Source: Campylobacterales bacterium (lineage in GTDB: Bacteria; Campylobacterota; Campylobacteria; Campylobacterales; Campylobacteraceae). From it: a stretch of DNA of 64,000 nucleotides. Location of the stretch: contig JACUTV010000001.1 in NCBI GenBank assembly GCA_014859645.1, positions 33,823-97,822 of the forward strand. The letters run 5' to 3'. The stretch's first letter is position 1, and the number at the start of each line of letters is the position of its first letter. Positions 1 to 64,000 of the stretch are shown here, piece by piece. The position numbers and the translations under genes were made by a program. The notes beneath the pieces were generated by a model that made no database searches, was not told where the DNA came from, and saw nothing but the letters and a program-made list of their open reading frames with translations.

Positions 1-125
1 GTGCTTGAGAGGGTCTCAAAGGGTGCACCGTGGAGGGCTAATCCTAAAAATAATAACCAAAAAATGCGCATCTTTTCTCCTTTTGGCGCATTCTAGCAGG
101 TTTTATCCAACGGAGAGGTAAAGTG

Positions 126-134
126 TGTTACAAT
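126..134 (+). promoter_or_regulatory. Extended -10 promoter element TGtTACAAT upstream of secA
   Basis: TGnTAnAAT box 27 nt upstream of the secA ATG. Confidence 0.4.
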
Positions 135-160
135 CGCCCCAAAAAATGTAAGGTAGCTTC

Positions 161-2764
161 ATGTTTTTAAACTTCGCCCAAAAACTGTTTGGGACTCAAA
201 ATGACCGAGAAATCAAACGTTATCAAAAGCGTGTTGAGGCGATTAACGCCCTTGAAAGCCGTTATGAAACACTAGAGGATGAGGCGCTTAAAGAAGCCTT
301 TGAAGCACTGAAAAAGCGCGTGAATGAAGAGCAAGCGACACTGGATTCGGTGTTAGTAGACGTGTTTGCTATCGTACGTGAAGTCAGCAAACGCACCACA
401 GACATGCGCCATTTTGATGTGCAAATGATCGGTGGGTTAGTGTTGCATGATGGCAATATTGCTGAGATGAAAACAGGGGAGGGAAAAACCCTCGTAGCCA
501 CCCTGCCTGTGGTGCTTAATGCCATGAGCGGAAAAGGGGTGCACGTTGTTACGGTGAATGATTACCTTGCCAAGCGTGACGCCGTAGATATGGGGAAAAT
601 TTACGAGTTTTTGGGGTTAAGCGTGGGCGTGATTGTGGCAGGTTTGCACAACGACGCGGAGCGTAAAGCGCAGTATGAGGCCGACATCACTTACGGAACT
701 AACAACGAATTTGGATTTGACTATTTGCGTGACAATATGAAATACCACGCCAAAGACAAGGTCCAACGCAATCACCATTATGTTATCGTGGACGAAGTGG
801 ATTCGATTTTGATTGACGAGGCGCGAACACCGCTTATTATCTCCGGGCCAACCAATCGCACATTAGACAGTTATAAACGTGCCAATGACGTGGCAAGAAA
901 ACTTGTGCAAGGAGAGCTTCCTGCGGAAGGGCAACCTGCGCAGGGCGATTTCACGGTTGATGAAAAAAACCGCACTATTATGATGACGGAAGAAGGTATC
1001 ACAAAAGCCGAAGAGCTCTTTGGGGTAGATAACCTCTACAGCATGGAAAACGCTGTACTCTCACACCACCTTGACCAAGCCCTTAAAGCACAACATTTGT
1101 TTGAAAAAGATGTGGATTATGTGGTAAAGGATGACGAGGTTATTATTGTCGATGAATTTACAGGTCGCCTGAGCGAAGGGCGTCGTTTTAGTGAAGGATT
1201 GCACCAAGCCCTTGAGGCCAAAGAGGGCGTGGCGATTCAAGAAGAGTCTCAAACATTGGCAGACATCACCTTTCAAAATTATTTCCGTATGTATGAAAAG
1301 CTTGCAGGTATGACAGGTACTGCTCAAACCGAAGCCACGGAATTTGCGCAGATTTATAAACTCAATGTTCTTTCCATTCCGACAAACGTTACGGTTATTC
1401 GCGAAGATAAAAATGACTTGATTTACAAAACAGAAAGAGAAAAATTTATCGCTGTTATCGAAGAAATCAAACGAGCAAACGCCCTAGGACAACCCGTGCT
1501 TGTGGGCACGGCTTCCATTGAAAAGAGCGAGTATTTGGATGGTTTGTTGAAAAAAGAAAAAATCGCCCATTCGGTGTTGAATGCAAAAAACCATGAAAAA
1601 GAGGCGCAAATCATCCAAAATGCGGGCATTAAAGGTGCTGTTACTATCGCTACTAACATGGCGGGTCGCGGGGTTGATATTAAACTCACTGAAGAAGTGA
1701 AAGCCTTGGGCGGGTTGTATATCATTGCGACAGAACGCCATGAGAGTAGACGGATTGACAACCAGCTTCGAGGACGCGCGGGCCGTCAAGGGGATCCGGG
1801 TCAAAGCAGGTTTTACCTAAGCTTGGAAGATAACCTACTCCGTATTTTTGGAAGCGACCGCATTAAGGCCATCATGGAACGGCTTGGGATTGAAGAAGGC
1901 GAGAGTATCGAGTCGCGCATGGTAACGCGCGCGGTGGAAAATGCCCAAAAGAAAGTGGAAAACTTGCATTTTGAGTCACGAAAACATTTGCTTGAGTACG
2001 ATGACGTGGCAAACCAACAGCGCAAGACCATTTACAATTTCCGCAACGATTTACTCAACCCTGAATACAAAATCCAAGAAAAGATTGAAGAAATTCGCGT
2101 TGAGTATGTGGCAGGCGTGTTGCAACGTGCAGAGGTTTTTGAAGGTGGACTCAAAGAAGAGTACGATGTGGAAAGACTGAGTGCCCTAGTGCAAAATGAC
2201 ATGGGTGTTGCGCTAGAGGAAGAAACCCTTAAAGGGGTGGATTATGACGTGCTTGCGGAAAAAATTACAGCAGTGCTTAAAGAGAGTTACGAGACCAAAA
2301 TGGCCGTAGTAGACGCGGAACAGCGTCACGAGATTGAGCGTATTTTATACCTTCAAGTGTTAGATAACGCATGGCGAGAGCATTTATATCAGATGGACAT
2401 TTTAAAAACAGGTATTGGCCTTCGCGGTTACAACCAAAAAGACCCTCTTACTGAATACAAAAAAGAGAGCTACAACCTCTTTATGGAGCTTGTGGAGCGG
2501 ATTAAATTTGAAAGCATTAAAACCTTGCAGCGTATCCGTTTGCGCGACGAAAAAGCCGAAGAAGAGCGGGCCAAGATGGAGGAAATGATTCGACGCATGG
2601 AAGCCCAACAAAACGAAGGTACGCGCTTGGAACACGAATCTGTTACTTCAGAAGCGGCAGTGGAGAAAAAAATTCCACGCAACGACCCATGCCCATGCGG
2701 AAGCGGCAAAAAATACAAAATGTGTTGCGGAAAAAGTGGTCCAAAACGCGGTATTTTAGCCTAA
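161..2764 (+). CDS. secA: Preprotein translocase ATPase SecA
   Basis: 867-aa ORF; Walker [14 protein letters not shown] box, C-terminal zinc motif [14 protein letters not shown]; AAGG Shine-Dalgarno about 8 nt upstream of ATG. Confidence 0.97.
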
Positions 2765-2773
2765 GGATAAGGA

Positions 2774-3976
2774 TTGAACCACGACATCAGGAGGTTTTTG
2801 GTTTCCAAATACCTCCGCTTTGACAAGAGCCAACCTTTTATTTCCATCAGTGCCTTTTTGGCCTTTTTTGGTGTGGCAATTGGCGTGATGGTCTTGCTTG
2901 TCGCTATGGCTATCATGAACGGGTTTGACAAAGAATTTCAGCGCAAACTTTTTACCATGAATTATCCCCTCACTGTGACAACCTTTATGCCTGGAGGCGT
3001 ACATGTAAAGGATGTGGAGGCGATTTTGGAAAAAATGCCCCACCTAAAAGCTAGCCCCTACATCTCTTCTCAAGTTATGTTGCGCCGTGGCCAAAAACTT
3101 GAAGGCGCCCTTGTGTTTGGGGTAGACATGGAAAAAGAGAAGCAGATTAATTCCGTTGTTGCCGAGGGACTTGGCGAAGTGGTGCTTGAAGAGTTTGAAC
3201 TGCTGGCGGGCAAGGGAATTGTGGATGAGTTTTTACTAGAAGCTGATGAGCGGTTGATGGTGTTGTTTACCCATGCAGAACCTGGTGGGCTTGCTTTGAT
3301 GCCAAAAATGAAGCGTTTTACCCACAAAGCCACCTTTCAATCAGGGCTTTTGGCTTACGATAAAACCTACATGTACACGCCTGTTAGTTCTCTTCAAAAG
3401 ATACTTGGGTACACCGAGGGTACGTATGATGGGGTGCATTTGTACTCTAAAGACCCCTTTAAAGACATCGAAATTCTTTCAGGGATTTTGCCTTCCCACT
3501 TGCGCGCCATTGGGTGGTGGCAACAAAATGGTAACTTTTTTTCCGCGCTTGCCTTGGAAAAACGGGCGTTGTTTATTGTATTGATGCTTATTATTTTGGT
3601 TGCTTCGTTGAATATCATCAGTTCTTTGCTTATGACCGTCATGAACCGCCGTCAAGAGATTGCATTGTTGCTTTCCTTGGGGGTTTACAAGCGGGAAATC
3701 AAACACACTTTTTTTATCTTGGGTATTGTGATTGGCGGGAGCGGTGTGTTGCTTGGGGTGTGCTTGGGCGGCCTTGGAATTTGGCTTTTGGGCTCTTTTG
3801 ACATCATCAATCTTCCCGCAGACGTGTACGGTTCGGCGAGGCTTCCACTGGAACTTTCCTTGCAAGATTTTTGGTTAATCGTGCTTGGAGCGAGTGGTGT
3901 CGTGGCTTTTTCGTCTTATTACCCTGCTAAAAAAGCAACCGAGGTGAATGTTTTAGAAACCTTACGCAACGAGTAA
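2774..3976 (+). CDS. LolC/LolE-family lipoprotein-releasing ABC transporter permease (FtsX-like)
   Basis: 400-aa ORF with TTG start 6 nt after AAGGA; N-terminal RYL-like motif (SKYLRF), TM helix then MNGF, large periplasmic loop, three C-terminal TM helices. Confidence 0.8.
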   Translation: MNHDIRRFLVSKYLRFDKSQPFISISAFLAFFGVAIGVMVLLVAMAIMNGFDKEFQRKLFTMNYPLTVTTFMPGGVHVKDVEAILEKMPHLKASPYISSQVMLRRGQKLEGALVFGVDMEKEKQINSVVAEGLGEVVLEEFELLAGKGIVDEFLLEADERLMVLFTHAEPGGLALMPKMKRFTHKATFQSGLLAYDKTYMYTPVSSLQKILGYTEGTYDGVHLYSKDPFKDIEILSGILPSHLRAIGWWQQNGNFFSALALEKRALFIVLMLIILVASLNIISSLLMTVMNRRQEIALLLSLGVYKREIKHTFFILGIVIGGSGVLLGVCLGGLGIWLLGSFDIINLPADVYGSARLPLELSLQDFWLIVLGASGVVAFSSYYPAKKATEVNVLETLRNE

Positions 3977-3977
3977 G

Positions 3978-5756
3978 TTAGAGTATTTTTTCTAAGGCCT
4001 CAAGAGGGAGGGGTTTGCTGAACAGATACCCTTGAAAGACGTGACATCCTGCGCGTTTTAAGAAGGTAAATTGCTCTTTAGTTTCCACTCCTTCGGCAAC
4101 GACGCGAAGACCAAGGTTTTTAGCCATGCCAACGATGGTGTGGATAATGACGGCTTCGTCGGTGTGATGTTTAATATCCTGAGTGAAGCTTTGGTCGATT
4201 TTAAGTTCATCTAAAGGGATTTTTTTGATGGCACTTAGGGAAGAATACCCTGTCCCAAAATCATCAATAGAAAAGCGTATGCCCATGCTTTTAATCTGAT
4301 GCATTTTGGAGACCATAGCATCCACATCCCCCATAAACAATGTCTCAGTAATTTCAAAAATCAACTTCTCTTTGGGGCATTTGGTGGCTTCTAAAATCCT
4401 TTCTATGGTGGCTATAAAGGCTTCACTTTGGAGTTGTTTGATGCTTAGGTTAACGGCAATGGTCAACGAGGATGTTTTTTCATCAAGCGACCAACGGGCC
4501 AGTTGAAGGCAGGCGGTTTTAATCACCCAAGCACCTAGCGGAATAATAAGTCCATTTTCTTCTGCTAACGGGATGAATTCGCTAGGAGGAATGAATCCTT
4601 GTTCGAGATGATGCCAACGGATAAGGGCTTCAAGGGCAATGATTTTTTGCGTCGCATCGACCTTGGGTTGGTAATAAAGTTCTAATGCATTCTTTTTGAG
4701 GGCGCGCCTTAGGCTAGTTTCGATGGAGACTTTGTGCTTAATGGCTTCTTGCATTTTTGGGTCATAAAAACGAATAGTGTTTCTTCCTGAATTTTTAGCC
4801 TCGTACATGGCGATTTCTGCTTGCTTGATGACATCGCCTGTTTGCCCTTTTCGAAAAATCACTACGCCGATAGATGAGGAGCACAGGTGGGTTGTATGCC
4901 CTAAGGAAATGGGTTGGTTAATGCTTGTTTTAAGGGTATAGGCAAAAGATTCAACAATAGAGATAGTCTGAGAAAGCTCTACATGTAACGATTCCATGAG
5001 CACAATGAATTCATCTCCGCCAAAGCGGCACAAAAAATCTCCTCGTGAGAGTAAGTCCCCCAGTCGTCTGGCAAGCTCTTTTAGAAAAACATCTCCTTGA
5101 TTGTGCCCTTCTGTATCGTTGAGTTCCTTGAAGTGGTCGAGGTCAATAAGTAAAAGTGCGGAATATTTGCATCCTTCAAGGTACTGGCATGAAGCGCCAC
5201 AATTTTGCCCTTTGGAGCAAGATTGTTTCAAACCAAAAAGGCGTTCGTTGAGCATGTTTTTATTGGGAAGATGGGTGAGTGGGTCGTAGTTTCCAAGCCG
5301 ATGGATTTCCTCTTCCGCCTCTTTGCGTTTGGTGATATCAGTTCCAAAAAGAACAACATAGGGCACATGGCGAAACAAGATGATTTGAAGGGTGAATTCA
5401 ATAGGTGTTTTTTTGATTTGAGTTTCTAGGGTTAGCGCGTCATGATACTTTGCTTCTTCAAAAAGGTAGGCGATTTTGTTAGTAATACATGCTGGAAAAA
5501 CGCTTTCGTAAGTGCTTCCAAGCATCTTTTCTTTGGGGAGTTTGTAAAAGGAGCTGGCAGTTTGATTGACATCCATCAAGCAACCATCCAGTCCAAGAAA
5601 AATCATCTCTTTGGACTGGTCTAAAAGCGCACGGAAACGTTCCAGTTCATCAAACTGTTCTTGCAAGGACGTGTAGTAATGTTTTCGGATGGAATGCTCT
5701 CCGAGTCCGATAATCTTTTCCCTGAGGGATTCGGACGTTTCAGAAAGCTTTTTCAT
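3978..5756 (-). CDS. PAS-GGDEF-EAL c-di-GMP turnover protein
   Basis: ORF 3978..5768; GGDEF motif RFGGDEFIVLM and EAL motif ALEALIRW present; start moved to ATG 5756 (MKKLSETS), which overlaps the upstream adh 3-prime end. Confidence 0.85.
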   Translation of the reverse strand: MKKLSETSESLREKIIGLGEHSIRKHYYTSLQEQFDELERFRALLDQSKEMIFLGLDGCLMDVNQTASSFYKLPKEKMLGSTYESVFPACITNKIAYLFEEAKYHDALTLETQIKKTPIEFTLQIILFRHVPYVVLFGTDITKRKEAEEEIHRLGNYDPLTHLPNKNMLNERLFGLKQSCSKGQNCGASCQYLEGCKYSALLLIDLDHFKELNDTEGHNQGDVFLKELARRLGDLLSRGDFLCRFGGDEFIVLMESLHVELSQTISIVESFAYTLKTSINQPISLGHTTHLCSSSIGVVIFRKGQTGDVIKQAEIAMYEAKNSGRNTIRFYDPKMQEAIKHKVSIETSLRRALKKNALELYYQPKVDATQKIIALEALIRWHHLEQGFIPPSEFIPLAEENGLIIPLGAWVIKTACLQLARWSLDEKTSSLTIAVNLSIKQLQSEAFIATIERILEATKCPKEKLIFEITETLFMGDVDAMVSKMHQIKSMGIRFSIDDFGTGYSSLSAIKKIPLDELKIDQSFTQDIKHHTDEAVIIHTIVGMAKNLGLRVVAEGVETKEQFTFLKRAGCHVFQGYLFSKPLPLEALEKIL

Positions 5757-6885
5757 AGATGCGTTCAATCTCTTGAAGGGTTGGGATTACAGGGTTGGTG
5801 ACAATGCACGCATCCTTAACCGCTGTTGCAGAAAGGGTGGGTAACAAGGTTGGCGCAAGACCCGTTGAACCTAGGGTTGCTACAAATCCTAAGGATGTTT
5901 TAAAGTCGCGAAGAGCGCTTAAAAGGTCTGTTTTGTTGCCAAGATTTTTCCCCATGGCCGCGCCAATGCGATTGTATTTTTCTCCTGCATGGGGGTAATT
6001 AAACTCCACCACATGGTCTAGCAAAATGGCGTTGCAAAGGCCATGAGGCAAATCTGTTTCCCCGCCAAGGCTGTGAGACATGGCATGCACTGCGCCCAAA
6101 CTGGCGTTTGAAAAAGCAAGGCCCGCAAGAAGACTCCCCATCATGATAGCGCCTCTGGCTTCCATGTTGTTTGGATTAGAAACCATTTTAGGAAGGCTAT
6201 CGAAGAGGTACTCGATGGACTGAAGGGCGTACATGTCTGTAAAGGTGGAGGCGGCATTGGAAACGTACGCTTCAAAGGCATGGGTGAGGGCATCGAGTCC
6301 TGTGTTGATGGAGAGATCAAGCTCCATGCTTAGGGTTGTTTCAGGGTCGATTAGAGCGAGGTCTGGGACGATGGATTTGCTAATAATTGCCATTTTAACC
6401 TTGCGTGCCGAATCCACGATAATGGCAAATTGCGAAACATCGGCCGAAGTTCCTGCCGTAGTAGGAATGCAAAGGAGCGGAGGAAGAGGGCGGACAATCT
6501 GATCGACTCCTTCAAAGGCACTGATGGTGTTGCCATTGGCCACAACAATGCCAATCGCTTTTGCGCAATCCATAGGACTGCCGCCTCCTAGTGCAATAAT
6601 CCCGTCGCAATGATGTGCCCAGTAGCAAGCAACGCCGTTGGTGACGTTGGTATCGCGAGGGTTGGGCACAACATCATCAAAAACAACATAGTCGATACGC
6701 GCAGCCTCCAAAGAAGCGGTAACATCTTCAAACCAAGGGGTTTTTCGGACGGCAGGATCGGTAACTAAAAGAGGGTGGCGCATGCTAAGATTGCGCGCGT
6801 AAGATCCAGTGAGATTTCTTGCGCCTGTACCAAAAATAAATTCAGGAGTCACGCATTTGCGCAAAGAAAGTTCAACGGATTTCAT
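5740..6885 (-). CDS. Iron-containing (group III) alcohol dehydrogenase
   Basis: 381-aa ORF; GGGSPMDCAK motif and histidine-rich metal site (AVHAMSHSLGG); GGAGG SD upstream of ATG. Confidence 0.85.
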   Translation of the reverse strand: MKSVELSLRKCVTPEFIFGTGARNLTGSYARNLSMRHPLLVTDPAVRKTPWFEDVTASLEAARIDYVVFDDVVPNPRDTNVTNGVACYWAHHCDGIIALGGGSPMDCAKAIGIVVANGNTISAFEGVDQIVRPLPPLLCIPTTAGTSADVSQFAIIVDSARKVKMAIISKSIVPDLALIDPETTLSMELDLSINTGLDALTHAFEAYVSNAASTFTDMYALQSIEYLFDSLPKMVSNPNNMEARGAIMMGSLLAGLAFSNASLGAVHAMSHSLGGETDLPHGLCNAILLDHVVEFNYPHAGEKYNRIGAAMGKNLGNKTDLLSALRDFKTSLGFVATLGSTGLAPTLLPTLSATAVKDACIVTNPVIPTLQEIERIYEKAF

Positions 6886-7003
6886 GAGCCAACCTCCAAA
6901 TGCTACAGTAATGAAACAATTGTAACCAAAATTTTATCTTTTTTTGAGAAAAGGCCAACCTTGGCGGAACATACTGTACCAGTCATACCGTTTAAGAAAC
7001 GTT

Positions 7004-7417
7004 TTAAGAGTGTGTCACTAACAGAGCTTTTGCCTCAAACCCGTGGGTTTCTTCTATTTTTTCAAACAAGGAGCGCATCAAGGCTTTGGCGCTTGTTCCG
7101 TCTTCTGGGTAGGTAACGATTGCGTCGTGAGGGGGTTGACTGAGGAACTCTTGGATGCCTGAGAGGAGTTCTGTGGCACCATTCCAGTCTGTGCTAGGAA
7201 GCAAGACGATGAAGTCTGTTTTATCTTGAAACAACGCATCAGTTTTGCGAAGGATATTTTTGAGGATTTTAGCATAGTCGATTTTTGGGTCGTTTGCTAG
7301 GGAGAAGTAGACAATGGAAAAGGGCTCCTCATCTTTTAGGTTAAACCTTTCCAAGAGAGCGATGTGGTGTTCAAGAAGAGAGTGGATATCTTGCTTTTCA
7401 AAGACGACACTTGGCAT
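7004..7417 (-). CDS. Small stand-alone degenerate GGDEF-like domain protein (hypothetical)
   Basis: 137-aa ORF with SD AGGTGG; the segment LRKTDALFQDKTDFIVLLPSTD looks like a GGDEF fold with the GGDEF signature replaced by KTDF. Confidence 0.5.
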   Translation of the reverse strand: MPSVVFEKQDIHSLLEHHIALLERFNLKDEEPFSIVYFSLANDPKIDYAKILKNILRKTDALFQDKTDFIVLLPSTDWNGATELLSGIQEFLSQPPHDAIVTYPEDGTSAKALMRSLFEKIEETHGFEAKALLVTHS

Positions 7418-7446
7418 GGAACCACCTTTGTGGGAGATTTGTGGGA

Positions 7447-8697
7447 TTATTGTACACTATTTTCAATCAATGCTTCGAGTTTTTCAAAATAAAACACATT
7501 GTAGCCATTTTGATGACGGTAGGTGAGGGTAAGGGCGTGTGCTTTGATGATGTTATCAACAATATAAAGCCCAAGCCCTAGGCTTTTAGTGCTGTTGGCT
7601 CCTTGCACAAAAGGTTCAAGGTAGTGTTCAAACGGATGTTCAAGGGGGTCACCTAAGCTAATGAAGCGAATACTGCTACTATCGGCTACCACTTTGACAC
7701 GTTTCTCTTTGGAGTACTTAATGCCATTATCAATCATATTTTTAAGGGCGATGGAAAAGAGTTTAAAGTCTACATGTAAGATGATTTCTTCTGAGATATT
7801 GCGTTGGACGCTTTCGGGTTCTGCCATGGCTAAATCCATCGCTTCATCAATCAAATCCACCAAACGATACCCCGTAACGTCGCTTAGGCCAATACCAGAC
7901 GTGATGCGTTCGATGGAGGCGAATTCGTTAATAAGGGTTTCGAGTTTTTCAAAAACAGTAATGAGTCTTGTTTTGTACTTTTCTTGAGTAACCATTTCCG
8001 CGGTAATTCTTCCTTTGGTAATGGGTGTTTTGAGTTCATGCATGATGTTGCGCAAGAAAAGCTGACGCGATTGGTTGAGGGCCTTGATTTGGCCTACGGC
8101 GTTGTAGAAGGCGAGGGCGACTTCGGAGATTTCATCGCTTCCCGTGCTGTTACATGTAACCTCTTCCAAGTCCCCTCTGGCAAACTTATCGATTTCTTGT
8201 TTGAGTTTGCGCAAGGGTTTGAGTTTGCGAATGGTGAAAATATACGTAGCCAACAAAATCAAAAAAACACTAGCAAAGATAATGCGAATCACATCGTAGC
8301 GGTAGGGTTGGTAATCTTCATCTTTCAAGAGTAAGATAGTGTTGTTGTGAGTGATTTTGAGGTAATGGTTTTTGTTGTAAATGAGAATGGAGCTGTTGCC
8401 AATTTTGGCTTGGATTTCTTCGATAACTTGTGCATTTTCGATAATGGCTTGTTTTTCTTCTGCGTCGCTAATCTCGGTCATTTTAAAGTCATTTACCTGA
8501 GCCTCAAGCTCTTCGTTGGTGATAAAATTGTTTAGATGAAACAAGGTAGCTCTTGCAACGATAGAGTATTTGGTATTGAGTTCGCTGGTGTAGTTTTGCT
8601 TGTCGTACTCCATGAGCCACAAAAAAGCCAAAAAAATACTCGCCGTGGAGAGAAAAAAGATAAAGGTAATACTGTAAAAGATAGAAGAGCGAATCAT
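7447..8697 (-). CDS. cprS: Sensor histidine kinase (CprS-like)
   Basis: 416 aa; two TM helices flanking a periplasmic loop, H-box MHELKTPITKGR, G2 box LGLGLYIV; 4-nt overlap with the upstream regulator; htrA-cprR-cprS order as in Campylobacter jejuni. Confidence 0.75.
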   Translation of the reverse strand: MIRSSIFYSITFIFFLSTASIFLAFLWLMEYDKQNYTSELNTKYSIVARATLFHLNNFITNEELEAQVNDFKMTEISDAEEKQAIIENAQVIEEIQAKIGNSSILIYNKNHYLKITHNNTILLLKDEDYQPYRYDVIRIIFASVFLILLATYIFTIRKLKPLRKLKQEIDKFARGDLEEVTCNSTGSDEISEVALAFYNAVGQIKALNQSRQLFLRNIMHELKTPITKGRITAEMVTQEKYKTRLITVFEKLETLINEFASIERITSGIGLSDVTGYRLVDLIDEAMDLAMAEPESVQRNISEEIILHVDFKLFSIALKNMIDNGIKYSKEKRVKVVADSSSIRFISLGDPLEHPFEHYLEPFVQGANSTKSLGLGLYIVDNIIKAHALTLTYRHQNGYNVFYFEKLEALIENSVQ

Positions 8698-9365
8698 TTG
8701 AGAAATTTATACCCAACACCCCGTACAGCGTGGATATGTTTAGGGAACTTTGGGTTTTCGCCTAACTTTTGGCGGATTCTTCCGATGATGACATCAATGC
8801 TTTTATTGGTAGTCTCTTCATTGATAGCTTCGCAGTTGTAGATGAGTTCTTCGCGCGACACCACGCCCCCTTCTTTTTTCATCAAATAACTCAAAATCCC
8901 GTATTCAGCTGCCGTAAGGTGTAGTGGCACGCCTTTGAAGGCGATGTTCATTTGGTACTCATCAAGCACAAGGTCGCAAACGCTCTCTTGGGGAGTTTGC
9001 AAAAGGGTGTGTCGCCGAAGGTGGCTTTTAATGCGCGCTTCGAGCTCTCTTGGGTTGTAGGGTTTTGGGAGGTAATCGTCCGCGCCGTTTTCAAGGGCAG
9101 TTACTTTGTCGGTAATGTCGTGTCTGGCTGAAGAGATGATGATGGGAATAGCATGTTTTTTGCGGATCTCTTTGCACACATCAAGCCCATCGATGCCAGG
9201 AAGCGTGAGGTCTAAGATAAGAAGGTCAAATTTGCCCGTATCAAGGGTGGAAATGCCAAGATAGGGGTCGTGGGCAGTGGTGACTTTAATGTCAAATTGT
9301 TCAAGGTATTCGGTCAGGATTTCGGCAAGCTCAAAGTCATCTTCAATCATCAAAATCTGTGTCAT
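8694..9365 (-). CDS. cprR: OmpR-family response regulator (CprR-like)
   Basis: Receiver domain (MIEDD, LLILDLTLPG) plus winged helix (VRGVGYKF); start set at ATG 9365 (MTQILMIEDD), preceded by AAAGGAG. Confidence 0.85.
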   Translation of the reverse strand: MTQILMIEDDFELAEILTEYLEQFDIKVTTAHDPYLGISTLDTGKFDLLILDLTLPGIDGLDVCKEIRKKHAIPIIISSARHDITDKVTALENGADDYLPKPYNPRELEARIKSHLRRHTLLQTPQESVCDLVLDEYQMNIAFKGVPLHLTAAEYGILSYLMKKEGGVVSREELIYNCEAINEETTNKSIDVIIGRIRQKLGENPKFPKHIHAVRGVGYKFLK

Positions 9366-9434
9366 GCCACTCCTTTGGTTGGGGTGAATTATAGCACAAA
9401 AGGGGCGCCAAGGCATGGCTTGGCGCAAAAACTC

Positions 9435-10847
9435 TTAGCGTACTAAGATGGGTGAGATGTAGCCGCCGCGGCTCACAAGCACGCGAATCCTATCGCGTTT
9501 GGTTTCTGTCATGGCTTTATTAAAGTCTTCGAGGCTAGTCACGGTGGTTTGTTCCACCTGAACAATCACGTCGCCTTGGCGAAAGCCAAATTTTTGGGCA
9601 TCTGAATTTTCTTCAACTTCAAGTACCAAAACTCCTTCGATGGTTCGAGGAACGCGGAAGCGATAACGACTCTCTTCGTCCAGCGCTCCCAAGGAGAGTC
9701 CTTTGATGCCTGAGCTTTTTACTCCAGCCGCTTCTTTTTCAGCCACATCCATATTGCCAAGGGCGACATTGGTGGTGAGGACTTTATTGTCGCGTTCCAA
9801 GGTAATGCGTGCTGTTTCTCCAGGGAGCAACGCCCCAACGGTATTTTTTAAATCATTGGCATTTTTAATAGGAGTACTGTTAATCTGAGTGATGAGATCT
9901 AAGCGCTTAATATTGGCCTTATCTGCTGGTCCACCTGCTTCAACGCCTAAGACTAATGCGCCTTCTTTATGGGTATACACTTCTTTAAGGTCACTGGTAA
10001 GGTCGCCGATGGAAACGCCCATGTATCCCCGTTCGATTTTTCCTGTTTCGATGAGTGCTTTGGCGATGGTTTTAGCCATATTGGAAGGAATGGCGAAGCC
10101 AACACCGCTATTGCTTCCACTGCGAGAGAGAATGGCAGTGTTGATGCCCACAAGCGCTCCACGGCTGTCCACTAAAGCACCACCTGAGTTACCTGGATTG
10201 ATGGAGGCGTCGGTTTGGATAAAATCTTCGTAGCGGTTAAGGCCAATACCTGTTTTGTTAAGTGCAGAAATAATCCCTTGAGTGATAGTTCCACCCACGC
10301 CAAAAGGGTTGCCAATGGCGAAAACCACATCTCCTTCTAAAAGGGCCGAAGAGTCCCCCATCTTAATAGCACGCAAATCTTTGGCGTCAATCTTAATCAC
10401 TGCAAGGTCGCTTTTTGGGTCTAGGCCAATCACTTTTGCTTTAAATTCTTTGCTGTTGTCGATGAGTGAGACGACGATTTCATCGGCTCCTTCAACGACA
10501 TGGTTGTTGGTGATGATGTACCCATCATTCGAGACGATTACTCCTGAACCTAAAGAACTAGCTTTGCGTTCTTGTTGGGGTGCTTGAAAGCCTGGGCCAA
10601 AAAATTCTCTAAAAAAAGGATGGTTAAACATGTCTTGGATTTGGTCATTTTGCTGGACGGTTTTCGTAGTAGCAATGTTAACAACGCTGTTTTTGGCGTC
10701 TTTAATGGCGTCGTGATAAGAAAGAATGGTTTCGCCAGAAGAAGGTGCGACGCGTTTGGCGGCAGAGGGCGCATCGCTAAAGGTGATGGAGCCACTTCCG
10801 TAAACAAGAGAAACCCCCAATATAAGGGCTAAAAAAAGTCGTTTCAT
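9435..10847 (-). CDS. htrA: Periplasmic serine protease/chaperone HtrA (DegP family)
   Basis: Signal peptide; catalytic TNNHV, DLAV and GNSGGAL; two PDZ regions. The second ATG (MKRLF) is preferred because AAAGGA lies 7 nt upstream; the ORF track starts at 10853. Confidence 0.93.
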   Translation of the reverse strand: MKRLFLALILGVSLVYGSGSITFSDAPSAAKRVAPSSGETILSYHDAIKDAKNSVVNIATTKTVQQNDQIQDMFNHPFFREFFGPGFQAPQQERKASSLGSGVIVSNDGYIITNNHVVEGADEIVVSLIDNSKEFKAKVIGLDPKSDLAVIKIDAKDLRAIKMGDSSALLEGDVVFAIGNPFGVGGTITQGIISALNKTGIGLNRYEDFIQTDASINPGNSGGALVDSRGALVGINTAILSRSGSNSGVGFAIPSNMAKTIAKALIETGKIERGYMGVSIGDLTSDLKEVYTHKEGALVLGVEAGGPADKANIKRLDLITQINSTPIKNANDLKNTVGALLPGETARITLERDNKVLTTNVALGNMDVAEKEAAGVKSSGIKGLSLGALDEESRYRFRVPRTIEGVLVLEVEENSDAQKFGFRQGDVIVQVEQTTVTSLEDFNKAMTETKRDRIRVLVSRGGYISPILVR

Positions 10848-10855
10848 CGGCATGT

Positions 10856-10870
10856 CCTTTACATGTAAGG
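10856..10870. repeat. Palindromic motif copy CCTTTACATGTAAGG
   Basis: Exact TTACATGTAA core; on the minus strand its AAAGGA arm is the htrA SD. Confidence 0.9.
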
Positions 10871-11012
10871 TTTAGTGACTTCTTACATAACCTACTAAAG
10901 CAAGAGTTTAAGAGTTGTGAAAGAAGTTTAATGTTGGGAAGTATAAACCTCTTGGTTAAATACAAAGTAAATATTTTTAACCTCTTAGTAAACCGCAAAC
11001 CCGCCTAAAATA

Positions 11013-11027
11013 GGCTTACATGTAAGG
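11013..11027. repeat. Palindromic motif copy GGCTTACATGTAAGG
   Basis: Exact core; htrA/cbpA divergent spacer. Confidence 0.9.
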
Positions 11028-11041
11028 AAAAAATCCCCAAA

Positions 11042-11076
11042 CTTGATTGACATAGACTAAAGTTTTATACTATAAT
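11042..11076 (+). promoter_or_regulatory. cbpA-hspR promoter (TTGACA-N18-TATAAT) overlapped by an HspR HAIR-like operator
   Basis: CTTGATT-N7-ACTAAAG at 11042..11062 matches the HAIR consensus CTTGAGT-N7-ACTCAAG at 6 of 7 positions per arm. -35 at 11047..11052, -10 at 11071..11076. Confidence 0.6.
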
Positions 11077-11115
11077 AACTATAAAACTAAGCAGCTTTAT
11101 GCCAAGGAGAAGAAG

Positions 11116-11994
11116 GTGAGTAGCAGTCTTTATGAAACACTTGGGGTGAGTCAAGATGCCCCAGCAGATGAAATCAAAAAAGCCTACAGAAGATTGGCCC
11201 GCAAGTACCATCCTGATGTCAACAAAGACGCAGGTGCGGAAGATAAATTTAAAGAAATCAACGCGGCGTACGAGATTTTAAGCGACCCCCAGAAAAAAGC
11301 CCAATACGATAGACACGGCGATAGCATGTTTGGCGGCCAAAACTTTCACGATTTTGCCCACACTCATGGCAATGGCAACTTGGATGAAATCCTGCGTAAC
11401 ATTTTTGGGCGTGGCGGTGCTAGTGGGGCGAGTTTTGGTAGTTTTGGTGGATTTAGCAATTTTGGCGGCGGATTTGAACAATTTGCGGAGCCAGATTTGG
11501 ACGTCAACGCGCGTATTACCATTCCGTTTAACGTAGCGATTTTGGGAGGAAAGCATTCGGTGTCTTATGGCGGCGAAAACTTTGATATTAAAATCCCTGC
11601 AGGTATCAAGCACGGCGAAAAAATGCGCATTAAAAACAAAGGCAAAAGCCACCAAGGCCAAAAAGGCGACCTCTTTTTGAGCGTGGAAATTGCACCAAGT
11701 CCCGAATACACCCGCGAAGGCGACGATTTGGAAAAAAACATCGATATTCCTTTAAAAACCGCCTTATTTGGAGGGAAAATCGTTGTGCCAACTTTGGAAA
11801 AAGAGATTACCCTTAAAGTAGGGCAAAACACCAAGCCCGAACAAAAATTTCGCGTTAAAGGTTACGGTGTTATCAACCGAAAATCGGGCGAAAAAGGGGA
11901 CTTGTACCTCAAGGCGTCTATCGCATTGCCCGCGATTGAGAGTTTGGATGCGGGTTTGGTCGAACTCATGAAAGAAAAATTGCCAGGAGAATAA
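11116..11994 (+). CDS. cbpA: Curved-DNA-binding DnaJ-like co-chaperone CbpA
   Basis: GTG start 6 nt after AAGGAG; J domain with HPD (KYHPDVNK); G/F-rich linker; no zinc-finger region. Confidence 0.9.
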   Translation: MSSSLYETLGVSQDAPADEIKKAYRRLARKYHPDVNKDAGAEDKFKEINAAYEILSDPQKKAQYDRHGDSMFGGQNFHDFAHTHGNGNLDEILRNIFGRGGASGASFGSFGGFSNFGGGFEQFAEPDLDVNARITIPFNVAILGGKHSVSYGGENFDIKIPAGIKHGEKMRIKNKGKSHQGQKGDLFLSVEIAPSPEYTREGDDLEKNIDIPLKTALFGGKIVVPTLEKEITLKVGQNTKPEQKFRVKGYGVINRKSGEKGDLYLKASIALPAIESLDAGLVELMKEKLPGE

Positions 11995-11995
11995 C

Positions 11996-12370
11996 ATGCA
12001 TACCTACGATGAGCCCGTGTATCTGATTAGTGTGGTGGCCAAGGTGTTGAGCATTCACCCTCAAACCTTGCGTCAGTACGAACGCGAAGGGCTTGTGTTG
12101 CCTTCTCGAACGGATGGTAAAATGCGTTTATATTCTCAGCGTGACATTGACCGCATCAAGATGATTTTGCGCCTTACCCGTGATTTGGGTGTGAATCTCG
12201 CGGGCGTGGATGTGGTGTTGCAACTTAAAGAAAAAATAGACGAGTATGAAATGGTCATTGAAGAGTTGCGCGTGGAAGTTTCCAAGGTGAATCAACGCGG
12301 TACCGTCCCTCCTCAAAACTCCCTCGTCAAACGAAAAAATACCTACGAAATCATTCTGTTTGGCGAATAA
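11996..12370 (+). CDS. hspR: MerR-family heat-shock repressor HspR
   Basis: 124 aa; MerR helix-turn-helix YLISVVAKVLSIHPQTLRQYEREGLV; follows cbpA as in Helicobacter and Campylobacter. Confidence 0.9.
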   Translation: MHTYDEPVYLISVVAKVLSIHPQTLRQYEREGLVLPSRTDGKMRLYSQRDIDRIKMILRLTRDLGVNLAGVDVVLQLKEKIDEYEMVIEELRVEVSKVNQRGTVPPQNSLVKRKNTYEIILFGE

Positions 12371-12373
12371 CGC

Positions 12374-13984
12374 ATGGAATCGTTTCTAGGTATTTTTTTA
12401 ATCGCCGTGGCGTTGGCTGTGGCGCTAAATGTACTGTTGAAACGGTTTAACATTCCCACTATCATCGGCTATATCGCAACGGGCGCCGTGATTGCGCAAG
12501 TGTTTGATTTGCACGGCAACGCAGATTTGACTCAAGTGGCCGAGTTTGGCATCGTCTTTTTGATGTTTACCATTGGGCTCGAATTTTCCATCAAACATTT
12601 CATTGCCATGAAAAAAGAAGTCTTCGTAAATGGCTTTTTCCAAGTGGCCATTAGCGGTGGCGTCTATTCTCTTGGGGCGCAGTATCTGTTTGGCATCGAG
12701 CAAAAAAGTGCCATTATCATTGGCTTTGCGCTAGCCCTTTCTTCCACGGCTATTGTACTAAAAGTGTTAAATGACAGCGGCGATATTCACACGACCTATG
12801 GACGAAAATCCCTAGGGATTTTACTCTTTCAAGATATCGCTGTGATTCCTCTTTTGTTGATGATTACGATTTTTAGCGCCAAAACGACCTCTCTTGGTGC
12901 GTTGTTGCAAGAGACACTCATTAGCGCGGTGATTGTATTGCTGTTGTTATTTATCGTGGGAAAATACCTTCTCAATCATCTCCTCTTACATGTAGTGGCC
13001 ACAGACTCGGAAGAAACCTTTGTGGCAACCATTTTGTTTTTGGTCATTGGGGCCTCCTATTTGGCCCATGCTTTTGGGTTTTCGTACTCGTTGGGCGCGT
13101 TTATCGCTGGGATGATGATTGCGGAGACAAAGTTTAAGTACCAGATTGAAGCGGATTTGATTCCTTTTCGCGATTTACTCTTGGGGTTGTTTTTCATTAC
13201 CGTGGGGCTTCAGGTGGATGTGGCGGTATTGGCGGCTTATTGGGGTGTGATTTTTGGAGTAATCGTTGCCGTGATGGTGCTCAAAGCGGTGATTATTTTT
13301 GGGATTTTGCGCGTCTATCAAAACCGCCGCATCGCTCTACAAACCGCCATCAGCCTCTCGCAAGTTGGGGAGTTTTCGCTGGCGGTGTTTGAGTTAGCGC
13401 GTGCTAATTCCATCATCCCGCCACACATGGCGCAAGTGCTGATTATGATGGTTGTTGTGTCCATGTTACTCACCCCTTTTATCTTGCGCCATGTGCGACG
13501 TCTTGCCGATATTTTGGCTCCTGCGACCTTTGCCGATGAGTACCGTGTGGTTTCTTCGGAAGTAAAAGACCACATCGTAGTGTGTGGGTATGGAAAACTG
13601 GGGCAAGAGATTGTCTACCGCCTTAAAAAGCGCAACATTCCTTACTTGGTCATTGAACACGACATTAGCTTGGTGCAGTTAGGACGCACGCGCAATGAGC
13701 CTGTTTTTTTTGGCAATGCTAGCCACAAAAGCATCCTTGAAGCCGCTTCCGTGGGAACGTCTGCGGCGGTGATTGTGGCGATACACAACGAGCACAAGCT
13801 GCGTTTGATATGTGAAGCCATCAAAGGCTTTAAGGCTTCTATCAATCTCGTCGTGCGGGTGGCGGATTTTGAAGAGAAGAAGTTGATAGAAAGCCTTGAA
13901 GTAGGGCATATCGTAAATGAGGGGAGAGAAACTGCCAAGGCTCTCATCCACGAAGCACTGCAGTGTCGCGTACAATCATCCTAG
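12374..13984 (+). CDS. kefB: Kef-type monovalent cation:proton antiporter with TrkA-N domain
   Basis: 536 aa; about 12 TM helices followed by a Rossmann motif VVCGYGKLGQ. Confidence 0.85.
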   Translation: MESFLGIFLIAVALAVALNVLLKRFNIPTIIGYIATGAVIAQVFDLHGNADLTQVAEFGIVFLMFTIGLEFSIKHFIAMKKEVFVNGFFQVAISGGVYSLGAQYLFGIEQKSAIIIGFALALSSTAIVLKVLNDSGDIHTTYGRKSLGILLFQDIAVIPLLLMITIFSAKTTSLGALLQETLISAVIVLLLLFIVGKYLLNHLLLHVVATDSEETFVATILFLVIGASYLAHAFGFSYSLGAFIAGMMIAETKFKYQIEADLIPFRDLLLGLFFITVGLQVDVAVLAAYWGVIFGVIVAVMVLKAVIIFGILRVYQNRRIALQTAISLSQVGEFSLAVFELARANSIIPPHMAQVLIMMVVVSMLLTPFILRHVRRLADILAPATFADEYRVVSSEVKDHIVVCGYGKLGQEIVYRLKKRNIPYLVIEHDISLVQLGRTRNEPVFFGNASHKSILEAASVGTSAAVIVAIHNEHKLRLICEAIKGFKASINLVVRVADFEEKKLIESLEVGHIVNEGRETAKALIHEALQCRVQSS

Positions 13985-15180
13985 GCGGTTGTCAAAAATG
14001 CACTTGCTTTAAGGTCTAGACATAAAATCTGCTCACGCCCGTCTTTTTTAAACACCTGCGCAAAGGTGCGGCACATAGCACCAGAAGCTTGAGAGATGTA
14101 TTTTTGACTCAAGAAGTTTTTGCGCTGAGACTCTTTGGTAATGTAAAAATACTCTTTAAGTGCGTGATTATCCCCTTCTTTGGCAGGCTGAAAGAAACAG
14201 CCTCCTGAGATGTCGATGATGGTTTCGCCAATTTGCAAGCCTGTGGTCGCGTCGATGCGGTAAATGGCTTCTAAGTCTTCTGCTTGGTGAAGGTACGCGC
14301 GCAAGTCTTGGGGTGTGCTTGTGGAGATTTTTTCGATGATGGTGTGGGCGTGCTTGGTGGCAATGTGAATGAGGCGTGTTTTTTTATGCAAACTCATTTT
14401 TGCGCGCTCCGAGTGGATACTGCCCACATGTTGGATTTTTTCAAATAACAGCGGCGAGGGGGCGAAAGTAGGGGAAGGTTTTGCAAACCAGAAGCCTTGG
14501 AAAATGTCCACATCAAACCGCAAGGCTTTTAAAATCTCTTCCTCAGACTCCACCCCTTCGCACAAGACAAGGGCGCCGATATTAAAACACATATTGGTGA
14601 TGGCTTTTAAAACCTCTTGATGGATGAAGTTTTGATGCAGGTTGAAGACTAAAGAGCGGTCAAGCTTGACGATGTTGGGGCGCACGATGGCAAGGCGGTC
14701 AAAGGTCGAACTTCCCGCGCCAAAGTCATCTAGGGCGATGATAAACCCTAAGTCACGGTAATGCTCACAAAAGAGTTTTAAATGGTGGCTGTTTTGCACC
14801 TCGTCTTCTTTAATCTCAAGGACAATGCTGCGCGGTGGAATGCCAAGTTCCGCCGCGATTTTGTCAAACTCAAAGGCCTCAAAATCAATCTTTTGGTCTA
14901 AGAGATGAGACTCAAAATTGAGAAACAAAAACAATCCTGTGTCGGCTTGGTAGTGAGGCACAAAGGCTTGAAGGGCTTTTTTGCGGACAAACTTATCAAG
15001 TTCAAAAGAAGCCCCTTCTTTTTTGGCTTGGCTAAATAAAAAACTTGGTGCGATAAATTCACCTTGTTCATCATAGGCGCGCGTAAGTGCTTCAAGTCCG
15101 ATGACTTTGGTATGGCGAATAGAGACAATGGGTTGAAAAAAGATACGAATGCTATCGGCTTCGATGAGCGCTGTGACCAT
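13981..15180 (-). CDS. EAL-domain phosphodiesterase with C-terminal Cache/PAS-like domain
   Basis: EAL motif GLEALTR and DDFGAG present; the C-terminal 150 aa resemble a Cache-type sensor. Start moved to ATG 15180 (MVTALIEAD), which has GAAGGAA 5 nt upstream; ATG 15228 has no SD. Confidence 0.8.
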   Translation of the reverse strand: MVTALIEADSIRIFFQPIVSIRHTKVIGLEALTRAYDEQGEFIAPSFLFSQAKKEGASFELDKFVRKKALQAFVPHYQADTGLFLFLNFESHLLDQKIDFEAFEFDKIAAELGIPPRSIVLEIKEDEVQNSHHLKLFCEHYRDLGFIIALDDFGAGSSTFDRLAIVRPNIVKLDRSLVFNLHQNFIHQEVLKAITNMCFNIGALVLCEGVESEEEILKALRFDVDIFQGFWFAKPSPTFAPSPLLFEKIQHVGSIHSERAKMSLHKKTRLIHIATKHAHTIIEKISTSTPQDLRAYLHQAEDLEAIYRIDATTGLQIGETIIDISGGCFFQPAKEGDNHALKEYFYITKESQRKNFLSQKYISQASGAMCRTFAQVFKKDGREQILCLDLKASAFLTTA

Positions 15181-15253
15181 GGTGATTCCTTCTAAAAGGG
15201 TCAATTTTAACACAATGATGCTAGTCATGTTGGTTGTTTTTTAAACAACAACG

Positions 15254-15267
15254 CCTTACATGTAAGG
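15254..15267. repeat. Palindromic motif copy CCTTACATGTAAGG
   Basis: Perfect 14-bp palindrome in the spacer between the EAL gene and truC. Confidence 0.9.
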
Positions 15268-15382
15268 TTTTTAACCATCAGGCACACGCTAAAACGTTGG
15301 TATCAATATGTTAAAACAGTATTGTAATGCATACCATTACTTATAGGAAATGCTTCAAAAAAACCCTGAAAGAGGATTTTGT

Positions 15383-15391
15383 TGCTACAAT
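15383..15391 (+). promoter_or_regulatory. Extended -10 element TGcTACAAT upstream of truC
   Basis: Located 39 nt upstream of ATG 15430. Confidence 0.4.
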
Positions 15392-15429
15392 GCCAAGGAA
15401 AAAAATCGTGTTGATTGTTTGGAGCACTA

Positions 15430-16179
15430 ATGTGGGCAAATAAAGAACTAGAAATCCTCTACCGTGATGAGCATCTTGTAGCGGTCAATAAGCCTAGTGG
15501 GCTACTCGTGCACAAGTCGATGATTGACCGCCATGAGCGATTTTTCGCCATGCAAATGGTGCGTGACCAACTAGGCCAACATGTGTTTCCTGTGCATCGG
15601 CTCGATAAGCCCACTTCTGGGGTGTTGCTTTTTGCCCTTGACGCGGCCACCGCAAGAGCTCTTGGGGAACAATTCATGGAGCACCATCCTCAAAAAACCT
15701 ACCTTGCCATCGTGCGTGGTTTTGTGAACGAAGCGGGAGTTGTGGACTATCCTTTGCGAGAAAAGTTGGACAAAATCGCCGACAAACACGCGCGCCAAGA
15801 CAAAGAAGCCCAAGAAGCCATCACGGCGTTTGCGCCTTTGGCAAGGGTGGAGCTTGCCCACGCAGTAGGAGGCTTTCAAACGGTGCGGTATTCGCTAGTG
15901 GAGCTAAACCCTCAAACGGGCAGAAAACACCAATTGCGCCGTCACATGAAGCACCTTTCACACCCCATCTTAGGGGACACAAAATACGGACGCGGCGAAC
16001 ACAACCAGTTCGCAAGGGAACATTACGGATGCCACCGCTTGTTGTTGCATGCGTCACATTTGACTTTCACACATCCTTATACTAACGAGACGCTTTTGGT
16101 GCGCGCTGGAGTGGATGGGATGTTCCAAAAAGTGTGTGAGATGAACGGTTGGCACGAGGTGCTAGAGCCTTACATGTAA
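15430..16179 (+). CDS. truC: RluA-family tRNA pseudouridine synthase (TruC-like)
   Basis: LEILYRDEHLVAVNKPSGLLVH and HRLDKPTSG motifs; start set at ATG 15430, 5 nt after GGAG; its stop codon lies inside a TTACATGTAA copy. Confidence 0.8.
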   Translation: MWANKELEILYRDEHLVAVNKPSGLLVHKSMIDRHERFFAMQMVRDQLGQHVFPVHRLDKPTSGVLLFALDAATARALGEQFMEHHPQKTYLAIVRGFVNEAGVVDYPLREKLDKIADKHARQDKEAQEAITAFAPLARVELAHAVGGFQTVRYSLVELNPQTGRKHQLRRHMKHLSHPILGDTKYGRGEHNQFAREHYGCHRLLLHASHLTFTHPYTNETLLVRAGVDGMFQKVCEMNGWHEVLEPYM

Positions 16180-16187
16180 GGCTCTAG
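16162..16187. repeat. 26-bp perfect palindrome CTAGAGCCTTACATGTAAGGCTCTAG
   Basis: Centred on the motif; contains the truC stop codon (YM-stop); possible terminator hairpin. Confidence 0.9.
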
Positions 16188-16225
16188 GCGATGAATGTGT
16201 GTTGTTTGGGAGAGTTGTTGTGGCG

Positions 16226-16239
16226 CCTTACATGTAAGG
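16226..16239. repeat. Palindromic motif copy CCTTACATGTAAGG
   Basis: Perfect 14-mer, 1 nt from the cysK stop. Confidence 0.9.
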
Positions 16240-16240
16240 G

Positions 16241-17149
16241 TTATTCGTACAAAACAGTGCTTAAGTAGCGCTCTCCCGTGTCGCACAAAATAGTCACGAT
16301 GGTTTTACCTGGATGTTGTTTTGCCAGTTGCGCGCTTGCCCATACATTGGCACCCGCTGAAATGCCCACAAGCAAGCCTTCTTTTTGGGCTAAATTACGT
16401 GAAGTTTCCACCGCATCTTCAAAGGAAACTTGGATAATCTCATCGTAAATCGTGGTGTCTAGCACATCAGGCACAAAGCCTGCGCCAATGCCTTGAATCT
16501 TGTGTGGCCCTGGGTTCCCACCGCTTAACACAGGCGAAAGATTGGGCTCAACAGCAATGATTTTGATGTTAGGATTGCGCGCTTTGAGTGCTTTTCCCAC
16601 ACCCGTAATCGTGCCTCCTGTACCCACAGCCGCTACAAGGATGTCTACTTTTCCCTCCGTGTCTTCCCAGATTTCTTTAGCCGTTGTGGTTTCGTGGATG
16701 GCGGGGTTTGCAGGGTTTGCAAACTGTTGGGGTACATAAGAATTGGGCGTAGTAAGGGCTAATTCTTTGGCTTTTTCCACCGCTCCTTTCATGCCAAATT
16801 CGGGTTCAGTGAGAACCAGTTCTGCGCCAAGTGCTTTAAGAAGCTTGCGCCGCTCGATGCTCATGGAACTTGGCATAGTAAGGGTGAGTTTAAGCCCAAG
16901 AGAGGCGCACACCATCGCAAGGCCAATGCCCGTGTTGCCACTGGTGGGTTCGATGATGCTAGTGTTTTTGTCGATTTTTCCTGCATCAATCCCCGCTTTT
17001 ACCATGCTGTAAGCGATGCGGTCTTTGACCGAGTGGCTAGGGTTTAAAAACTCGCATTTGCCAAGAATCGTGGCGTGGGTGCTCACATGGTTGAGTTTCA
17101 ACAAAGGGGTGTTGCCGATAAGTTCTGTAATATTGGATGCAATAGGCAT
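16241..17149 (-). CDS. cysK: Cysteine synthase A (O-acetylserine sulfhydrylase)
   Basis: 302 aa; PLP lysine motif [21 protein letters not shown]. Confidence 0.93.
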
Positions 17150-17159
17150 GGTTGTTCCT

Positions 17160-17573
17160 TTAAATAGTGTAATGAAGTTGGCCCAAAAGGCGCTCGTGAT
17201 ACTGCTGTAATTCCGAAAGAGGAAGGTTGAAAATCTCCACCAACCGCTCGTGACACGTTTCGTAAAACAAGGCTAGCGGGTCGTTTTGACCCCCTTGGTT
17301 GAGGATTTGAAGTTCTCCTTCTAGCACCTCCAAAATCTCTCCCACGATGATAGCTTCTGCGGGCTTGGCAAGGTGATACCCGCCATGGGCACCACGAATG
17401 CTTTCTACTAAACCCGCACGGCGCAACACGCTAAGGAGTTGTTCGAGGTAATTTTGAGACAAGCCAGTTTTAGCGGCGATGTATTTAATCTGCACGGGTG
17501 TGTTTTCCTGCGCAAGAGAGAGTTCGTACATGGCGCGAAGTCCGTACGCGCCTTTGGATGAAATGAGTGCCAT
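17160..17573 (-). CDS. Rrf2-family transcriptional regulator (CymR-like, no Fe-S cysteine triad seen)
   Basis: 137 aa; N-terminal [14 protein letters not shown] and winged HTH; lies between metY and cysK. Confidence 0.85.
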
Positions 17574-17576
17574 AAA

Positions 17577-18839
17577 TTATCCTAATACCGACGCAAGGTC
17601 GTTGATGAGATCATCGCTGTTTTCCAAGCCAATACTTAGGCGAATCACACGGTTGTTGACCCCTGAAGCTTCCAAATCAACAGCGGAAACTTGCTGGTGC
17701 GTGGTGCTTGCAGGGTGGGTGATGAGCGACTTGGAATCTCCAATGTTGACCACCACGCTAAAGAGTTTGGTTTCGTTGACGAGGCGTTTGGCCAGCTCTT
17801 CGCTTTCAAGTTCTACGTGAATGAGCCCCGAAGCAAGGGGGAGTTTAAAGTAGCGGTTGAGTTTGGTGTGGTGCGCGTCGCTGTGAAGCCCTGGATAGCC
17901 CACTAGGGTCACACTAGGGTGTTCGTGGAGGTATTGGGCTACTTTTAAAGCACTCTCGCTGTGGGCTTTGATGCGCACAAAAAGGGTTTCAAGGCCTTGA
18001 ATGAGGAGCCACGAATTAAACGGTGAGATGGCTGCTCCGATGTCACGAATGAGCGACAAGCGGGTGCGTAGGGTGAACAGTGGAAAAGGAAGTTGCGCGT
18101 ACACAAGACCGTGATAACTCTCGTCGGGTTCGTTAAATTGCGGGTAGCGCGGGTTGTTGATGAGCAAATCATTCAGCCCGTTACGTTCTACAATAATGCC
18201 ACCGATAGCCGTGCCTTGACCGTTGATGTATTTGCTAGCGCTGTGAACTACCACATCGACGCCCAGGCTAAGAGGTTGGCACAAAATGGGCGTGGCAACA
18301 GTGTTGTCGCAAACGGTCACGACGCCGTATTTTTGGGCGATACCCACGATGGTGTCAAACGCACTGATGGAAATGTGAGGGTTGGAGAGGGATTCAAAGA
18401 AAATCGCTTTCGTAGAAGCGTCAATTAACCCTTCTAAATCCTCCGCCTTGTCGCTGTCAAAGAGTCTTGCAGTGACGCCAAACTGTTTAAAGGTGTGGGT
18501 CAAAAGGGTGGTAGCGCCCCCGTAGATTTTCTTTGCCACAAGGATGTTGTCGCCCGCTTTAGCAAGGTTGGCGATGGCGTAAAAAATGGCAGATTGGCCA
18601 CTTGCCGTTGCAAGGGCAGCAGCACCTGCTTCAAGGGCCGCCATGCGTGCTTCTAAAATCTCGGTGGTAGGGTTGTTGAGGCGCGTGTAGATGGGCCCAA
18701 GTTCTCGAAGAGCAAAACGGTTAGCAGCGGTTTCAAGACTGCCAAAATCATACGCCGTGGTTTGATAAAGGGGAACCGCCATAGCCCCAAAGGCTGCTTT
18801 ATCGTACCCTGCGTGAAGTGCTTGTGTTTCTTGCGTCAT
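17577..18839 (-). CDS. metY: O-acetylhomoserine sulfhydrylase
   Basis: PLP-dependent Cys/Met metabolism family (SASKYINGQG). Start set at ATG 18839 (MTQETQALHAGY) because a TTGACA-N17-TATACT promoter lies inside the longer ORF. Confidence 0.9.
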   Translation of the reverse strand: MTQETQALHAGYDKAAFGAMAVPLYQTTAYDFGSLETAANRFALRELGPIYTRLNNPTTEILEARMAALEAGAAALATASGQSAIFYAIANLAKAGDNILVAKKIYGGATTLLTHTFKQFGVTARLFDSDKAEDLEGLIDASTKAIFFESLSNPHISISAFDTIVGIAQKYGVVTVCDNTVATPILCQPLSLGVDVVVHSASKYINGQGTAIGGIIVERNGLNDLLINNPRYPQFNEPDESYHGLVYAQLPFPLFTLRTRLSLIRDIGAAISPFNSWLLIQGLETLFVRIKAHSESALKVAQYLHEHPSVTLVGYPGLHSDAHHTKLNRYFKLPLASGLIHVELESEELAKRLVNETKLFSVVVNIGDSKSLITHPASTTHQQVSAVDLEASGVNNRVIRLSIGLENSDDLINDLASVLG

Positions 18840-18876
18840 TTGGCTTCCTTTGTCTAAAAATTGAAATCTTAATGGC

Positions 18877-18905
18877 AGTATAGTGAAGTTTTTGGGTAAT
18901 GTCAA
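18877..18905 (-). promoter_or_regulatory. metY operon promoter TTGACA-N17-TATACT
   Basis: On the minus strand, -35 at 18905..18900 and -10 at 18882..18877; the leader is about 30 nt to ATG 18839. Confidence 0.55.
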
Positions 18906-18960
18906 GTAAATTAATAAGAGTAGTCAAGATTAAGCAGAAGAAGACGGCAAAGCCAGTGAA

Positions 18961-18969
18961 TGGTATAAT
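18961..18969 (+). promoter_or_regulatory. Extended -10 element TGgTATAAT
   Basis: Upstream of ORF 19012; TTACATGTAA follows 11 nt downstream. Confidence 0.35.
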
Positions 18970-18977
18970 GCGCAATA

Positions 18978-18990
18978 CCCTTACATGTAA
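18978..18990. repeat. Palindromic motif copy CCCTTACATGTAA
   Basis: Exact core, 11 nt downstream of an extended -10 box. Confidence 0.85.
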
Positions 18991-19011
18991 CACATCAAAA
19001 GGCACATAACC

Positions 19012-19377
19012 TTGAAACCCTTTCATATACAAGAAAAAGAACAGCGTGTAAAGTACGTGCGCGCCTTAGAGCGGTTCGTAAAATCAGCCGCAGCACTGTT
19101 GAAACGCGAAGATTTTGACTACGCACTTTTCGTGGTGAGGATGCAAAAAAACTACACCGTGCTGAGCAAAGTGCCGTGTGTTGGCCTTGACTCTCCCTAT
19201 ACGCGTGCATTAGAAGAATACGTGAACCTCATCCTAGGAACCATCGGAAAAGAGAGTGAGCCAGAGGCCGCGTGGGAACTGTTACTAAAAGAAGCCAACG
19301 CCATACAAAAGCTCAAAACAAGCAGTAGCTATAAAAAGAGTAAACACCGCTCAGCAATGTATAATGATGGGTATTAA
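19012..19377 (+). CDS. Hypothetical protein
   Basis: 121-aa ORF with TTG start and weak SD; balanced composition; no family recognised. Confidence 0.4.
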   Translation: MKPFHIQEKEQRVKYVRALERFVKSAAALLKREDFDYALFVVRMQKNYTVLSKVPCVGLDSPYTRALEEYVNLILGTIGKESEPEAAWELLLKEANAIQKLKTSSSYKKSKHRSAMYNDGY

Positions 19378-19628
19378 TGAGTACATAAAATAATACATAT
19401 TTTTTTATGTAAAGTGCCATTTTGTGGGATTTTTTGCCCTAAAATCATGAACACTTTTTTAAAAAATAACGCGTGTGCTGGTGAAAAAAAGCATAAGAAA
19501 GTCGGGATATATTTACCAAATATTCAGACAATCACGCTAAGGTTTTCGTGGACATTTTTGTTGCATTTTCCCTTTTCTTAAGCCATCAGCCATGGTACGG
19601 TCTTTTTTGGGTAACGCAAGATTTGATG

Positions 19629-19637
19629 TGCTATAAT
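19629..19637 (+). promoter_or_regulatory. Extended -10 element TGcTATAAT
   Basis: 24 nt upstream of ATG 19661. Confidence 0.4.
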
Positions 19638-19660
19638 CCACCCTTTCATAATGGAGATAC

Positions 19661-19942
19661 ATGTTAAAAGTAGATGAAAACGATCCGTTTTTTGGCTCCC
19701 CTCGATCAAAGTTTTTTGATGTATTGTTGCACGCAAACCGCAGTGTTGTTGAGCATGAGTTTGATGTGTTTTTAGACCGCTACCTTGCCTTAGAAACACT
19801 ACTGAACGAGCGTTTGGGGGATGATGAATCATTAGAATCCCTTGTGCATACCTTTAGATACACGCGCCAAGATGAGCTAGAGGCGGGAAAAACAGACTTG
19901 TATATTACCCTCGTGGGAGACATTTTAACCCAAAATGAATAA
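19661..19942 (+). CDS. Small conserved hypothetical protein, probable HP0242/DUF2018-family
   Basis: 93 aa; extended -10 promoter upstream. It sits two genes upstream of ispB-hemA-proS-hemC, as HP0242 does in H. pylori. The sequence resemblance is recalled from memory, not searched. Confidence 0.55.
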   Translation: MLKVDENDPFFGSPRSKFFDVLLHANRSVVEHEFDVFLDRYLALETLLNERLGDDESLESLVHTFRYTRQDELEAGKTDLYITLVGDILTQNE

Positions 19943-20390
19943 CCTATTGAAGTGGTTGCTTTTTGCGGCTTTCACCCTTCCTCTTTACGCGAAAGTTGAA
20001 TGGGCACACCAGTACCGTTTTGTGCTTGAAAAAGACGAATGGGCATCGGTGTTTGTCTATCCAGAATACCTTAAAGACGAAGTTGGTGGTGGACGCGAAG
20101 AATACCGCTTCTCGTGGACGCTGTACGATACAACCAATTTGGTCGTACATACGCGTTTTCGGGGATTTCCCAAGCAACACACCCTTTCCCTTCGCCGTGG
20201 CCTTGAAACCGTGATAGAGCCTTTGCTTGTTGACCCGGCCAATAGGATTGCAGGCAAGGCAGAGTTGTGGTTGGTGTTTGAAGGGTTTGACGCGGAAAAA
20301 AAAGTAGCGTTTTTGGAAGTATACATTCAAGACCGCCAAAAGCGCGTGTTGATTGAATTTGATGATCCTAGAAGAAGGCGGGAAGAATAG
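19935..20390 (+). CDS. Secreted hypothetical protein
   Basis: 151 aa; signal peptide MNNLLKWLLFAAFTLPLYA; 8-nt overlap with the upstream ORF. Confidence 0.6.
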   Translation: MNNLLKWLLFAAFTLPLYAKVEWAHQYRFVLEKDEWASVFVYPEYLKDEVGGGREEYRFSWTLYDTTNLVVHTRFRGFPKQHTLSLRRGLETVIEPLLVDPANRIAGKAELWLVFEGFDAEKKVAFLEVYIQDRQKRVLIEFDDPRRRREE

Positions 20391-21287
20391 GTGCTTGAAT
20401 TGGTAGAAAAAACGATGAGGGAAATCGTCGCTTCGTTGGACGATGCGCGGGTGTGTTCTTTGTACGAAGGTGTTCCTAGCGGAAAACGGCTTCGGGCGAA
20501 GTTGATTTTAAAAATTGCCAGTACCCACCCTGATGCGGTGAAATTAGCGGCCATTGTGGAGCTGATTCATGCGGCAAGTTTGTTGCACGATGATGTGATT
20601 GATGATGCACTCACGCGACGCGGGGTGGATTCTATCAACGCACGTTTTGGCAACAAAACCGCCATTATGCTAGGCGACATCCTGTACTCCAAAGGCTTTT
20701 TTGAGCTTTGTGCTCTTCCTTCTTCAGTCGCCCAGACCATCTCCAATGCAGTTGCCTTACTAAGCCTTGGCGAACTCCAAGACGTGGAACTTGCTCAACG
20801 TTTTCACCATGACAAAGCAACGTACGACCAGATGATTTACAACAAAACTGCTTCGCTCATTGAGGCAAGTGCTAAAGCGGCGGCACAGCTTGTGGGAAAA
20901 CCTTGGGAACCTTTTGCAACGTATGGGAGAAACTTGGGACTGGCGTTTCAGATTGTGGATGACATTTTGGACATCACACAAGACAGCCAAACCTTGGGAA
21001 AACCTGCGTTGAATGATTTTGCTGAGGGCAAAACAACCTTGCCATATCTTTACATGTATGAAGCGTTAAATACGGAAGATAAGGCCATGCTTCTTTCGCT
21101 TTTTGGCGTGGTGCTGTCTCCTTCGCAAGCAGCGTGGATTCACGAAAAAATGCACACCTCAGGCGCACTTTCGCGGTCTATCGCACACGCAAAACGCCTA
21201 GGAAAAGAAGCCCTTGATGCCATCGGTGAAACAGGGGTAGAAGGTTTGGATAAGGTTGTAATTCAGATGATTGAAAGAGAGTTCTGA
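20391..21287 (+). CDS. ispB: Long-chain polyprenyl diphosphate synthase (IspB-like)
   Basis: GTG start; two aspartate-rich motifs, LLHDDVIDD and FQIVDDILD. Confidence 0.88.
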   Translation: MLELVEKTMREIVASLDDARVCSLYEGVPSGKRLRAKLILKIASTHPDAVKLAAIVELIHAASLLHDDVIDDALTRRGVDSINARFGNKTAIMLGDILYSKGFFELCALPSSVAQTISNAVALLSLGELQDVELAQRFHHDKATYDQMIYNKTASLIEASAKAAAQLVGKPWEPFATYGRNLGLAFQIVDDILDITQDSQTLGKPALNDFAEGKTTLPYLYMYEALNTEDKAMLLSLFGVVLSPSQAAWIHEKMHTSGALSRSIAHAKRLGKEALDAIGETGVEGLDKVVIQMIEREF

Positions 21288-22591
21288 TGCATTATATGAC
21301 GATGAGCTTCACGCACAAAAACACCGATATTGGGATTCGCGAACAACTTTCTTTTGCCTCGCAAGAGAAATTACGTGATATGTTATGTCGCATTGTTGTT
21401 CACGCCAGTGTGAATGAAGCCATCATTCTTTCTACATGTAACCGCGTTGAAATCATCACGAGCGTCAAGGAGTGCAAAGAGGCGTTAGCGCACATCACAA
21501 GCAAGTTAGTAGAAGTATGCAAGGTGAACCCAGAGGACATTCTTGGACGCGCGGACGTGTACGAGGACAATGGTGCCATTCATCACCTTTTTGCCGTCGT
21601 TTCCTCTCTTGATAGCCTTGTTATCGGAGAAACCCAGATTGTAGGGCAGCTTAAAGACGCGTACCGTTTTGCCTATGAGGGCGGTTTTTGTGGCTTGAAG
21701 CTCAGTCGCGCTATGCACCATGCTTTTCGCTGTGCCGCGTTGGTGCGTAGCCAAACTAGTATTTCCCAAAGTCCCATTTCTGTTTCTAGTGTGGCTGTTT
21801 CCAAGGCTGAGGAGATTGCGGGGTCGCTAGAAGGAAAAGAAGTCCTTGTAATTGGGGCGGGCGAGATGAGCACGTTGGCGGTGAAACATTTGTTGGCACA
21901 CAAGGCCAAAGTCGTGCTCATCAACCGTACTCCTGCGAATGCCTACGCCCTTGCGGCGAGCGTGGAAGGGGAAGTGCGGGTGGATGATTTTTCTTTTTTA
22001 GGCGAATACGTCAACCGTTTTTCGTTCATCTTTTCCGCCACAGGGGCTTCTAGGCCTATTGTCACAGACGCAATGCTTACGTATCAAGAGCATCCGCGCT
22101 ATTTTTTTGATATTGCGGTGCCTAGAGACATCGAGCTTTCCCCGCGTGCGAATGTACACGTTTTTGCGGTGGATGATTTGAAAGAAATCGTTTCGCGCAA
22201 CGTCTCCCTTCGGGAGGAACAAGCACAGGTGGCGTATGGTATTGTGGGGCGTTCGACCATTGAGTTTTTTAGGTGGCTACAAACCCTTAGTGTAGACCCT
22301 ATCATCAAAGAAATCCGCGAAAAAGCCAAAGCTTGTGCCATGCTAGAAGTGAGCAAGGCGGCAAAAAAAGGGTACATTCCTAAAGAAAGCGAAGAAGCGG
22401 TGATGCGCGTGGTGCATCAAGTCTTTAACGCGTTTTTGCACCGTCCTACTAAAAATCTCAAAGCCATTGCCGAACAACCAGAATCAGATACCATCGTCCA
22501 AGCGATTCAGTACTTTTTTGACATCAACGAAGAAGAAGACAAACAACTCGACCAATACCAATGCAACCACCAAATGGAGAAACATGCATGA
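21287..22591 (+). CDS. hemA: Glutamyl-tRNA reductase
   Basis: 434 aa; active-site STCNRVE motif; NADPH Rossmann motif VIGAGEMS. Confidence 0.92.
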
Positions 22592-24294
22592 GATTTTCTA
22601 ACCTTTACGCCCCAACAACCAAAGAAACCCCTAAAGATGCCCAGCTTCCTAGTCACATCTTTTTAACCCGTGCGGGATTTATTCAGCAAGCGGGTAGCGG
22701 CTTGTATAACTTTTTGCCCATGGGTAAAATCGTATTTGACAAGATTCGTCAAGTTGTCAAAGAAGAGATGGACAACGCAGGTGCCCAAGAGGTACAGATG
22801 GGCGTCGTAACCCCCGCGGACTTGTGGCAAGAAAGCGGACGCTACTCGGTTTTTGGTAAAGAACTGTTGCGCTTTAATGACCGCAAAGAAAATGGCTTTG
22901 TACTAGGTCCAACCCACGAAGAAGTGGTGGTAGACATGGTGCGTAACCGCATCAACTCTTACAAACAATTGCCCTTGCATTTGTACCAGATAACCACCAA
23001 GTTTCGCGATGAAGCGAGGCCGCGTTTTGGTCTGTTGCGCGGGCGTGAGTTTACCATGAAAGACGGCTACAGTTTCCATGCGAGCCAAGAAGATTTGGTA
23101 CGCGAATTTAACCTCATGGAAGCGACGTATACACGCATCCTAGAGCGTCTTGGCCTTGAATTTCGCGCGGTAGACGCTGACAGTGGTGCCATTGGCGGAA
23201 GTGGAAGCAAAGAGTTTATGGTCTTAGCGCCCAATGGCGAAGACGACATTGTCGTGTGCGATGCGTGTAATTACGGTGCCAACATCGAAGCAGCAAAACG
23301 CGCTAAAAAAACCACGACTATCGAAGCACCGCAGGCCGCCCCTGCAAAGTTTCACACGCCCAATCAAAGCACCATTGAGGCGGTGGGCGCGTACTTACAT
23401 GTAGACTCTTTTTACACCATCAAAGCGGTCATTAAAAAAGCTGTTTTTCATGAAAAAGAAGCGGTAGTAGTCTTTTTTGTGCGCGGATGCGACACGCTTC
23501 AAGAAACCAAAGCACAAAATGCGTGCGGTGCCCTTGAGCTCACCGACGCAACGGCGGAAGAGATCGAAAAGGCAGGGCTTGTGGCAGGGTATTGCGGGCC
23601 TATTGGCTTACCTGAGGGCGTAGAGTTTTACATCGACCAAGAGCTTGAAAACGAAGCTAACCTCATTTGTGGTGCAAATGAACAAGATTATCACTGGGTA
23701 GGTGTGAAAGTTGCTAGCTTCAAACCTTCACGCTTTAAGGATTTGGTCGCAGTGGAAGCGGGGGATTGTTGTGTGGCGTGTGGCGGAAAACTAAGCATCA
23801 CCAAAGGCATCGAAGTAGGGCATATTTTCCAACTGGGCCAAAAGTATTCTAAGGCGATGAACGCGACCTTTTTAGACCAAAATGGCAAAGCACAACCCTT
23901 TTGGATGGGGTGCTATGGCGTTGGCGTAAGCCGTTTGATTGCCGTCATGATAGAAACAAGCCACGATGAAAAAGGGTGCATTTGGAATCTCCAAACCGCC
24001 CCTTACGCGGTGGAAATCATCGTTTCTAACACCAAAGACGAAGAGAGTTTGGCCTATGCCACTTCCTTGTACGAATCCCTAAAAGCCAAGGGCGTGGAAG
24101 TGCTCTTGGATGATCGCAATGAGCGTTTTGGGTTTAAAATGAGCGATTTTGAACTCATCGGATTCCCTTACGCGGTGGTTGTGGGCAAGGAGTTTAAGGA
24201 AGGCAAAGTAGAACTTGTGAGCCGCAAAACCCTTGAAAAAGAGGGCATGGGCATCGATGTGGTCGAAGCGGAGATTTTAAGGCGTTTGGCGTGA
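22588..24294 (+). CDS. proS: Prolyl-tRNA synthetase
   Basis: Class II motifs ([21 protein letters not shown]); start set at ATG 22588 ([10 protein letters not shown]), overlapping the hemA stop. Confidence 0.93.
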
Positions 24295-24713
24295 TTTATT
24301 TTATCCTTTATATTTTCCTTGAAACCCTTCTGAGTGTCAATGTTTTTAGCCAACTTGGCGGCCTTGGTGCTTTTGTGGAGATTATGGGGACGGCGTTTTT
24401 AGGCGCACTGTTTTTGGCTAATTTCCGCGCCACTCTTGCCCAAAGTTTACACGCCCTTGCTCAGCGCAATCTTACCCCTGAAGGACTGAGTCAAATCAGT
24501 CTTTTTACGGTTATTGGGGCGTTCTTGCTCATTGTGCCAGGCGTACTTAGCGACATCTTAGGACTTGCCTTGCAATTTAGCGCTGTGGCGACGTTGGTCT
24601 CTAAACGTTTCGCGCCACCCGCCACTGATGGACACACCTACCGTGATGATGGCGTGATTGACGTGGAAGTCATTGAAGAATCGCCTCGCAGTAAAGAACC
24701 CAAGAAGGATTAA
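24291..24713 (+). CDS. fxsA: FxsA-family membrane protein
   Basis: 140 aa with GTG start overlapping the proS stop; N-terminal TM helices with an FxsA-like pattern. Confidence 0.6.
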
Positions 24714-24714
24714 C

Positions 24715-25665
24715 ATGAAAAACATTATTATCGCCACCCGTGGAAGCCAACTGGCCTTATGGCAAGCTGAACACATCAAAGCCTTACTGATGGAACGGTA
24801 TCCTTCTTTACATGTAACGCTTAACATCATTAAAACAAAAGGCGATAAGATTTTAGATACGCCGCTGGCCAAGATCGGTGGCAAAGGGCTTTTTACCAAA
24901 GAGTTGGAAGAAGAGATGTTACGTGGCAATGCACACTTAGCAGTGCACAGCCTTAAAGACGTGCCCGCAGAATTTCCCGAAGGCTTGGCCCTTGTGGCAC
25001 TCACCAAGCGCGAAGACCCGCGTGACGCGATGCTCTCAGAACACTACGCCTCACTTGACGCCTTGCCTCAAGGTGCGGTCGTGGGTACCACCAGTTTGCG
25101 CCGTCGAATGCAACTGTTGGCCAAGCGTCCTGATTTGGTTATTAATAACTTGCGTGGGAATGTAAATACGCGCATTCGCAAACTTAAAGAGGGAGAATTT
25201 GACGCGATTATCTTAGCAACGGCGGGCATTGTGCGCTTGGGGCTTCAAGAGGAAGTGCGCTATTTTGCGCCTATCGAAAAAACGTGGATGATTCCTGCAA
25301 GCGGCCAAGCGGCTTTAGGCATCGAAAGCGTGGACACACCAGAACTTCGCGAAATGTTAGCCTTTTTAAACGACGACGAAGCCATCATCGAGACAACCAT
25401 TGAGCGGGATTTTGTGCGCATCTTAGAAGGGGGATGCCAAGTGCCCATCGGCGTCAATGCAACCTTGGAAAAAGACCATATACATGTAAAGGCTATGGTA
25501 GGTTTGCCAGATGCTAGCCAAATCCTCGAAGAAAGCCTTACATGTAAGAGGGAAGAGTACGCTACAGTGGGCAAAATCCTAGCCAAACGCATGGGCGAGC
25601 GCGGGGCACACGAGTTGCTTAAAAAAGCTGAAATCATGGCAATGACTGTCATTTTTAACGACTAG
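24715..25665 (+). CDS. hemC: Porphobilinogen deaminase (hydroxymethylbilane synthase)
   Basis: [21 protein letters not shown]-terminus; start set at ATG 24715. Confidence 0.93.
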
Positions 25666-25674
25666 GAGGGAAGG

Positions 25675-27483
25675 GTGCAAGAGACCATTGATCTACTCAA
25701 ACAGCACGGATTGTTACGGGTTATCGACGAGCCTGTGGATATTGACCTAGAAATCCCTCATGTGGCGTATGTGGAAGTCAAAAAACCCGACTCCAAAGCT
25801 TTGCTCTTTACCAAACCTGTGAGCAAACGCCTGGGCAAAACCTTTGATGTGCCAGTGCTCATGAACGTTTTTGGTTCTTACGAAGCCACCCGCTTGTTTT
25901 TTGGCAAAGAACCCGACGCGGTGGCTAAAGAGATTGATGATTTGTTACATGTAAAGCCTCCTCAGGGGTTTTTTAACACGATGGGCATGTTGGGCCAGCT
26001 CTTTAACCTTAAAAATGTTTTTCCAAAACGCTTAAGCTCCAAGGGTGCCTGCCAAGAAGTGGTGGAAGAAAAGCCCAATTTGTACGACATTCCCGTGCTG
26101 ACCACATGGACAGAAGACGGTGGCCCTTTTATTACGATGGGGCAAGTGTATACGGTTAGTCTAGATGGTACAAAGCACAATCTTGGCATGTACCGTTTGC
26201 AAGTGTACGATGAGACGCATCTTGGCATGCATTGGCAGATTCACAAAGACAGCGCCCATTTTTTCCACGAATACAAACAAGCAGGGCATCCAATGCCTGT
26301 TTCCATTGCCATTGGCGGTGACCCGTTGTACATTTGGTGCGGGCAAGCACCCATGCCAAATGGCGTGTTCGAACTGATGCTCTACGGACTTATTAAAGGA
26401 AAAAATGCCCGTTTGGTCAAGTCTTTAACCAACCCTATCCACGTGCCTGAAGATGTGGATTATGTGATTGAGGGCTGGGTTGACCCTACACAAATGCGCA
26501 TCGAAGGACCTTTTGGTGACCACACAGGGTACTACACCCTTAAAGAGCCTTATCCTGTGATGAAAGTAAGTTGTATCACCCACAAGAAAAATCCTGTCTA
26601 TTTGGCTACCGTGGTGGGGAAACCACCTTTGGAAGACAAGTATATGGGGTGGGCGACAGGACGGGTGTTTTTGCCACTCCTTAAAACCACTGCGCCAGAG
26701 CTAATTGATTATGAGATGCCTGAAAATGGGGTGTTTCATAACCTCATTTTGGCCAAAATGGAAACCCGCTACCCAGGTCATGCCAAGCAGTTTATGCACG
26801 CATTTTGGGGAGTAGGGCAGATGAGTTTTGTGAAGCACGCGCTCTTTTTAGGAGCCGACGCGCCAGCACTCAGTGCGTATGACGCGGTGAGTGAGTATAT
26901 TCTTGACCGCGTGAAGGTGGGCAATATTATCATTAGTGAAGGGGTGTGCGATGCCCTTGATCATGCCTCGCCCAATGCATGCTACGGGGGAAAACTTGGG
27001 CTTGATTGCACCCAAGACAATGTTCCTTTTTTAGACAAAAAGATACTGCAAGACGCGGAACTTTATGCTAAAATGTCGGCACTCGTTCCTCAAGTTAAAA
27101 CACTAAAGCAGTACAAAACCCATACAAAAACACCTGTGTGTGTTATTGGGGTAGAAAAAACCTCTCCGATGAGAGAGGTCTATGAGGCCTTAAAAGCCCT
27201 GAAGGAGCACGTGAACCTGCTTGTGTTTGTGGACCACGCCAGTAACGATGTTACTAACCCGTACATGCTGATTTGGCGTGTGGTGAACAACATGGACGCG
27301 TTGCGTGATGTGTATTTGAAAGAGGGCTACATCGGCCTTGATGGCACCAATAAAACCGCCCTTGATGGGTACGAGCGGGAATGGCCCAAGGACACAGACT
27401 GTGACCCAGCGGTCATCGAATCTTTACAACAACGAAATCTAATCTCAGTAACCAAGGAGTTTTTAAAACACTACCATGTCTGA
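25675..27483 (+). CDS. UbiD-family decarboxylase (menaquinone-biosynthesis type)
   Basis: 602-aa ORF with GTG start after GGAGGGAAGG; UbiD-like core (GMYRLQV, GGDP). Confidence 0.8.
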   Translation: MQETIDLLKQHGLLRVIDEPVDIDLEIPHVAYVEVKKPDSKALLFTKPVSKRLGKTFDVPVLMNVFGSYEATRLFFGKEPDAVAKEIDDLLHVKPPQGFFNTMGMLGQLFNLKNVFPKRLSSKGACQEVVEEKPNLYDIPVLTTWTEDGGPFITMGQVYTVSLDGTKHNLGMYRLQVYDETHLGMHWQIHKDSAHFFHEYKQAGHPMPVSIAIGGDPLYIWCGQAPMPNGVFELMLYGLIKGKNARLVKSLTNPIHVPEDVDYVIEGWVDPTQMRIEGPFGDHTGYYTLKEPYPVMKVSCITHKKNPVYLATVVGKPPLEDKYMGWATGRVFLPLLKTTAPELIDYEMPENGVFHNLILAKMETRYPGHAKQFMHAFWGVGQMSFVKHALFLGADAPALSAYDAVSEYILDRVKVGNIIISEGVCDALDHASPNACYGGKLGLDCTQDNVPFLDKKILQDAELYAKMSALVPQVKTLKQYKTHTKTPVCVIGVEKTSPMREVYEALKALKEHVNLLVFVDHASNDVTNPYMLIWRVVNNMDALRDVYLKEGYIGLDGTNKTALDGYEREWPKDTDCDPAVIESLQQRNLISVTKEFLKHYHV

Positions 27484-27597
27484 ACCTTCATCGCCTAGGC
27501 GGTGCTTTGTGGAGATGCGTCAACGCATTTTGGAAGTCACCGCGTACAACACTGTACTTTTTGTAAACCTTCTGATTCTTCAGGTGGAGCGTAGCAA

Positions 27598-28671
27598 ATG
27601 ACGCTCTTATTTATTTATGTAATAGTCGCTGTTGGCATTTCGTTTGTGTGCTCATTGCTTGAGGCCATTCTTTTGTCATTGAGTTATTCGTATATTCAAG
27701 TGCTCAAAAAAGAACGTCCAGCTGTTGGGTTATTGCTTGAGAAATTTAAGAATAACATTGATGTTCCCCTTTCCTCAATCTTGATTCTTAACACGATTTC
27801 TCACACGGCAGGAGCCGCAGGCGTTGGTGCTGAGGCAGTGAAACTATTTGGCTCAGAATACATGTTTCTTGTTTCTGCCATCCTTACCCTGCTCATTTTG
27901 TTTCTTTCTGAAATTATCCCAAAAACAATCGGTGCTTTGCACTGGAAAGAATTAGCACCAACAGCCGCGTATGGCATTCGATTTTTGGTGTTTATTACCT
28001 ACCCTTTGGTGATTATTTCAATTTTTGTAACCAAAAAAATTGCAGGAAATAAAAAAGGGCACACGATGACCCGCGAAGAGTTCTTGCAAAGTGCACTTTT
28101 GGGGGAAAATGCGGGGATTATTGATGAAAAAGAATCCGACATCATCGAAAATACCTTGCAGCTTAGCAAAAGCAAAGTGTATGACATCTTGACGCCACGC
28201 AGTGTCGTGTTTGCGGTAGAAAAAAACATGAGCGTGCGTGATGTGTTGCTCAAAGAAGAGGTCCATAAGTTTTCGCGCATTCCGGTGTACGAGGGGAGTA
28301 TCGATAACGTTATTGGTATGGTGATGGCCAAAAAGATTTTTCAAAAAGCAATCATCAACCAAGATGTGATGATTGAAACTATCATGCAACCGATTTTTTC
28401 CATTCATGAAAACATCCCTGTTTCCTACGCGCTAGATATGTTTATCAAGCGACGTGAGCACATGTTTGTGGTGGTGGATAGTTACAACCAGACTGAAGGG
28501 ATTGTGACCTTGGAAGATTGTATCGAGACGGTGCTGGGGGTTGAAATCATGGACGAAGCTGACACAACTGAAGACATGCAAGCTTTCGCAAAGACACTGA
28601 TGAAACTCAAGAAAAAACAGCAAAAAAAAGAGATACGCAAATCTCTTAAACAGATTACGCCCCAAGAGTAA
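27598..28671 (+). CDS. CNNM/DUF21-CBS membrane protein (hemolysin-family, putative divalent-cation transporter)
   Basis: 357 aa; four N-terminal TM helices followed by a CBS pair; lysine-rich tail. Confidence 0.8.
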   Translation: MTLLFIYVIVAVGISFVCSLLEAILLSLSYSYIQVLKKERPAVGLLLEKFKNNIDVPLSSILILNTISHTAGAAGVGAEAVKLFGSEYMFLVSAILTLLILFLSEIIPKTIGALHWKELAPTAAYGIRFLVFITYPLVIISIFVTKKIAGNKKGHTMTREEFLQSALLGENAGIIDEKESDIIENTLQLSKSKVYDILTPRSVVFAVEKNMSVRDVLLKEEVHKFSRIPVYEGSIDNVIGMVMAKKIFQKAIINQDVMIETIMQPIFSIHENIPVSYALDMFIKRREHMFVVVDSYNQTEGIVTLEDCIETVLGVEIMDEADTTEDMQAFAKTLMKLKKKQQKKEIRKSLKQITPQE

Positions 28672-28742
28672 GTACACGAGAGATTGAACGCTACTCATCG
28701 TTAAAATTGGTACGCTATTTGCTTTCAAGAAAGGCAATCATC

Positions 28743-28777
28743 CCCATTTAAGAGATGTATACCATCTCTTAAATGGG
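28743..28777. other. 15-bp perfect inverted repeat (hairpin or operator)
   Basis: CCCATTTAAGAGATG-tatac-CATCTCTTAAATGGG, 22 nt upstream of ORF 28799; no U-tract. Confidence 0.5.
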
Positions 28778-28798
28778 TAAAGTGATGAACCCTGACCC

Positions 28799-29410
28799 TT
28801 GGAGGCAACAGTGAGAATCGCATACAAACCCTTAGTAGATCGCTACAACATCCCCCGTCCAACCCTCATAGAATGGCAAAAAAAAGCAGAAGATAAAACC
28901 CCAAATTGGCGCACCAAACACTTGCAGTACTTGCGCGAGCAACTGGAGATTGAAGAAGAAACCATCAGTGAAATCAACCAAAAAGGGATTTTACTTGAGG
29001 AGTATTTTCTGTGGGTTACTTTTTTGTTTTTCGAACATGCCAAATACCCTTTGCCTAAATCCACCTTTGCTCAAAAACTTCGCAAGTTTTCCTTTGTCGT
29101 GCAGTTTGGCGTAGAGTATCAACACCCCTATGCTAAACGCATTTGGCTTGAAACAGAAGTGGATGGCCGAATGCAACGGGTTGCACCCTATGTAAGTTTG
29201 GTTGAAGTGAGTGAACGGCTCACAGCGGCGCAATACTATTGTGTGCAGTCGATTTTACTGCGTATCTTAGACGGGATGCGGCGCAAGCTTAACATCACAT
29301 CAAAACCTGCTTTATTGGGTTCAACGTGGCAAGAACTCCATGCATACGACAAAACCTTTTCCCTTGAGGCACTAAAAAAAGAGTTAAGTGTGCAAGGTCT
29401 TTCCTTTTAG
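28799..29410 (+). CDS. Hypothetical protein (possible N-terminal HTH)
   Basis: 203-aa ORF (TTG 28799, or GTG 28811); no family recognised; a 15-bp perfect hairpin lies immediately upstream. Confidence 0.5.
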   Translation: MEATVRIAYKPLVDRYNIPRPTLIEWQKKAEDKTPNWRTKHLQYLREQLEIEEETISEINQKGILLEEYFLWVTFLFFEHAKYPLPKSTFAQKLRKFSFVVQFGVEYQHPYAKRIWLETEVDGRMQRVAPYVSLVEVSERLTAAQYYCVQSILLRILDGMRRKLNITSKPALLGSTWQELHAYDKTFSLEALKKELSVQGLSF

Positions 29411-29444
29411 CGCGTACCAACACGTTGGGAATGGTGAATAAAAG

Positions 29445-29472
29445 TTGACTGTCTAGGTATTTGTGTTACAAT
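29445..29472 (+). promoter_or_regulatory. Promoter of the TetR-hydrogenase operon (TTGACT-N16-TGtTACAAT)
   Basis: Near-consensus -35, 16-nt spacer and extended -10; a motif copy at 29499..29513 lies in the leader. Confidence 0.5.
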
Positions 29473-29498
29473 TTTGCCAAAGAATGCATTTTGGAAAA

Positions 29499-29513
29499 CC
29501 TTACATGTAAAGG
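29499..29513. repeat. Palindromic motif copy CCTTACATGTAAAGG
   Basis: In the leader of the TetR-hydrogenase operon; its AAAGGA arm is 10 nt upstream of GTG 29525. Confidence 0.9.
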
Positions 29514-29524
29514 ACGCAGGGATT

Positions 29525-30118
29525 GTGGCAAAGGTAAATAACAAATCAGAACTTATCTTAGAAGCGGCGTTGAAACTCTTTTCTACCCAAGGGTTTTACG
29601 CCACTACCATCCCGCAGATTGCCAAATCCATCGGCATGAGCGCGGGAAACATTTATAACTACTACACCTCAAAAGAACTCTTAGCACGAGAAATCATTCG
29701 CTACTCGTCCAAGATGATTGCCGCAAAGATTCAAAAAATCAACGAGTCCTCTCTTTCCTCTCAGGAAAAGATTCGAAAAATTGTCGAAGCCTATTTTTTG
29801 ATTGCGGAAAAAAAACCCGAACATTTAAACTACTTTTTGCGTGTGTTTCTTTCAAATAAAGAAGTCTTTAAAGACGGGTGCGATGGCATGCTTTGTGTGA
29901 GTGAGTTTATGACCGAACTCATGATTTTCTTTGAAGAAGGGGTGCGCAAGGGCGAACTTCGCAACCAAGATTTTTTTACTGCCTTTGGACTGCTGATGGG
30001 CTATTTGGGCGGATTTGTTTTTTTAAAAGGAGAAAATACTCTCTCGCGAGGATTATTAACCTACGTGGACGAAATCGCGGATAACATTTACCGTGCGTTG
30101 AAAGCGGAAGATGCCTGA
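29525..30118 (+). CDS. TetR-family transcriptional regulator
   Basis: HTH FYATTIPQIAKSIGMSAGNIYNYYTSKELL. Start set at GTG 29525 because the TTGACT-N16-TACAAT promoter at 29445..29472 lies inside the longer ORF. Overlaps the hydrogenase small subunit by 8 nt. Confidence 0.85.
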   Translation: MAKVNNKSELILEAALKLFSTQGFYATTIPQIAKSIGMSAGNIYNYYTSKELLAREIIRYSSKMIAAKIQKINESSLSSQEKIRKIVEAYFLIAEKKPEHLNYFLRVFLSNKEVFKDGCDGMLCVSEFMTELMIFFEEGVRKGELRNQDFFTAFGLLMGYLGGFVFLKGENTLSRGLLTYVDEIADNIYRALKAEDA

Positions 30119-31028
30119 TGTAAGCGGGGAACCCTTTAGCATCGCATGGGTGCAAGGGCTTACATGTAACGGTAATAGCCATTCGCTTTTAAATTACGCT
30201 CACTACGCTTCTTTTTGCGAAGCGTTTTCTTTTTTATACCATCCTCTTTTACCCACACCTTTTGATTTACAAACGCTGATGCGCGCTGATGTGCCTATCG
30301 ATGTACTGGTGATTGAGGGAGCGTTGAGTCACGACGCTTCTATTGTTGAGCGTTATGGCATGGGGTTAGATACCATCTTAGACGCCCTTGTGGCACGTGC
30401 CACCCATGTGGTTTGCGTGGGCAGTTGTGCTTCATTTGGAGGTGTTTTTAAAGAACGCAATCCTGAAAAAATCATGGGTGGTCTTTTTCGGGGAGAAAAA
30501 GAGGGCGGTTTTTTTGGAACAACCTTTAAAACTCCCAAAGGCAATCCCCTCATTAACCTTCCTGGCTGCCCTGTGCACCCTTCGTGGATAGCGGAGGTGT
30601 TGATGCTGTTAAAGCACCGCCAACCTCTGCGCCTCGATGCCTTGCAACGTCCCAAAGAAGTGTATGCGTACCTTGCCCATCATGGATGTTTGCGTAACGA
30701 GTATTTTGAATGGAAGGTAGACTGCGACACCTTTGGTACAAAAGAAGGGTGTTTGTTTTACGAACAAGGATGCCAAGGCCCCATGACCCATGCTAATTGC
30801 AATAAAATACTATGGAACGAAACCAGTAGCAAAACGCGCGTAGGGAGCCCCTGTTTAGGGTGTACTGAGCCAAGTTTTCCCAAGCAGGCTCTTTTTTTAA
30901 CCCCCAAATACATGTCCTTACCCGCCACGCCCGTAGGGGTTTCCAAGCGCGCTTATTATGCCCTTGCAGGGGTTGCAAAGGGGTTTAAGATTGAACGGTT
31001 AGAAAAAAGGCTGATGGATGAGGATTAG
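30111..31028 (+). CDS. [NiFe] hydrogenase small subunit, cytoplasmic (no Tat signal), group-2-like
   Basis: 305 aa; GSCASFGG, PGCPVHP, HHGC, GCQGP..C and PCLGC cluster motifs; no RRxF signal; the first motif reads TCNGN rather than CTGC. Confidence 0.85.
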   Translation: MPDVSGEPFSIAWVQGLTCNGNSHSLLNYAHYASFCEAFSFLYHPLLPTPFDLQTLMRADVPIDVLVIEGALSHDASIVERYGMGLDTILDALVARATHVVCVGSCASFGGVFKERNPEKIMGGLFRGEKEGGFFGTTFKTPKGNPLINLPGCPVHPSWIAEVLMLLKHRQPLRLDALQRPKEVYAYLAHHGCLRNEYFEWKVDCDTFGTKEGCLFYEQGCQGPMTHANCNKILWNETSSKTRVGSPCLGCTEPSFPKQALFLTPKYMSLPATPVGVSKRAYYALAGVAKGFKIERLEKRLMDED

Positions 31029-32352
31029 TCGAGAGATTGTGGCGCGGATTGAGGGTGAGGCAAAGCTAGAACTCACATGGAAAGAAGGAAAGGTGGTTGA
31101 TTCAAAAATTGCTTTTGTCAATTACCGAGGGATTGAAGAGATTTTAAAAGAGCGCCATCCCCTTGATGCCCTTGTGATTACGCCGCGGGTGTGTGGTATT
31201 TGTTCCCATGCGCACATTAGTGCCGCGGTATTGGCTCTTGAGAATTGCTACGAGACTATAGGGTATCCTTTAGAGCTTTCTGCTAAGGCAAAAGGGATTC
31301 GCACAGTGGTGCTCAATGCTGAAAAAATCCAAAACCACCTCAAATGGCTCATGGTTTCCATCGTACCTGAGCTTGCAAAACAGGAAGAGAGCCTTTGTGC
31401 GCTTGCGGATGTTAGGGGAAAAAGTTGGTTTGCTACCCAAGAAGCCTTTACGAAGATTTTAAAAATGGGAGCTATCTTTAGCGGACAATGGCCCCACGGG
31501 AGCTACGTGATGGTGGGCGGTGTGACATGTGACCCTACTTACATGGATGTTATGCAAGCACGGTTGTTGCTTGATGATGTGGATAGGTTTTGTGAAGCGC
31601 ATGTATTTGGCGTTTCTAGTGAAGCCATCGTGAGCGGTGCGCTTACTTTGGGGACATTGCAACAGACATCCTTGCTGGGCCAAGTGCTTGAAGTGTTGTT
31701 GGGTGAGTCGTTTGCTACACTGGGGAGAAGTTACGATCGATTTTTAGCACTTGGGCTTGATGCGGGGCAAAGAGCGCAAAAATGCCTTAAAACGCGCGTG
31801 GTGGGAGCAGACCCAAAATACGTGAGTGAAAGTTTGGCCAATACGTTTTTTGAGGAAAATGGGTACACCTATTCTAAAAGTGCACTCTATAAAAACAAAT
31901 ATTTTGAAACAGGCCCCTTGGCACGCATGATGATAGACAAAGAGCCGTTTGTGCGTGACATGCACCGTAGATATAAAGATGCCCTTCCTACGCGGGTGTT
32001 GGCGCGGGTGTTGGAGGTTGCGTACCTCATCGTCCAAACGCGCACCTTGCTTGAGAATCTTTGCATCAAAGAGCCTTCATGTAAAAAAGTCCCTTTTCCT
32101 ATCGAAACGCTAAATACCAGAGGGCAGGGCATTGTAGAGGCGGCGCGCGGTTCGTTGATACACAAGGTTGAAATTAGCAAGGGAAAAATACGCACCTATG
32201 ACATTATCACGCCCACGGTGTGGAACCTTGGTAACGGCACAAAAAAAGAACCTTCTGTGGTTCAAAAAGCACTTTTGGGCATTGAAAAACCCAGCGAAGC
32301 AGACTTGATTTTTAAAGGACTTGATGTGTGTTCGGTCTGCACAACTCAGTGA
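31018..32352 (+). CDS. [NiFe] hydrogenase large subunit, cytoplasmic, lacking a C-terminal extension
   Basis: 444 aa; N-terminal RVCGICSHAH; the C-terminus DVCSVCTTQ is followed directly by a stop. Confidence 0.88.
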   Translation: MRISREIVARIEGEAKLELTWKEGKVVDSKIAFVNYRGIEEILKERHPLDALVITPRVCGICSHAHISAAVLALENCYETIGYPLELSAKAKGIRTVVLNAEKIQNHLKWLMVSIVPELAKQEESLCALADVRGKSWFATQEAFTKILKMGAIFSGQWPHGSYVMVGGVTCDPTYMDVMQARLLLDDVDRFCEAHVFGVSSEAIVSGALTLGTLQQTSLLGQVLEVLLGESFATLGRSYDRFLALGLDAGQRAQKCLKTRVVGADPKYVSESLANTFFEENGYTYSKSALYKNKYFETGPLARMMIDKEPFVRDMHRRYKDALPTRVLARVLEVAYLIVQTRTLLENLCIKEPSCKKVPFPIETLNTRGQGIVEAARGSLIHKVEISKGKIRTYDIITPTVWNLGNGTKKEPSVVQKALLGIEKPSEADLIFKGLDVCSVCTTQ

Positions 32353-32594
32353 GGCAATATTTCAAAATTAAAATGGTACGTAGGGCCCAGTAAGTGCCTG
32401 CACTCCTTGTCGTTTTTGCCATCATCCATGCACCGCTGATATGCATCCGCTTTTTTATTAAACTCGCGAGGTTCAATAGTTGATTTGATAACAAGCTCTT
32501 TTTTTTCAGGGCGAGGCACGCGTTTTTTTAGATAGGGGTATGCGTTGATGTCGCTACCGCTGAGTGCTAACGCAACCCAAGTTGTTAAGACCAT
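32346..32594 (-). CDS. Small secreted hypothetical protein
   Basis: 82 aa; strong SD AAGGAGGT 4 nt before ATG; hydrophobic N-terminus; two Cys; convergent 7-nt overlap with the hydrogenase large subunit. Confidence 0.55.
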   Translation of the reverse strand: MVLTTWVALALSGSDINAYPYLKKRVPRPEKKELVIKSTIEPREFNKKADAYQRCMDDGKNDKECRHLLGPTYHFNFEILPH

Positions 32595-32796
32595 GATACC
32601 TCCTTTTTCCCGTAGATAAAGGGAAACTGATACGAGAATTATTTTATCACAACTTCACCACTATGAGATTAAAGTTAAATTAAAAAAATACATAATTTGT
32701 CTTATATTTATGTTTCATTTTTACACCAAGCAATGAAAGTCTCCGATGAAAGAGTAGGGACTCATTATGCTTTGTGGGAAGATTAGATTTAATATA

Positions 32797-32814
32797 AATG
32801 AATAATCATTCATT
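32797..32814. promoter_or_regulatory. AT-rich inverted repeat AATGAAT-N4-ATTCATT upstream of hydA (candidate metalloregulator box)
   Basis: Perfect 7-bp arms about 55 nt upstream of the hydA ATG; loosely Fur/NikR-box-like. Confidence 0.25.
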
Positions 32815-32866
32815 GAATGAAATTGCTTTGTTTGGTGGGTGATGAAATCTTATACAGGAGTAACCG

Positions 32867-34024
32867 ATGGAACATGCCGAAATGTTTGAGAAGGTTTCTG
32901 CGCGACTTGCAGAGCTTTCGAAATTTCCGAAGCTTCGGGAAGATAAGTCCATTCGCAGTATGATGGACGAAAATGGCGTCAATCGCCGTGATTTTATGAA
33001 ATGGGCGGCGGGTATGACAGCGCTTTTGTCTCTCCCTTCTTCCTTTACGCCATTGATGGCTCAAGCTGCAGAACTTACCGATCGCTTGCCAGTGGTGTGG
33101 TTGCACATGGCAGAGTGTACGGGCTGTAGTGAGAGTTTGGTTCGCACCGCAGAGCCAACGATTGATAGCTTGATTTTTGACTTCATCTCCCTTGAGTACC
33201 ATGAAACATTGATGGCAGCGGCGGGTTGGCAAGCAGAGCACAATCTTGAAGATGCTATCAAAAAATACAAAGGGCGACTTATCTTGATGGTTGAGGGCGG
33301 AATTCCAGAAGGTCAAAGTGAGTTCTACTTGACTGTTGGACCACATGGCACCACAGGAGCAGCGCATGCACGTGCTGCCGCAGAGTCTGCCGCAGCTATT
33401 TTTGCTATCGGTTCTTGCTCAAGTTTTGGTGGGGTGCAAGCGGCTTATCCAAACCCAACCAACGCACAACCTATGAGTAAAATCACTAAAAAAACGGTTA
33501 TTAATGTCCCTGGATGTCCTCCAAGTGAGAAAAACATTGTGGGCCAAGTGCTTCACTATGTCTTGTTTGGCGCCCTTCCTGCGTTAGATGTATATAACCG
33601 TCCAAAATGGTCTTATGGTATCCGTATTCACGACCTTTGTGAGCGACGTGGCCGCTTTGATGCGGGCGAGTTTGTTGAGCAGTTTGGTGATGAAGGTGCG
33701 AAAAAAGGCTATTGTCTTTATAAAGTGGGCTGTAAAGGGCCATACACGTTTAACAACTGTTCTATCGAGCGCTTCAACCAACACACCTCTTGGCCAATTC
33801 AAGCAGGTCATGGTTGTATTGGATGTAGTGAACCAGATTTTTGGGACACTATGGGGCCATTTGAAGAACCGCTTGGTAGTAGACTTTACCAAACACTTTA
33901 TGGTGTAGGTGCGGATAAAACGGCGGACAGAGTTGGTATTGCATTGCTAAGCGCAACAGCTGTAGGTATTGCGGCGCATGCTGCGATTGCTGCAGTTAAA
34001 GGTTCAAAGAAAGACGAGGAATAA
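32867..34024 (+). CDS. hydA: Membrane-bound uptake [NiFe] hydrogenase small subunit (Tat-exported)
   Basis: Twin-arginine signal NRRDFMKWAAG; ECTGCSES, GSCSSFGG and GCPP motifs; C-terminal TM anchor. Confidence 0.95.
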   Translation: MEHAEMFEKVSARLAELSKFPKLREDKSIRSMMDENGVNRRDFMKWAAGMTALLSLPSSFTPLMAQAAELTDRLPVVWLHMAECTGCSESLVRTAEPTIDSLIFDFISLEYHETLMAAAGWQAEHNLEDAIKKYKGRLILMVEGGIPEGQSEFYLTVGPHGTTGAAHARAAAESAAAIFAIGSCSSFGGVQAAYPNPTNAQPMSKITKKTVINVPGCPPSEKNIVGQVLHYVLFGALPALDVYNRPKWSYGIRIHDLCERRGRFDAGEFVEQFGDEGAKKGYCLYKVGCKGPYTFNNCSIERFNQHTSWPIQAGHGCIGCSEPDFWDTMGPFEEPLGSRLYQTLYGVGADKTADRVGIALLSATAVGIAAHAAIAAVKGSKKDEE

Positions 34025-34027
34025 GCC

Positions 34028-35752
34028 ATGAGTAAGCGAATTATTGTAGACCCTATTACACGGATCGAAGGCCATCTTCGGGTTGAGGTAGAGGTGGATG
34101 AGAACAATGTGGTCACAGAAGCCTATGCTTCTTCAACCCTTTGGCGAGGTCTTGAGACCATCTTAAAAGGACGTGATCCTAGGGATGCGGGCTTTTTTGT
34201 CCAACGTATTTGTGGTGTTTGTACCTATTCTCACTACAAGGCAGGGATTGAAGCTGTGGAGAATGCCCTTGGTATTCAGCCGCCACTCAATGCTGTGTTG
34301 ACACGTTCATTGATGCTTATTTCCTTGTTTATGCATGACCACCCTGTGCATTTTTACCAACTTCATGGATTGGATTGGGTAGACGTGGTTTCTGCGTTGA
34401 GCGCAGATCCTAAAAAAGCATCTGAGGTTGCATTCCAGTACACTGATAGCCCGATTGCAACGGGTCATGACCACCTCAAAGCCGTCCAAGAGCGTGTGGC
34501 AGCCTTTGTTAAAAAAGGACACCTTGGGCCGTTCGCGAACGCCTATTGGGGACACAAAACATACCACTTGACACCTGAACAAAACCTCATCGCGCTTTCA
34601 CATTACCTAGAGTGCTTGCGCATTCAGCGTACAGCGGCACAGATGATGGCGATTTTTGGTGCAAAACAACCTCATCCACAGTCACTAACTGTTGGTGGCG
34701 TTACATGTATCATGGACCTTATGAGTCCAGCGCGTTTGGGCGAATTTATGGTCAAATACCAAGAAGTCGCTGATTTTATCAACCGCGCATACTACCCTGA
34801 TGTCGTAATGGCAGGTAAAGCATATTCCGTAGAAGAGAGTGTTCTTAATGACCTAGGAACCGCTAACCTCTTTACTTATAAAGAGTTTGCACTAAGTGCG
34901 ACTGAGACTATTTTTGAGAGCGGTATCATCATGAACGGCGACTTGAGTAAAGTGCTAGAGCTTGATGAGAGTAAGATTACTGAAGAAGCAACGCGTGCAT
35001 GGTACGTGGATAATGAGCCCTTGCATCCGTATGATGGCAAGCAAAATCCTAACTATACAGGGTTTGTGAGCATGGACACCATCAACGATAAAGGCGAACT
35101 TGCCCATTCTAAAGCTATTGATTCTAAGGGTAAATACACTTGGGTTAAAGCTCCTCGTTATGATGGCAAGCCAATGCAAGTTGGACCACTTGCAAACATC
35201 GTCGTCAACTACGCCAAAGGCAACCCACGTGTTGTCAAAGTTGTTGACCAATTCTTGAAAGACACTGGCTTGCCTTTGGCAGCTGCCCTTTCAACACTCG
35301 GACGTACAGCGTGCCGTATGCTTGAAACCAAGGTGATTATTGACAGCGGGATGGAAGCGTTCCAAAGTCTTGTCAATAACCTTAAAGTGGACCAATCTAC
35401 CTGCGCTCCGTATGTGATTGACAAAAACAAAGAGTACAAAGGACGCTACATCGGTAACGTGCCTCGTGGAGTGCTTTCTCACTGGATTCGCATCAAGGGT
35501 GGCGTGATCGAAAACTACCAAGCGGTTGTTCCTACGACGTGGAATGCCTCTCCTAAAGATGCAAGCGGTGTGCGTGGACCATACGAAGAAGCGTTGGTGG
35601 GTCTTAAAATTACGGACTTGTCTCAGCCTTTAGAGATTATCCGTATCATCCACTCATTTGACCCATGCCTTGCGTGTGCGGTGCACGTTATGGATACCAA
35701 AGGCAACGAAATCAGTAGCTATAAGGTCAATCCAAACGGTACGAGCTGCTAA
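34028..35752 (+). CDS. hydB: Uptake [NiFe] hydrogenase large subunit
   Basis: 574 aa; RICGVCTYSH and DPCLACAVH motifs followed by a 21-aa cleavable tail. Confidence 0.96.
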   Translation: MSKRIIVDPITRIEGHLRVEVEVDENNVVTEAYASSTLWRGLETILKGRDPRDAGFFVQRICGVCTYSHYKAGIEAVENALGIQPPLNAVLTRSLMLISLFMHDHPVHFYQLHGLDWVDVVSALSADPKKASEVAFQYTDSPIATGHDHLKAVQERVAAFVKKGHLGPFANAYWGHKTYHLTPEQNLIALSHYLECLRIQRTAAQMMAIFGAKQPHPQSLTVGGVTCIMDLMSPARLGEFMVKYQEVADFINRAYYPDVVMAGKAYSVEESVLNDLGTANLFTYKEFALSATETIFESGIIMNGDLSKVLELDESKITEEATRAWYVDNEPLHPYDGKQNPNYTGFVSMDTINDKGELAHSKAIDSKGKYTWVKAPRYDGKPMQVGPLANIVVNYAKGNPRVVKVVDQFLKDTGLPLAAALSTLGRTACRMLETKVIIDSGMEAFQSLVNNLKVDQSTCAPYVIDKNKEYKGRYIGNVPRGVLSHWIRIKGGVIENYQAVVPTTWNASPKDASGVRGPYEEALVGLKITDLSQPLEIIRIIHSFDPCLACAVHVMDTKGNEISSYKVNPNGTSC

Positions 35753-35767
35753 GCTAAGGAGCAAACA

Positions 35768-36442
35768 ATGTCAAAACGCACAAGAGTTTATGAATTTTCA
35801 GTTGGCTACAGGTGGACGCACTGGATACGTTTTATTATGATGTTTATCTTGGTAGGCACAGGGTTTTATTTGACCTATGTGTTCGCGTCTCCTAGGCCTT
35901 CGGGTGAGCCCATTTTATTTTTGCATGCAGAAGTAAGAATGTGGCATCAAATCGCAGGATTTGTGCTGATCGCAGCGACAATCTTTAAAACGTATCTGTT
36001 CTTTTTTGATCGTATTAGCAGATTTGAACGGGTTTCATTTTGGGACTTTATCAGTCCTAAAGTGTGGATTGCGCAAATCAAGTACTACTTGTTTATGGGG
36101 CCACATCCTCACATGCGCGGTGCTTACAATCCGTTGCAGTTTATGGCTTACCTTGGGTTGTACGCGATGATTGTTCTGATTTCGTTGACAGGACTTATTT
36201 TGTACGTCCATGTATACCACCAGGGTCTTGGCGGGTTGTTGTATGATTTCATGCGACCTCTTGAGGCCATGATGGGCGGACTTGCTAATGTTCGCCAGAT
36301 TCACCACATCACTATGTGGGGGATTTTGATCTTTACTCCTATCCATATCTATTTGGCTATCTTTAGCTCCATCAAGGGCAAAGAAGGCGCTTTGGATGCA
36401 GTATTTAGTGGGTACAAATACACTAAAAACGACCATCATTAA
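35768..36442 (+). CDS. hydC: Hydrogenase cytochrome b subunit
   Basis: 224 aa; four TM helices with conserved histidines; follows hydAB. Confidence 0.9.
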   Translation: MSKRTRVYEFSVGYRWTHWIRFIMMFILVGTGFYLTYVFASPRPSGEPILFLHAEVRMWHQIAGFVLIAATIFKTYLFFFDRISRFERVSFWDFISPKVWIAQIKYYLFMGPHPHMRGAYNPLQFMAYLGLYAMIVLISLTGLILYVHVYHQGLGGLLYDFMRPLEAMMGGLANVRQIHHITMWGILIFTPIHIYLAIFSSIKGKEGALDAVFSGYKYTKNDHH

Positions 36443-36454
36443 GATGGGTTGTTG

Positions 36455-37012
36455 ATGAAGGTTCTTGTACTTGGAATAGGCAATGTGATGTTCTCCGACG
36501 AAGGTGTCGGAGTGCATCTTTGCCATTTGGTTGAACAAAAGTATGCGTTTACTTCTTCTGAGCACACCGTCGATTTTGTCGACGGTGGCACCCTTGCCGA
36601 ACGGTTGATTCCTGTCATTGCCCCGTATGATTATGTGATTATTTTTGATTGCGTGGATGCAAATGATGGTAAGATTGGGGATGTCTATTTCTTTGATTTT
36701 GAAGATGTGCCCAATTCAATTACATGGCAAGGAAGCGCTCACGAAGTGGAAATGCTCCAAACCTTGACGATGATGGATTTGCTGGGCGATCGCCCACCTA
36801 CAAAGGTACTTGGGATTATCCCTGAAGTGATTTCCATTACGACACTTGAACTAACCAACGCGGTGCGCGAAGGCGCAACGGTGATGGAAAAAACATTTAT
36901 CGACCACATGCGCACCCTTGGGTTTGAAGTTGTGGTGGAAAAACCAGAACTGACTATCCAACAAGTCGCCAATCTTGCGTGCCAAAGAGAGTATGATGAT
37001 TCTAGCGTTTGA
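36455..37012 (+). CDS. hydD: Hydrogenase maturation endopeptidase (HyaD/HybD family)
   Basis: MKVLVLGIGNVMFSDEGVGVH N-terminus; start set at ATG 36455. Confidence 0.9.
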   Translation: MKVLVLGIGNVMFSDEGVGVHLCHLVEQKYAFTSSEHTVDFVDGGTLAERLIPVIAPYDYVIIFDCVDANDGKIGDVYFFDFEDVPNSITWQGSAHEVEMLQTLTMMDLLGDRPPTKVLGIIPEVISITTLELTNAVREGATVMEKTFIDHMRTLGFEVVVEKPELTIQQVANLACQREYDDSSV

Positions 37013-38648
37013 ATTTCACTATGTTTCCCACAACGGTGTGTTGGAAAATTTTCTATTTCAAGCTTTGGAGGAAAATCCCCTTCCTTTTTCCCTTGAGCGT
37101 GAAGGCGGTGCTGTGACCTTGTGTGTTGAGGGCGAAGAAGCAGTCTTGATCGATTTTTCAGAGCGCTTAAGCCGTGCTTTGCCCCTTTCGCTGTACTTTA
37201 AATCCTTACATGTAAAGGTAGTAGAAGCGCTTGGCAAAGGTTCCATGAAACGACCCGCGTGCGAGGTAGCGTTGCCTTTTACGCCACAAATGCTCACCCG
37301 CGTGATGGACACATACAATCCCTTCACTCCTCCTGCTTTTGGAAAAAACATCCAAGGCCATGAACCCTTGCGGTTAACTAAAGAGAAAAACTTTCTAACA
37401 AGCCAGACCACTGCTTTTAAAGAAATCTTTGCTGCCGCGGCACAGATGGCCCAAGAAAATCCCTTACATGTAAAGACAACCACTGGGTGGGTTCGCCTTG
37501 AAGTGCTTACATGTAAAGCATCTTCTTTTGATGAGACGTCTGTGGTGGTACCGTGTGATTTGAGCGTTGTGGAAAAAATGGTGGTTATCAAAGAAGACGA
37601 AATTAAAGCCCTAGCTTCTTTGGAAAAACCTATTTTACGGCTTCCTATCAACGCCATTTTTGCCGCCAAAGACATTTTGCCGGTGCGGTTTGTCAACCTA
37701 AAAATGGCAGACGATTTGGTGCTTTATTTGCTATGTACGTCGCTTTTTGCGCAAGGGGTGGAGTTTGTAGTACTCACGCCTTGCGAACCAACAGAAGAAA
37801 ACGCGCTGACCTACGAAGGGGGCGAATTTCGTGAGCCTATCGGCGTGGTAGTGTTGGAAAATGGTGAAATCATCCCCACCTTTGGACAAACCTACACCAA
37901 TCCGCTGGTTCAAAAAAGTGCCCAAGCTTTTGAGGAAAAATCCCACGGACACTTTGCCGCACTTTTAAAAGAACACCACCTTTTTGATGCTTCGGTGGCG
38001 TGTTTTTACCTTAGCCGACACCATGACGATGCTTTTATGGTCTACCAAGAGGCCCTTGGGATGGTGGATTTGGTCAAGGTGGAGTTTCCTGATACCATCG
38101 GGGCTATTTTGGATGCCATTAAAGAGAGCGGTAGTAGTGGCGAACGCTTGGTGGCAAATTTTACCAAAGCGCACCCCGAGCGCGTGGCCTTTGCACGCGA
38201 GCTCACCCTTGCGGGAGAGCCTAAAAGCGTGGCAACGCTCATGGGCGTGGCGGGCGTATTGTTTGGGTACGCTAACACAGTCCAAGAGGCTACGTCGGTG
38301 ATGCTTGAACATGCGATGGCTTTTAGCGGTCTTAAGGGTCCAAGGATTGACTATCTTTTGGAGGGCGAAACCCTTAAGGGTACTTTAAATCCCATGCGTG
38401 TGGTGCGTAGCGGGATGAGTTATCATCTTGCGGATTTGGATGCCCTGACCCTTAGCTTTGGGTACGTGGACAGTTTGGGGTATTTTATCTCCGACACCCT
38501 TGACCGCATGAAAGAGGAATTTAAAACAACCCACACGGGCTTTTGTGGCGGACTGTTCGCTAATCGACGCATGGCAGAAGTAGCCGCACGCCAAGCACGG
38601 GTTTCTCATACGGTGTGCTTTAACCGCGAACTTCCTTTGGACACCTAG
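36993..38648 (+). CDS. hydE: HydE; degenerate HypF-like protein lacking zinc fingers
   Basis: ORF 36975..38648, with ATG 36993 overlapping the hydD end. Aligns by eye with the downstream HypF across the acylphosphatase-like, YrdC-like and Kae1-like regions (VEGEEAVLIDF vs VEGDEARLDAF; CGGLFANRRM vs GGGVFQNKTL). All CxxC fingers are absent. Confidence 0.7.
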   Translation: MMILAFEFHYVSHNGVLENFLFQALEENPLPFSLEREGGAVTLCVEGEEAVLIDFSERLSRALPLSLYFKSLHVKVVEALGKGSMKRPACEVALPFTPQMLTRVMDTYNPFTPPAFGKNIQGHEPLRLTKEKNFLTSQTTAFKEIFAAAAQMAQENPLHVKTTTGWVRLEVLTCKASSFDETSVVVPCDLSVVEKMVVIKEDEIKALASLEKPILRLPINAIFAAKDILPVRFVNLKMADDLVLYLLCTSLFAQGVEFVVLTPCEPTEENALTYEGGEFREPIGVVVLENGEIIPTFGQTYTNPLVQKSAQAFEEKSHGHFAALLKEHHLFDASVACFYLSRHHDDAFMVYQEALGMVDLVKVEFPDTIGAILDAIKESGSSGERLVANFTKAHPERVAFARELTLAGEPKSVATLMGVAGVLFGYANTVQEATSVMLEHAMAFSGLKGPRIDYLLEGETLKGTLNPMRVVRSGMSYHLADLDALTLSFGYVDSLGYFISDTLDRMKEEFKTTHTGFCGGLFANRRMAEVAARQARVSHTVCFNRELPLDT

Positions 38649-38657
38649 GAGCATCCC

Positions 38658-40877
38658 CTGAAACGGGTATGTTTTTTGGTAGAAGGCTTGGTGCAAGGGG
38701 TGGGGTTCCGCCCCTTTGTGTATACCCTGGCATTGAGCCACGGGCTTACAGGTTTTGTCCTTAACTCCCCTGAAGGTGTGCGCATCGAAGTGGAAGGGGA
38801 TGAGGCAAGACTTGACGCCTTTGAACATGCGTTAAAGACCTCCTTGCCACCCCTTGCGCGCATCGATAGGCTACATAAGAGTTCTAAACCACAAGAACAT
38901 TCTTCTAGTTTTGAGATTCGCCAAAGCCTTCATGCTGGCGCAAAACACTCCGCTGTGTTGCCTGACATGGCCTTGTGCGCGGCGTGTGAGCAGGAGATGA
39001 ACGACCCGTCAAATCGTCGCTACGGGTACGCGTTTACCAACTGCACCAATTGTGGCCCGCGCTATTCTATCGTCCGTACAGTGCCCTATGATCGTCCCAA
39101 TACGTCCATGGAACCATTTGCCATGTGTGCCTTGTGTCAAGCTGAATACGACAATCCCCTTGACAGACGGTACCATGCCCAGCCTATTAGTTGTCCAGCT
39201 TGTGGGCCGACACTAAGCTTGCACCGCATGCGTGATGGGGTAGAATTGGTGCGAGGTGATGCGGCTATCGAGGCGTTGGCGCAGCATGTGCGCGCGGGGG
39301 AAATCGTGGCCATGAAAGGCATGGGCGGGTTTCACCTCATGTGCGATGGGGAAAATGCACAGGCTGTGGCTACGCTACGCGAGAGAAAACAGCGCCCTAC
39401 AAAACCTTTTGCGCTCATGTGCAAAGACATAGAGACCATCCACGCGCATGCACTTTTGAGTGAAGCAGAAGCGATGATGGTGTGTTCCATCCAAAAGCCC
39501 ATCGTTTTGGTCAAAAAACGGAGCACGTCCACCTTGCCAGAAGCTATTGCGCCCCATACGGATAGGCTAGGACTTTTTTTGCCCTATACGCCTTTACATG
39601 TAAGGCTTTTTTCCTTTTTAAAAGGGTGTATTGTGGCCACGAGCGCCAACCGTTCGGGCGAGCCTATTGTGGAGAATGCCGCGTTATTGCGTGAAAAATT
39701 GGCGGGTGTTGTGGATGTGTATTTGGATTATGACCGCGAGATTGTCAATGCCAGTGATGATTCAGTGGTGCAGTTGGTGGGAGAAAAACCCGTACTGTTG
39801 CGCGCTTCAAGAGGCTTGACGCCCCAAACTTTTCCCACCACTAGCCAGTGCAAGCAGACTATTTTAGCCGTAGGGGCAGAGCAAAAAAATGCTATAGCCT
39901 TGTTTCATGAGGGGAAAATCATCCAAAGCCCTTATATCGGAGACATTCATACCTTGGAAACTTTTGGTTTTTTTGAAAAAACCTTAGAGACGTTAGAGCG
40001 CTTTTATGGGGTGAAATTTGACGCCATTGTGTGCGATAAGCATCCTCATTATGCAACTTCGCGTTGGGCAAAAGCGCAAGGCGTGCCCGTACACACGGTG
40101 CAACATCACCATGCGCATATCCGTGCGGTGATGTTTGAACACGGCCTTGAAGGTCCCGTGCTTGGCGTGGCGTGGGATGGAACAGGGTATGGGGATGACG
40201 GAACCATCTGGGGCGGGGAATTTTTGCGCTGTGAGGGTAAGACGTACGAACGTGTGGCGCATTTTAAACCCTTTAAACTTCTTGGTGGGGAAGCGAGTAT
40301 TAAAGAAATTTGGCGAATTTTATATTCCATTTTTTTGGATATTCCTAAAGAACGGTGGGGTTTGCATGGAGAAAAACTTTTTGAAAAGGTGCCAAAAAAC
40401 CAACAAGAAATGTTTGAAAAAATCCATCAAAAAGGACTTAATTCTCCTTACTGTTCTTCCGTTGGAAGATTATTTGATGCGGTAGCGGTGTTAGCTTTTG
40501 GTTTAAAAAAAGTGAGCTATGATGGTGAAAGCGGTTTGCTTATTGAGCGTGCCGTAAAGGCCGAATGTTTAGATGCATACACCTTTACATGTAAGGAAAG
40601 TCTCATCACGTACGAGGAAGTCTTTTTGGCAATGCTAAAAGACAATAATGCTTTAATTAGCACAAAATTTATTAATGGACTTGTTAATTGTATTATTGAT
40701 ATAGCGCAAAAAGAAGGACTACCTCTTGTGGTTGGGGGTGGAGTCTTTCAAAATAAAACCCTTCTTGAGCGCCTAATTATCGCCTCAAAAAAGGAAAATA
40801 TCCCTCTTTATTTTCCTCAAAAAATCACTCCAAATGATGGGGGAATTGCCATAGGGCAATTAATGCAATTTATTTAG
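38658..40877 (+). CDS. hypF: [NiFe] hydrogenase maturation carbamoyltransferase HypF
   Basis: Acylphosphatase motif VQGVGFRP; two double CxxC zinc-finger pairs; YrdC and Kae1-like domains. Probable CTG start at 38658, 6 nt after AGGAG; the ORF track alternative is TTG 38676. Confidence 0.9.
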   Translation: MKRVCFLVEGLVQGVGFRPFVYTLALSHGLTGFVLNSPEGVRIEVEGDEARLDAFEHALKTSLPPLARIDRLHKSSKPQEHSSSFEIRQSLHAGAKHSAVLPDMALCAACEQEMNDPSNRRYGYAFTNCTNCGPRYSIVRTVPYDRPNTSMEPFAMCALCQAEYDNPLDRRYHAQPISCPACGPTLSLHRMRDGVELVRGDAAIEALAQHVRAGEIVAMKGMGGFHLMCDGENAQAVATLRERKQRPTKPFALMCKDIETIHAHALLSEAEAMMVCSIQKPIVLVKKRSTSTLPEAIAPHTDRLGLFLPYTPLHVRLFSFLKGCIVATSANRSGEPIVENAALLREKLAGVVDVYLDYDREIVNASDDSVVQLVGEKPVLLRASRGLTPQTFPTTSQCKQTILAVGAEQKNAIALFHEGKIIQSPYIGDIHTLETFGFFEKTLETLERFYGVKFDAIVCDKHPHYATSRWAKAQGVPVHTVQHHHAHIRAVMFEHGLEGPVLGVAWDGTGYGDDGTIWGGEFLRCEGKTYERVAHFKPFKLLGGEASIKEIWRILYSIFLDIPKERWGLHGEKLFEKVPKNQQEMFEKIHQKGLNSPYCSSVGRLFDAVAVLAFGLKKVSYDGESGLLIERAVKAECLDAYTFTCKESLITYEEVFLAMLKDNNALISTKFINGLVNCIIDIAQKEGLPLVVGGGVFQNKTLLERLIIASKKENIPLYFPQKITPNDGGIAIGQLMQFI

Positions 40878-40895
40878 CACAATAGTAACTAATCT

Positions 40896-40922
40896 TATTG
40901 CATTTTAAGTAATTTTGCAATA
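40896..40922. promoter_or_regulatory. Inverted repeat TATTGCA-N13-TGCAATA upstream of nikR (candidate NikR operator)
   Basis: Perfect 7-bp arms 37 nt upstream of the nikR ATG; the geometry resembles known NikR operators (two half-sites separated by 11-16 bp). Confidence 0.4.
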
Positions 40923-40958
40923 GTATTACTAGAACTTAACTTTCAGAAGGAAAAAACA

Positions 40959-41372
40959 ATGGATAACGTTATTCGTTTTAGTGTTTCACTCCCCGAGCAA
41001 TTGCTGGTTGAGTTGGACAAAAAAGTCTCCACCCAAGGGTATGCGTCACGAAGTGAATTTACCCGCGACTTGATTCGTGAGAAGATTGTGAAAGACAGTT
41101 GGAAAGACGATAATTCTGATGTTATTGGCGTTTTGACGATGATTTATACCCATCATCAAAATGATTTAGTACAACGCATTATTGATATTCAACATGACGC
41201 AAAAATTAAAATCATGTGTAACACCCATGTACATGTAGACCACGACAACTGTCTTGAGACAGTCATGGTGCAAGGCCAAGCCAACAAAATCCAAGATTTT
41301 GCCCAAAAAATTGGCGGCCTCAAAGGGGTTAAATTTTCCAAACTTGTGAAAGCGGCGGTTCCTGCGTCGTAA
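40959..41372 (+). CDS. nikR: Nickel-responsive regulator NikR
   Basis: 137 aa; ribbon-helix-helix [15 protein letters not shown]; C-terminal nickel-binding His/Cys (HVHVDHDNC). Confidence 0.9.
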
Positions 41373-42069
41373 TCATTTTTGCACGGAGCCTTCTGGCTTC
41401 GTGCTCCCTCCATGCTTGTGCTAGCAAGCTTTTTTGTGTTGCTTTATCATGATTAAAACGAAACTCCGCTTCTTTGAGATAGGCTCCAAAATGTTCCCGC
41501 TTTACCCCATAAAATCCCTTTAAAAACTCCTCCAAAAAAACCCAAAAACGGCTCAGCGGCGTGGCAGAAGTGGTGAGTTTGCTAATTTTATGCCACTGGT
41601 AATAGTTGCTTAACGTGTGGATAAATTCAGGATTTGCGCGAATTTGCGCGTCATAAGTGTGCAGATGGTCAGGCATCAAAAGGGTGTAGACATGCTTGCC
41701 AGTGCTTAGCCCCATAATACCGATACCCTCGACCATTTGATAAAGATTTTTTTGCTTTGAGGCGGGTAAAAACAGATACTCTTCGTACTCACAAAATGCA
41801 CCCGCGCGGCTTTCATACGCACGCTCACAAAGGATGGCACAAAGGTGACGAAAATGGGCAAAATTCTTCTGCACTGTCGGAAGCGAAATCCCCAAGGTGT
41901 GTGCCGTGTTTTGAGGGGAGTGCTGCGCCAAAAAAGCCTCAAGAAGTTCTAGCGTTTGGGCGCGTTTGGTGGGGGAATAGCGGTGGTTGCACGCAGTGCA
42001 TTCTAATCGCCCGTCTTTAAGGAGATAAAAATGGGTGTGTTTGCAAAGAAGACAAGGGGTTGATTTCAT
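41329..42069 (-). CDS. IS1595/ISXO2-like transposase-domain protein (possibly domesticated)
   Basis: N-terminal CxxC..CxxC zinc ribbon, an HTH-like segment, and the C-terminal signature [33 protein letters not shown] typical of the ISXO2-like DDE domain. No terminal inverted repeats seen. Confidence 0.45.
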
Positions 42070-42146
42070 CCTGCCAGTATACCACAACTCACTCCGAAAT
42101 TTTAGTAAGCTTTCACTTTTTTAAGGGGGCTTTTACTTGGCCGGTT

Positions 42147-42176
42147 TATAATAGACATCTCTTTGTGCCTAGGCAC
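42147..42176 (+). promoter_or_regulatory. hypB leader: TATAAT box followed by the 12-bp perfect palindrome GTGCCTAGGCAC
   Basis: TATAAT at 42147..42152; palindrome at 42165..42176, between the predicted TSS and the SD. Confidence 0.3.
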
Positions 42177-42201
42177 AACTTCACACCAAAAAGGAACCTT
42201 C

Positions 42202-43011
42202 ATGTGTAAAGATTGCGGTTGTACTATCACTCGAAGTCACGACCATGACCACCACGACCACACGCACGCTCATGACCATCATCATGATCACGACCACAGC
42301 CATCACGACCACGACCATGGTCACACCCATGACCATCACCCAAACCCTCAGCTTAATGATGCCAAAACTATCGCGGTTATCACCAAGATTTTAGATGCTA
42401 ACGACAAAGAAGCGGCACATATTAGAGAGCATTTTGAAGCCCATAATGTGCTAGCGGTCAATCTCATGAGTAGCCCAGGTTCGGGGAAAACGACGCTTTT
42501 AGAAGCCACTATCGACACGGGTGCATTGAAACTCGGTGTGATTGAGGGCGATTTGGAAACCAACCAAGATGCAGACCGCATCAAAGCCAAAGGTGCCCCT
42601 GCGTATCAGATTTCAACAGGACAAGCCTGCCATTTGGATGCGTTTATGGTGCACGAGGGATTGCATGCGATGCCGCTTTCGGACCTTGACGTGGTGTTTG
42701 TAGAAAACGTGGGTAACTTGGTTTGTCCTGCGAGTTATGATGTGGGAACGCACCTAAATGTGGTGCTTTTGTCTGTACCAGAAGGCCATGACAAACCTGC
42801 AAAGTACCCCGTGATGTTTCGCACAGCGGATGTGTTGCTTATCACCAAGTGCGACTTGTTGCCCCATTTTGATTTTAGTATCGAACACGCTGTAAGAGAA
42901 GCGCGCAAACTCAACCCCAAAGTCGATGTCATCGAGATTGACAGCAAGTCAGGCAAAGGGATTGACCAGTGGGTAAATTACCTCAAAATGAAAAAGGCAT
43001 TACGCCGCTAA
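42202..43011 (+). CDS. hypB: Hydrogenase nickel-incorporation GTPase HypB with a His/Asp-rich tract
   Basis: MCKDCGC (CxxCGC) N-terminus; 34-residue H/D tract; P-loop GSPGSGKTT; start set at ATG 42202 after AAAAGGAA. Confidence 0.93.
   Translation: MCKDCGCTITRSHDHDHHDHTHAHDHHHDHDHSHHDHDHGHTHDHHPNPQLNDAKTIAVITKILDANDKEAAHIREHFEAHNVLAVNLMSSPGSGKTTLLEATIDTGALKLGVIEGDLETNQDADRIKAKGAPAYQISTGQACHLDAFMVHEGLHAMPLSDLDVVFVENVGNLVCPASYDVGTHLNVVLLSVPEGHDKPAKYPVMFRTADVLLITKCDLLPHFDFSIEHAVREARKLNPKVDVIEIDSKSGKGIDQWVNYLKMKKALRR
42238..42339 (+). repeat. Low-complexity CAY/GAY codon tract encoding the HypB His/Asp run
   Basis: Encodes HDHDHHDHTHAHDHHHDHDHSHHDHDHGHTHDHH. Confidence 0.9.
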
Positions 43012-43021
43012 AGGAAGAACG

Positions 43022-43303
43022 ATGTGTTTATCTATTCCCTCAAAAGTTGTAGAAATTGACGAAAATAACATGGCAACCGTGGACACCATGGGTGTGCGCC
43101 GTCAGGTGACACTGGATTTGATTGATGAAAAAGTCGAAGTTGGGGAGTATGTCCTCATTCATGTGGGATTTGCTATGGGGAAAATTAGCAAAGAAGACGC
43201 GGAAGAGAGCCTAAAAATCTATGAAGAAATCGTGCAAATGATGGACATAGGAGAAATAGACCACGACGAGGGCACCATGGGGAGACGGCATGGATCTGAT
43301 TGA
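43022..43303 (+). CDS. hypC: Hydrogenase assembly chaperone HypC
   Basis: 93 aa; MCLSIPSKV N-terminus. Confidence 0.92.
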   Translation: MCLSIPSKVVEIDENNMATVDTMGVRRQVTLDLIDEKVEVGEYVLIHVGFAMGKISKEDAEESLKIYEEIVQMMDIGEIDHDEGTMGRRHGSD

Positions 43304-44402
43304 AGAGTTTCGTAACCCTGAGCATGTAAAAGCCTTGGCTAAAAGTATTTACGCCGAAGTAACGCGCCCCTTGAACATCATGGAAGTGTGCGGTGGACAC
43401 ACCCATACCATCATGAAATTTGGCATCCCGCAGCTCTTGCCTAAGCAGATTCAGTTTGTGCATGGACCTGGCTGTCCTGTGTGCATCATGCCCAAAGAGC
43501 GCATCGACCACGCCTTGGCGTTGGCTTCCCAAGAGGGTGTTATTTTAGCCACGTTGGGCGACATGATTCGCGTGCCTGGAAGCAAGGGCTCTTTGCAAAC
43601 CTTGCGCGCTGAGGGTGCTGATATTCGAGCGCTCTATTCACCTTTGGATGTGCTCAAAATTGCCAAAGAAAACCCTGATAAAACAGTTGTATTTTTTGCC
43701 ATCGGCTTTGAAACCACGACGCCCATGACTGCAAGTTTGGTAAAAATGGTGTTGGCGCAAAACCTTCCCAATGTGTTGTTTCACGTTAACCACGTGTTAG
43801 TACCTGAACCCGTAGAAGCTATCATGGCAGGCGGCGATGCGAAGATTGATGCGTTTTTGGGACCTTCGCACGTGAGTGTCATCACGGGGACGAAGATTTA
43901 CGAACCTATTGTGAGCGCGTTTAGCACGCCCATCGTGGTGGCGGGGTTTGAACCTGTGGATGTGATGGAATCTATCTTGAAAATTGTGCGCCAGTTTAAC
44001 GAAGGGCGATGCGAGGTGGAAAACCAATACACCAGAGCCGTTTCACGCGAGGGAAATGTAAACGCGCAAAAACTCATCGAAACCTACTTTGAAAAACGGG
44101 AGAGTTTTCGCTGGCGAGGCATTGGGGACATCCCCCGCAGTGCGCTCAAACTCAAAGACGCGTACGCGCATCTTGATGCAGAAAAAGTCTTTGAAGCGGT
44201 GTTGCCCAAAATGCCCATCGATGACCACAAATCCTGTATTTGTGGGAAAATCCTCAAAGGCCTCGCCAAGCCCTACGAGTGCAAGGTGTTTGGTAAAGCG
44301 TGTACACCTTCAAGCCCCATGGGTTCGTGTATGGTCTCTAGCGAAGGGGCGTGTGCGGCTTACTTTAAATACGGAAAATTTACCCACAAAGGGGTGGCAT
44401 GA
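43290..44402 (+). CDS. hypD: Hydrogenase maturation protein HypD
   Basis: CGGHTH, GPGCPVC and GFETT motifs. Confidence 0.94.
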   Translation: MDLIEEFRNPEHVKALAKSIYAEVTRPLNIMEVCGGHTHTIMKFGIPQLLPKQIQFVHGPGCPVCIMPKERIDHALALASQEGVILATLGDMIRVPGSKGSLQTLRAEGADIRALYSPLDVLKIAKENPDKTVVFFAIGFETTTPMTASLVKMVLAQNLPNVLFHVNHVLVPEPVEAIMAGGDAKIDAFLGPSHVSVITGTKIYEPIVSAFSTPIVVAGFEPVDVMESILKIVRQFNEGRCEVENQYTRAVSREGNVNAQKLIETYFEKRESFRWRGIGDIPRSALKLKDAYAHLDAEKVFEAVLPKMPIDDHKSCICGKILKGLAKPYECKVFGKACTPSSPMGSCMVSSEGACAAYFKYGKFTHKGVA

Positions 44403-45397
44403 AACGGATTCAACTCTCCCAAGGCGGGGGTGGCGAAGAGACAACAGGACTGATTAAAGGCCTATTTTTCAAGCACTTTAGCAATGAAATTTTAGAAAAA
44501 ATGGAAGACGCGGCTACCTTACATGTAAAGGGTCTCATCGCCTTTACGACCGACTCTTTTACCGTTACTCCGCTTTTTTTTGAAGGGGGAAATATCGGCA
44601 AGCTAGCCATCGCTGGCACGGTCAACGACCTCGTGATGGCAGGGGCGAAACCGATGTATTTGACCTGTTCGTTCATGATAGAAGAGGGATTTTTGGTGGA
44701 AGAGCTTGAAACCATCGTCATTAGCATGAAAGAAGAGATGGCCAAAAGCGGGGTAAAGATTGTCGCAGGCGATACAAAAGTCGTGCCAAAGGGGGGTGTT
44801 GATGGGCTGTTTATTAACACCACTGGCATCGGTGAAATCGTGTGTGAGGGGATTTCAGCGCACAACCTAAGGCCTGGTCACGCGCTCATTGTTTCCAACG
44901 AAGTGGGCAACCACGGAGCGTGCATTTTAGCCAAACGGGAAGAGTTGGACTTGGAGATGAAACTCAAAACCGACTGTGCCTCCTTGTGGAGTCCTGTGGA
45001 AGCGTTGTTTGCTGCGGGTATCAAGCCCTTGGCGTTGCGCGATGCCACCAGGGGCGGGCTTTCAGCAGTACTTAACGAATGGGTAGAAGCGTCTCAGGTG
45101 GGACTTGCCATTAAAGAAGCGGCAATTCCTGTGGCGCAAGAAGTCAAGGGCATTTGCGAACTCTTGGGGTTTGAGCCTTACGAATTTGCCAATGAGGGCA
45201 CCATGGTGCTGTGCGTAGAAGCAGACGATGTGGAAAAAACCTTGGCCGTGTTACATCGGTTCGAAGAAACCCAAAAAGCACGCCATATTGGCACGGTAGT
45301 GGATGAACATGTAGGAAAAGTGGTGCTTGAAACCCCCTGGGGAAGCCACCGATTTTTAGAGCCTCCTAAGGGCGAGCTTCTTCCAAGGATTTGCTAA
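44399..45397 (+). CDS. hypE: Hydrogenase maturation protein HypE
   Basis: AIR-synthase-like fold; C-terminal PRIC motif. Confidence 0.94.
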   Translation: MKRIQLSQGGGGEETTGLIKGLFFKHFSNEILEKMEDAATLHVKGLIAFTTDSFTVTPLFFEGGNIGKLAIAGTVNDLVMAGAKPMYLTCSFMIEEGFLVEELETIVISMKEEMAKSGVKIVAGDTKVVPKGGVDGLFINTTGIGEIVCEGISAHNLRPGHALIVSNEVGNHGACILAKREELDLEMKLKTDCASLWSPVEALFAAGIKPLALRDATRGGLSAVLNEWVEASQVGLAIKEAAIPVAQEVKGICELLGFEPYEFANEGTMVLCVEADDVEKTLAVLHRFEETQKARHIGTVVDEHVGKVVLETPWGSHRFLEPPKGELLPRIC

Positions 45398-45738
45398 TGC
45401 ATGAATTTTCGATTGTCAATGCATTGTTGGATTTGTGCGAGAAAAATGCCAAAGAAAACAACGCTTCGCGGGTATTGAAAGTGGAAATCAAGGTGGGAAA
45501 ACTCAGCGGTATTGAGCCGTATTTACTCCAAACGGCCTTTGATACCTTCAAGGAAGATACGATTTGTGCAAACGCAGAACTTTTGATTGATTTGCAAGAA
45601 TTGGTGTTGTATTGTTCTGCATGTAAAAGCGAATCTGTGCTTGATAAAAATGAATTTTACTGCCCCAAATGCAACAGCGCAGAGGTTTCTATCTTGGACG
45701 GTGAAGAGATGTACCTCATGCGCCTTGAGATGGAGTAG
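45397..45738 (+). CDS. hypA: Hydrogenase nickel-insertion protein HypA
   Basis: MHEFSI N-terminus; two CxxC pairs (CSAC, CPKC); TAATG overlap with the hypE stop. Confidence 0.92.
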   Translation: MHEFSIVNALLDLCEKNAKENNASRVLKVEIKVGKLSGIEPYLLQTAFDTFKEDTICANAELLIDLQELVLYCSACKSESVLDKNEFYCPKCNSAEVSILDGEEMYLMRLEME

Positions 45739-45755
45739 GGCAACAAGGGAATGCA

Positions 45756-46247
45756 ATGATTGATTTTTACCGTGAAGCAGTCTTTGAAGACTTGCCTCAG
45801 ATTGTGAAGATTTATAACACAACGGTTGCCACAGGCATTTCAACGGCAGACACCACAGAAGTGAGCGTGGAGAGCCGTCATGCTTGGTTTTATGCCCACA
45901 CCCGTGAACGCCCCATTTTAGTCAAAGAGTACCACGGGAAAATCATCGCGTGGGTGAGCTTTCAGCCCTTTTATGGGCGGCCAGCTTATGACCAAACGGC
46001 GGAGATTAGCATCTATCTCGACCCTAACTTTAGGGGCAAGAAACTAGGACAGCAGTTTTTAGCTCAAGCCCTTGAAAAAGCTCCTGAATTTGCCATCAAA
46101 AATGTGTTGGCGTTTATTTTTAAAGACAACGATGCGAGTTTGAAGCTCTTTAAGAAATTTGGCTTTAAGGAGTGGGGCAATTTGCCTGGAATCGCGGTGA
46201 TTGAAGGGCAGGAAAAGGATTTGCTAATCTTGGGGCTAAAAGTATGA
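45756..46247 (+). CDS. GNAT-family N-acetyltransferase (phosphinothricin acetyltransferase-like)
   Basis: 163 aa; acetyl-CoA motif RGKKLGQQFL; PAT-like N-terminus. Confidence 0.78.
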   Translation: MIDFYREAVFEDLPQIVKIYNTTVATGISTADTTEVSVESRHAWFYAHTRERPILVKEYHGKIIAWVSFQPFYGRPAYDQTAEISIYLDPNFRGKKLGQQFLAQALEKAPEFAIKNVLAFIFKDNDASLKLFKKFGFKEWGNLPGIAVIEGQEKDLLILGLKV

Positions 46248-46885
46248 AATGTATCATTTTTGACATGGATGGAACGCTGGTGGACAGCAGTGTTGGCATT
46301 ACCCACAGCATCAATTACGTCCGCCAAAGCATTGGACTGCCGTATATTGGCACGGAACAATTGGTGCGGTTTATTAACGACCCTGATGAGCACTTGCCTT
46401 TGCGATTTTACGGAACGCAAGAGTACAATCCAAACCACAAAGCCCTTTTTACGGAACATTATCTGGAACATTGCACCCATGAACTTAAACTGTACGCGGG
46501 CGTGCACGACGTGTTGCGTGCCCTTCATGGGGAAGTGAAACTAGCCGTTGCTACCAATGCTTCGGATTTTTTTGCGCAAAAAATGTTAGAACATTGCGGG
46601 ATTGGACACTATTTTGAAACCATCGTCGGGGCCAATACCTTTGGGGCTTCCAAGCCCGACCCCTTGATGTTGTTTCGCTTGCTTGACTCTTTACATGTAG
46701 CTCCAAACAACGCGATTTTAGTGGGCGATAGCCTTAAAGACGCCTACGCAGCGCAAAACGCTAATATGCCCTTTGTTTACGTCACATGGGGTTTTGGAGA
46801 GTACGAAACGTCCACGCCTCACGTGGTGGATTCTCCTCAAGCACTTGCAGGTATTTTGCAACATCTTCTTAGTCAAAAATCTTGA
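46244..46885 (+). CDS. HAD-superfamily hydrolase (phosphoglycolate phosphatase-like)
   Basis: IIFDMDGTLVDS motif I, VATN motif II, VGDSLKD motif IV. Confidence 0.8.
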   Translation: MKCIIFDMDGTLVDSSVGITHSINYVRQSIGLPYIGTEQLVRFINDPDEHLPLRFYGTQEYNPNHKALFTEHYLEHCTHELKLYAGVHDVLRALHGEVKLAVATNASDFFAQKMLEHCGIGHYFETIVGANTFGASKPDPLMLFRLLDSLHVAPNNAILVGDSLKDAYAAQNANMPFVYVTWGFGEYETSTPHVVDSPQALAGILQHLLSQKS

Positions 46886-49388
46886 AAGGCAACTGCAAGG
46901 TGCGTTTAAGGATGTTATAAGGCGTCAAGAAGGTATCTTGCAAGAGATGGGTTGTGACCTCAGGGTTTTCTAATTTTCCGTGAAGTGTGATGGCGGTTGC
47001 AATGCTTTGGTCGTCCCCTAAAACCAAATGGTTCAGGAGGGGAATTTGGCTGATGGCATTGCTAATGTCTTTGAAGGTTTTGAGCTTGAGGTCTACATGT
47101 AAGGTGTCATCTTGAAGATTCACCACACCTTCGCCCACAATGTCCGCACTCGTTCCCTCAAGGTAAATAGCATGCAAGGTTAACACCTCTTCTTTTTGGC
47201 TAAAAACAATGTTCCCTTCTTTGATTTCATACCCACGTTCATTAAATCCAGGCCCTTTAAACAGTGCGAGGGAAGGGATTGTATTAATAAGTGCAATGAG
47301 ATTGTTGTACGCAACCATCTCTTTAAGATAGCTTTCGTGAATACTGAGCGTGCCAGAAAAAAATGTTGGATTTTCTCCTTTTAGTGTCAGTTCAAACACC
47401 CCTCCATCAAACATCTCTTTTTTGGCAAAATGGTTCATGAGTGTGGCGTCGGCACCAACAAGAGAGAGGTCAAGAGCAGTTGGCGTTTGAAAAAGCGTTA
47501 CATTCCCTTGCTCAAATGCGCCCACAAGATGTGTTTCTTTGGGAGAGGTTTTGAGTGTGTAGGTTGTGAAGGGGAGGGTTTGGTTTTGGTCAAGCAAAAG
47601 CAGGTGGCTGTTTTTGCCATGAATGGTTGTCGGTGTTTGACCTTGGGGGGAAGAGGGGGTGCCATCTAGTCCAATATCCAAGTTTTCCAAGAAAATCTCA
47701 CGCCCGCTTGCGGTTTGGTGCAATGAAAATCCTTCGGTGCTAGCTAGGGTTTTGGTGGCGTCTGCGTGTATTATAAAATGTGCCGTCTCAAGAGGACGCC
47801 CATCGCGGTAGAGTAAGGAATTTAGCTCAGTGATGTCTAAATCCACCGCGTAGGTTTTAAAATCAGGTGTGATGATGGTTGTCTTGCCTTTTAAAAATCC
47901 ATTTTCTTGCAACAACGAAGAGTGGGGGTATAGTAAGTCAAGGCGCGCAAGGGCGATGCGGTTTTCGTGCTCCCCAAAACGCAAAGAAGTGGCAAGCTTG
48001 GGGATGGAGATAAGCACATCAGGAGTGGAAAAATCCAAACGCAATGGCGAAGAAACCTTTGAAAGAGAGATAATATTTTCCCCTTGGTGCGCTACATGTA
48101 AGCGCTCAATCATCCCTTGACCCTCAAAGGTTCCTTCCGTGGTTTCAATAACCCCTGAGGCCACAAGGTCAAGGATATCTTCGTAGCGCAAATGGGCATC
48201 TCGAAGGGTTAATGTTGTGTTTTCAAGTCCAATGGTCGCTTCTCGTGAGTAAAAAGGCACGCCTGCGATGCGTATATTGGCATCATGAAGCAAGAAAGTA
48301 CCTTTGGCTTTAAGGCTGTAAGGCAAGAAGCGAATGTCAAGCTCTAATGTGCCATCGGTTATGCCACTGGTTTGAGAGAGCGGAATGGCAATCCCATAAG
48401 CTTGTAAGATGCGATGAATACGCGCATCAAGCTGTGTTTTTGTTTTTAGGGTAACAACAATGCCATTTTTTTCCGTCAAAAGATTGTAGATATAGACTTC
48501 CGATCGGCCTATGTCGATGCCTTCGTATGAGGCGGTGTCGATATGAAAAATGAGTTGATTATTGGAAAGTTCCACACTAAGGTTTTCGATGAGCGCAGGG
48601 GGCAGAGTGGGTTCAAAGGTGACTTTGACATCCTTGCCTCGCGCGAAGCCTTTCATCTCGTAAGGGAAGAAATCCCCGCTTAAAAGGTCGATTTTTCCTT
48701 CAAGAGAGTCGATTTGATACGCACTGGCAACAATCTTTTGATAAATCCATTCGCCTATCTCTTTTTCTAAGTTTACAGCAGTGCTCAACGCTTCCATGAA
48801 AGGTTCAAGGGTTTCAAAAGAGGTGGTTTGGGCCACATAAGAAAGAAGCATATCTTCAAGCTTTAGCGCAACACTTCCCGAGATGCCGTGTGTCGTGAAA
48901 TTTCCTTGAAAAAATCCTGCTTGCGTCAGGATGTCGAGGTCTAGACTCCCCTGGAGTTCGAGGTTAAAATCCTTTAAAAGCAGCTTTTTAATCCCTATGG
49001 CCGCCCCGCGCTCTAGGGGATTGAGCGTGGCGTCGATGGTGACATAATTGGAGTCTAAGTAAAACATATCGTGGTGATAGCGAAGGACGATATGTTCGTC
49101 CTCGTAGCGAAGATTTTCGATGTTGATAGAGTAAAAAAGGCGGTCCATCCACGGCAAATACTTCAAAATAGCAACGATTTCTTCCCGCGAATTTTCCTGC
49201 GAAGAGGCTTTATTGAGGCGCACTTCTTGTGCGCTTACAATCAGTTTTTTATGTAGCTTTATGTACAATTGATCGACATAAACCCCTCCTATCGAGAGAG
49301 AACTAATCCGAATCCCGTAAAAGAGAGTTGTTAGGAACGCGATGCAGAGAATAAAAAGTACTAAAATAGGCGTCCAAATTTTTTTCAT
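46869..49388 (-). CDS. Large membrane-anchored AsmA/YhdP-like protein
   Basis: About 840 aa; single N-terminal TM helix, then a long beta-rich periplasmic region. Start is uncertain (ATG 49388 or 49412; neither has a good SD). Confidence 0.5.
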   Translation of the reverse strand: MKKIWTPILVLFILCIAFLTTLFYGIRISSLSIGGVYVDQLYIKLHKKLIVSAQEVRLNKASSQENSREEIVAILKYLPWMDRLFYSINIENLRYEDEHIVLRYHHDMFYLDSNYVTIDATLNPLERGAAIGIKKLLLKDFNLELQGSLDLDILTQAGFFQGNFTTHGISGSVALKLEDMLLSYVAQTTSFETLEPFMEALSTAVNLEKEIGEWIYQKIVASAYQIDSLEGKIDLLSGDFFPYEMKGFARGKDVKVTFEPTLPPALIENLSVELSNNQLIFHIDTASYEGIDIGRSEVYIYNLLTEKNGIVVTLKTKTQLDARIHRILQAYGIAIPLSQTSGITDGTLELDIRFLPYSLKAKGTFLLHDANIRIAGVPFYSREATIGLENTTLTLRDAHLRYEDILDLVASGVIETTEGTFEGQGMIERLHVAHQGENIISLSKVSSPLRLDFSTPDVLISIPKLATSLRFGEHENRIALARLDLLYPHSSLLQENGFLKGKTTIITPDFKTYAVDLDITELNSLLYRDGRPLETAHFIIHADATKTLASTEGFSLHQTASGREIFLENLDIGLDGTPSSPQGQTPTTIHGKNSHLLLLDQNQTLPFTTYTLKTSPKETHLVGAFEQGNVTLFQTPTALDLSLVGADATLMNHFAKKEMFDGGVFELTLKGENPTFFSGTLSIHESYLKEMVAYNNLIALINTIPSLALFKGPGFNERGYEIKEGNIVFSQKEEVLTLHAIYLEGTSADIVGEGVVNLQDDTLHVDLKLKTFKDISNAISQIPLLNHLVLGDDQSIATAITLHGKLENPEVTTHLLQDTFLTPYNILKRTLQLPFKIFD

Positions 49389-50301
49389 TGTGTGTGATGT
49401 GATACTGATCATGCTATTGTCGCTTTTGTTTTATCTTACGCGTCCAGTGACGACCACGAGCGTGGTGTATGTGCCCAGTGGGACGATAGGCCAGATTATA
49501 ACATATCTTGAACAACGCCAATTCCACCTCTCTTCCACGATTGACAAGTACGTTGTTGCGCTTCTTGGATGGCCACAATCAGGCTGGATCGACATGGGGA
49601 CAACGCGGTTGTCTCGGGCAGATTTTTACTACAAACTCACCACCGCAAAAGCTGCCATGGTGCCCTTGACGCTCATTCCTGGTGAAACAACCGAAATGTT
49701 TTTTGAGCAAGTTGCACGGGATTTTGGACTCTCAAAGGCCCGTTTGCAAGAAGCCTATGCTGGTTTTACCCCTTATCCAGAAGGAGTGCTCTCACCTGAG
49801 ACGTACCATGTTCCCATGGGGATTGGCGAGCGCCACTTGGTGTTTTATCTCGTCTCCCTTTCCAAAGCTTCCCATGAAGCGTTGGCGCAAAAGATTTTTG
49901 GAGAGTATAACGAGCGGCGATGGTATCGGTATGTGATTATCGCTTCTATCATCCAAAAAGAAGCAGGTTCAGTGAAAGAGATGCCCTTGGTTTCTTCGGT
50001 GATTTACAATCGCCTTAAAAAAGGGATGCGTTTGCAAATGGACGGCACGTTAAATTATGGGCCTTATTCTAACACCAAAGTCACCCCACAACGCATCCGT
50101 GAGGACGATTCGCCTTATAATACCTACAAACACGCAGGCCTTCCCCCGCACCCTGTGGCCACGGTGAGTAAAGAAGCCTTGCGGGCGGCTATTTTCCCCA
50201 AAGAGACGGAATATCTTTATTTTGTGCGCACGGCGAGCGGAAAACATACCTTTACAAAAACCTATGCCGAACACCAACGCGCCATGAATCAAGGCAGGTG
50301 A
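49342..50301 (+). CDS. mltG: Endolytic murein transglycosylase MltG (YceG family)
   Basis: N-terminal TM helix and YceG core (YNTYKHAGLPPHPVATVS). ATG 49342 has AGGAA 4 nt upstream; an alternative GTG at 49390 would avoid overlap with the divergent gene. Confidence 0.8.
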   Translation: MQRIKSTKIGVQIFFIVCDVILIMLLSLLFYLTRPVTTTSVVYVPSGTIGQIITYLEQRQFHLSSTIDKYVVALLGWPQSGWIDMGTTRLSRADFYYKLTTAKAAMVPLTLIPGETTEMFFEQVARDFGLSKARLQEAYAGFTPYPEGVLSPETYHVPMGIGERHLVFYLVSLSKASHEALAQKIFGEYNERRWYRYVIIASIIQKEAGSVKEMPLVSSVIYNRLKKGMRLQMDGTLNYGPYSNTKVTPQRIREDDSPYNTYKHAGLPPHPVATVSKEALRAAIFPKETEYLYFVRTASGKHTFTKTYAEHQRAMNQGR

Positions 50302-50307
50302 ACAATC

Positions 50308-50336
50308 CCTTTACATGTAAGCCTTACATGTAAAGG
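50308..50336. repeat. Two back-to-back motif copies forming a 29-bp palindrome
   Basis: CCTTTACATGTAAG-C-CTTACATGTAAAGG, 6 nt after the mltG stop. Confidence 0.9.
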
Positions 50337-50367
50337 TTTAAGCTTTTGAGTTACTTGGGCACTTTAG

Positions 50368-52638
<2,271 letters not shown>

Positions 52639-52646
52639 AACCGCAC

Positions 52647-53582
52647 ATGAGCAAGGTAGCCATTATTGGAGCGGGTAATGTAGGGGCAAGTATCGCCAGT
52701 ATGCTTGCATTTAATCAGCTATGTAGGGATGTTGTTTTGTACGACATCGCCAAGGAAGTAGCGCAAGGAAAAGCCTACGATATCGCCCAGGCCGCTTCCA
52801 TTACGCACTCAAGTACGGCCGTACATGTAGCACAAGATATGGATGCCTTACAGGGAGCTTCTGTGGTAGTAATTACCGCAGGAAGTCCGCGAAAGCCAGG
52901 GATGAGTCGCGAGGATTTGTTGTTTAAAAATGCTTCGATTATGAAGTCCCTTTGCCTTGACATCAAACGCGTAGCGCCAGAATCCATCATCATTGTGGTT
53001 TCAAACCCTTTAGATGCCATGGTGTATGTGGCCTTGCAGCACACAGGATTTCCGCGGGAGCGGGTCGTTGGTATGGCGGGAGTACTAGACAGCGCAAGGA
53101 TGGCGCATGCTATCACTGAAGCGGCAGGTTTTGGCGAGGGGCAAGTTGAAGCACTTGTGATAGGAGGCCATGGTGACGCCATGGTTCCTCTCCCCCGTTT
53201 TTCAACGCTCAAAGGAGTGCCTATTGCGGATATATTGAGTGAAGAAGCACTCACTGGAGTCGTGAAAACAACCCAAGCAGGAGGGGCTAGGATTGTCTCT
53301 TTGATGGGAACCTCTGCTTACTACGCCCCTGCAGCGGCTGTGTGCGCTATGGTAGAGTCAATTCTTAAAGACTTAAACCGATTGATGCCTTGTGCGTATT
53401 TATTGGAAGGCGAATACGGATACTCCGATATTGTAACCGGTGTCGTGGTTGCTCTAGGACGTCAAGGGGTCAGCTCTCACCTTGCATTGCCGCTAAATAC
53501 CCAAGAGCGCAATGCCCTAAAAGAGAGTGTTCAAGAGGTTGCCGCGCAGATTATGTTACTAAATTCCCACTCCCTTTGTTAA
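52647..53582 (+). CDS. mdh: Malate dehydrogenase (LDH-like family)
   Basis: 311 aa; IIGAGNVGAS Rossmann motif; NPLD and GGHGD motifs. Confidence 0.9.
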   Translation: MSKVAIIGAGNVGASIASMLAFNQLCRDVVLYDIAKEVAQGKAYDIAQAASITHSSTAVHVAQDMDALQGASVVVITAGSPRKPGMSREDLLFKNASIMKSLCLDIKRVAPESIIIVVSNPLDAMVYVALQHTGFPRERVVGMAGVLDSARMAHAITEAAGFGEGQVEALVIGGHGDAMVPLPRFSTLKGVPIADILSEEALTGVVKTTQAGGARIVSLMGTSAYYAPAAAVCAMVESILKDLNRLMPCAYLLEGEYGYSDIVTGVVVALGRQGVSSHLALPLNTQERNALKESVQEVAAQIMLLNSHSLC

Positions 53583-53605
53583 GTTGTCATAAATAACCAA
53601 TAAAA

Positions 53606-53634
53606 TTGAAACAATTTTGAAATTAAGTTATACT
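53606..53634 (+). promoter_or_regulatory. sucC operon promoter TTGAAA-N17-TATACT
   Basis: Good sigma-70-like spacing; implies a leader of about 160 nt before sucC. Confidence 0.45.
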
Positions 53635-53799
53635 TTTTTTCGAAACAAAGGGTTGCGAGTGCCGTATTTTCCCAACCTTAAAGTTGCAGTAAATTCTCAC
53701 TATAGTTATGATTTGTATCGTTTTTGATAGATAAGTCGTACTACAGTTATCGACAATTTAAGGCCTAAGCCTTGCGGTGAGGGCTCTCTAGGAGGTTTG

Positions 53800-54975
53800 A
53801 TGAATATTCACGAGTATCAGGCAAAGGAAATCTTCAGTCGTTTTGGTGTACCTGTTCCAAAAGGTTACATTGCCTTTAGTGTGGACGAGGCAGTGGAAAA
53901 CGCCAAAAAGCTAGGCGGGTCGGTTTGGGTAGTAAAAGCTCAAATTCATGCAGGAGGAAGAGGTCTTGGGGGTGGTGTTAAGCTAGCGCGAAGCCTTGAA
54001 GAAGTCAAAGAGCACGCGCAAGCCATTTTAGGCATGACACTCGTGACACATCAAACAGGTCCTGAGGGCAAAGTGGTAGGCAAGGTCTACATTGAAGAGG
54101 GTGCAGACATCGCCGATGAGTTGTATCTTGGTATTGTGTTAGACCGCGCCAAAGAAATGCCACTCATTATGGCTTCTACGGAAGGGGGCATGGAGATTGA
54201 AAAGGTTGCTGCGTCCACGCCTGAGAAAATCATCAAAGTGACTATCGACCCAAGTATTGGCTTTCAAGGCTACCATGGCAGGGAACTTGCCTTTGGTTTA
54301 GGACTTCCTAAAGAGCAAGTGAGCGCCTTTATTAAATTTGCTTCAGCACTGTATGCGTTATACATGCAAAATGACGCGGAAATGATTGAAATTAACCCTT
54401 TAGTAAAAACAGGTGCGGGTGCTTTTGTCGCCCTAGATGCCAAAATGGGGTTTGATGATAGCGCTTTAGGGCGTCATCCTGACATTGCCGCCATGCGTGA
54501 CATCACTGAAGAGGACCCAGCTGAGCGTGAAGCGGGCGAGTTTGGCTTGAGTTATGTAAAGCTTGATGGCAACGTAGGATGCATGGTTAATGGCGCAGGA
54601 CTTGCCATGGGTACGATGGATACAATCAATTACGTCGGCGGTACACCAGCAAACTTCTTAGACGTGGGCGGCGGGGCCAATGCCCAAACTGTCGCCAAAG
54701 GCTTTGAGATTATCCTTAAAGATCCCAATGTTAAATCTATCTTTGTTAATATTTTTGGCGGCATTGTGCGATGTGACCGCATTGCTAATGGTATTTTAGA
54801 AGCTACGAAACTGGTAAATGTAAGTGTGCCAGTGATCGTAAGGCTTGATGGTACCAATGCCAAAGAAGCCGCAGAAATTTTAAAACAAGCCAAAATTGCC
54901 AATATTATTACGGCTTATGACCTTGAAGATGGTGCCAAAAAGGCAGTGGCTGCAGCTAAGGGAGAAAACGTATGA
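53800..54975 (+). CDS. sucC: Succinyl-CoA synthetase beta subunit
   Basis: [13 protein letters not shown]-terminus; ATP-grasp domain; GGAGG SD. Confidence 0.95.
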
Positions 54976-55847
54976 GTATTTTAGTAAACCAAGAGACGAA
55001 AGTGATTGTTCAAGGATTTACAGGTAAAGAGGGCAGTTTTCACGCACAACAGTGTTTGGAGTATGGCACGAAGATTGTAGGCGGCGTGACGCCGGGCAAG
55101 GGAGGCCAAACACATCTTAATCTACCTGTGTTTGACACGGTTTCTAGCGCGGTGAGCGCAACAGGTGCTACGGTGAGCATGGTTTTCGTTCCTCCTGCTT
55201 TTGTGGCGGATGCGGTGATGGAAGCTGCGGATGCAGGGATTGCCCTTGCAGTAATCATCACCGAAGGTGCCCCTGTGCGTGACATGCAGATGGCTAAGGC
55301 GTATGCAACCAAAAAAGGGATGAAAACCATTGGGCCAAACTGCCCAGGGATTATTACAGCTGGCGAATGTAAGATTGGCATCATGCCAGGTGTGATTTTC
55401 AAAAAAGGTTCTGTGGGACTCATTTCAAAATCAGGCACTTTGACCTATGAGGGCGCCAACCAAGTGTGCAAAGAAGGCCTTGGGATTAGCACGGCTGTGG
55501 GCATTGGGGGCGATCCTATCATCGGACTGAGCTATAAAGAACTGTTACCCTTGTTTGAAGCAGACCCACAAACAGAAGCTATTGTACTCATCGGAGAAAT
55601 TGGTGGGGATTTAGAGATTCAAGCCGCAGCGTTTATTAAAGAGAATATTACCAAACCCGTGGTAGCATTCATCGCTGGACAAACTGCCCCAAAAGGCAAG
55701 CGCATGGGACATGCAGGCGCAATTGTGAGTGGGAGCGCAGGAACAGCAGCAGAAAAGATGGAAGCACTACGTGCCGCAGGTGTGAGCGTGGTTCAATCTC
55801 CCGCTGATATTGGTAAAAAAATAGCTGAGGTTTTAAACAAACGATAA
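54972..55847 (+). CDS. sucD: Succinyl-CoA synthetase alpha subunit
   Basis: [14 protein letters not shown], phosphohistidine motif MGHAGAI. Confidence 0.95.
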
Positions 55848-55882
55848 CCCTTTGTGGGTAATCACATTATAAGGAGAGACGG

Positions 55883-56200
55883 ATGAGCGTCATGGCGGCA
55901 CCGGAGGAAACTCCGGTTTGGGTCAATACCACACGCTGTAAGGCATGTGATGTATGTGTAAGTTTGTGTCCTGCAGGAGTTCTAGCAATGGTTCCAGCTC
56001 CTGGTTCAACGCTAGGGTCGATGATTGAAGTGGTGGAACCAACTTCGTGTATTGGCTGTAGGGATTGTGAGCTTCACTGTCCGGATTTTGCTATTTATGT
56101 GGCTGAGCGTGGTGAGTTTAAATTTGCAAAACTGACCGACGAAGCAAAGGCACGAGCTGAAGCTGTCAAGCTAAATGCCTATCGAAAATTGAGCGCATAG
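55883..56200 (+). CDS. oorD: 2-oxoglutarate:ferredoxin oxidoreductase delta (ferredoxin) subunit
   Basis: 105 aa; two 4Fe-4S motifs, CKACDVCVSLCP and CIGCRDCELHCP. Confidence 0.9.
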   Translation: MSVMAAPEETPVWVNTTRCKACDVCVSLCPAGVLAMVPAPGSTLGSMIEVVEPTSCIGCRDCELHCPDFAIYVAERGEFKFAKLTDEAKARAEAVKLNAYRKLSA

Positions 56201-56209
56201 GGAGAATGA

Positions 56210-57343
56210 ATGGCTAGAGAAGTAGTATCAAGTGGCAATGCGCTCGCAGCTAAAGCTGCCGTAGAGTGTGGATGTAATTTTTTTGGTGGCTATCCCATCA
56301 CACCTTCGAGTGAAATTGCGCACGATTTGAGTGTTTTATTGCCACGCAGTGGCGGAACGTTTATTCAGATGGAAGATGAGATTGCAGGTATTTCCGTTGC
56401 TCTTGGGGCGTCTATGAGTGGTGCAAAAGCCATGACGGCTTCTTCGGGACCCGGTATCTCTTTAAAAGCGGAACAAATTGGCCTTGGGTTTATCGCAGAG
56501 ATTCCTTTGGTAATTGTTAATGTTATGCGTGGTGGCCCCTCTACTGGTCTTCCAACACGCGTTTCACAAGCAGACATTGGTCAAGCAAAATACCCAACCC
56601 ACGGGGACTTTGAGTCTATCTCTTTGTGTCCTGGTAGTTTGGAAGAAGCCTACACAGAGACAGTGCGAGCATTTAATATTGCTGAAAAATACATGACACC
56701 AGTATTTGTGTTGCTAGATGAAACCCTGGGACACATGCACGGTAAAGCGATTTTGCCAGATTTGGAAGTGATTCAAAGCAGTATTGTGAAGCGCAAGGAA
56801 TTCGCAGGCGACCCGCTAGAATATCGCCCTTACGAAGCCGGCCCAACGGAACCCGCAACCCTCAACCCTTTCTTCAAAGGTTACCGCTATCACGTTACGG
56901 GGTTGCACCATGGACCTACAGGCTTTCCCACAGAAGATGAGCACCAATGCCAGTACAATATCAGCCGACTCATGAATAAAATTCGCGCCAATCACGAAGA
57001 TTTGGTACGCTATGAAGAGTATATGTTAGACGACGCAGAAGTGTGTATTATTGCCTATGGTAGTATTTCACGTGCGGCAAAAGAAGCGGTGGTTAAACTG
57101 CGTTCTGAGGGCATTAAGGCAGGATTATTTCGACCTATCACCCTGTGGCCAAGTCCTAAAAAACGTATGCGCGAAATCTCAGCACGTTTTAAAAAGATTT
57201 TTGTGACAGAATTAAACATGGGGCAATATCTTGAAGAGATTCAACGTGTGATGAAGCGAGATGATTTTGGAACCTTGCATAAAGCCAACGGGCGCCCCAT
57301 TGCTCCTAGTGAAATGGTAGCAAAAGTTAAGGAGATGATGTAA
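56210..57343 (+). CDS. oorA: 2-oxoglutarate:ferredoxin oxidoreductase alpha subunit
   Basis: 377 aa; pyruvate/2-oxoacid:ferredoxin oxidoreductase alpha-domain pattern. Confidence 0.9.
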   Translation: MAREVVSSGNALAAKAAVECGCNFFGGYPITPSSEIAHDLSVLLPRSGGTFIQMEDEIAGISVALGASMSGAKAMTASSGPGISLKAEQIGLGFIAEIPLVIVNVMRGGPSTGLPTRVSQADIGQAKYPTHGDFESISLCPGSLEEAYTETVRAFNIAEKYMTPVFVLLDETLGHMHGKAILPDLEVIQSSIVKRKEFAGDPLEYRPYEAGPTEPATLNPFFKGYRYHVTGLHHGPTGFPTEDEHQCQYNISRLMNKIRANHEDLVRYEEYMLDDAEVCIIAYGSISRAAKEAVVKLRSEGIKAGLFRPITLWPSPKKRMREISARFKKIFVTELNMGQYLEEIQRVMKRDDFGTLHKANGRPIAPSEMVAKVKEMM

Positions 57344-58176
57344 TGGCCTTTAATTATGACGAATACTTACGCAGTGACAAAATGCCTACGTTGTGGTGTT
57401 GGGGCTGTGGCGACGGGGTTATCTTAAAAGCGATTATCCGCGCGATTGAAAAACTGGGCTGGGACATGAACGACGTGTGTGTGGTTTCAGGCATTGGCTG
57501 TAGTGGACGAACCAGTTCGTATATCAACTGTAACACCGTTCACACGACCCATGGTCGTGCTATCGCTTACGCTACAGGCATTAAGCTTGCCAACCCCACC
57601 AAAAAAGTCATCGTAGTGACAGGTGATGGCGACGGTTTGGCAATCGGGGGAAATCACACCATTCACGGGTGCCGAAGAAATATCGATTTGAACCATGTGC
57701 TTATCAATAACTTCATTTATGGTCTTACTAACTCTCAAACCTCTCCTACGACCCCTCAGGGCATGTGGACAGTGACAGCGCAGTATGGCAATATTGATCC
57801 GAGTTTTGATGCTGCTGTGTTGGCTGAGGCAGCAGGTGCGACCTTTGTGGCGCGCGAGTCAGTGTTGGACCCCAAGAAACTTGAAAAAGTTTTTGTGGAG
57901 GGTTTTAAGCACGAGGGTTATTCCTTTTTTGATATTTTTTCCAACTGCCACATCAACCTTGGCCGAAAAAATAAAATGGGCGATGCGATTCAAAACCTTA
58001 AGTGGATTGAGGGACGTATTACACCCAAGAAAAAATACGATGAATTTAGCGAAGAAGAACGAAAAAATAAGTTTCCCACAGGCATTTTAAAGCATGACAC
58101 AACCCAACTTGAGTACTGTAAAGGGTACCAAAAAGTGATTGAAGCAGCTCAAACAAAAAGCCAAGTGAAGCTCTAA
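57343..58176 (+). CDS. oorB: 2-oxoglutarate:ferredoxin oxidoreductase beta (TPP-binding) subunit
   Basis: WCWGCGDG and GDGDGLAIGGNH TPP motifs. Confidence 0.9.
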   Translation: MAFNYDEYLRSDKMPTLWCWGCGDGVILKAIIRAIEKLGWDMNDVCVVSGIGCSGRTSSYINCNTVHTTHGRAIAYATGIKLANPTKKVIVVTGDGDGLAIGGNHTIHGCRRNIDLNHVLINNFIYGLTNSQTSPTTPQGMWTVTAQYGNIDPSFDAAVLAEAAGATFVARESVLDPKKLEKVFVEGFKHEGYSFFDIFSNCHINLGRKNKMGDAIQNLKWIEGRITPKKKYDEFSEEERKNKFPTGILKHDTTQLEYCKGYQKVIEAAQTKSQVKL

Positions 58177-58185
58177 GGAGGCGGG

Positions 58186-58737
58186 ATGCGAAGTCAGTTA
58201 CGATTTGTTGGTGTAGGTGGTCAAGGAGTTATTTTGGCAGGGGAGATTTTGGCTGCTGCAAAAATAAAAGATGGTGGGTATGGCGTTAAAGCGTCTACGT
58301 ACACCTCGCAAGTGCGTGGCGGTCCAACCAAAGTAGATATTTTGTTGGACGAGGGCGAGATTTTGTTTCCCTACGCCAATGAAGGCGAGATTGAGTTCAT
58401 GCTCGCTACGGCACAGGTGAGCTACGATCAGTTTAAAGAAGGGGTAAAAGAGGGTGGGATTATCGTTGTAGAGCCAAACCTTGTGAAGCCTTCTGATGAA
58501 GACCGCAAGAAATGGCGAATTTACGAGATTCCTATTATTACCATTGCTAAAGAAGAAGTGGGCAACGTAATTACCCAGTCGGTTGTTGCCTTAGCGATCG
58601 CCCTTGAGATGACAGAAGTCCTTGACCATGATTTGGTCAAGGGAGTCATGCTTTCTAAGGTCCCTGAAAAAGTACACGCATCAAACATTAAAGCCTTTGA
58701 TTTGGGCATTAAGTACGCTAAAGAAGCACTTGCATAA
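58186..58737 (+). CDS. oorC: 2-oxoglutarate:ferredoxin oxidoreductase gamma subunit
   Basis: 183 aa; GVGGQGV motif. Confidence 0.9.
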   Translation: MRSQLRFVGVGGQGVILAGEILAAAKIKDGGYGVKASTYTSQVRGGPTKVDILLDEGEILFPYANEGEIEFMLATAQVSYDQFKEGVKEGGIIVVEPNLVKPSDEDRKKWRIYEIPIITIAKEEVGNVITQSVVALAIALEMTEVLDHDLVKGVMLSKVPEKVHASNIKAFDLGIKYAKEALA

Positions 58738-58755
58738 CCCTTACATGTAAAGGGG
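58738..58755. repeat. Palindromic motif copy CCCTTACATGTAAAGGGG
   Basis: Begins immediately after the oorC stop codon. Confidence 0.9.
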
Positions 58756-58770
58756 TTTAATCCCCTTTAC
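58747..58770. terminator. Hairpin between convergent oorC and the marC-family gene
   Basis: 9-bp stem GTAAAGGGG/CCCCTTTAC with a 6-nt loop; the left arm is the right half of a TTACATGTAA copy; no clean U-tract. Confidence 0.35.
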
Positions 58771-59366
58771 AATTCTAAAAAATTTTTAATTCCCGTAAAC
58801 ACAATCTGCGCAGCCAGAGCGGCAAGTACAAGCCCTGTAATCTTACTGAGTACCGTCAAGCCATTTTTTCCAACCACACGTTCAATCGCACCTGAAAAAT
58901 AGAGCATCACGCCCACGCTTCCCACGGCTAAAATAAGCGCAAAAAGTCCTTGTAGAGTTTGATGTACCCCTTCCATGCCCGCACCCATCACAAGCAAAGC
59001 ACCAATGGTACCTGGCCCGATAGTGATAGGAATCGCCAAAGGCACAACTGCAATGGAGTTTACCTCTTTGGGAAGCGCATCGGTTTTTGGCCCTTGGATG
59101 AGTGAAACGGCAGTTAAGAAAAGTAGTGCCCCCGCCCCAATGCGAAAGGCGTCTAGGGTGATACCAAAAAGGTCAAAAATATAATTTCCGAAAAAAAGTA
59201 AAATGGTACATGCAAAAATCACCGAAGCGCTTACATGTAAAGCAAGCTTCTTTTTTGCAACACTACTTTCTTCTTTGGTCATCACTAAAAACATCGAAAG
59301 TACAAAAAACGGGGTCATTAAAAAGAAAAATTTAATGTATACCGAGACAATAAACGACCAATCCAC
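58767..59366 (-). CDS. MarC-family integral membrane protein
   Basis: Six TM helices. Start set at GTG 59366, 5 nt after AAAGGAG, with a TATAAT box at 59394..59399; the ORF track extends to 59441. Confidence 0.75.
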   Translation of the reverse strand: MDWSFIVSVYIKFFFLMTPFFVLSMFLVMTKEESSVAKKKLALHVSASVIFACTILLFFGNYIFDLFGITLDAFRIGAGALLFLTAVSLIQGPKTDALPKEVNSIAVVPLAIPITIGPGTIGALLVMGAGMEGVHQTLQGLFALILAVGSVGVMLYFSGAIERVVGKNGLTVLSKITGLVLAALAAQIVFTGIKNFLEL

Positions 59367-59500
59367 ACAGACTCCTTTGTATAAAAAAACGGCATTATAC
59401 TCATCTTGTCTTAGAAGTACCTCTTTTGCACGCAAGGTCAAAAAGGGATTTCATGGCACAAAGGCATGTAATCCATTACTTTTTATATAATTCAAATGTA

Positions 59501-60532
59501 TTACAGATAAGCCCTTGCGTAGGGTGCTGGAATCTTTGTCGGCTCTTTAAAGAGTTTCGCGGCTTCAATACCAAGATGAGGATTGCGTAAGAGTTCGCGT
59601 CCAAAGGCTACAAAGTCGCACGTTTCTCCTATCAAAAGAGCTTCAGCTTCAATAGGCGTGGAGATTTGCCCCACGGCAATCACAGGGATGCCCACTTTGT
59701 TTTTGATGGCTTTGGCTTCGCCGACTTGGTATAAAGGGACGAGGCGAGGGCGGTTGTCTGGCGCAGCTTGGTTGCCGCCAGAGGAAATGTGAAGGGCGTC
59801 GACACCTGCTTTTTCAAGTGCCTTGGCTAAGATAAGGGTGTCTTCACGTTGCCACCCTTCCTTCATCCATTCATGTGCTGAGAGGCGTACAATCACAGGC
59901 AAGGTGATGGCTTTTTTGATGGAAGTGACAACCTCTAGCAAGAAGCGGCAACGGTTTTCTAAATTTCCTCCATACTGGTCTTCGCGTTGGTTGCTCAAAG
60001 GAGAGAGAAATTCGCAAAGCAAATACCCGTGTGCGCCGTGGATTTCCACTACATCGTACCCTGCTTTTTGTGCGCGTAAGGCGCTTTGAACAAAAGCATC
60101 AGTCACAGTTGCAATCTCTTCAAGGCTCATGGCCTTGGGGGTTTTATAAGGTGCCGCGTCGCTAAAAGCTAAGGCACTGGGTGCAATGGGTGTTTCGTCG
60201 GCGCATTCGCACTTTCTGCCCGCATGGGCAAGCTGGACACCAATGGCAGCGCCAAAAAAGTGGCATGTGTCTGTGAGACTCTTATGGGAGGCAATGTGGG
60301 CGTCGTTCCATAAACCCAAATCTTTGTCGCTAATGCGTCCACGAGGTTCGACGCCTGTGGCTTCGACGATGATAAGACCCGTTTCACCAAGGGCTCTTGC
60401 GCCATAATGCAAGGTGTGAAACGGAGTGGCATGCCCCTCGTGCGTAGCGCTGTAGAGGCACATGGGTGGCATAACGATGCGATTTTTAAGAGAAAGTGAG
60501 CCGATGGAGGCGGGAGAAAGTAGTAAACTCAT
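59501..60532 (-). CDS. NADH:flavin oxidoreductase, Old Yellow Enzyme family (NamA-like)
   Basis: MSLLLSPASIGSLSLKNRIVMPPMC N-terminus; TIM-barrel FMN motifs; start set at ATG 60532 after AAGGAA. Confidence 0.85.
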   Translation of the reverse strand: MSLLLSPASIGSLSLKNRIVMPPMCLYSATHEGHATPFHTLHYGARALGETGLIIVEATGVEPRGRISDKDLGLWNDAHIASHKSLTDTCHFFGAAIGVQLAHAGRKCECADETPIAPSALAFSDAAPYKTPKAMSLEEIATVTDAFVQSALRAQKAGYDVVEIHGAHGYLLCEFLSPLSNQREDQYGGNLENRCRFLLEVVTSIKKAITLPVIVRLSAHEWMKEGWQREDTLILAKALEKAGVDALHISSGGNQAAPDNRPRLVPLYQVGEAKAIKNKVGIPVIAVGQISTPIEAEALLIGETCDFVAFGRELLRNPHLGIEAAKLFKEPTKIPAPYARAYL

Positions 60533-60600
60533 GGGGTTTCCTTTGGGTGAGGTTAGGGCATTGTACACCACGTCACTCTTTTTGTAAAGTCTTTTTTCTT

Positions 60601-60609
60601 TGCTATAAT
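60601..60609 (+). promoter_or_regulatory. Extended -10 element TGcTATAAT
   Basis: Upstream of ORF 60641; TTACATGTAA follows 12 nt downstream. Confidence 0.4.
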
Positions 60610-60621
60610 CGCCCCAACGCA

Positions 60622-60633
60622 TTACATGTAAGG
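60622..60633. repeat. Palindromic motif copy TTACATGTAAGG
   Basis: 12 nt after an extended -10 box; its AAGGA arm is the SD for ATG 60641. Confidence 0.85.
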
Positions 60634-60640
60634 ATAAGAA

Positions 60641-61249
60641 ATGAACGCAGACACAAAAGTGATGCACTACTTGTTAGAAATACTCGCCAAATGTGAAGAG
60701 AGCGAAACCAAAGCGTTGCACCAAGCAGTGCTTGAAGCCCTTGATAAAGAAGCGTTGTGCAGCAAAACACGCTTTACATGTAAGCAAATCAAAGCCCTTT
60801 TAAAAGCAGATGGGGCGGTGGAACTTACAGGAACTAACCAAGCTCTTTCCTTGTTAGCACGCTACCGCAATCAAGCACTTCCTGAGGAGTTAAAACTCAA
60901 GCGACAGCACTTGATTCACACCCTCTTGGGGGCAAATTTTCCCCAAAAACAACATTTTTTAAGTACTTCCCTTCAGGCTTTTGAGAGCGAGCTTTCGCCG
61001 GTGGAAGCGAAAATGTACGGGTTGATTCGCTTGTATCTTTCTTCTATTAGTGAAGCTATTGAATTGTTTGTTTTGTTTGACACGCGTAAAGAAGCCTCTT
61101 TTGAAGCGGCGAGTGGGTATGTGCTTGGGTTACACAAACACCTGAATGAAACGTTGTTTTACAAAGAAGAGCGTTTGTTAGTGGAAGAGGGGTTAGGAAA
61201 AATGAGTGTTATTCTTTTGGGTGTGTATTACCAGCACCTTTACATGTAA
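60641..61249 (+). CDS. Hypothetical helical protein
   Basis: 202 aa; extended -10 promoter and AAGGA SD upstream; stop codon embedded in a TTACATGTAA copy; no family recognised. Confidence 0.55.
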   Translation: MNADTKVMHYLLEILAKCEESETKALHQAVLEALDKEALCSKTRFTCKQIKALLKADGAVELTGTNQALSLLARYRNQALPEELKLKRQHLIHTLLGANFPQKQHFLSTSLQAFESELSPVEAKMYGLIRLYLSSISEAIELFVLFDTRKEASFEAASGYVLGLHKHLNETLFYKEERLLVEEGLGKMSVILLGVYYQHLYM

Positions 61250-61251
61250 GG
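61237..61251. repeat. Palindromic motif copy CCTTTACATGTAAGG
   Basis: Provides the YM-stop end of ORF 60641..61249 and abuts the convergent GGDEF gene stop. Confidence 0.9.
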
Positions 61252-63363
61252 CTAAAAAGTACAGATACGGTTTTTCCCTTTGCTTTTTGCGCAGTACAAT
61301 GCCTTGTCCGCGCGAATAAAGGCAGACTCAATCGTGTCACCTTCTTTGAATTGCGTGATGCCGTAGCTAGCGGTTTTGTGGCCAACGTGTTCAAATTCAG
61401 TGCGTTTGAGGGTGGCTTTGATTTTTTCCGCCAAGATTTCCGCACCGTTGGCGTCGGTTTCTTTGCAAATGAGTAAAAACTCTTCTCCTCCCCATCTACC
61501 AAAAATATCTGTGGTGCGTTTTTCTTGGGTGATAATCTGTGTAAATCTCACCAACACAGCGTCGCCAACCTTGTGCCCGAAAGTGTCGTTTACTTTTTTA
61601 AAATTGTCAATATCAATAATGATGAGGGATAAATCACGCTTGTAGCGAAGAAAATAGTTGTATTCTTGAGAAAGCAATTCGTCTAGTTTCATACGGTTGT
61701 AGATGCCTGTGAGAACGTCTGTTGCGGAGAGAAGGACGAGTTGATGGTTGTGGCGACTGAGTTCTCGTTGTCGAAAAAGCAAGTAAAGCACAAATAAAGC
61801 AAACGCGCCTAGGACTTTTAGTAAAAACCCATAGTCCACCCCGCGCTCGTAGCGCACTGAAATCCATTTATTGAGGATTTCTTGATGCACGTCAACATCA
61901 ATGGATGCAACGGCTTTTTCAAGAATGGTAAACAAATGCGGGTCGTCGTTGCGTACACCAAGACCAAGCTCCCAAGATTCATCAAACTTGCCAGCAATTT
62001 TGAGTTGGGTGGCAAATTCTTTTTGGATAATACTTCCTAAAATAGGCAAGGAATCCACAAAACCAAAAAGTTCTTTTTTATGCACTTTGCTAAGTCCTTC
62101 GTGAACGTCTTTTACTTCTACAAAGTGCATTTTTGGGTACTTTACCCGTAAAATTTCCCCATGAGAATACCCCTTAACGATGCCAATAGGACGATTGTAG
62201 ATAGTGGAAACATCAGAAAAAAAGATTTCCTCTGGGCGCGTGACAAGCACCAGAGGAATGGTTAAATAAGGTTTTGTAAAGCGTAGGTAAAGTCGACGTT
62301 CGGGCGTGGGCATTGCTAGTGAAACCATATCGCACTGGCGCGTTTTTACTTTTTCGAGAGATTCTGCCCAAGAGCGTGTTGGAATCATGTGGATAGGAAC
62401 ACCGAGAATTTCTTCAATCAAATGCATATAATCGCTCGACATGCCCACGTGTTTACCTTCTTGGCTCCCTTCAAGAGGCATTGCGTTTGGATCAATGCAC
62501 AGGCGGATAGTGCCTAGTTTTTCCAAATGGTGTTTTTCATCGAAGGTGAGGTCTAGTGTGGCAAGACGATCGCTTTGAATGGCGTGAAACCACTTGCTTC
62601 GCAAGGCATACAATTCTTCTTCCTTGATGGTGCGTATCGTTTTGTTGAGGATGCGTTGCAAAGGTGAGGCCTCTGGATTTAATGCGAGATGCAATGTGTC
62701 GTTTAGGTGAGGTTCGCGCAGACGTACTACGTTAAGATTGGCGAGCATATAGCGGTTCATGATATAGCATGCTACTATAAAATCCTCAATGGCTCCATCT
62801 GCCAAGCCAAAGGCAACGGCTTCAAGTGCTTCTTTAGGAGAGTCAAAAATCAGAAAATTGCTTTCAGGGTAGCGTTTTTGAATCACTTCGGTTTTGCCAT
62901 ACTCTTGGGAAAGGGCAAGGTTTTTTCCTGCAAGGGATTGGAGAGAAAGAGGCGCGTTGGTGCGCGTTATTAATGCATATTGTATGTTTAAAATAGCATC
63001 ACTTAAAAGTGCGCTCTCTTCTTCTAGAAAAGAAGAGAGCGTGGGTGCTAAGATGTCAAGATGTCCCTCGTGAAACAAATGGGCGAGTGATTGAGAGGTG
63101 TTGCTGACAAATTGAATGTCAAGTTCAAGCCTAGAAGCAAGAAGGCGCAAGAAATCAACCACATAACCTTGAGGTTGGTAGCTTCCATAAAAACTATACG
63201 GATATTGCTGTGTATCGTTTGAAACCCTTAAAATAGGGTACTTTGAAATATACTCGCGCTCTTCTTGTGTTAGAAAATCTGCTCTAGCATGAATGCTAAG
63301 AGGAAGAGAAAAATAACAAAATAAAAAGAGTATGAAAAGTAATGGTTTCAATGGTTTGTCCAA
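61252..63363 (-). CDS. Diguanylate cyclase with tandem periplasmic solute-binding domains
   Basis: 703 aa; signal/TM, two SBP type-3-like domains, TM helix, GGDEF domain with active GGEEF and an RxxD I-site (RTTD). Confidence 0.85.
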   Translation of the reverse strand: MDKPLKPLLFILFLFCYFSLPLSIHARADFLTQEEREYISKYPILRVSNDTQQYPYSFYGSYQPQGYVVDFLRLLASRLELDIQFVSNTSQSLAHLFHEGHLDILAPTLSSFLEEESALLSDAILNIQYALITRTNAPLSLQSLAGKNLALSQEYGKTEVIQKRYPESNFLIFDSPKEALEAVAFGLADGAIEDFIVACYIMNRYMLANLNVVRLREPHLNDTLHLALNPEASPLQRILNKTIRTIKEEELYALRSKWFHAIQSDRLATLDLTFDEKHHLEKLGTIRLCIDPNAMPLEGSQEGKHVGMSSDYMHLIEEILGVPIHMIPTRSWAESLEKVKTRQCDMVSLAMPTPERRLYLRFTKPYLTIPLVLVTRPEEIFFSDVSTIYNRPIGIVKGYSHGEILRVKYPKMHFVEVKDVHEGLSKVHKKELFGFVDSLPILGSIIQKEFATQLKIAGKFDESWELGLGVRNDDPHLFTILEKAVASIDVDVHQEILNKWISVRYERGVDYGFLLKVLGAFALFVLYLLFRQRELSRHNHQLVLLSATDVLTGIYNRMKLDELLSQEYNYFLRYKRDLSLIIIDIDNFKKVNDTFGHKVGDAVLVRFTQIITQEKRTTDIFGRWGGEEFLLICKETDANGAEILAEKIKATLKRTEFEHVGHKTASYGITQFKEGDTIESAFIRADKALYCAKSKGKNRICTF

Positions 63364-63435
63364 GCGTACGGTGGATGGTAATCTTTACTATAACATAGTA
63401 CGCTTAACGCTGATTAAAAGATGTGCAAAAATGGT

Positions 63436-63445
63436 TTACATGTAA
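63436..63445. repeat. Palindromic motif copy TTACATGTAA
   Basis: Exact core between the yggS terminator and the GGDEF gene start. Confidence 0.85.
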
Positions 63446-63448
63446 TCT

Positions 63449-63481
63449 TAAAAGAAAGGAGTGAGAAGGGTTTTCTCACTC
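63449..63481 (-). terminator. Rho-independent terminator of yggS
   Basis: 9-bp stem GAGTGAGAA/TTCTCACTC with a 5-nt loop, followed on the minus strand by CUUUCUUUU; an A-tract on the other side makes it potentially bidirectional. Confidence 0.6.
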
Positions 63482-63497
63482 AAAAAAAAGAGGGGTA

Positions 63498-64000
63498 TTA
63501 GCTAAATAAAACGCCTCCAAGACGAAGCATATTGGAACCACAACGTACGGCGAGTTCAAAATCGTTGCTCATACCCATGGAACAAACTTTTGCTCCGTGT
63601 TTGTGTAAAGACTCATAAAGACGATAGGTAGTTTCAAAACTGTCTTGGATAATAGTCGTATCCTCGGTATGGGCTCCGATACTCATGAGCCCACGAAGCT
63701 GAAGATTGGGGCAGGTTTCTTGGATGGCTAGATAGGTCTCCACAGCCATTTCTGGCAAAACACCCGCCTTGGACTCTTCTTTGGCACTGTTGACTTGCAA
63801 TAAAACAGGAAGAGTTTTTTCCTTTACATGTAAGCGTTTATCTAACTCCATCGCCAAGGCCAAAGAGTCGCACGAATGCACAAGGAAGGGGTTAAGGTCA
63901 ATAAGCTGATTAATCTTATTTTTTTGCAACCTCCCGATAAAATGCCACTCAATGGGTAAGGTGGACAATGCCACGTTTTTGCGTGAAAGTTCTTGCACCT
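63498..64000 (-). CDS. yggS: YggS-family pyridoxal-phosphate homeostasis protein (partial; N-terminus beyond the window)
   Basis: GRLQKNK, MSIGAH and GMSNDFELAV motifs; the ORF runs off the window end. Confidence 0.85.
   Translation of the reverse strand, partial: VQELSRKNVALSTLPIEWHFIGRLQKNKINQLIDLNPFLVHSCDSLALAMELDKRLHVKEKTLPVLLQVNSAKEESKAGVLPEMAVETYLAIQETCPNLQLRGLMSIGAHTEDTTIIQDSFETTYRLYESLHKHGAKVCSMGMSNDFELAVRCGSNMLRLGGVLFS

Follow-up and report, generated by a model that had tools for sequence, protein, structure and literature searches.

The most frequent 8-mer in a 64,000-nucleotide stretch of a Campylobacterales genome (the window) is the palindrome TACATGTA, which is best read as a short, genome-wide DNA tag of the type exemplified by HIP1, and not as a mobile element or a gene-level signal. 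We put the probability that TACATGTA is a selected HIP-type tag at roughly 0.85.

Abundance, shape, and placement

An exact search found 43 copies of TACATGTA in the window, where dinucleotide shuffles predict 0.44, and 27 copies of the 10-mer TTACATGTAA, where they predict 0.08; enrichment is therefore approximately 100-fold for the former and more than 300-fold for the latter. A sequence-only reading of this DNA had reported an excess of about 30-fold and 200-fold. The excess is real, but the first figure was too low. Its counts (27 10-mers, 43 8-mers, and some 54 ACATGT hexamers, 43 of them inside the 8-mer) were all reproduced, as were its coordinates, save for a typographical slip of 63834 for 63824. 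With both strands counted, 86 occurrences compare with 1.8 and 5.3 expected from Markov models of order 3 and order 4, and so the excess persists under higher-order models.

ACATGT by itself is not the relevant unit. Although ACATGT occurs 54 times against 15.3 expected, the 11 copies outside TACATGTA represent no enrichment (approximately 15 to 20 ACATGT are expected in total), and it is the full 8-mer that is constrained. Its core is sharp: across 507 kb of related DNA, one-mismatch variants occur about as often as expected or less often (observed/expected, 0.55 to 1.33). The flanks are softer, symmetric, and biased, as had been claimed; the usual extended form, C-Y-T(1-2)-TACATGTA-A(1-2)-R-G (Y, C or T; R, A or G), is a palindrome of up to 14 to 16 bp.

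By a crude ORF model, 34 or 35 of the 43 copies (approximately 80%) lie within genes, where they occupy either strand and every reading frame (Table 1). Thirty-four copies correspond to 0.55 per kb of ORF; intergenic DNA, 2.6 kb in total, contains the other nine, or 3.4 per kb, a density approximately sixfold higher.

Table 1. Copies of the motif in the window (strand of the motif, "." throughout; (-), gene on the minus strand)
Positions	Sequence	Location	Reading	Remarks
3000..3007	TACATGTA (TACATGTAA)	ftsX-like ORF	V-H-V	
3368..3375	TACATGTA	ftsX-like ORF	Y-M-Y	
4980..4987	TACATGTA	GGDEF-EAL gene (-)	L-H-V	
7771..7778	TACATGTA	histidine kinase gene (-)	L-H-V	
8150..8159	TTACATGTAA	histidine kinase gene (-)	V-T-C-N	
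10859..10868	TTACATGTAA	intergenic, directly 5' of htrA start		AAGGA flank at expected ribosome-binding site
11016..11025	TTACATGTAA	intergenic, htrA/dnaJ-like gene		kept in L320
12987..12994	TACATGTA	Na+/H+ exchanger gene	L-H-V	kept in L319
15256..15265	TTACATGTAA, 14-bp palindrome CCTTACATGTAAGG	divergent intergenic		L319 and L320 keep core, flanks differ
16170..16179	TTACATGTAA	pseudouridine synthase gene	TAA stop	center of perfect 26-bp palindrome 16162-16187
16228..16237	TTACATGTAA (CCTTACATGTAAGG)	convergent intergenic		deleted in L319 and L320
18981..18990	TTACATGTAA	intergenic		kept in L319 and L320, flanking T run of variable length
21051..21058	TACATGTA	polyprenyl synthetase gene	L-Y-M-Y	common to 12 motif-rich relatives; L-Y-L-Y in motif-free lineages
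21433..21440	TACATGTA	hemA	S-T-C-N (conserved)	motif from synonymous codon choice
23396..23403	TACATGTA	proS	Y-L-H-V-D	also in L131, L132, L319, L320; F-F-K-V-D in ~35 other Campylobacterota
24808..24817	TTACATGTAA	hemC	L-H-V	L-E-V or L-K-V in relatives
25481..25488	TACATGTA	hemC	I-H-V-K	motif at same codons in S. deleyianum-type genomes
25538..25547	TTACATGTAA	hemC	L-T-C-K	motif at same position in 7 distant relatives
25945..25954	TTACATGTAA	ubiD	L-H-V-K	L-H-M-K in relatives
29501..29510	TTACATGTAA	probable 5' leader, tetR-family gene		AAGGA flank at expected ribosome-binding site; in relative L319, called start 23 nt downstream of motif start
30160..30169	TTACATGTAA	NiFe hydrogenase small subunit gene	L-T-C-N	
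34702..34709	TACATGTA	NiFe hydrogenase large subunit gene	V-T-C-I	
37206..37215	TTACATGTAA	ORF 36975-38648	L-H-V-K	ORF has no Pfam match
37464..37473	TTACATGTAA	ORF 36975-38648	L-H-V-K	
37507..37516	TTACATGTAA	ORF 36975-38648	L-T-C-K	43 nt after copy 37464
39594..39603	TTACATGTAA	hypF	L-H-V-R	followed by T run
40585..40594	TTACATGTAA	hypF	F-T-C-K	
41230..41237	TACATGTA	nikR	V-H-V	
44519..44528	TTACATGTAA	hypE-like gene	L-H-V-K	motif at same position in Sulfurimonadaceae locus L042
46692..46699	TACATGTA	HAD hydrolase gene	L-H-V	
47094..47101	TACATGTA	YhdP-like gene (-)	L-H-V	
48093..48100	TACATGTA	YhdP-like gene (-)	L-H-V	
50311..50320	TTACATGTAA	intergenic, yceG-like gene/icd		first of pair 13 bp apart
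50324..50333	TTACATGTAA	intergenic, yceG-like gene/icd		second of pair
51437..51444	TACATGTA	isocitrate dehydrogenase gene	L-H-V	
52822..52829	TACATGTA	malate dehydrogenase gene	V-H-V	
58741..58750	TTACATGTAA	intergenic		5 nt past stop of POR/OOR gamma-subunit gene
59231..59240	TTACATGTAA	marC-family gene (-)	L-H-V	
60622..60631	TTACATGTAA	5' of ORF starting 60641		AAGGA flank at expected ribosome-binding site; just downstream of TG-TATAAT promoter-like site (60582-60609)
60774..60783	TTACATGTAA	ORF 60641-61249	F-T-C-K	
61240..61249	TTACATGTAA	ORF 60641-61249	TAA stop	
63436..63445	TTACATGTAA	intergenic		
63824..63833	TTACATGTAA	alanine racemase-fold gene (-)	L-H-V-K	

Conservation and origin of the sites

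Orthologous copies persist across 20 to 30% nucleotide divergence. Of these, 5/5, 7/7, 11/14, and 13/14 sites were kept, compared with 8 to 25% of arbitrary 8-mers in genome pairs comparable to these, and third codon positions within the motif were identical in 28 of 28 and 15 of 15 cases against backgrounds of 54% and 44%, respectively. All 11 sites of locus L319 and all 13 of locus L320 are also in the window, at 18 to 23% nucleotide divergence, and no lineage-specific gains were found there. Judged from these alignments, the sites are old and conserved in position, not continually regenerated, and once a copy is present, strong selection acting directly on the DNA maintains it.

Wherever coding allows, sites in genes arose by point substitution, not insertion: their codons can be matched one to one with those of motif-free orthologs. 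They read mostly L-H-V, T-C, or Y-M. Every one of the 18 L-H-V tripeptides uses TTACATGTA, a choice that codon usage predicts approximately 1% of the time; TTA, CAT, and GTA are not preferred codons (14%, 47%, and 17% usage). L-H-V itself is in excess (18 observed, 4.6 expected), as is L-H-V-K (6 observed, 0.3 expected), and FFKVD in ProS becomes YLHVD with the motif. The motif thus forces both codon choice and amino acid changes.

Distribution across Campylobacterota

The motif is not confined to the window. Across more than 20 genomes of the Sulfurospirillaceae and Sulfurimonadaceae, with GC contents of 31 to 54%, the sampled DNA has mostly 0.5 to 1.1 copies per kb, compared with approximately 0.01 in other phyla. 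Campylobacterota account for 71 of 99 genome hits and carry 0.55 further copies per kb, versus 0.01 in the remaining hits. Relative to chance, the motif is enriched approximately 100-fold both in the genome studied and in many of its relatives from Sulfurospirillum and Sulfurimonas. The distribution is patchy, as the motif is present in S. deleyianum and absent from the S. diekertiae clade, of which locus L122 has 0 sites and a single ACATGT (7.2 expected). In the sampled sequences, the trait is common to many Sulfurospirillaceae and Sulfurimonadaceae and has been wholly lost in some close relatives. As the sequence-only reading had surmised, the full-text literature searched held no description of such an element for Campylobacterota.

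In one accessory region of a relative, L139 (17.7 to 21.7 kb), copies occur within longer repeated modules.

CATG methylation and a proposed mechanism

Methylomes with m6A at CATG have been published for Sulfurospirillum and Sulfurimonas. S. barnesii M.Sba3II, for which no partner nuclease is listed, modifies 99.1% of CATG sites; S. denitrificans M.SdeAIII also produces m6A at CATG. The endonuclease IceA1 acts at CATG, as does the methyltransferase hpyIM. Methyltransferase context was compared with motif density at nine loci, of which L057 and L058 come from a motif-selected sample. Motif-rich L057, L058, and L325 (0.25 to 0.5 sites per kb) carry a lone NlaIII/hpyIM-type D12 methyltransferase without an endonuclease neighbor. 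Six IceA-type restriction cassettes contain homologs 63 to 68% identical to the L058 enzyme, and the motif occurs at 0, 0, 0, 0, 0.14, and 0.19 per kb at these loci, where CATG is depleted. The window itself contains neither a CATG methyltransferase nor any competence gene. The methylomes and lone methyltransferases support the suspected link to CATG methylation, which is reasonably probable as part of the tag system. However, each of the 359 CATG sites in the window would be a substrate for the CATG enzyme, which cannot alone explain an enrichment limited to the TA-CATG-TA context; a separate reader of the 8-bp context is therefore postulated.

We propose that a chromosomal D12 methyltransferase of the NlaIII/hpyIM type, which would have lost its IceA-type endonuclease, modifies both adenines of the central CATG and that a putative dimeric reader recognizes the 8-bp site. 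Most likely, this reader would mark DNA as self or kin during the uptake or the recombination step of natural transformation. Alleles with the tag would be incorporated preferentially, creating both a drive toward approximately one tag per 1.5 kb and pressure that keeps the tag intact, and lineages with an active CATG endonuclease, or without the reader, would purge it. The two cassette-bearing loci that still have the motif (0.14 to 0.19 sites per kb) count against this scheme. A function in transformation or recombination may be suggested at rather less than even odds, and the whole chain from tag through methylation to such a role is tentative.

Alternative explanations

Elhai proposed a mechanism of methylation-linked repair or biased gene conversion for HIP1, whereby, in the present case, an enzyme recognizing the methylated site would turn near matches into perfect copies, which would build up with no service to the cell. 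Such a bias would account for the link with CATG methyltransferases that lack an endonuclease, for an all-or-none core whose one-mismatch variants fall slightly below expectation, as if near misses were converted, and for the overriding of protein conservation by the motif. It is nevertheless unlikely, given that the sites are stable in position, that the reported methylation is on N6-adenine, and that a 4-bp methylation site leaves the 8-bp specificity unexplained. N6-adenine methylation creates no T:G deamination mismatches, the substrate of Vsr-type repair, and H. pylori and C. jejuni are not known to have MutL/MutH-type mismatch repair. The Vsr-type footprint raised by the sequence-only reading is a poor fit, because the modified base is not 5-methylcytosine and the sites are old. 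Positional stability is also the argument that Xu et al. used to favor selection for HIP1.

Xu et al. favored a chromosome-structure role for HIP1, and TACATGTA could similarly be the site of an abundant dimeric protein that organizes or maintains the chromosome (nucleoid, replication- or repair-coupled) independently of transformation. A perfect 8-bp palindrome with symmetric flanks is what a homodimer might bind, and conservation at the DNA level is strong within and between genes. However, the distances between copies in the window cannot be told from random ones (CV 0.91; test for regularity, P = 0.33), there are no known candidate proteins, and whole clades in one genus have zero copies and even avoid ACATGT. 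Motif-free clades within a genus fit a dispensable exchange function more easily than core chromosome maintenance, and we consider this second explanation improbable too.

A gene expression signal (terminator hairpin, ribosome-binding site, stop codon, promoter element, or regulator operator) is very improbable. The intergenic density would suit one, as would the two copies that supply TAA stop codons (16171 and 61241; noticed from the sequence alone), at least three further copies in 5' leaders (10860, 29502, and 60623) whose AAGG(A) flank resembles a ribosome-binding site, and the copy that centers a 26-bp palindrome. Against these stand the predominance of copies inside genes irrespective of strand and frame, a stem of only 4 to 7 bp in every copy except one, the lack of an Rfam match, and the overlap of 0 of 29 terminator-like sites at 44 to 64 kb with a copy. 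In stop codons and leaders, an abundant sequence seems to have been co-opted secondarily.

An origin as mobile-element remnants or targets (MITE, REP/RAYT, or IS200/IS605, the last of which inserts beside TTAC) is effectively refuted, as the sequence-only reading had held: despite the high copy number, the palindromic shape, and the L139 modules, similarity between copies in the window ends after 14 to 19 nt, so that they form no longer alignable repeat; copies in genes show no indels relative to motif-free orthologs; and most copies are in genes, whereas REP and MITE elements are extragenic. A composition, codon usage, or amino acid artifact, favored by nothing except the shared reading (L/V/I)-H-V at 22 of 35 ORF-assigned sites, is refuted by Markov expectations of 1 to 5 (orders 1 to 4) versus 86 observed on both strands, by the nonpreferred codons of 18/18 L-H-V tripeptides, and by an excess that persists from 31% to 54% GC and in intergenic DNA.

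Comparison with known systems

The density of TACATGTA is in the range of DUS, USS, and HIP1, as had been remarked. Classical uptake sequences are nonpalindromic and have many one-mismatch relatives, whereas TACATGTA is palindromic and all-or-none, a difference that counts against an uptake role. There are precedents for the proposed function: the uptake tag of C. jejuni is methylated RAATTY, which has its counterpart in the AAATTT of Campylobacter-like loci (319 observed, 52 expected), and methylated HIP1 increases transformation by up to 100-fold. Because TACATGTA is abundant and kept by selection at the DNA level, it can be regarded as a counterpart, in a second phylum, of cyanobacterial HIP1, which is itself unexplained.

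Abundance and shape of the palindrome

No other 8-mer of the window is as frequent as the octamer TACATGTA, which is present in an excess of about 100-fold. An exact search found 43 copies, where dinucleotide-preserving shuffles predict 0.44; its 10-mer extension TTACATGTAA occurs 27 times against 0.08 expected, and the inner hexamer ACATGT 54 times against 15.3. With both strands counted, there are 86 octamers, compared with Markov expectations of 1.8 (order 3) and 5.3 (order 4). The 11 ACATGT copies that lack the surrounding octamer show no enrichment. The G+C content of the window is 46.1%, and a composition artifact was rejected as the source of the excess. All 43 octamers listed in the sequence-only reading were recovered, and its coordinates agree with the exact search apart from one copy, placed at 63834, which lies at 63824.

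Alignment of the copies reveals softer, symmetric flanks, with C, a pyrimidine (C/T), and one or two T to the left of TACATGTA, mirrored to its right by one or two A, a purine (A/G), and G, and the perfect palindromic arm is 4 to 7 bp long in 42 of 43 copies. Fifteen-mer forms with unequal T and A runs have no strand bias in the window (7 versus 6). Because TACATGTA is a perfect palindrome, it is the same on both strands, as an oriented, strand-skewed element of the Chi or KOPS type would not be. In a repeat search of the window, motif-bearing repeat families all stopped at 14 to 19 nt, which led us to reject a longer repeat unit. Nor was there an alignable longer extragenic unit with insertion footprints, as expected of a REP, MITE, or IS remnant, and an origin in mobile-element remnants was rejected.

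The target and origin of the copies

The window is ordinary core genome (secA, htrA, hemA, proS, hemC, ubiD, icd, mdh, sucCD, and oorDABC) that also carries two NiFe hydrogenases with hyp genes; no methyltransferase or competence gene was found in its 64 kb. About 80% of the copies are inside genes. A crude ORF model places 34 copies in ORFs (0.55 per kb) and 9 between genes, where 2.6 kb of sequence gives 3.4 per kb; another assignment counted 35 ORF sites, with one 73-aa ORF retained that is probably spurious. All three frames are used among these 35, with 22 encoding (L/V/I)-H-V, 9 encoding T-C, and 4 encoding Y-M-(Y or stop).

The target of the motif is the DNA sequence, not the protein. 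In window genes, every one of the 18 L-H-V tripeptides is encoded by TTA-CAT-GTA, a combination expected about 1% of the time from codon usage (TTA 14%, CAT 47%, GTA 17%). The tripeptide itself is in excess (18 versus 4.6 expected), as is L-H-V-K (6 versus 0.3). Codon-by-codon comparison with relatives revealed that, at orthologous codons, the motif substitutes other residues without indels. For instance, ProS reads Y-L-H-V-D in the window and in the four relatives closest to it and F-F-K-V-D in about 35 other Campylobacterota, and HemC has a histidine in the motif where glutamate or lysine stood. In the conserved HemA S-T-C-N and polyprenyl synthetase L-Y-M-Y, the motif arises from synonymous codon choice, and motif-free lineages use different codons at these sites, or leucine for methionine. 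An insertion origin was rejected because orthologue comparison gave substitutions and 0 indels; at a few intergenic copies, alignments with relatives suggest 8-bp gaps, but these alignments are unreliable.

Two copies provide a TAA stop codon, and at least three lie in 5′ leaders with their AAGG(A) flank at the expected position of a ribosome-binding site. We read these and similar gene-level uses as secondary, and a gene-expression signal was rejected as the motif's role. None of 29 terminator-like sites between 44 and 64 kb overlaps a copy, and an Rfam search of the window returned no match. A transcription factor regulon or operator was likewise discarded, since the sites are not concentrated in promoter regions. 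Regular spacing was rejected as well, for the distribution of the 43 sites over 64 kb is not distinguishable from random (coefficient of variation [CV], 0.91); four close pairs (<60 bp) were observed (P = 0.08). Coordinates of individual features of the window and of the fetched loci are collected below.

Coordinates of features in the window and in fetched loci
Sequence	Position	Feature
Window	124-148, 29462-29486, 50000-50024, 60599-60623, 63920-63944	25-nt family TGTGTTACAAT(C/T)GCCCCAAAAAATG, upstream of secA, a tetR-family gene, and others; resembles an extended -10 promoter (TGnTAcAAT) followed by a conserved stretch
Window	16162-16187	Perfect 26-bp palindrome CTAGAGCCTTACATGTAAGGCTCTAG; its center is a motif copy that doubles as a pseudouridine synthase stop codon
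Window	36975-38648	557-aa ORF within the hyd/hyp hydrogenase cluster; no Pfam match; three motif copies
Window	42238-42338	Imperfect tandem repeat, rich in CAC, GAC, and CAT codons, at the start of a hypB-like (CobW/HypB) gene; probably encodes a histidine-rich metal-binding stretch
L139 (Sulfurospirillum)	17600-21671	Accessory region with small ORFs and 12 motif copies in 3.8 kb; several copies occupy the loop of a long inverted repeat that recurs (GGGGACAGGCTACTTT ... AAAGTAGCCTGTCCCC), and a duplicated ~150-nt module accounts for others, with two copies 65-68 nt apart
L058 (S. cavolei)	7273-7974	Second, shorter methyltransferase ORF of the D12 class (233 aa), whose profile match covers the C-terminal two thirds only; the full-length gene without an endonuclease neighbor is ~1 kb away
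L326	7653-11014	D12 methyltransferase cassette
L329	7072-11005	D12 methyltransferase cassette
L330	7416-11014	D12 methyltransferase cassette
L331	7462-11020	D12 methyltransferase cassette
L332	7662-11005	D12 methyltransferase cassette

Conservation, spread, and loss

Loci around proS were taken from metagenomes and assemblies. Orthologous motif sites are retained at 60 to 100%, compared with 8 to 25% for background 8-mers, and all 11 sites of L319 and all 13 of L320, both relatives of the window, are also found in the window. Third codon positions within the motif are identical in 28/28, 15/15, and 27/31 cases, against backgrounds of 54%, 44%, and 62%, respectively. Intergenic copies in relatives keep the core, and their flanks have diverged and changed in length. 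The same conservation tests were used by Xu et al. to argue for selection on HIP1, the highly iterated palindrome of cyanobacteria.

Retention of motif sites between related loci
Pair	Nucleotide identity	Motif sites retained	Arbitrary 8-mers retained
Window, L319	82%	11/14	
Window, L320	77%	13/14	
Window, L131	72%	5/5	8%
L106, L112 (Sulfurospirillum)	78%	7/7	16%
L139, L106 (Sulfurospirillum)	83%	7/9	25%

That the sites are old and positionally stable argues against the motif as a pure by-product of repair or conversion, as does the adenine chemistry; we consider such an origin unlikely.

A scan for the 15-mer CCTTACATGTAAAGG in one genome per species (GTDB) yielded at least 99 loci. Among the matches listed, 71 are from Campylobacterota, namely, Sulfurospirillum, Sulfurospirillaceae, Sulfurimonadaceae, Sulfuricurvum, and related metagenome-assembled genomes (MAGs). 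Again among the matches listed, further octamers occur at 0.55 per kb in these 71 loci (507 kb; G+C, 30 to 58%) and at 0.01 per kb in the 28 loci from other phyla. Across scattered loci from more than 20 related genomes, per-genome density is mostly 0.5 to 1.1 per kb, regardless of G+C content. One-mismatch variants of the octamer stand at or below Markov expectation in related loci (ratios of 0.55 to 1.33), and recognition is therefore all-or-none over 8 bp. Scans of viral contigs turned up a few with a host-like motif density; L253 (IMGVR_UViG_2558860208_000001) and L202, both filed as viral, hold 7 copies in 11.9 kb and 6 in 12.2 kb. The former, the best of these contigs, codes for a TnpB-like transposase as well as a secretin-like protein, and its phage identity is not clear.

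Flank preference varies by lineage: the S. deleyianum group favors (C)TTT-TACATGTA-AAA(G), and the window favors CC(T)T-TACATGTA-A(A)GG. TTTACATGTAAA is absent from the window, where the commonest combination is one short and one long T/A run. An asymmetric extended motif was not significant in other genomes once selection bias was allowed for, and the S. deleyianum group has long runs on both sides; the asymmetry is treated as a lineage dialect. By ProS similarity, the window belongs to an undescribed lineage near Sulfurospirillum; named matches are 70 to 76% identical to it and relatives at 92 to 96% occur only in unannotated run assemblies.

The motif is also lost abruptly. On 21.7-kb loci, S. 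deleyianum DSM 6946 has 12 sites and the sister locus L139 has 21, whereas L122, whose ProS falls in the S. diekertiae cluster, has none. At the orthologous positions L122 carries two to four substitutions within the octamer, and ACATGT is its most underrepresented palindrome (1 versus 7.2 expected). Zero sites were also found in L101 and L102, the window's nearest named-clade relatives, with ProS in a cluster named for Campylobacterales/Sulfurospirillaceae MAGs. Such complete loss inside a genus, together with the random spacing, speaks against a binding site that organizes the chromosome, which we likewise hold to be improbable. The data show the octamer to be a strict 8-bp palindrome, made by substitution and clade-wide, under strong constraint at the DNA level, that some lineages have abruptly lost.

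CATG methylation

Published methylomes bear on the core of the motif. In the supplement of Blow et al. 2016, M.Sba3II of S. barnesii SES-3 is entered as a type II enzyme that places m6A at CATG (99.1% of sites), with no partner endonuclease listed, and M.SdeAIII of S. denitrificans as placing m6A at CATG. Homologous D12-class adenine methyltransferases of 335 to 338 aa, with no endonuclease neighbor, are encoded in two motif-rich loci, L058 from S. cavolei and L057 from a Sulfuricurvum MAG, and the family is 63 to 68% identical across Sulfurospirillum, Sulfurimonas, and Arcobacter.

Seven further genomic contexts of the D12 gene were fetched. In six, it is the last gene of a cassette, after a second N6/N4 methyltransferase and an unknown gene; a PF05315 (IceA) gene and a small HTH gene each precede it in five of the six, the IceA match being absent from the L331 cassette and the HTH gene from that of L330. 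This five-gene cassette recurs at varied housekeeping sites (e.g., between dxr and tsaD), and its middle gene, with a product of 205 to 416 aa, has no Pfam match. In the seventh context, L325 from Sulfurospirillum sp. Kmv13, the D12 gene is solitary among housekeeping genes. In Helicobacter pylori, IceA1 is an NlaIII-like CATG endonuclease, and the neighboring hpyIM encodes a CATG methyltransferase. Given this precedent and the IceA adjacency, the D12 family is very probably CATG specific.

Loci with an IceA-type cassette contain 0 (L324, L329, L330, and L331), 0.14 (L332), and 0.19 (L326) motif copies per kb, versus 0.48 (L325), 0.50 (L057), and 0.25 (L058) where no endonuclease is adjacent, in a small sample in which two of the three endonuclease-free cases come from a motif-selected set. 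CATG is depleted in cassette loci (22/46, 50/82, and 33/102), and ACATGT occurs 0 to 1 times in four of them against 4 to 7 expected. The pattern of methyltransferase context matches the pairing of highly iterated palindromes with orphan methyltransferases described by Elhai. The evidence supports, though indirectly, m6A methylation of the CATG core by a methyltransferase of the NlaIII/hpyIM type whose endonuclease partner has been lost. The methyltransferase alone cannot explain the specificity, since only about one CATG in eight in the window lies within the enriched context.

Avoidance in the window concerns other palindromes. CATATG (0 versus 13.9 expected), CTCGAG (0 versus 7.2), AGATCT (1 versus 16.4), GGATCC (1 versus 11.7), TGATCA (3 versus 23.7), and CCGG (14 versus 183) are all strongly avoided, which suggests many restriction systems in this genome. 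A tie between CATATG avoidance and the motif was abandoned because the correlation fails across genomes.

A proposed function

We propose, with a probability of roughly 0.3, that free-living Sulfurospirillaceae and Sulfurimonadaceae use TACATGTA, in methylated form, as the kin-recognition tag of natural transformation. The tag would derive from an NlaIII/IceA-type CATG restriction-modification system whose endonuclease was lost and whose methyltransferase was co-opted. HIP1, the RAATTY tag of Campylobacter jejuni, and TACATGTA would then be three cases of one general route that leads from restriction-modification to methylated self-tags that steer gene exchange, with repeated gain and purge, even within one genus. 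A dimeric reader of the 8-bp site would act in natural transformation or recombination, and the same reader would supply both the drive and the maintenance of the motif. Where the motif was purged, the cause would be a CATG endonuclease that is active or a reader that was lost.

A kin-recognition tag of this kind may explain how gene exchange is channeled among abundant sulfur-cycling Campylobacterota. Unlike cyanobacteria, this system offers a sharp on/off contrast between cultured species of one genus, with S. deleyianum rich in the motif and the S. diekertiae clade motif free and depleted of ACATGT, so that the reader and the methyltransferase could be pinpointed by comparing genomes.

Comparison with known systems

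REP/BIME and MITE elements are, like TACATGTA, short palindromic repeats in many copies. They differ in being 20 to 150 nt long, extragenic, and spread by transposition, whereas the motif is 8 to 16 nt, mostly genic, and made by substitution.

The uptake sequences of Pasteurellaceae (USS) and Neisseriaceae (DUS) share more with it: about one copy per kb, occurrence in related genera, flank dialects by lineage, tolerant positions in genes, intergenic enrichment, and conserved orthologous positions. However, USS and DUS are nonpalindromic, oriented 9- to 12-mers with many one-mismatch copies, their inverted pairs often form terminators, and they are independent of methylation, while the core of TACATGTA is a perfect palindrome with no excess of such variants, no overlap with terminator-like sites, and a link to methylation drawn from relatives.

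Within the same phylum, RAATTY, methylated by the orphan CtsM, is an experimentally demonstrated uptake tag of C. jejuni and sets the precedent that a methylated palindrome can act as a self-recognition signal in DNA uptake. It too is palindromic and hyperabundant and carries m6A from an orphan methyltransferase, as TACATGTA may, judging from relatives. RAATTY is a degenerate 6-mer found every 60 to 115 bp, whereas TACATGTA is a strict 8-mer about every 1.5 kb; moreover, the methylation site itself is the tag in C. jejuni, in contrast to the one CATG in eight that has the enriched context here. In Campylobacter-like proS loci, AAATTT is the most overrepresented word (319 versus 52 expected in 36.7 kb; 6-fold), and in L126 and the oral-metagenome loci L133 and L134, 95% of AATT lies inside RAATTY, with TAATTA and CAATTG nearly absent. 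This pattern is evidently the genomic signature of the CtsM/RAATTY tag, readable from sequence. A homology of TACATGTA to Campylobacter TAAATTTA through TA flanks was dropped, as the outer flanks of RAATTY are only mildly T biased. The Campylobacter-like metagenome loci L126 (OLGZ01000063.1; 21.7 kb) and L127 display an extreme simultaneous purge of several short palindromes: CATG (0 versus about 70 expected), ACGT (0 versus 39), and AGCGCT, AGGCCT, ATTAAT, and CAATTG (all 0).

A restriction system normally leads to avoidance of its own site. This is reversed in the window, where the motif is overrepresented; avoidance of ACATGT or CATG appears only in sister lineages. The motif-rich genomes resemble the iceA1-hpyIM/NlaIII system in that their D12 enzymes are 63 to 68% identical to homologues adjacent to PF05315 genes and in their probable CATG specificity, CATG being both the core of the motif and the target in published methylomes. 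Unlike iceA1-hpyIM/NlaIII loci, these genomes lack the endonuclease and are hugely enriched in an 8-bp sequence that includes CATG. The motif system appears to be tied to this family. It is unusually tractable, as cultured species of a single genus are opposite in the trait and the methyltransferases are already well studied in Helicobacter.

The closest parallel is HIP1 (GCGATCGC), also a perfect 8-bp palindrome at about one copy per kb, 15- to 300-fold overrepresented, both genic (in all frames) and intergenic, with orthologous copies kept beyond control octamers and codon conservation. It is clade-wide with some exceptional lineages that lack copies, and orphan DNA methyltransferases have their target within it, as would hold for TACATGTA by extension from its relatives. 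Against the at least 15-fold overrepresentation of HIP-type elements, the motif reaches about 100-fold in the window, its relatives having been sampled by loci. It is not HIP1 proper, for the phylum and the sequence differ: TACATGTA is A+T rich with a CATG core. HIP1 carries m5C at CGATCG plus Dam methylation, whereas m6A alone is implied here, from an NlaIII/hpyIM-type enzyme. One-off variants of HIP1 are enriched and conserved, deviating mostly at the outer bases, and periodic spacing over 10 to 90 kb has been reported; the motif lacks enriched variants, and its local spacing is random over 64 kb. Flanking T/A runs of variable, lineage-dependent length and a presence/absence switch inside one genus also set it apart.

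The HIP literature consulted treats the phenomenon as cyanobacterial, and full-text searching for the octamer or its 10-mer extension, whether or not a taxon was named, returned nothing relevant on the motif. We file it as a HIP-type element in a new phylum, with a different core. HIP1 was recognized about 30 years ago, and work on its function has begun to make headway only now. Methylated sites boost natural transformation of Synechococcus PCC 7002 up to 60- to 100-fold, and HIP1 has been put forward as an uptake sequence in a 2026 preprint. An independent element of this type in a second phylum means that the phenomenon is not peculiar to cyanobacteria and, by analogy with HIP1, methylated copies in donor DNA might render hard-to-engineer Campylobacterota transformable.

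Follow-up and report, generated by a model that had tools for sequence, protein, structure and literature searches.

A TetR-family regulator coupled to a group 2d [NiFe]-hydrogenase in Campylobacterota, and a putative operator before the uptake hydrogenase genes

The physiological role of group 2d [NiFe]-hydrogenases has been at issue since their discovery in Aquifex and in vent and sediment Epsilonproteobacteria. To our knowledge, these H2-oxidizing bacteria lack the HoxJ/HoxA, HupUV/HupT, ArcA and Fnr systems that could account for the regulation of their uptake hydrogenases. Elsewhere, hydrogenases signal the presence of H2 through a linked histidine kinase (group 2b), and a diguanylate cyclase-linked route is predicted for group 2c. 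The locus described here, in which a tetR gene is joined to a cytoplasmic hydrogenase directly upstream of an uptake hydrogenase operon, raises the question of whether the enzyme and the regulator act together as a switch. The evidence from the locus points to an undescribed and testable way of sensing H2 in these bacteria.

We analyzed a window of 64,000 nucleotides (the whole stretch of DNA under study), and all coordinates are positions in it. On the forward strand, tetR (29525..30118), a gene for a small subunit lacking a Tat signal (huaS/hupS, 30111..31028) and a large-subunit gene (huaL/hupL, 31018..32352) form one translationally coupled operon 5' of hydABCDE. The tetR stop overlaps the small-subunit start by 8 nt, and the two subunit genes overlap by 11 nt. 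The sole strong promoter match upstream of tetR is sigma-70-like (29445..29472, forward strand; TTGACT, 16 nt, TG-extended TACAAT; 10 of 12 positions match). The open reading frames and this match agree with the single-promoter layout and 8-nt overlap proposed in a preliminary description of this DNA, and gene order agrees with the position that it gave, just 5' of hydABCDE. Within a longer open reading frame (29474..30118), the real tetR start is almost certainly the GTG at 29525, because it yields a protein of 197 aa, the length of every homologue, which matches the database entry P0121 with 100% identity over 197 aa, and because it is preceded by an AAGGA Shine-Dalgarno sequence 10 nt upstream. 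The tetR 5' leader contains an imperfect palindrome, CCAAAGAATGCATTTTGG (29479..29496, forward strand), and a resembling element, AAAnTGCAyTTTG, occupies the equivalent place in other Sulfurospirillum loci. A terminator-like hairpin in huaS (30205-30235), considered as a possible huaSL attenuator, is not kept in 80 relatives and was dropped as a family feature.

A small convergent open reading frame separates huaL from the forward-strand hydABCDE operon (32867..38648), which encodes a Tat-exported, membrane-bound uptake hydrogenase (hydA 32867-34024, hydB 34028-35752, hydC 35768-36442, hydD 36449-37012, hydE 36975-38648) and is the predicted regulated target. Pfam scans of the larger open reading frames from ~20.4 to 52.6 kb detected no histidine kinase, receiver domain or response regulator within ~10 kb, as expected from the earlier statement that no kinase is adjacent. 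The cluster of hyd and hyp genes also contains a nikR gene (40959-41372) and, therefore, TetR is not the sole regulator that it had been taken for.

The cytoplasmic [NiFe]-hydrogenase HuaSL of a Sulfurospirillum isolate belongs to group 2d (PMC12286921) and, with this enzyme taken as the orthologue, the window enzyme falls into group 2d (HupSL/HuaSL), which the preliminary description had named as a fallback. The HupSL enzyme of S. multivorans has also been described (PMC5357620). The small subunit is 54-83% identical to its Sulfurospirillum relatives (60% for S. diekertiae) and has the Pfam domains Oxidored_q6 and NiFe_hyd_SSU_C, and the large subunit matches NiFeSe_Hases. The TAT_signal model matches HydA but not the small subunit, in which the first cluster motif lies 12 residues from the N-terminus. 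The Tat-less small subunit and the RVCGIC and DVCSVC motifs of the large subunit are those of a cytoplasmic heterodimer.

The first cluster motif of the small subunit reads WVQGLTCNGNS, where HydA has ECTGCSES, and the ligands of the proximal cluster are Cys19, Asn22, Cys106 and Cys153; three Cys serve the medial cluster and a His plus three Cys the distal cluster, the cluster types being deduced from the ligands only. The large subunit carries RVCGIC (L1; Cys59, Cys62) and terminates in DVCSVCTTQ-stop (L2; Cys438, Cys441). The C-terminal extension is absent here and in all 75 relatives, which end in CTT(H/Q) or CTAQ, with a last His in Sulfuricurvum-type and Gln in Sulfurospirillum-type enzymes. 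The lack of a Tat signal, the Asn and the unextended C-terminus are thus as first described, and a conserved small-subunit tail is also present, although it measures 54 aa past the last Cys, or ~40 aa beyond the Pfam domain, rather than the ~45 aa reported. This tail is not interpretable in the AlphaFold2 model because pLDDT is <50 over residues 194-305. The 2d family as a whole and HucS have Asn (or Asp) in place of the second proximal Cys; this is a family trait rather than a strain-specific change. The structural traits, including the missing extension that had been called a hallmark of sensors, are not diagnostic: the Asn, the tail and the unextended C-terminus run through the whole family, and the Asn is shared by Huc, a respiratory group 2a enzyme, so they are no proof of sensing.

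The product of the upstream gene is a TetR-family protein, with a TetR_N helix-turn-helix (Pfam PF00440, 2.2e-15, residues 28-74 of the long open reading frame) and, in the AlphaFold2 model (pLDDT 87.6), an all-helical fold of nine helices that includes a C-terminal domain for ligand binding and dimerization. Both fold and profile comparisons place FadR near the top, with an NCBIfam FadR match at 3e-12 and a TM-score of up to 0.85 to B. subtilis FadR. Of 451 PDB matches from Foldseek (E<=0.001), the 50 listed are all TetR-family regulators; these were generic, with no redox- or metal-sensing precedent among the matches listed. The loop between alpha6 and alpha7 contains the pair Cys119-x4-Cys124, which is invariant in orthologues from genomes (67/67) and from the metagenome side (80/80). 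Conservation is highest in the helix-turn-helix and its recognition helix. The family is narrow, comprising only 8 clusters (50% identity) at E<1e-30 among 1.8 billion proteins.

We examined the linkage between regulator and enzyme in the 80 closest genome loci, a set that lies apart from the 2d loci of Aquificae. Of 78 assessable loci of GTDB species (Sulfurospirillum, Sulfuricurvum, Sulfurimonas and Sulfurovum), 74 have a tetR gene immediately 5' in the same orientation, and ~80% of the linked genes overlap the small-subunit start by 1-20 nt; four loci (L023, L027, L032 and L043) have no adjacent tetR. Viewed from the TetR side in metagenomes, 68 of 80 tetR genes have a 2d small-subunit gene as their immediate downstream neighbor, and two further loci have the order tetR-hypB-huaSL. 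The linkage is therefore kept in at least four genera, which the preliminary description had set as a condition for its proposal. TetR is the most conserved protein of the locus: its identity to the window protein exceeds that of both hydrogenase subunits in 65 of 65 loci (median identities 61% for TetR, 53% for the small subunit, 44% for the large subunit and ~52% for HydA and HydB), and the S. tamanense and window proteins are 95% identical for TetR and 83% for the small subunit. No diaphorase or ferredoxin partner gene was co-located with the 2d enzyme in the genome or metagenome loci examined. A TetR gene upstream of hupSL, presumed to encode a hupSL repressor, had already been noted in S. 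multivorans (PMC5357620), so the neighbor itself is not new; what is new here is the family-wide coupling, the invariant Cys pair and the putative operator on hydABC, of which we found no mention in the literature searched.

That operator is a perfect 14-bp palindrome, TGAATAATCATTCA (32799..32812), located 55 nt 5' of the hydA start; a TATAAA -10-like box immediately precedes it. In 1.26 Mb we counted 99 copies of the strict 14-mer TGAAT-N4-ATTCA, where 8.7 are expected; hydA is preceded by 66 of them and tetR by 14. The huaL-hydA interval contains the palindrome in 65 of 69 loci (the remaining four have one-mismatch copies) and in 23 of 26 metagenome loci, and the palindrome abuts the hydA -10 box. 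Its core is nearly identical to the box of the TetR-family regulator FadR of Bacillus, WTGAATGAMTANTCATTCAN (PMC5397183), the hydA sites reading TGAATAATCATTCA or TGAATACTCATTCA. Binding of this palindrome by TetR, and hence its reading as a TetR operator on the hydABC promoter, is strongly suggested by these sequence comparisons, and the link from the regulator to hydABC is well supported. Additional palindromes precede a NicO-like nickel transporter gene, cysK-like and metY-like genes and a Tat flavoprotein gene.

At tetR itself the signal is weaker. Only 22 of 69 tetR promoters score above the 99th background percentile; those of the Sulfuricurvum clade carry the palindrome, whereas most in Sulfurospirillum, including that of the window, have a degenerate site. 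The weak operator-like sequence TGAATAAAAGTTGA (29435..29448, forward strand) overlaps the tetR -35 box with one mismatch to TGAAY-N4-RTTCA, and its PWM score (3.4) exceeds the 95th but not the 99th background percentile, its position alone being suggestive. One-mismatch sites occur at chance frequency across the whole window (5 against 9.9 expected), and this copy is thus not significant alone. An inverted-repeat search of the two intergenic regions yielded nothing useful at tetR.

Another regulator might in principle use the palindrome. NikR half-sites are widely spaced, unlike the 4-bp spacing of this palindrome, and NikR was dropped as its binder on that ground. More generally, we consider it unlikely that TetR is a local repressor of huaSL only and that the hydA palindrome serves a different, unlinked regulator. 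Although local repression was proposed by Kruse et al. (PMC5357620), the tetR promoter of the Sulfuricurvum clade bears the palindrome and a nikR gene resides in the cluster, the palindrome is a FadR-type TetR box (PMC5397183), is kept much more consistently at hydA than at tetR, and accompanies members of this narrow TetR family even where, in distant clades, the gene order differs.

Among these distant members, we observed the orders hypF-hypB-tetR-group 1 hydrogenase and hydE-tetR-hypF, and a further tetR adjoining a 560-aa open reading frame (HypX/HoxX-like N-terminus) and a HypD-like one, both recognized by eye only. The same palindrome is found at their group 1 hydrogenase, hypB and hypF-like promoters. 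Distant members in hydrogenase clusters have a shifted Cys pair in the same loop, and the pair is absent from the two relatives not near hydrogenases. Some members lie in hydrogenase clusters without an adjacent 2d enzyme (L084, L090 and L095-L100); TetR may therefore work without it, though a 2d enzyme is possibly encoded elsewhere. These data also bear on the idea that the TetR-like protein serves the hydrogenase chiefly as a third subunit, structural or electron-accepting, comparable to HucM in Huc, with vestigial DNA binding. Its very high conservation over the whole length, the invariant Cys pair and a gene arrangement suited to stoichiometric co-translation would suit such a subunit, but the best-conserved part is the helix-turn-helix with its recognition helix, which matches TetR_N, a matching palindromic operator co-evolves with the family, and some members have no adjacent hydrogenase structural gene; we regard this idea as highly improbable.

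We propose, with a probability of roughly 45%, that TetR represses the uptake-hydrogenase regulon and that the 2d hydrogenase probably supplies the H2 signal. The tetR-huaS-huaL genes would then be a conserved three-gene regulatory module of Campylobacterota, and TetR a dimeric FadR-like repressor predicted to recognize TGAAT-N4-ATTCA. As the putative operator sits at or just past the hydABC -10 box, and in many relatives also at the tetR promoter or 5' of hyp and nickel-transport genes, TetR bound there would keep the H2-uptake regulon from being transcribed. The repressor would be co-made from one mRNA with a low-abundance cytoplasmic 2d hydrogenase without another conserved partner gene, the hydrogenase being the likely signal input. 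When H2 is available, the hydrogenase may reduce Cys119-x4-Cys124 of TetR, or may dock through the conserved small-subunit tail; this contact or electron transfer is predicted, and either event would alter the DNA affinity of TetR and derepress hydABC. Counting against the mechanism are the "sensor" traits shared with respiratory Huc, the TetR members without an adjacent 2d enzyme, the degenerate tetR-promoter sites and the four loci without TetR.

That the hydrogenase rather than another cue controls TetR has moderate support, and the odds are against, though not heavily against, a signal of another kind. Here TetR would repress the hydrogenase regulon through the hydABC palindrome in response to O2, oxidants or sulfide (via the Cys pair), nickel or a pocket ligand, and the 2d hydrogenase would be a metabolic enzyme in the regulated operon that feeds, for example, the reductive TCA cycle with low-potential reductant. 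NemR, ComR and SczA are precedents for thiol-based and metal-sensing TetR proteins. The operator and linkage evidence fits this alternative equally well. Also in favor of the alternative are the TetR relatives in hydrogenase clusters without an adjacent 2d enzyme, the extra palindromes before the NicO-like, cysK-like, metY-like and Tat flavoprotein genes, and the role usually assigned to group 2d in the literature, reductant supply (PMC5357620, PMC4149538). However, it leaves unexplained both the translational coupling of TetR and hydrogenase in about 80-90% of cases and the greater conservation of TetR than of the accompanying enzyme. Nickel sensing is already covered by NikR in the cluster, no diaphorase or ferredoxin partner is co-located in the loci examined, and an enzyme that is barely expressed or detectable wherever it was studied is a poor fit to bulk metabolism.

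Published physiology fits a sensor role for the 2d enzyme. In S. multivorans, hupL transcripts are barely detectable (PMC5357620), S. denitrificans showed no soluble uptake activity (PMC4149538), and the Aquifex 2d enzyme is hardly detectable, with a regulatory role suggested (PMC10052474). The proposed mechanism does not account for all expression data. In S. multivorans, hydB is reported to be near-constitutive (PMC5357620) while hupL is almost silent, which simple co-repression does not predict. In A. butzleri fed H2 rather than acetate, transcripts of the group 1b hynAB rose and those of huaSL fell, with about half of the genes differing between the two cultures (PMC12286921); joint derepression leaves this unexplained, and it bears on the mechanism only if A. 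butzleri has the TetR.

The analysis turns a single-genome remark on an upstream TetR into a specific circuit with a regulator, a 14-bp putative operator, two cysteines and a candidate sensor. Extended to the whole group, it is a tentative but quite possible reading that 2d hydrogenases are H2 sensors signaling directly to a dedicated TetR repressor, by Cys-pair reduction or tail docking, and so controlling uptake, maturation and nickel genes across Campylobacterota and probably Aquificota. If true, this would be a new type of output for hydrogenase-based gas sensing and a third, one-component style of H2 signaling beside the group 2b and group 2c routes. Three genes and a single operator would then also make up a compact H2-responsive switch, which may be useful in synthetic biology.

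Bacillus FadR (YsiA), an acyl-CoA-responsive repressor of beta-oxidation genes, shares the TetR fold with the window protein at ~20% identity; the latter belongs to a separate, narrow clade, differs in its ligand domain, which carries the C-x4-C loop, and is predicted to target hydrogenases instead. The enzyme itself is no different from its group 2d kin (Aquifex aeolicus hydrogenase III, S. multivorans HupSL (SMUL_1421-1422), S. denitrificans Suden_1437-38 and HuaSL), all being cytoplasmic two-subunit enzymes encoded beside a membrane-bound uptake hydrogenase.

Among solved structures, that of Mycobacterium smegmatis Huc (PDB 7UTD; small subunit E 2e-56, large subunit E 6e-33) is closest for both subunits, and by sequence the window enzyme is nearer this group 2a enzyme than group 2b. 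Both small subunits have the C-x-G-N proximal motif, and all three clusters of Huc are [3Fe-4S] (PMC10017518). However, Huc is a respiratory, menaquinone-reducing oligomer assembled around HucM and has lost the distal His (QTGC), whereas the window small subunit retains it (HHGC), has a different tail, and is partnered with tetR, the flanking genes being tetR on one side and the small convergent open reading frame and hydABCDE on the other.

The regulatory hydrogenases of group 2b (C. necator HoxBC-HoxJ-HoxA and R. capsulatus HupUV-HupT-HupR) are, like the window enzyme, cytoplasmic and Tat-less, with a small-subunit C-terminal extension, an Ile in the large-subunit CGIC motif and a location beside an uptake hydrogenase, the presumed target in the window; the large subunit is unprocessed at its C-terminus in both (group 2b: PMC9100943). 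Their small subunit holds three [4Fe-4S] clusters (PMC9100943), whereas that of the window has Asn/Asp for the second proximal Cys (C-N-G-N) and three medial Cys, its clusters being read from ligands only. Group 2b relies on a HoxJ/HupT kinase and a HoxA/HupR response regulator, both absent from the window locus; in place of their two-component output, the output here would be a one-component TetR repressor.

The window DNA belongs to a Sulfurospirillum-like bacterium of the Campylobacterota, whose nearest named relative is S. tamanense (83% identity for the small subunit and 95% for TetR). Positions 29445-32352 hold one sigma-70-like promoter (TTGACT, 16 nt and a TG-extended TACAAT, matching sigma-70 at 10 of 12 positions) and three overlapping genes. 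These encode a TetR-family regulator (Pfam TetR_N, 2e-15), the small subunit of a [NiFe]-hydrogenase without a Tat signal (huaS, 30111-31028; Pfam Oxidored_q6 and NiFe_hyd_SSU_C) and the large subunit (huaL, 31018-32352; Pfam NiFeSe_Hases). At both junctions the end of one gene reaches past the ATG of the next, with overlaps of 8 nt (tetR-huaS) and 11 nt (huaS-huaL). ORFs and Pfam matches thus agree with the preliminary description of this operon. The true TetR start is almost certainly the GTG at 29525 rather than the TTG at 29474 of the listed ORF, since it gives a product of 197 aa, matching every homologue and P0121 (a database protein identical to the window TetR). Downstream lie an 82-aa convergent ORF, hydABCDE for a Tat-exported uptake hydrogenase, hypF, nikR and hypBCDEA. 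As previously noted, no histidine kinase was found near the module when the larger ORFs from about 20.4 to 52.6 kb were scanned, nor was a response regulator. TetR is indeed co-translated with the hydrogenase, but it is not the sole regulator, as had been proposed: a NikR gene (40959-41372, forward strand; RHH_1 and NikR_C domains) sits between hypF and hypB, placing a second regulator in the hydrogenase cluster.

Several other features lie in or beside the operon. A 203-aa ORF (28799-29410, forward strand) between a CNNM/CBS transporter gene and tetR occupies the same position in Sulfurospirillum loci (40-74% identity) and has no Pfam or NCBIfam match. The tetR 5' leader contains an imperfect palindrome, CCAAAGAATGCATTTTGG (29479-29496), which may serve as a second operator or form an RNA hairpin; other Sulfurospirillum loci have a similar element there, AAAnTGCAyTTTG. 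About 95 nt inside huaS, a terminator-like hairpin with a T-run (30205-30235, forward strand), not conserved in 80 relatives, could depress huaSL transcripts relative to tetR in the window strain. The 82-aa ORF (32346-32594, reverse strand) has a signal-peptide-like N-terminus, a strong AGGAGG ribosome-binding site and no Pfam match, and converges on huaL, overlapping its stop codon. The huaL-hydA gap is 514 bp in the window versus a median of ~250 bp among relatives, so the region of this ORF resembles an insertion specific to the strain.

Database relatives of the small subunit number more than 1,600; the best 120 share 52-92% identity, and the named sources among them are Sulfurospirillum and other Campylobacterota. 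The cytoplasmic huaSL of a Sulfurospirillum isolate has been classed as group 2d (PMC12286921), and the S. multivorans enzyme is HupSL, SMUL_1421-1422 (PMC5357620). We take the window enzyme to be orthologous to both, based on genus and gene context rather than direct sequence comparison. The motif W-x-Q-G-(L/I)-T-C-N-G-(N/D) is kept throughout the aligned small-subunit relatives, and C-x-G/A-N is retained in more distant 2d-type proteins. The nearest solved structure is the group 2a enzyme Huc of Mycobacterium smegmatis (small subunit E 2e-56, large subunit E 6e-33), which has C-S-G-N where the window protein has C-N-G-N. In Huc, a fourth ligand other than cysteine makes all three clusters [3Fe-4S] (PMC10017518). 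The ligand motifs make it probable that the proximal cluster of the window enzyme is modified or 3Fe, that its medial cluster has three Cys ligands and that its distal cluster is of the normal His-plus-3-Cys kind. The large-subunit C-terminal extension is missing in every relative, and the final residue is His in Sulfuricurvum types and Gln in Sulfurospirillum and Sulfurovum types. The substitution of Cys by Asn and the missing extension, both singled out earlier and the latter read as a mark of an H2 sensor, are real but are family-wide traits and not diagnostic. The large subunit of the C. necator regulatory hydrogenase is likewise unprocessed (PMC9100943), but such traits do not identify a sensor, because the respiratory enzyme Huc has some of them.

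We surveyed the 80 closest small-subunit loci, taking one genome per GTDB species, from Sulfurospirillum, Sulfuricurvum, Sulfurimonas, Sulfurovum and other Campylobacterales. Of these loci, 78 extend far enough upstream to be assessed, and in 74 of them an orthologue of the window TetR (phmmer E-values 1e-46 to 1e-93) directly precedes the small-subunit gene in the same orientation; tetR overlaps the small-subunit start by 1-20 nt in ~80% of linked loci. An adjacent TetR is absent from the other four (L023, L027, L032 and L043). In a reverse survey, a metagenome scan seeded with a distant TetR relative yielded 80 loci, among which a 2d-type small subunit directly follows TetR in 68, the order is tetR-hypB-huaS-huaL in two, a Tat-dependent group 1 hydrogenase comes after TetR in one, and TetR adjoins putative HypX-like and HypD-like ORFs in four (assigned by eye from N-terminal sequences only). 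At three loci of 43-45% GC (L095, L099 and L100), which could come from Aquificota, TetR relatives with a C-x4-C pair adjoin convergent downstream ORFs, one of 560 aa with a HypX/HoxX-like N-terminus and one HypD-like (again by eye, from N-termini only). Many Sulfuricurvum-type loci (L041, L046-L048, L054-L058, L060, L062, L068 and L072) carry a second group 1 hydAB pair directly upstream of tetR, at ~3-5 kb, so that the module there sits between two uptake hydrogenases. This second HydA is 43-50% identical to the window HydA, and its gene has no palindrome of the kind described below within 400 bp upstream.

The window TetR belongs to a narrow clade that evolves slowly. When 1.8 billion cluster representatives were searched exhaustively with HMMER, only 8 clusters reached E<1e-30, followed by generic TetR scores. 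TetR resembles its window counterpart more closely than either hydrogenase subunit resembles its own in each of the 65 loci where the genes are full-length (median identities 61% for TetR, 53% for the small subunit, 44% for the large subunit and ~52% for HydA and HydB). Every orthologue compared (67 of 67 from genomes, 80 of 80 from metagenomes) has the cysteines C119 and C124 (KDGC-x-GM-x-C). Both fall in the helix 6-7 loop, the sole internal segment of low confidence in an AlphaFold2 model (pLDDT 87.6). The model shows an ordinary TetR-family fold, whose best matches include Bacillus FadR and E. coli RutR. Distant members in hydrogenase clusters have a shifted pair in the same loop (F-C-x4-5-C), and both relatives away from hydrogenase genes lack any such pair.

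We propose, with a probability of about three in four, that TetR is a dedicated repressor of the uptake-hydrogenase regulon that binds TGAAT-N4-ATTCA. A comparison of tetR promoters revealed GAAY-N4-RTTC beside the -10 box in Sulfuricurvum-type loci. The strict form, TGAAY-N4-RTTCA, occurs 99 times in 80 loci (1.26 Mb) against 8.7 copies expected from base composition: 66 are in the 300 bp ahead of hydA, 14 precede tetR and 19 are elsewhere. The huaL-hydA intergenic region contains the palindrome in 65 of 69 loci with hydA after huaL, one-mismatch copies in the remaining four, and the palindrome in 23 of 26 cases in the metagenome set. The sole perfect copy in the window is TGAATAATCATTCA (32799-32812), 55 nt ahead of the hydA ATG. 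The hydA palindrome begins 2-3 bp past a TACAAT-like -10 box in Sulfuricurvum and Sulfurimonas types and follows a TATAAA or TTTAAT box in Sulfurospirillum, a placement typical of repressors. With a weight matrix built from the hydA sites, 22 of 69 tetR promoters, mostly outside Sulfurospirillum, exceed the 99th background percentile (~0.7 expected). In the window itself, the tetR promoter offers no more than a hint of an operator, a copy with one mismatch that overlaps the -35 box.

The palindrome tracks the TetR family into distant clades. In hypF-hypB-tetR-group 1 hydrogenase loci it stands right after the hydrogenase -10 box and again before hypB, and in a low-GC clade between tetR and a hypF-like gene. 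Other copies, near the hydrogenase loci, precede genes for NicO-like nickel transporters, cysK-like and metY-like genes and a gene for a Tat-signal flavoprotein (perfect copies at relative loci L038:1066, L040:244, L042:251, L052:243, L071:12391, L077:2161 and L079:1164), and one further copy precedes a membrane-protein gene between huaL and hydA. These hint at a wider regulon reaching sulfur and nickel metabolism.

The co-translated 2d hydrogenase may pass an H2 signal to TetR, a suggestion to which we give slightly less than even odds. It draws on the near-obligatory translational coupling, on the lack of any conserved partner gene other than tetR for this cytoplasmic hydrogenase of two subunits, which has no diaphorase or ferredoxin partner, on the conservation of TetR over its whole length exceeding that of the enzyme, and on its invariant, flexible cysteine pair. 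The small-subunit tail, of 54 residues past the last cysteine rather than the about 45 first described, is also strongly conserved (invariant R280, Y282, G287, K290, F292, R296, L297 and L301). Published enzyme levels appear sensor-like: hupL transcripts are barely detectable in S. multivorans (PMC5357620), S. denitrificans has no soluble uptake activity (PMC4149538) and the 2d protein is hardly detectable in Aquifex (PMC10052474). Alternatively, TetR may control the hydrogenase genes through another cue (oxidants or sulfide via its thiols, nickel or a ligand), with the 2d enzyme a regulated metabolic enzyme. We regard this as a possible, somewhat less probable explanation; the existence of TetR relatives without an adjacent 2d hydrogenase speaks for it, and the translational coupling and the conservation of TetR relative to the hydrogenase speak against it. 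In published A. butzleri transcript data, hynAB rises 2- to 6-fold with H2, huaSL declines and half of the transcriptome changes (PMC12286921). This shows that H2-responsive hydrogenase regulation occurs in Campylobacterota, but the huaSL decrease is at odds with simple joint derepression.

The enzyme class and the adjacency of TetR in one genome were already known, and we found no account in the searchable literature going beyond the published S. multivorans TetR neighbour (PMC5357620). As far as that literature shows, the family-wide tetR coupling, the TetR cysteine pair, the predicted operator, both at hydABC and at promoters of hyp or other hydrogenase genes, and the resulting circuit are new. 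The function of group 2d is a long-standing question, and the proposed circuit is directly testable. The predicted operator matches that of Bacillus FadR, a characterised TetR-family protein, whose box is WTGAATGAMTANTCATTCAN; the stretch TGAATACTCATTCA within the crystallised B. halodurans operator (PMC5397183) recurs unchanged as the hydA site in several Sulfurospirillum loci. Regulatory hydrogenases (group 2b) carry a tail at a position analogous to that of the window small subunit. If the 2d hydrogenase is the input to TetR, the circuit would be a new form of H2 sensing by a hydrogenase, one whose output is a one-component TetR regulator.
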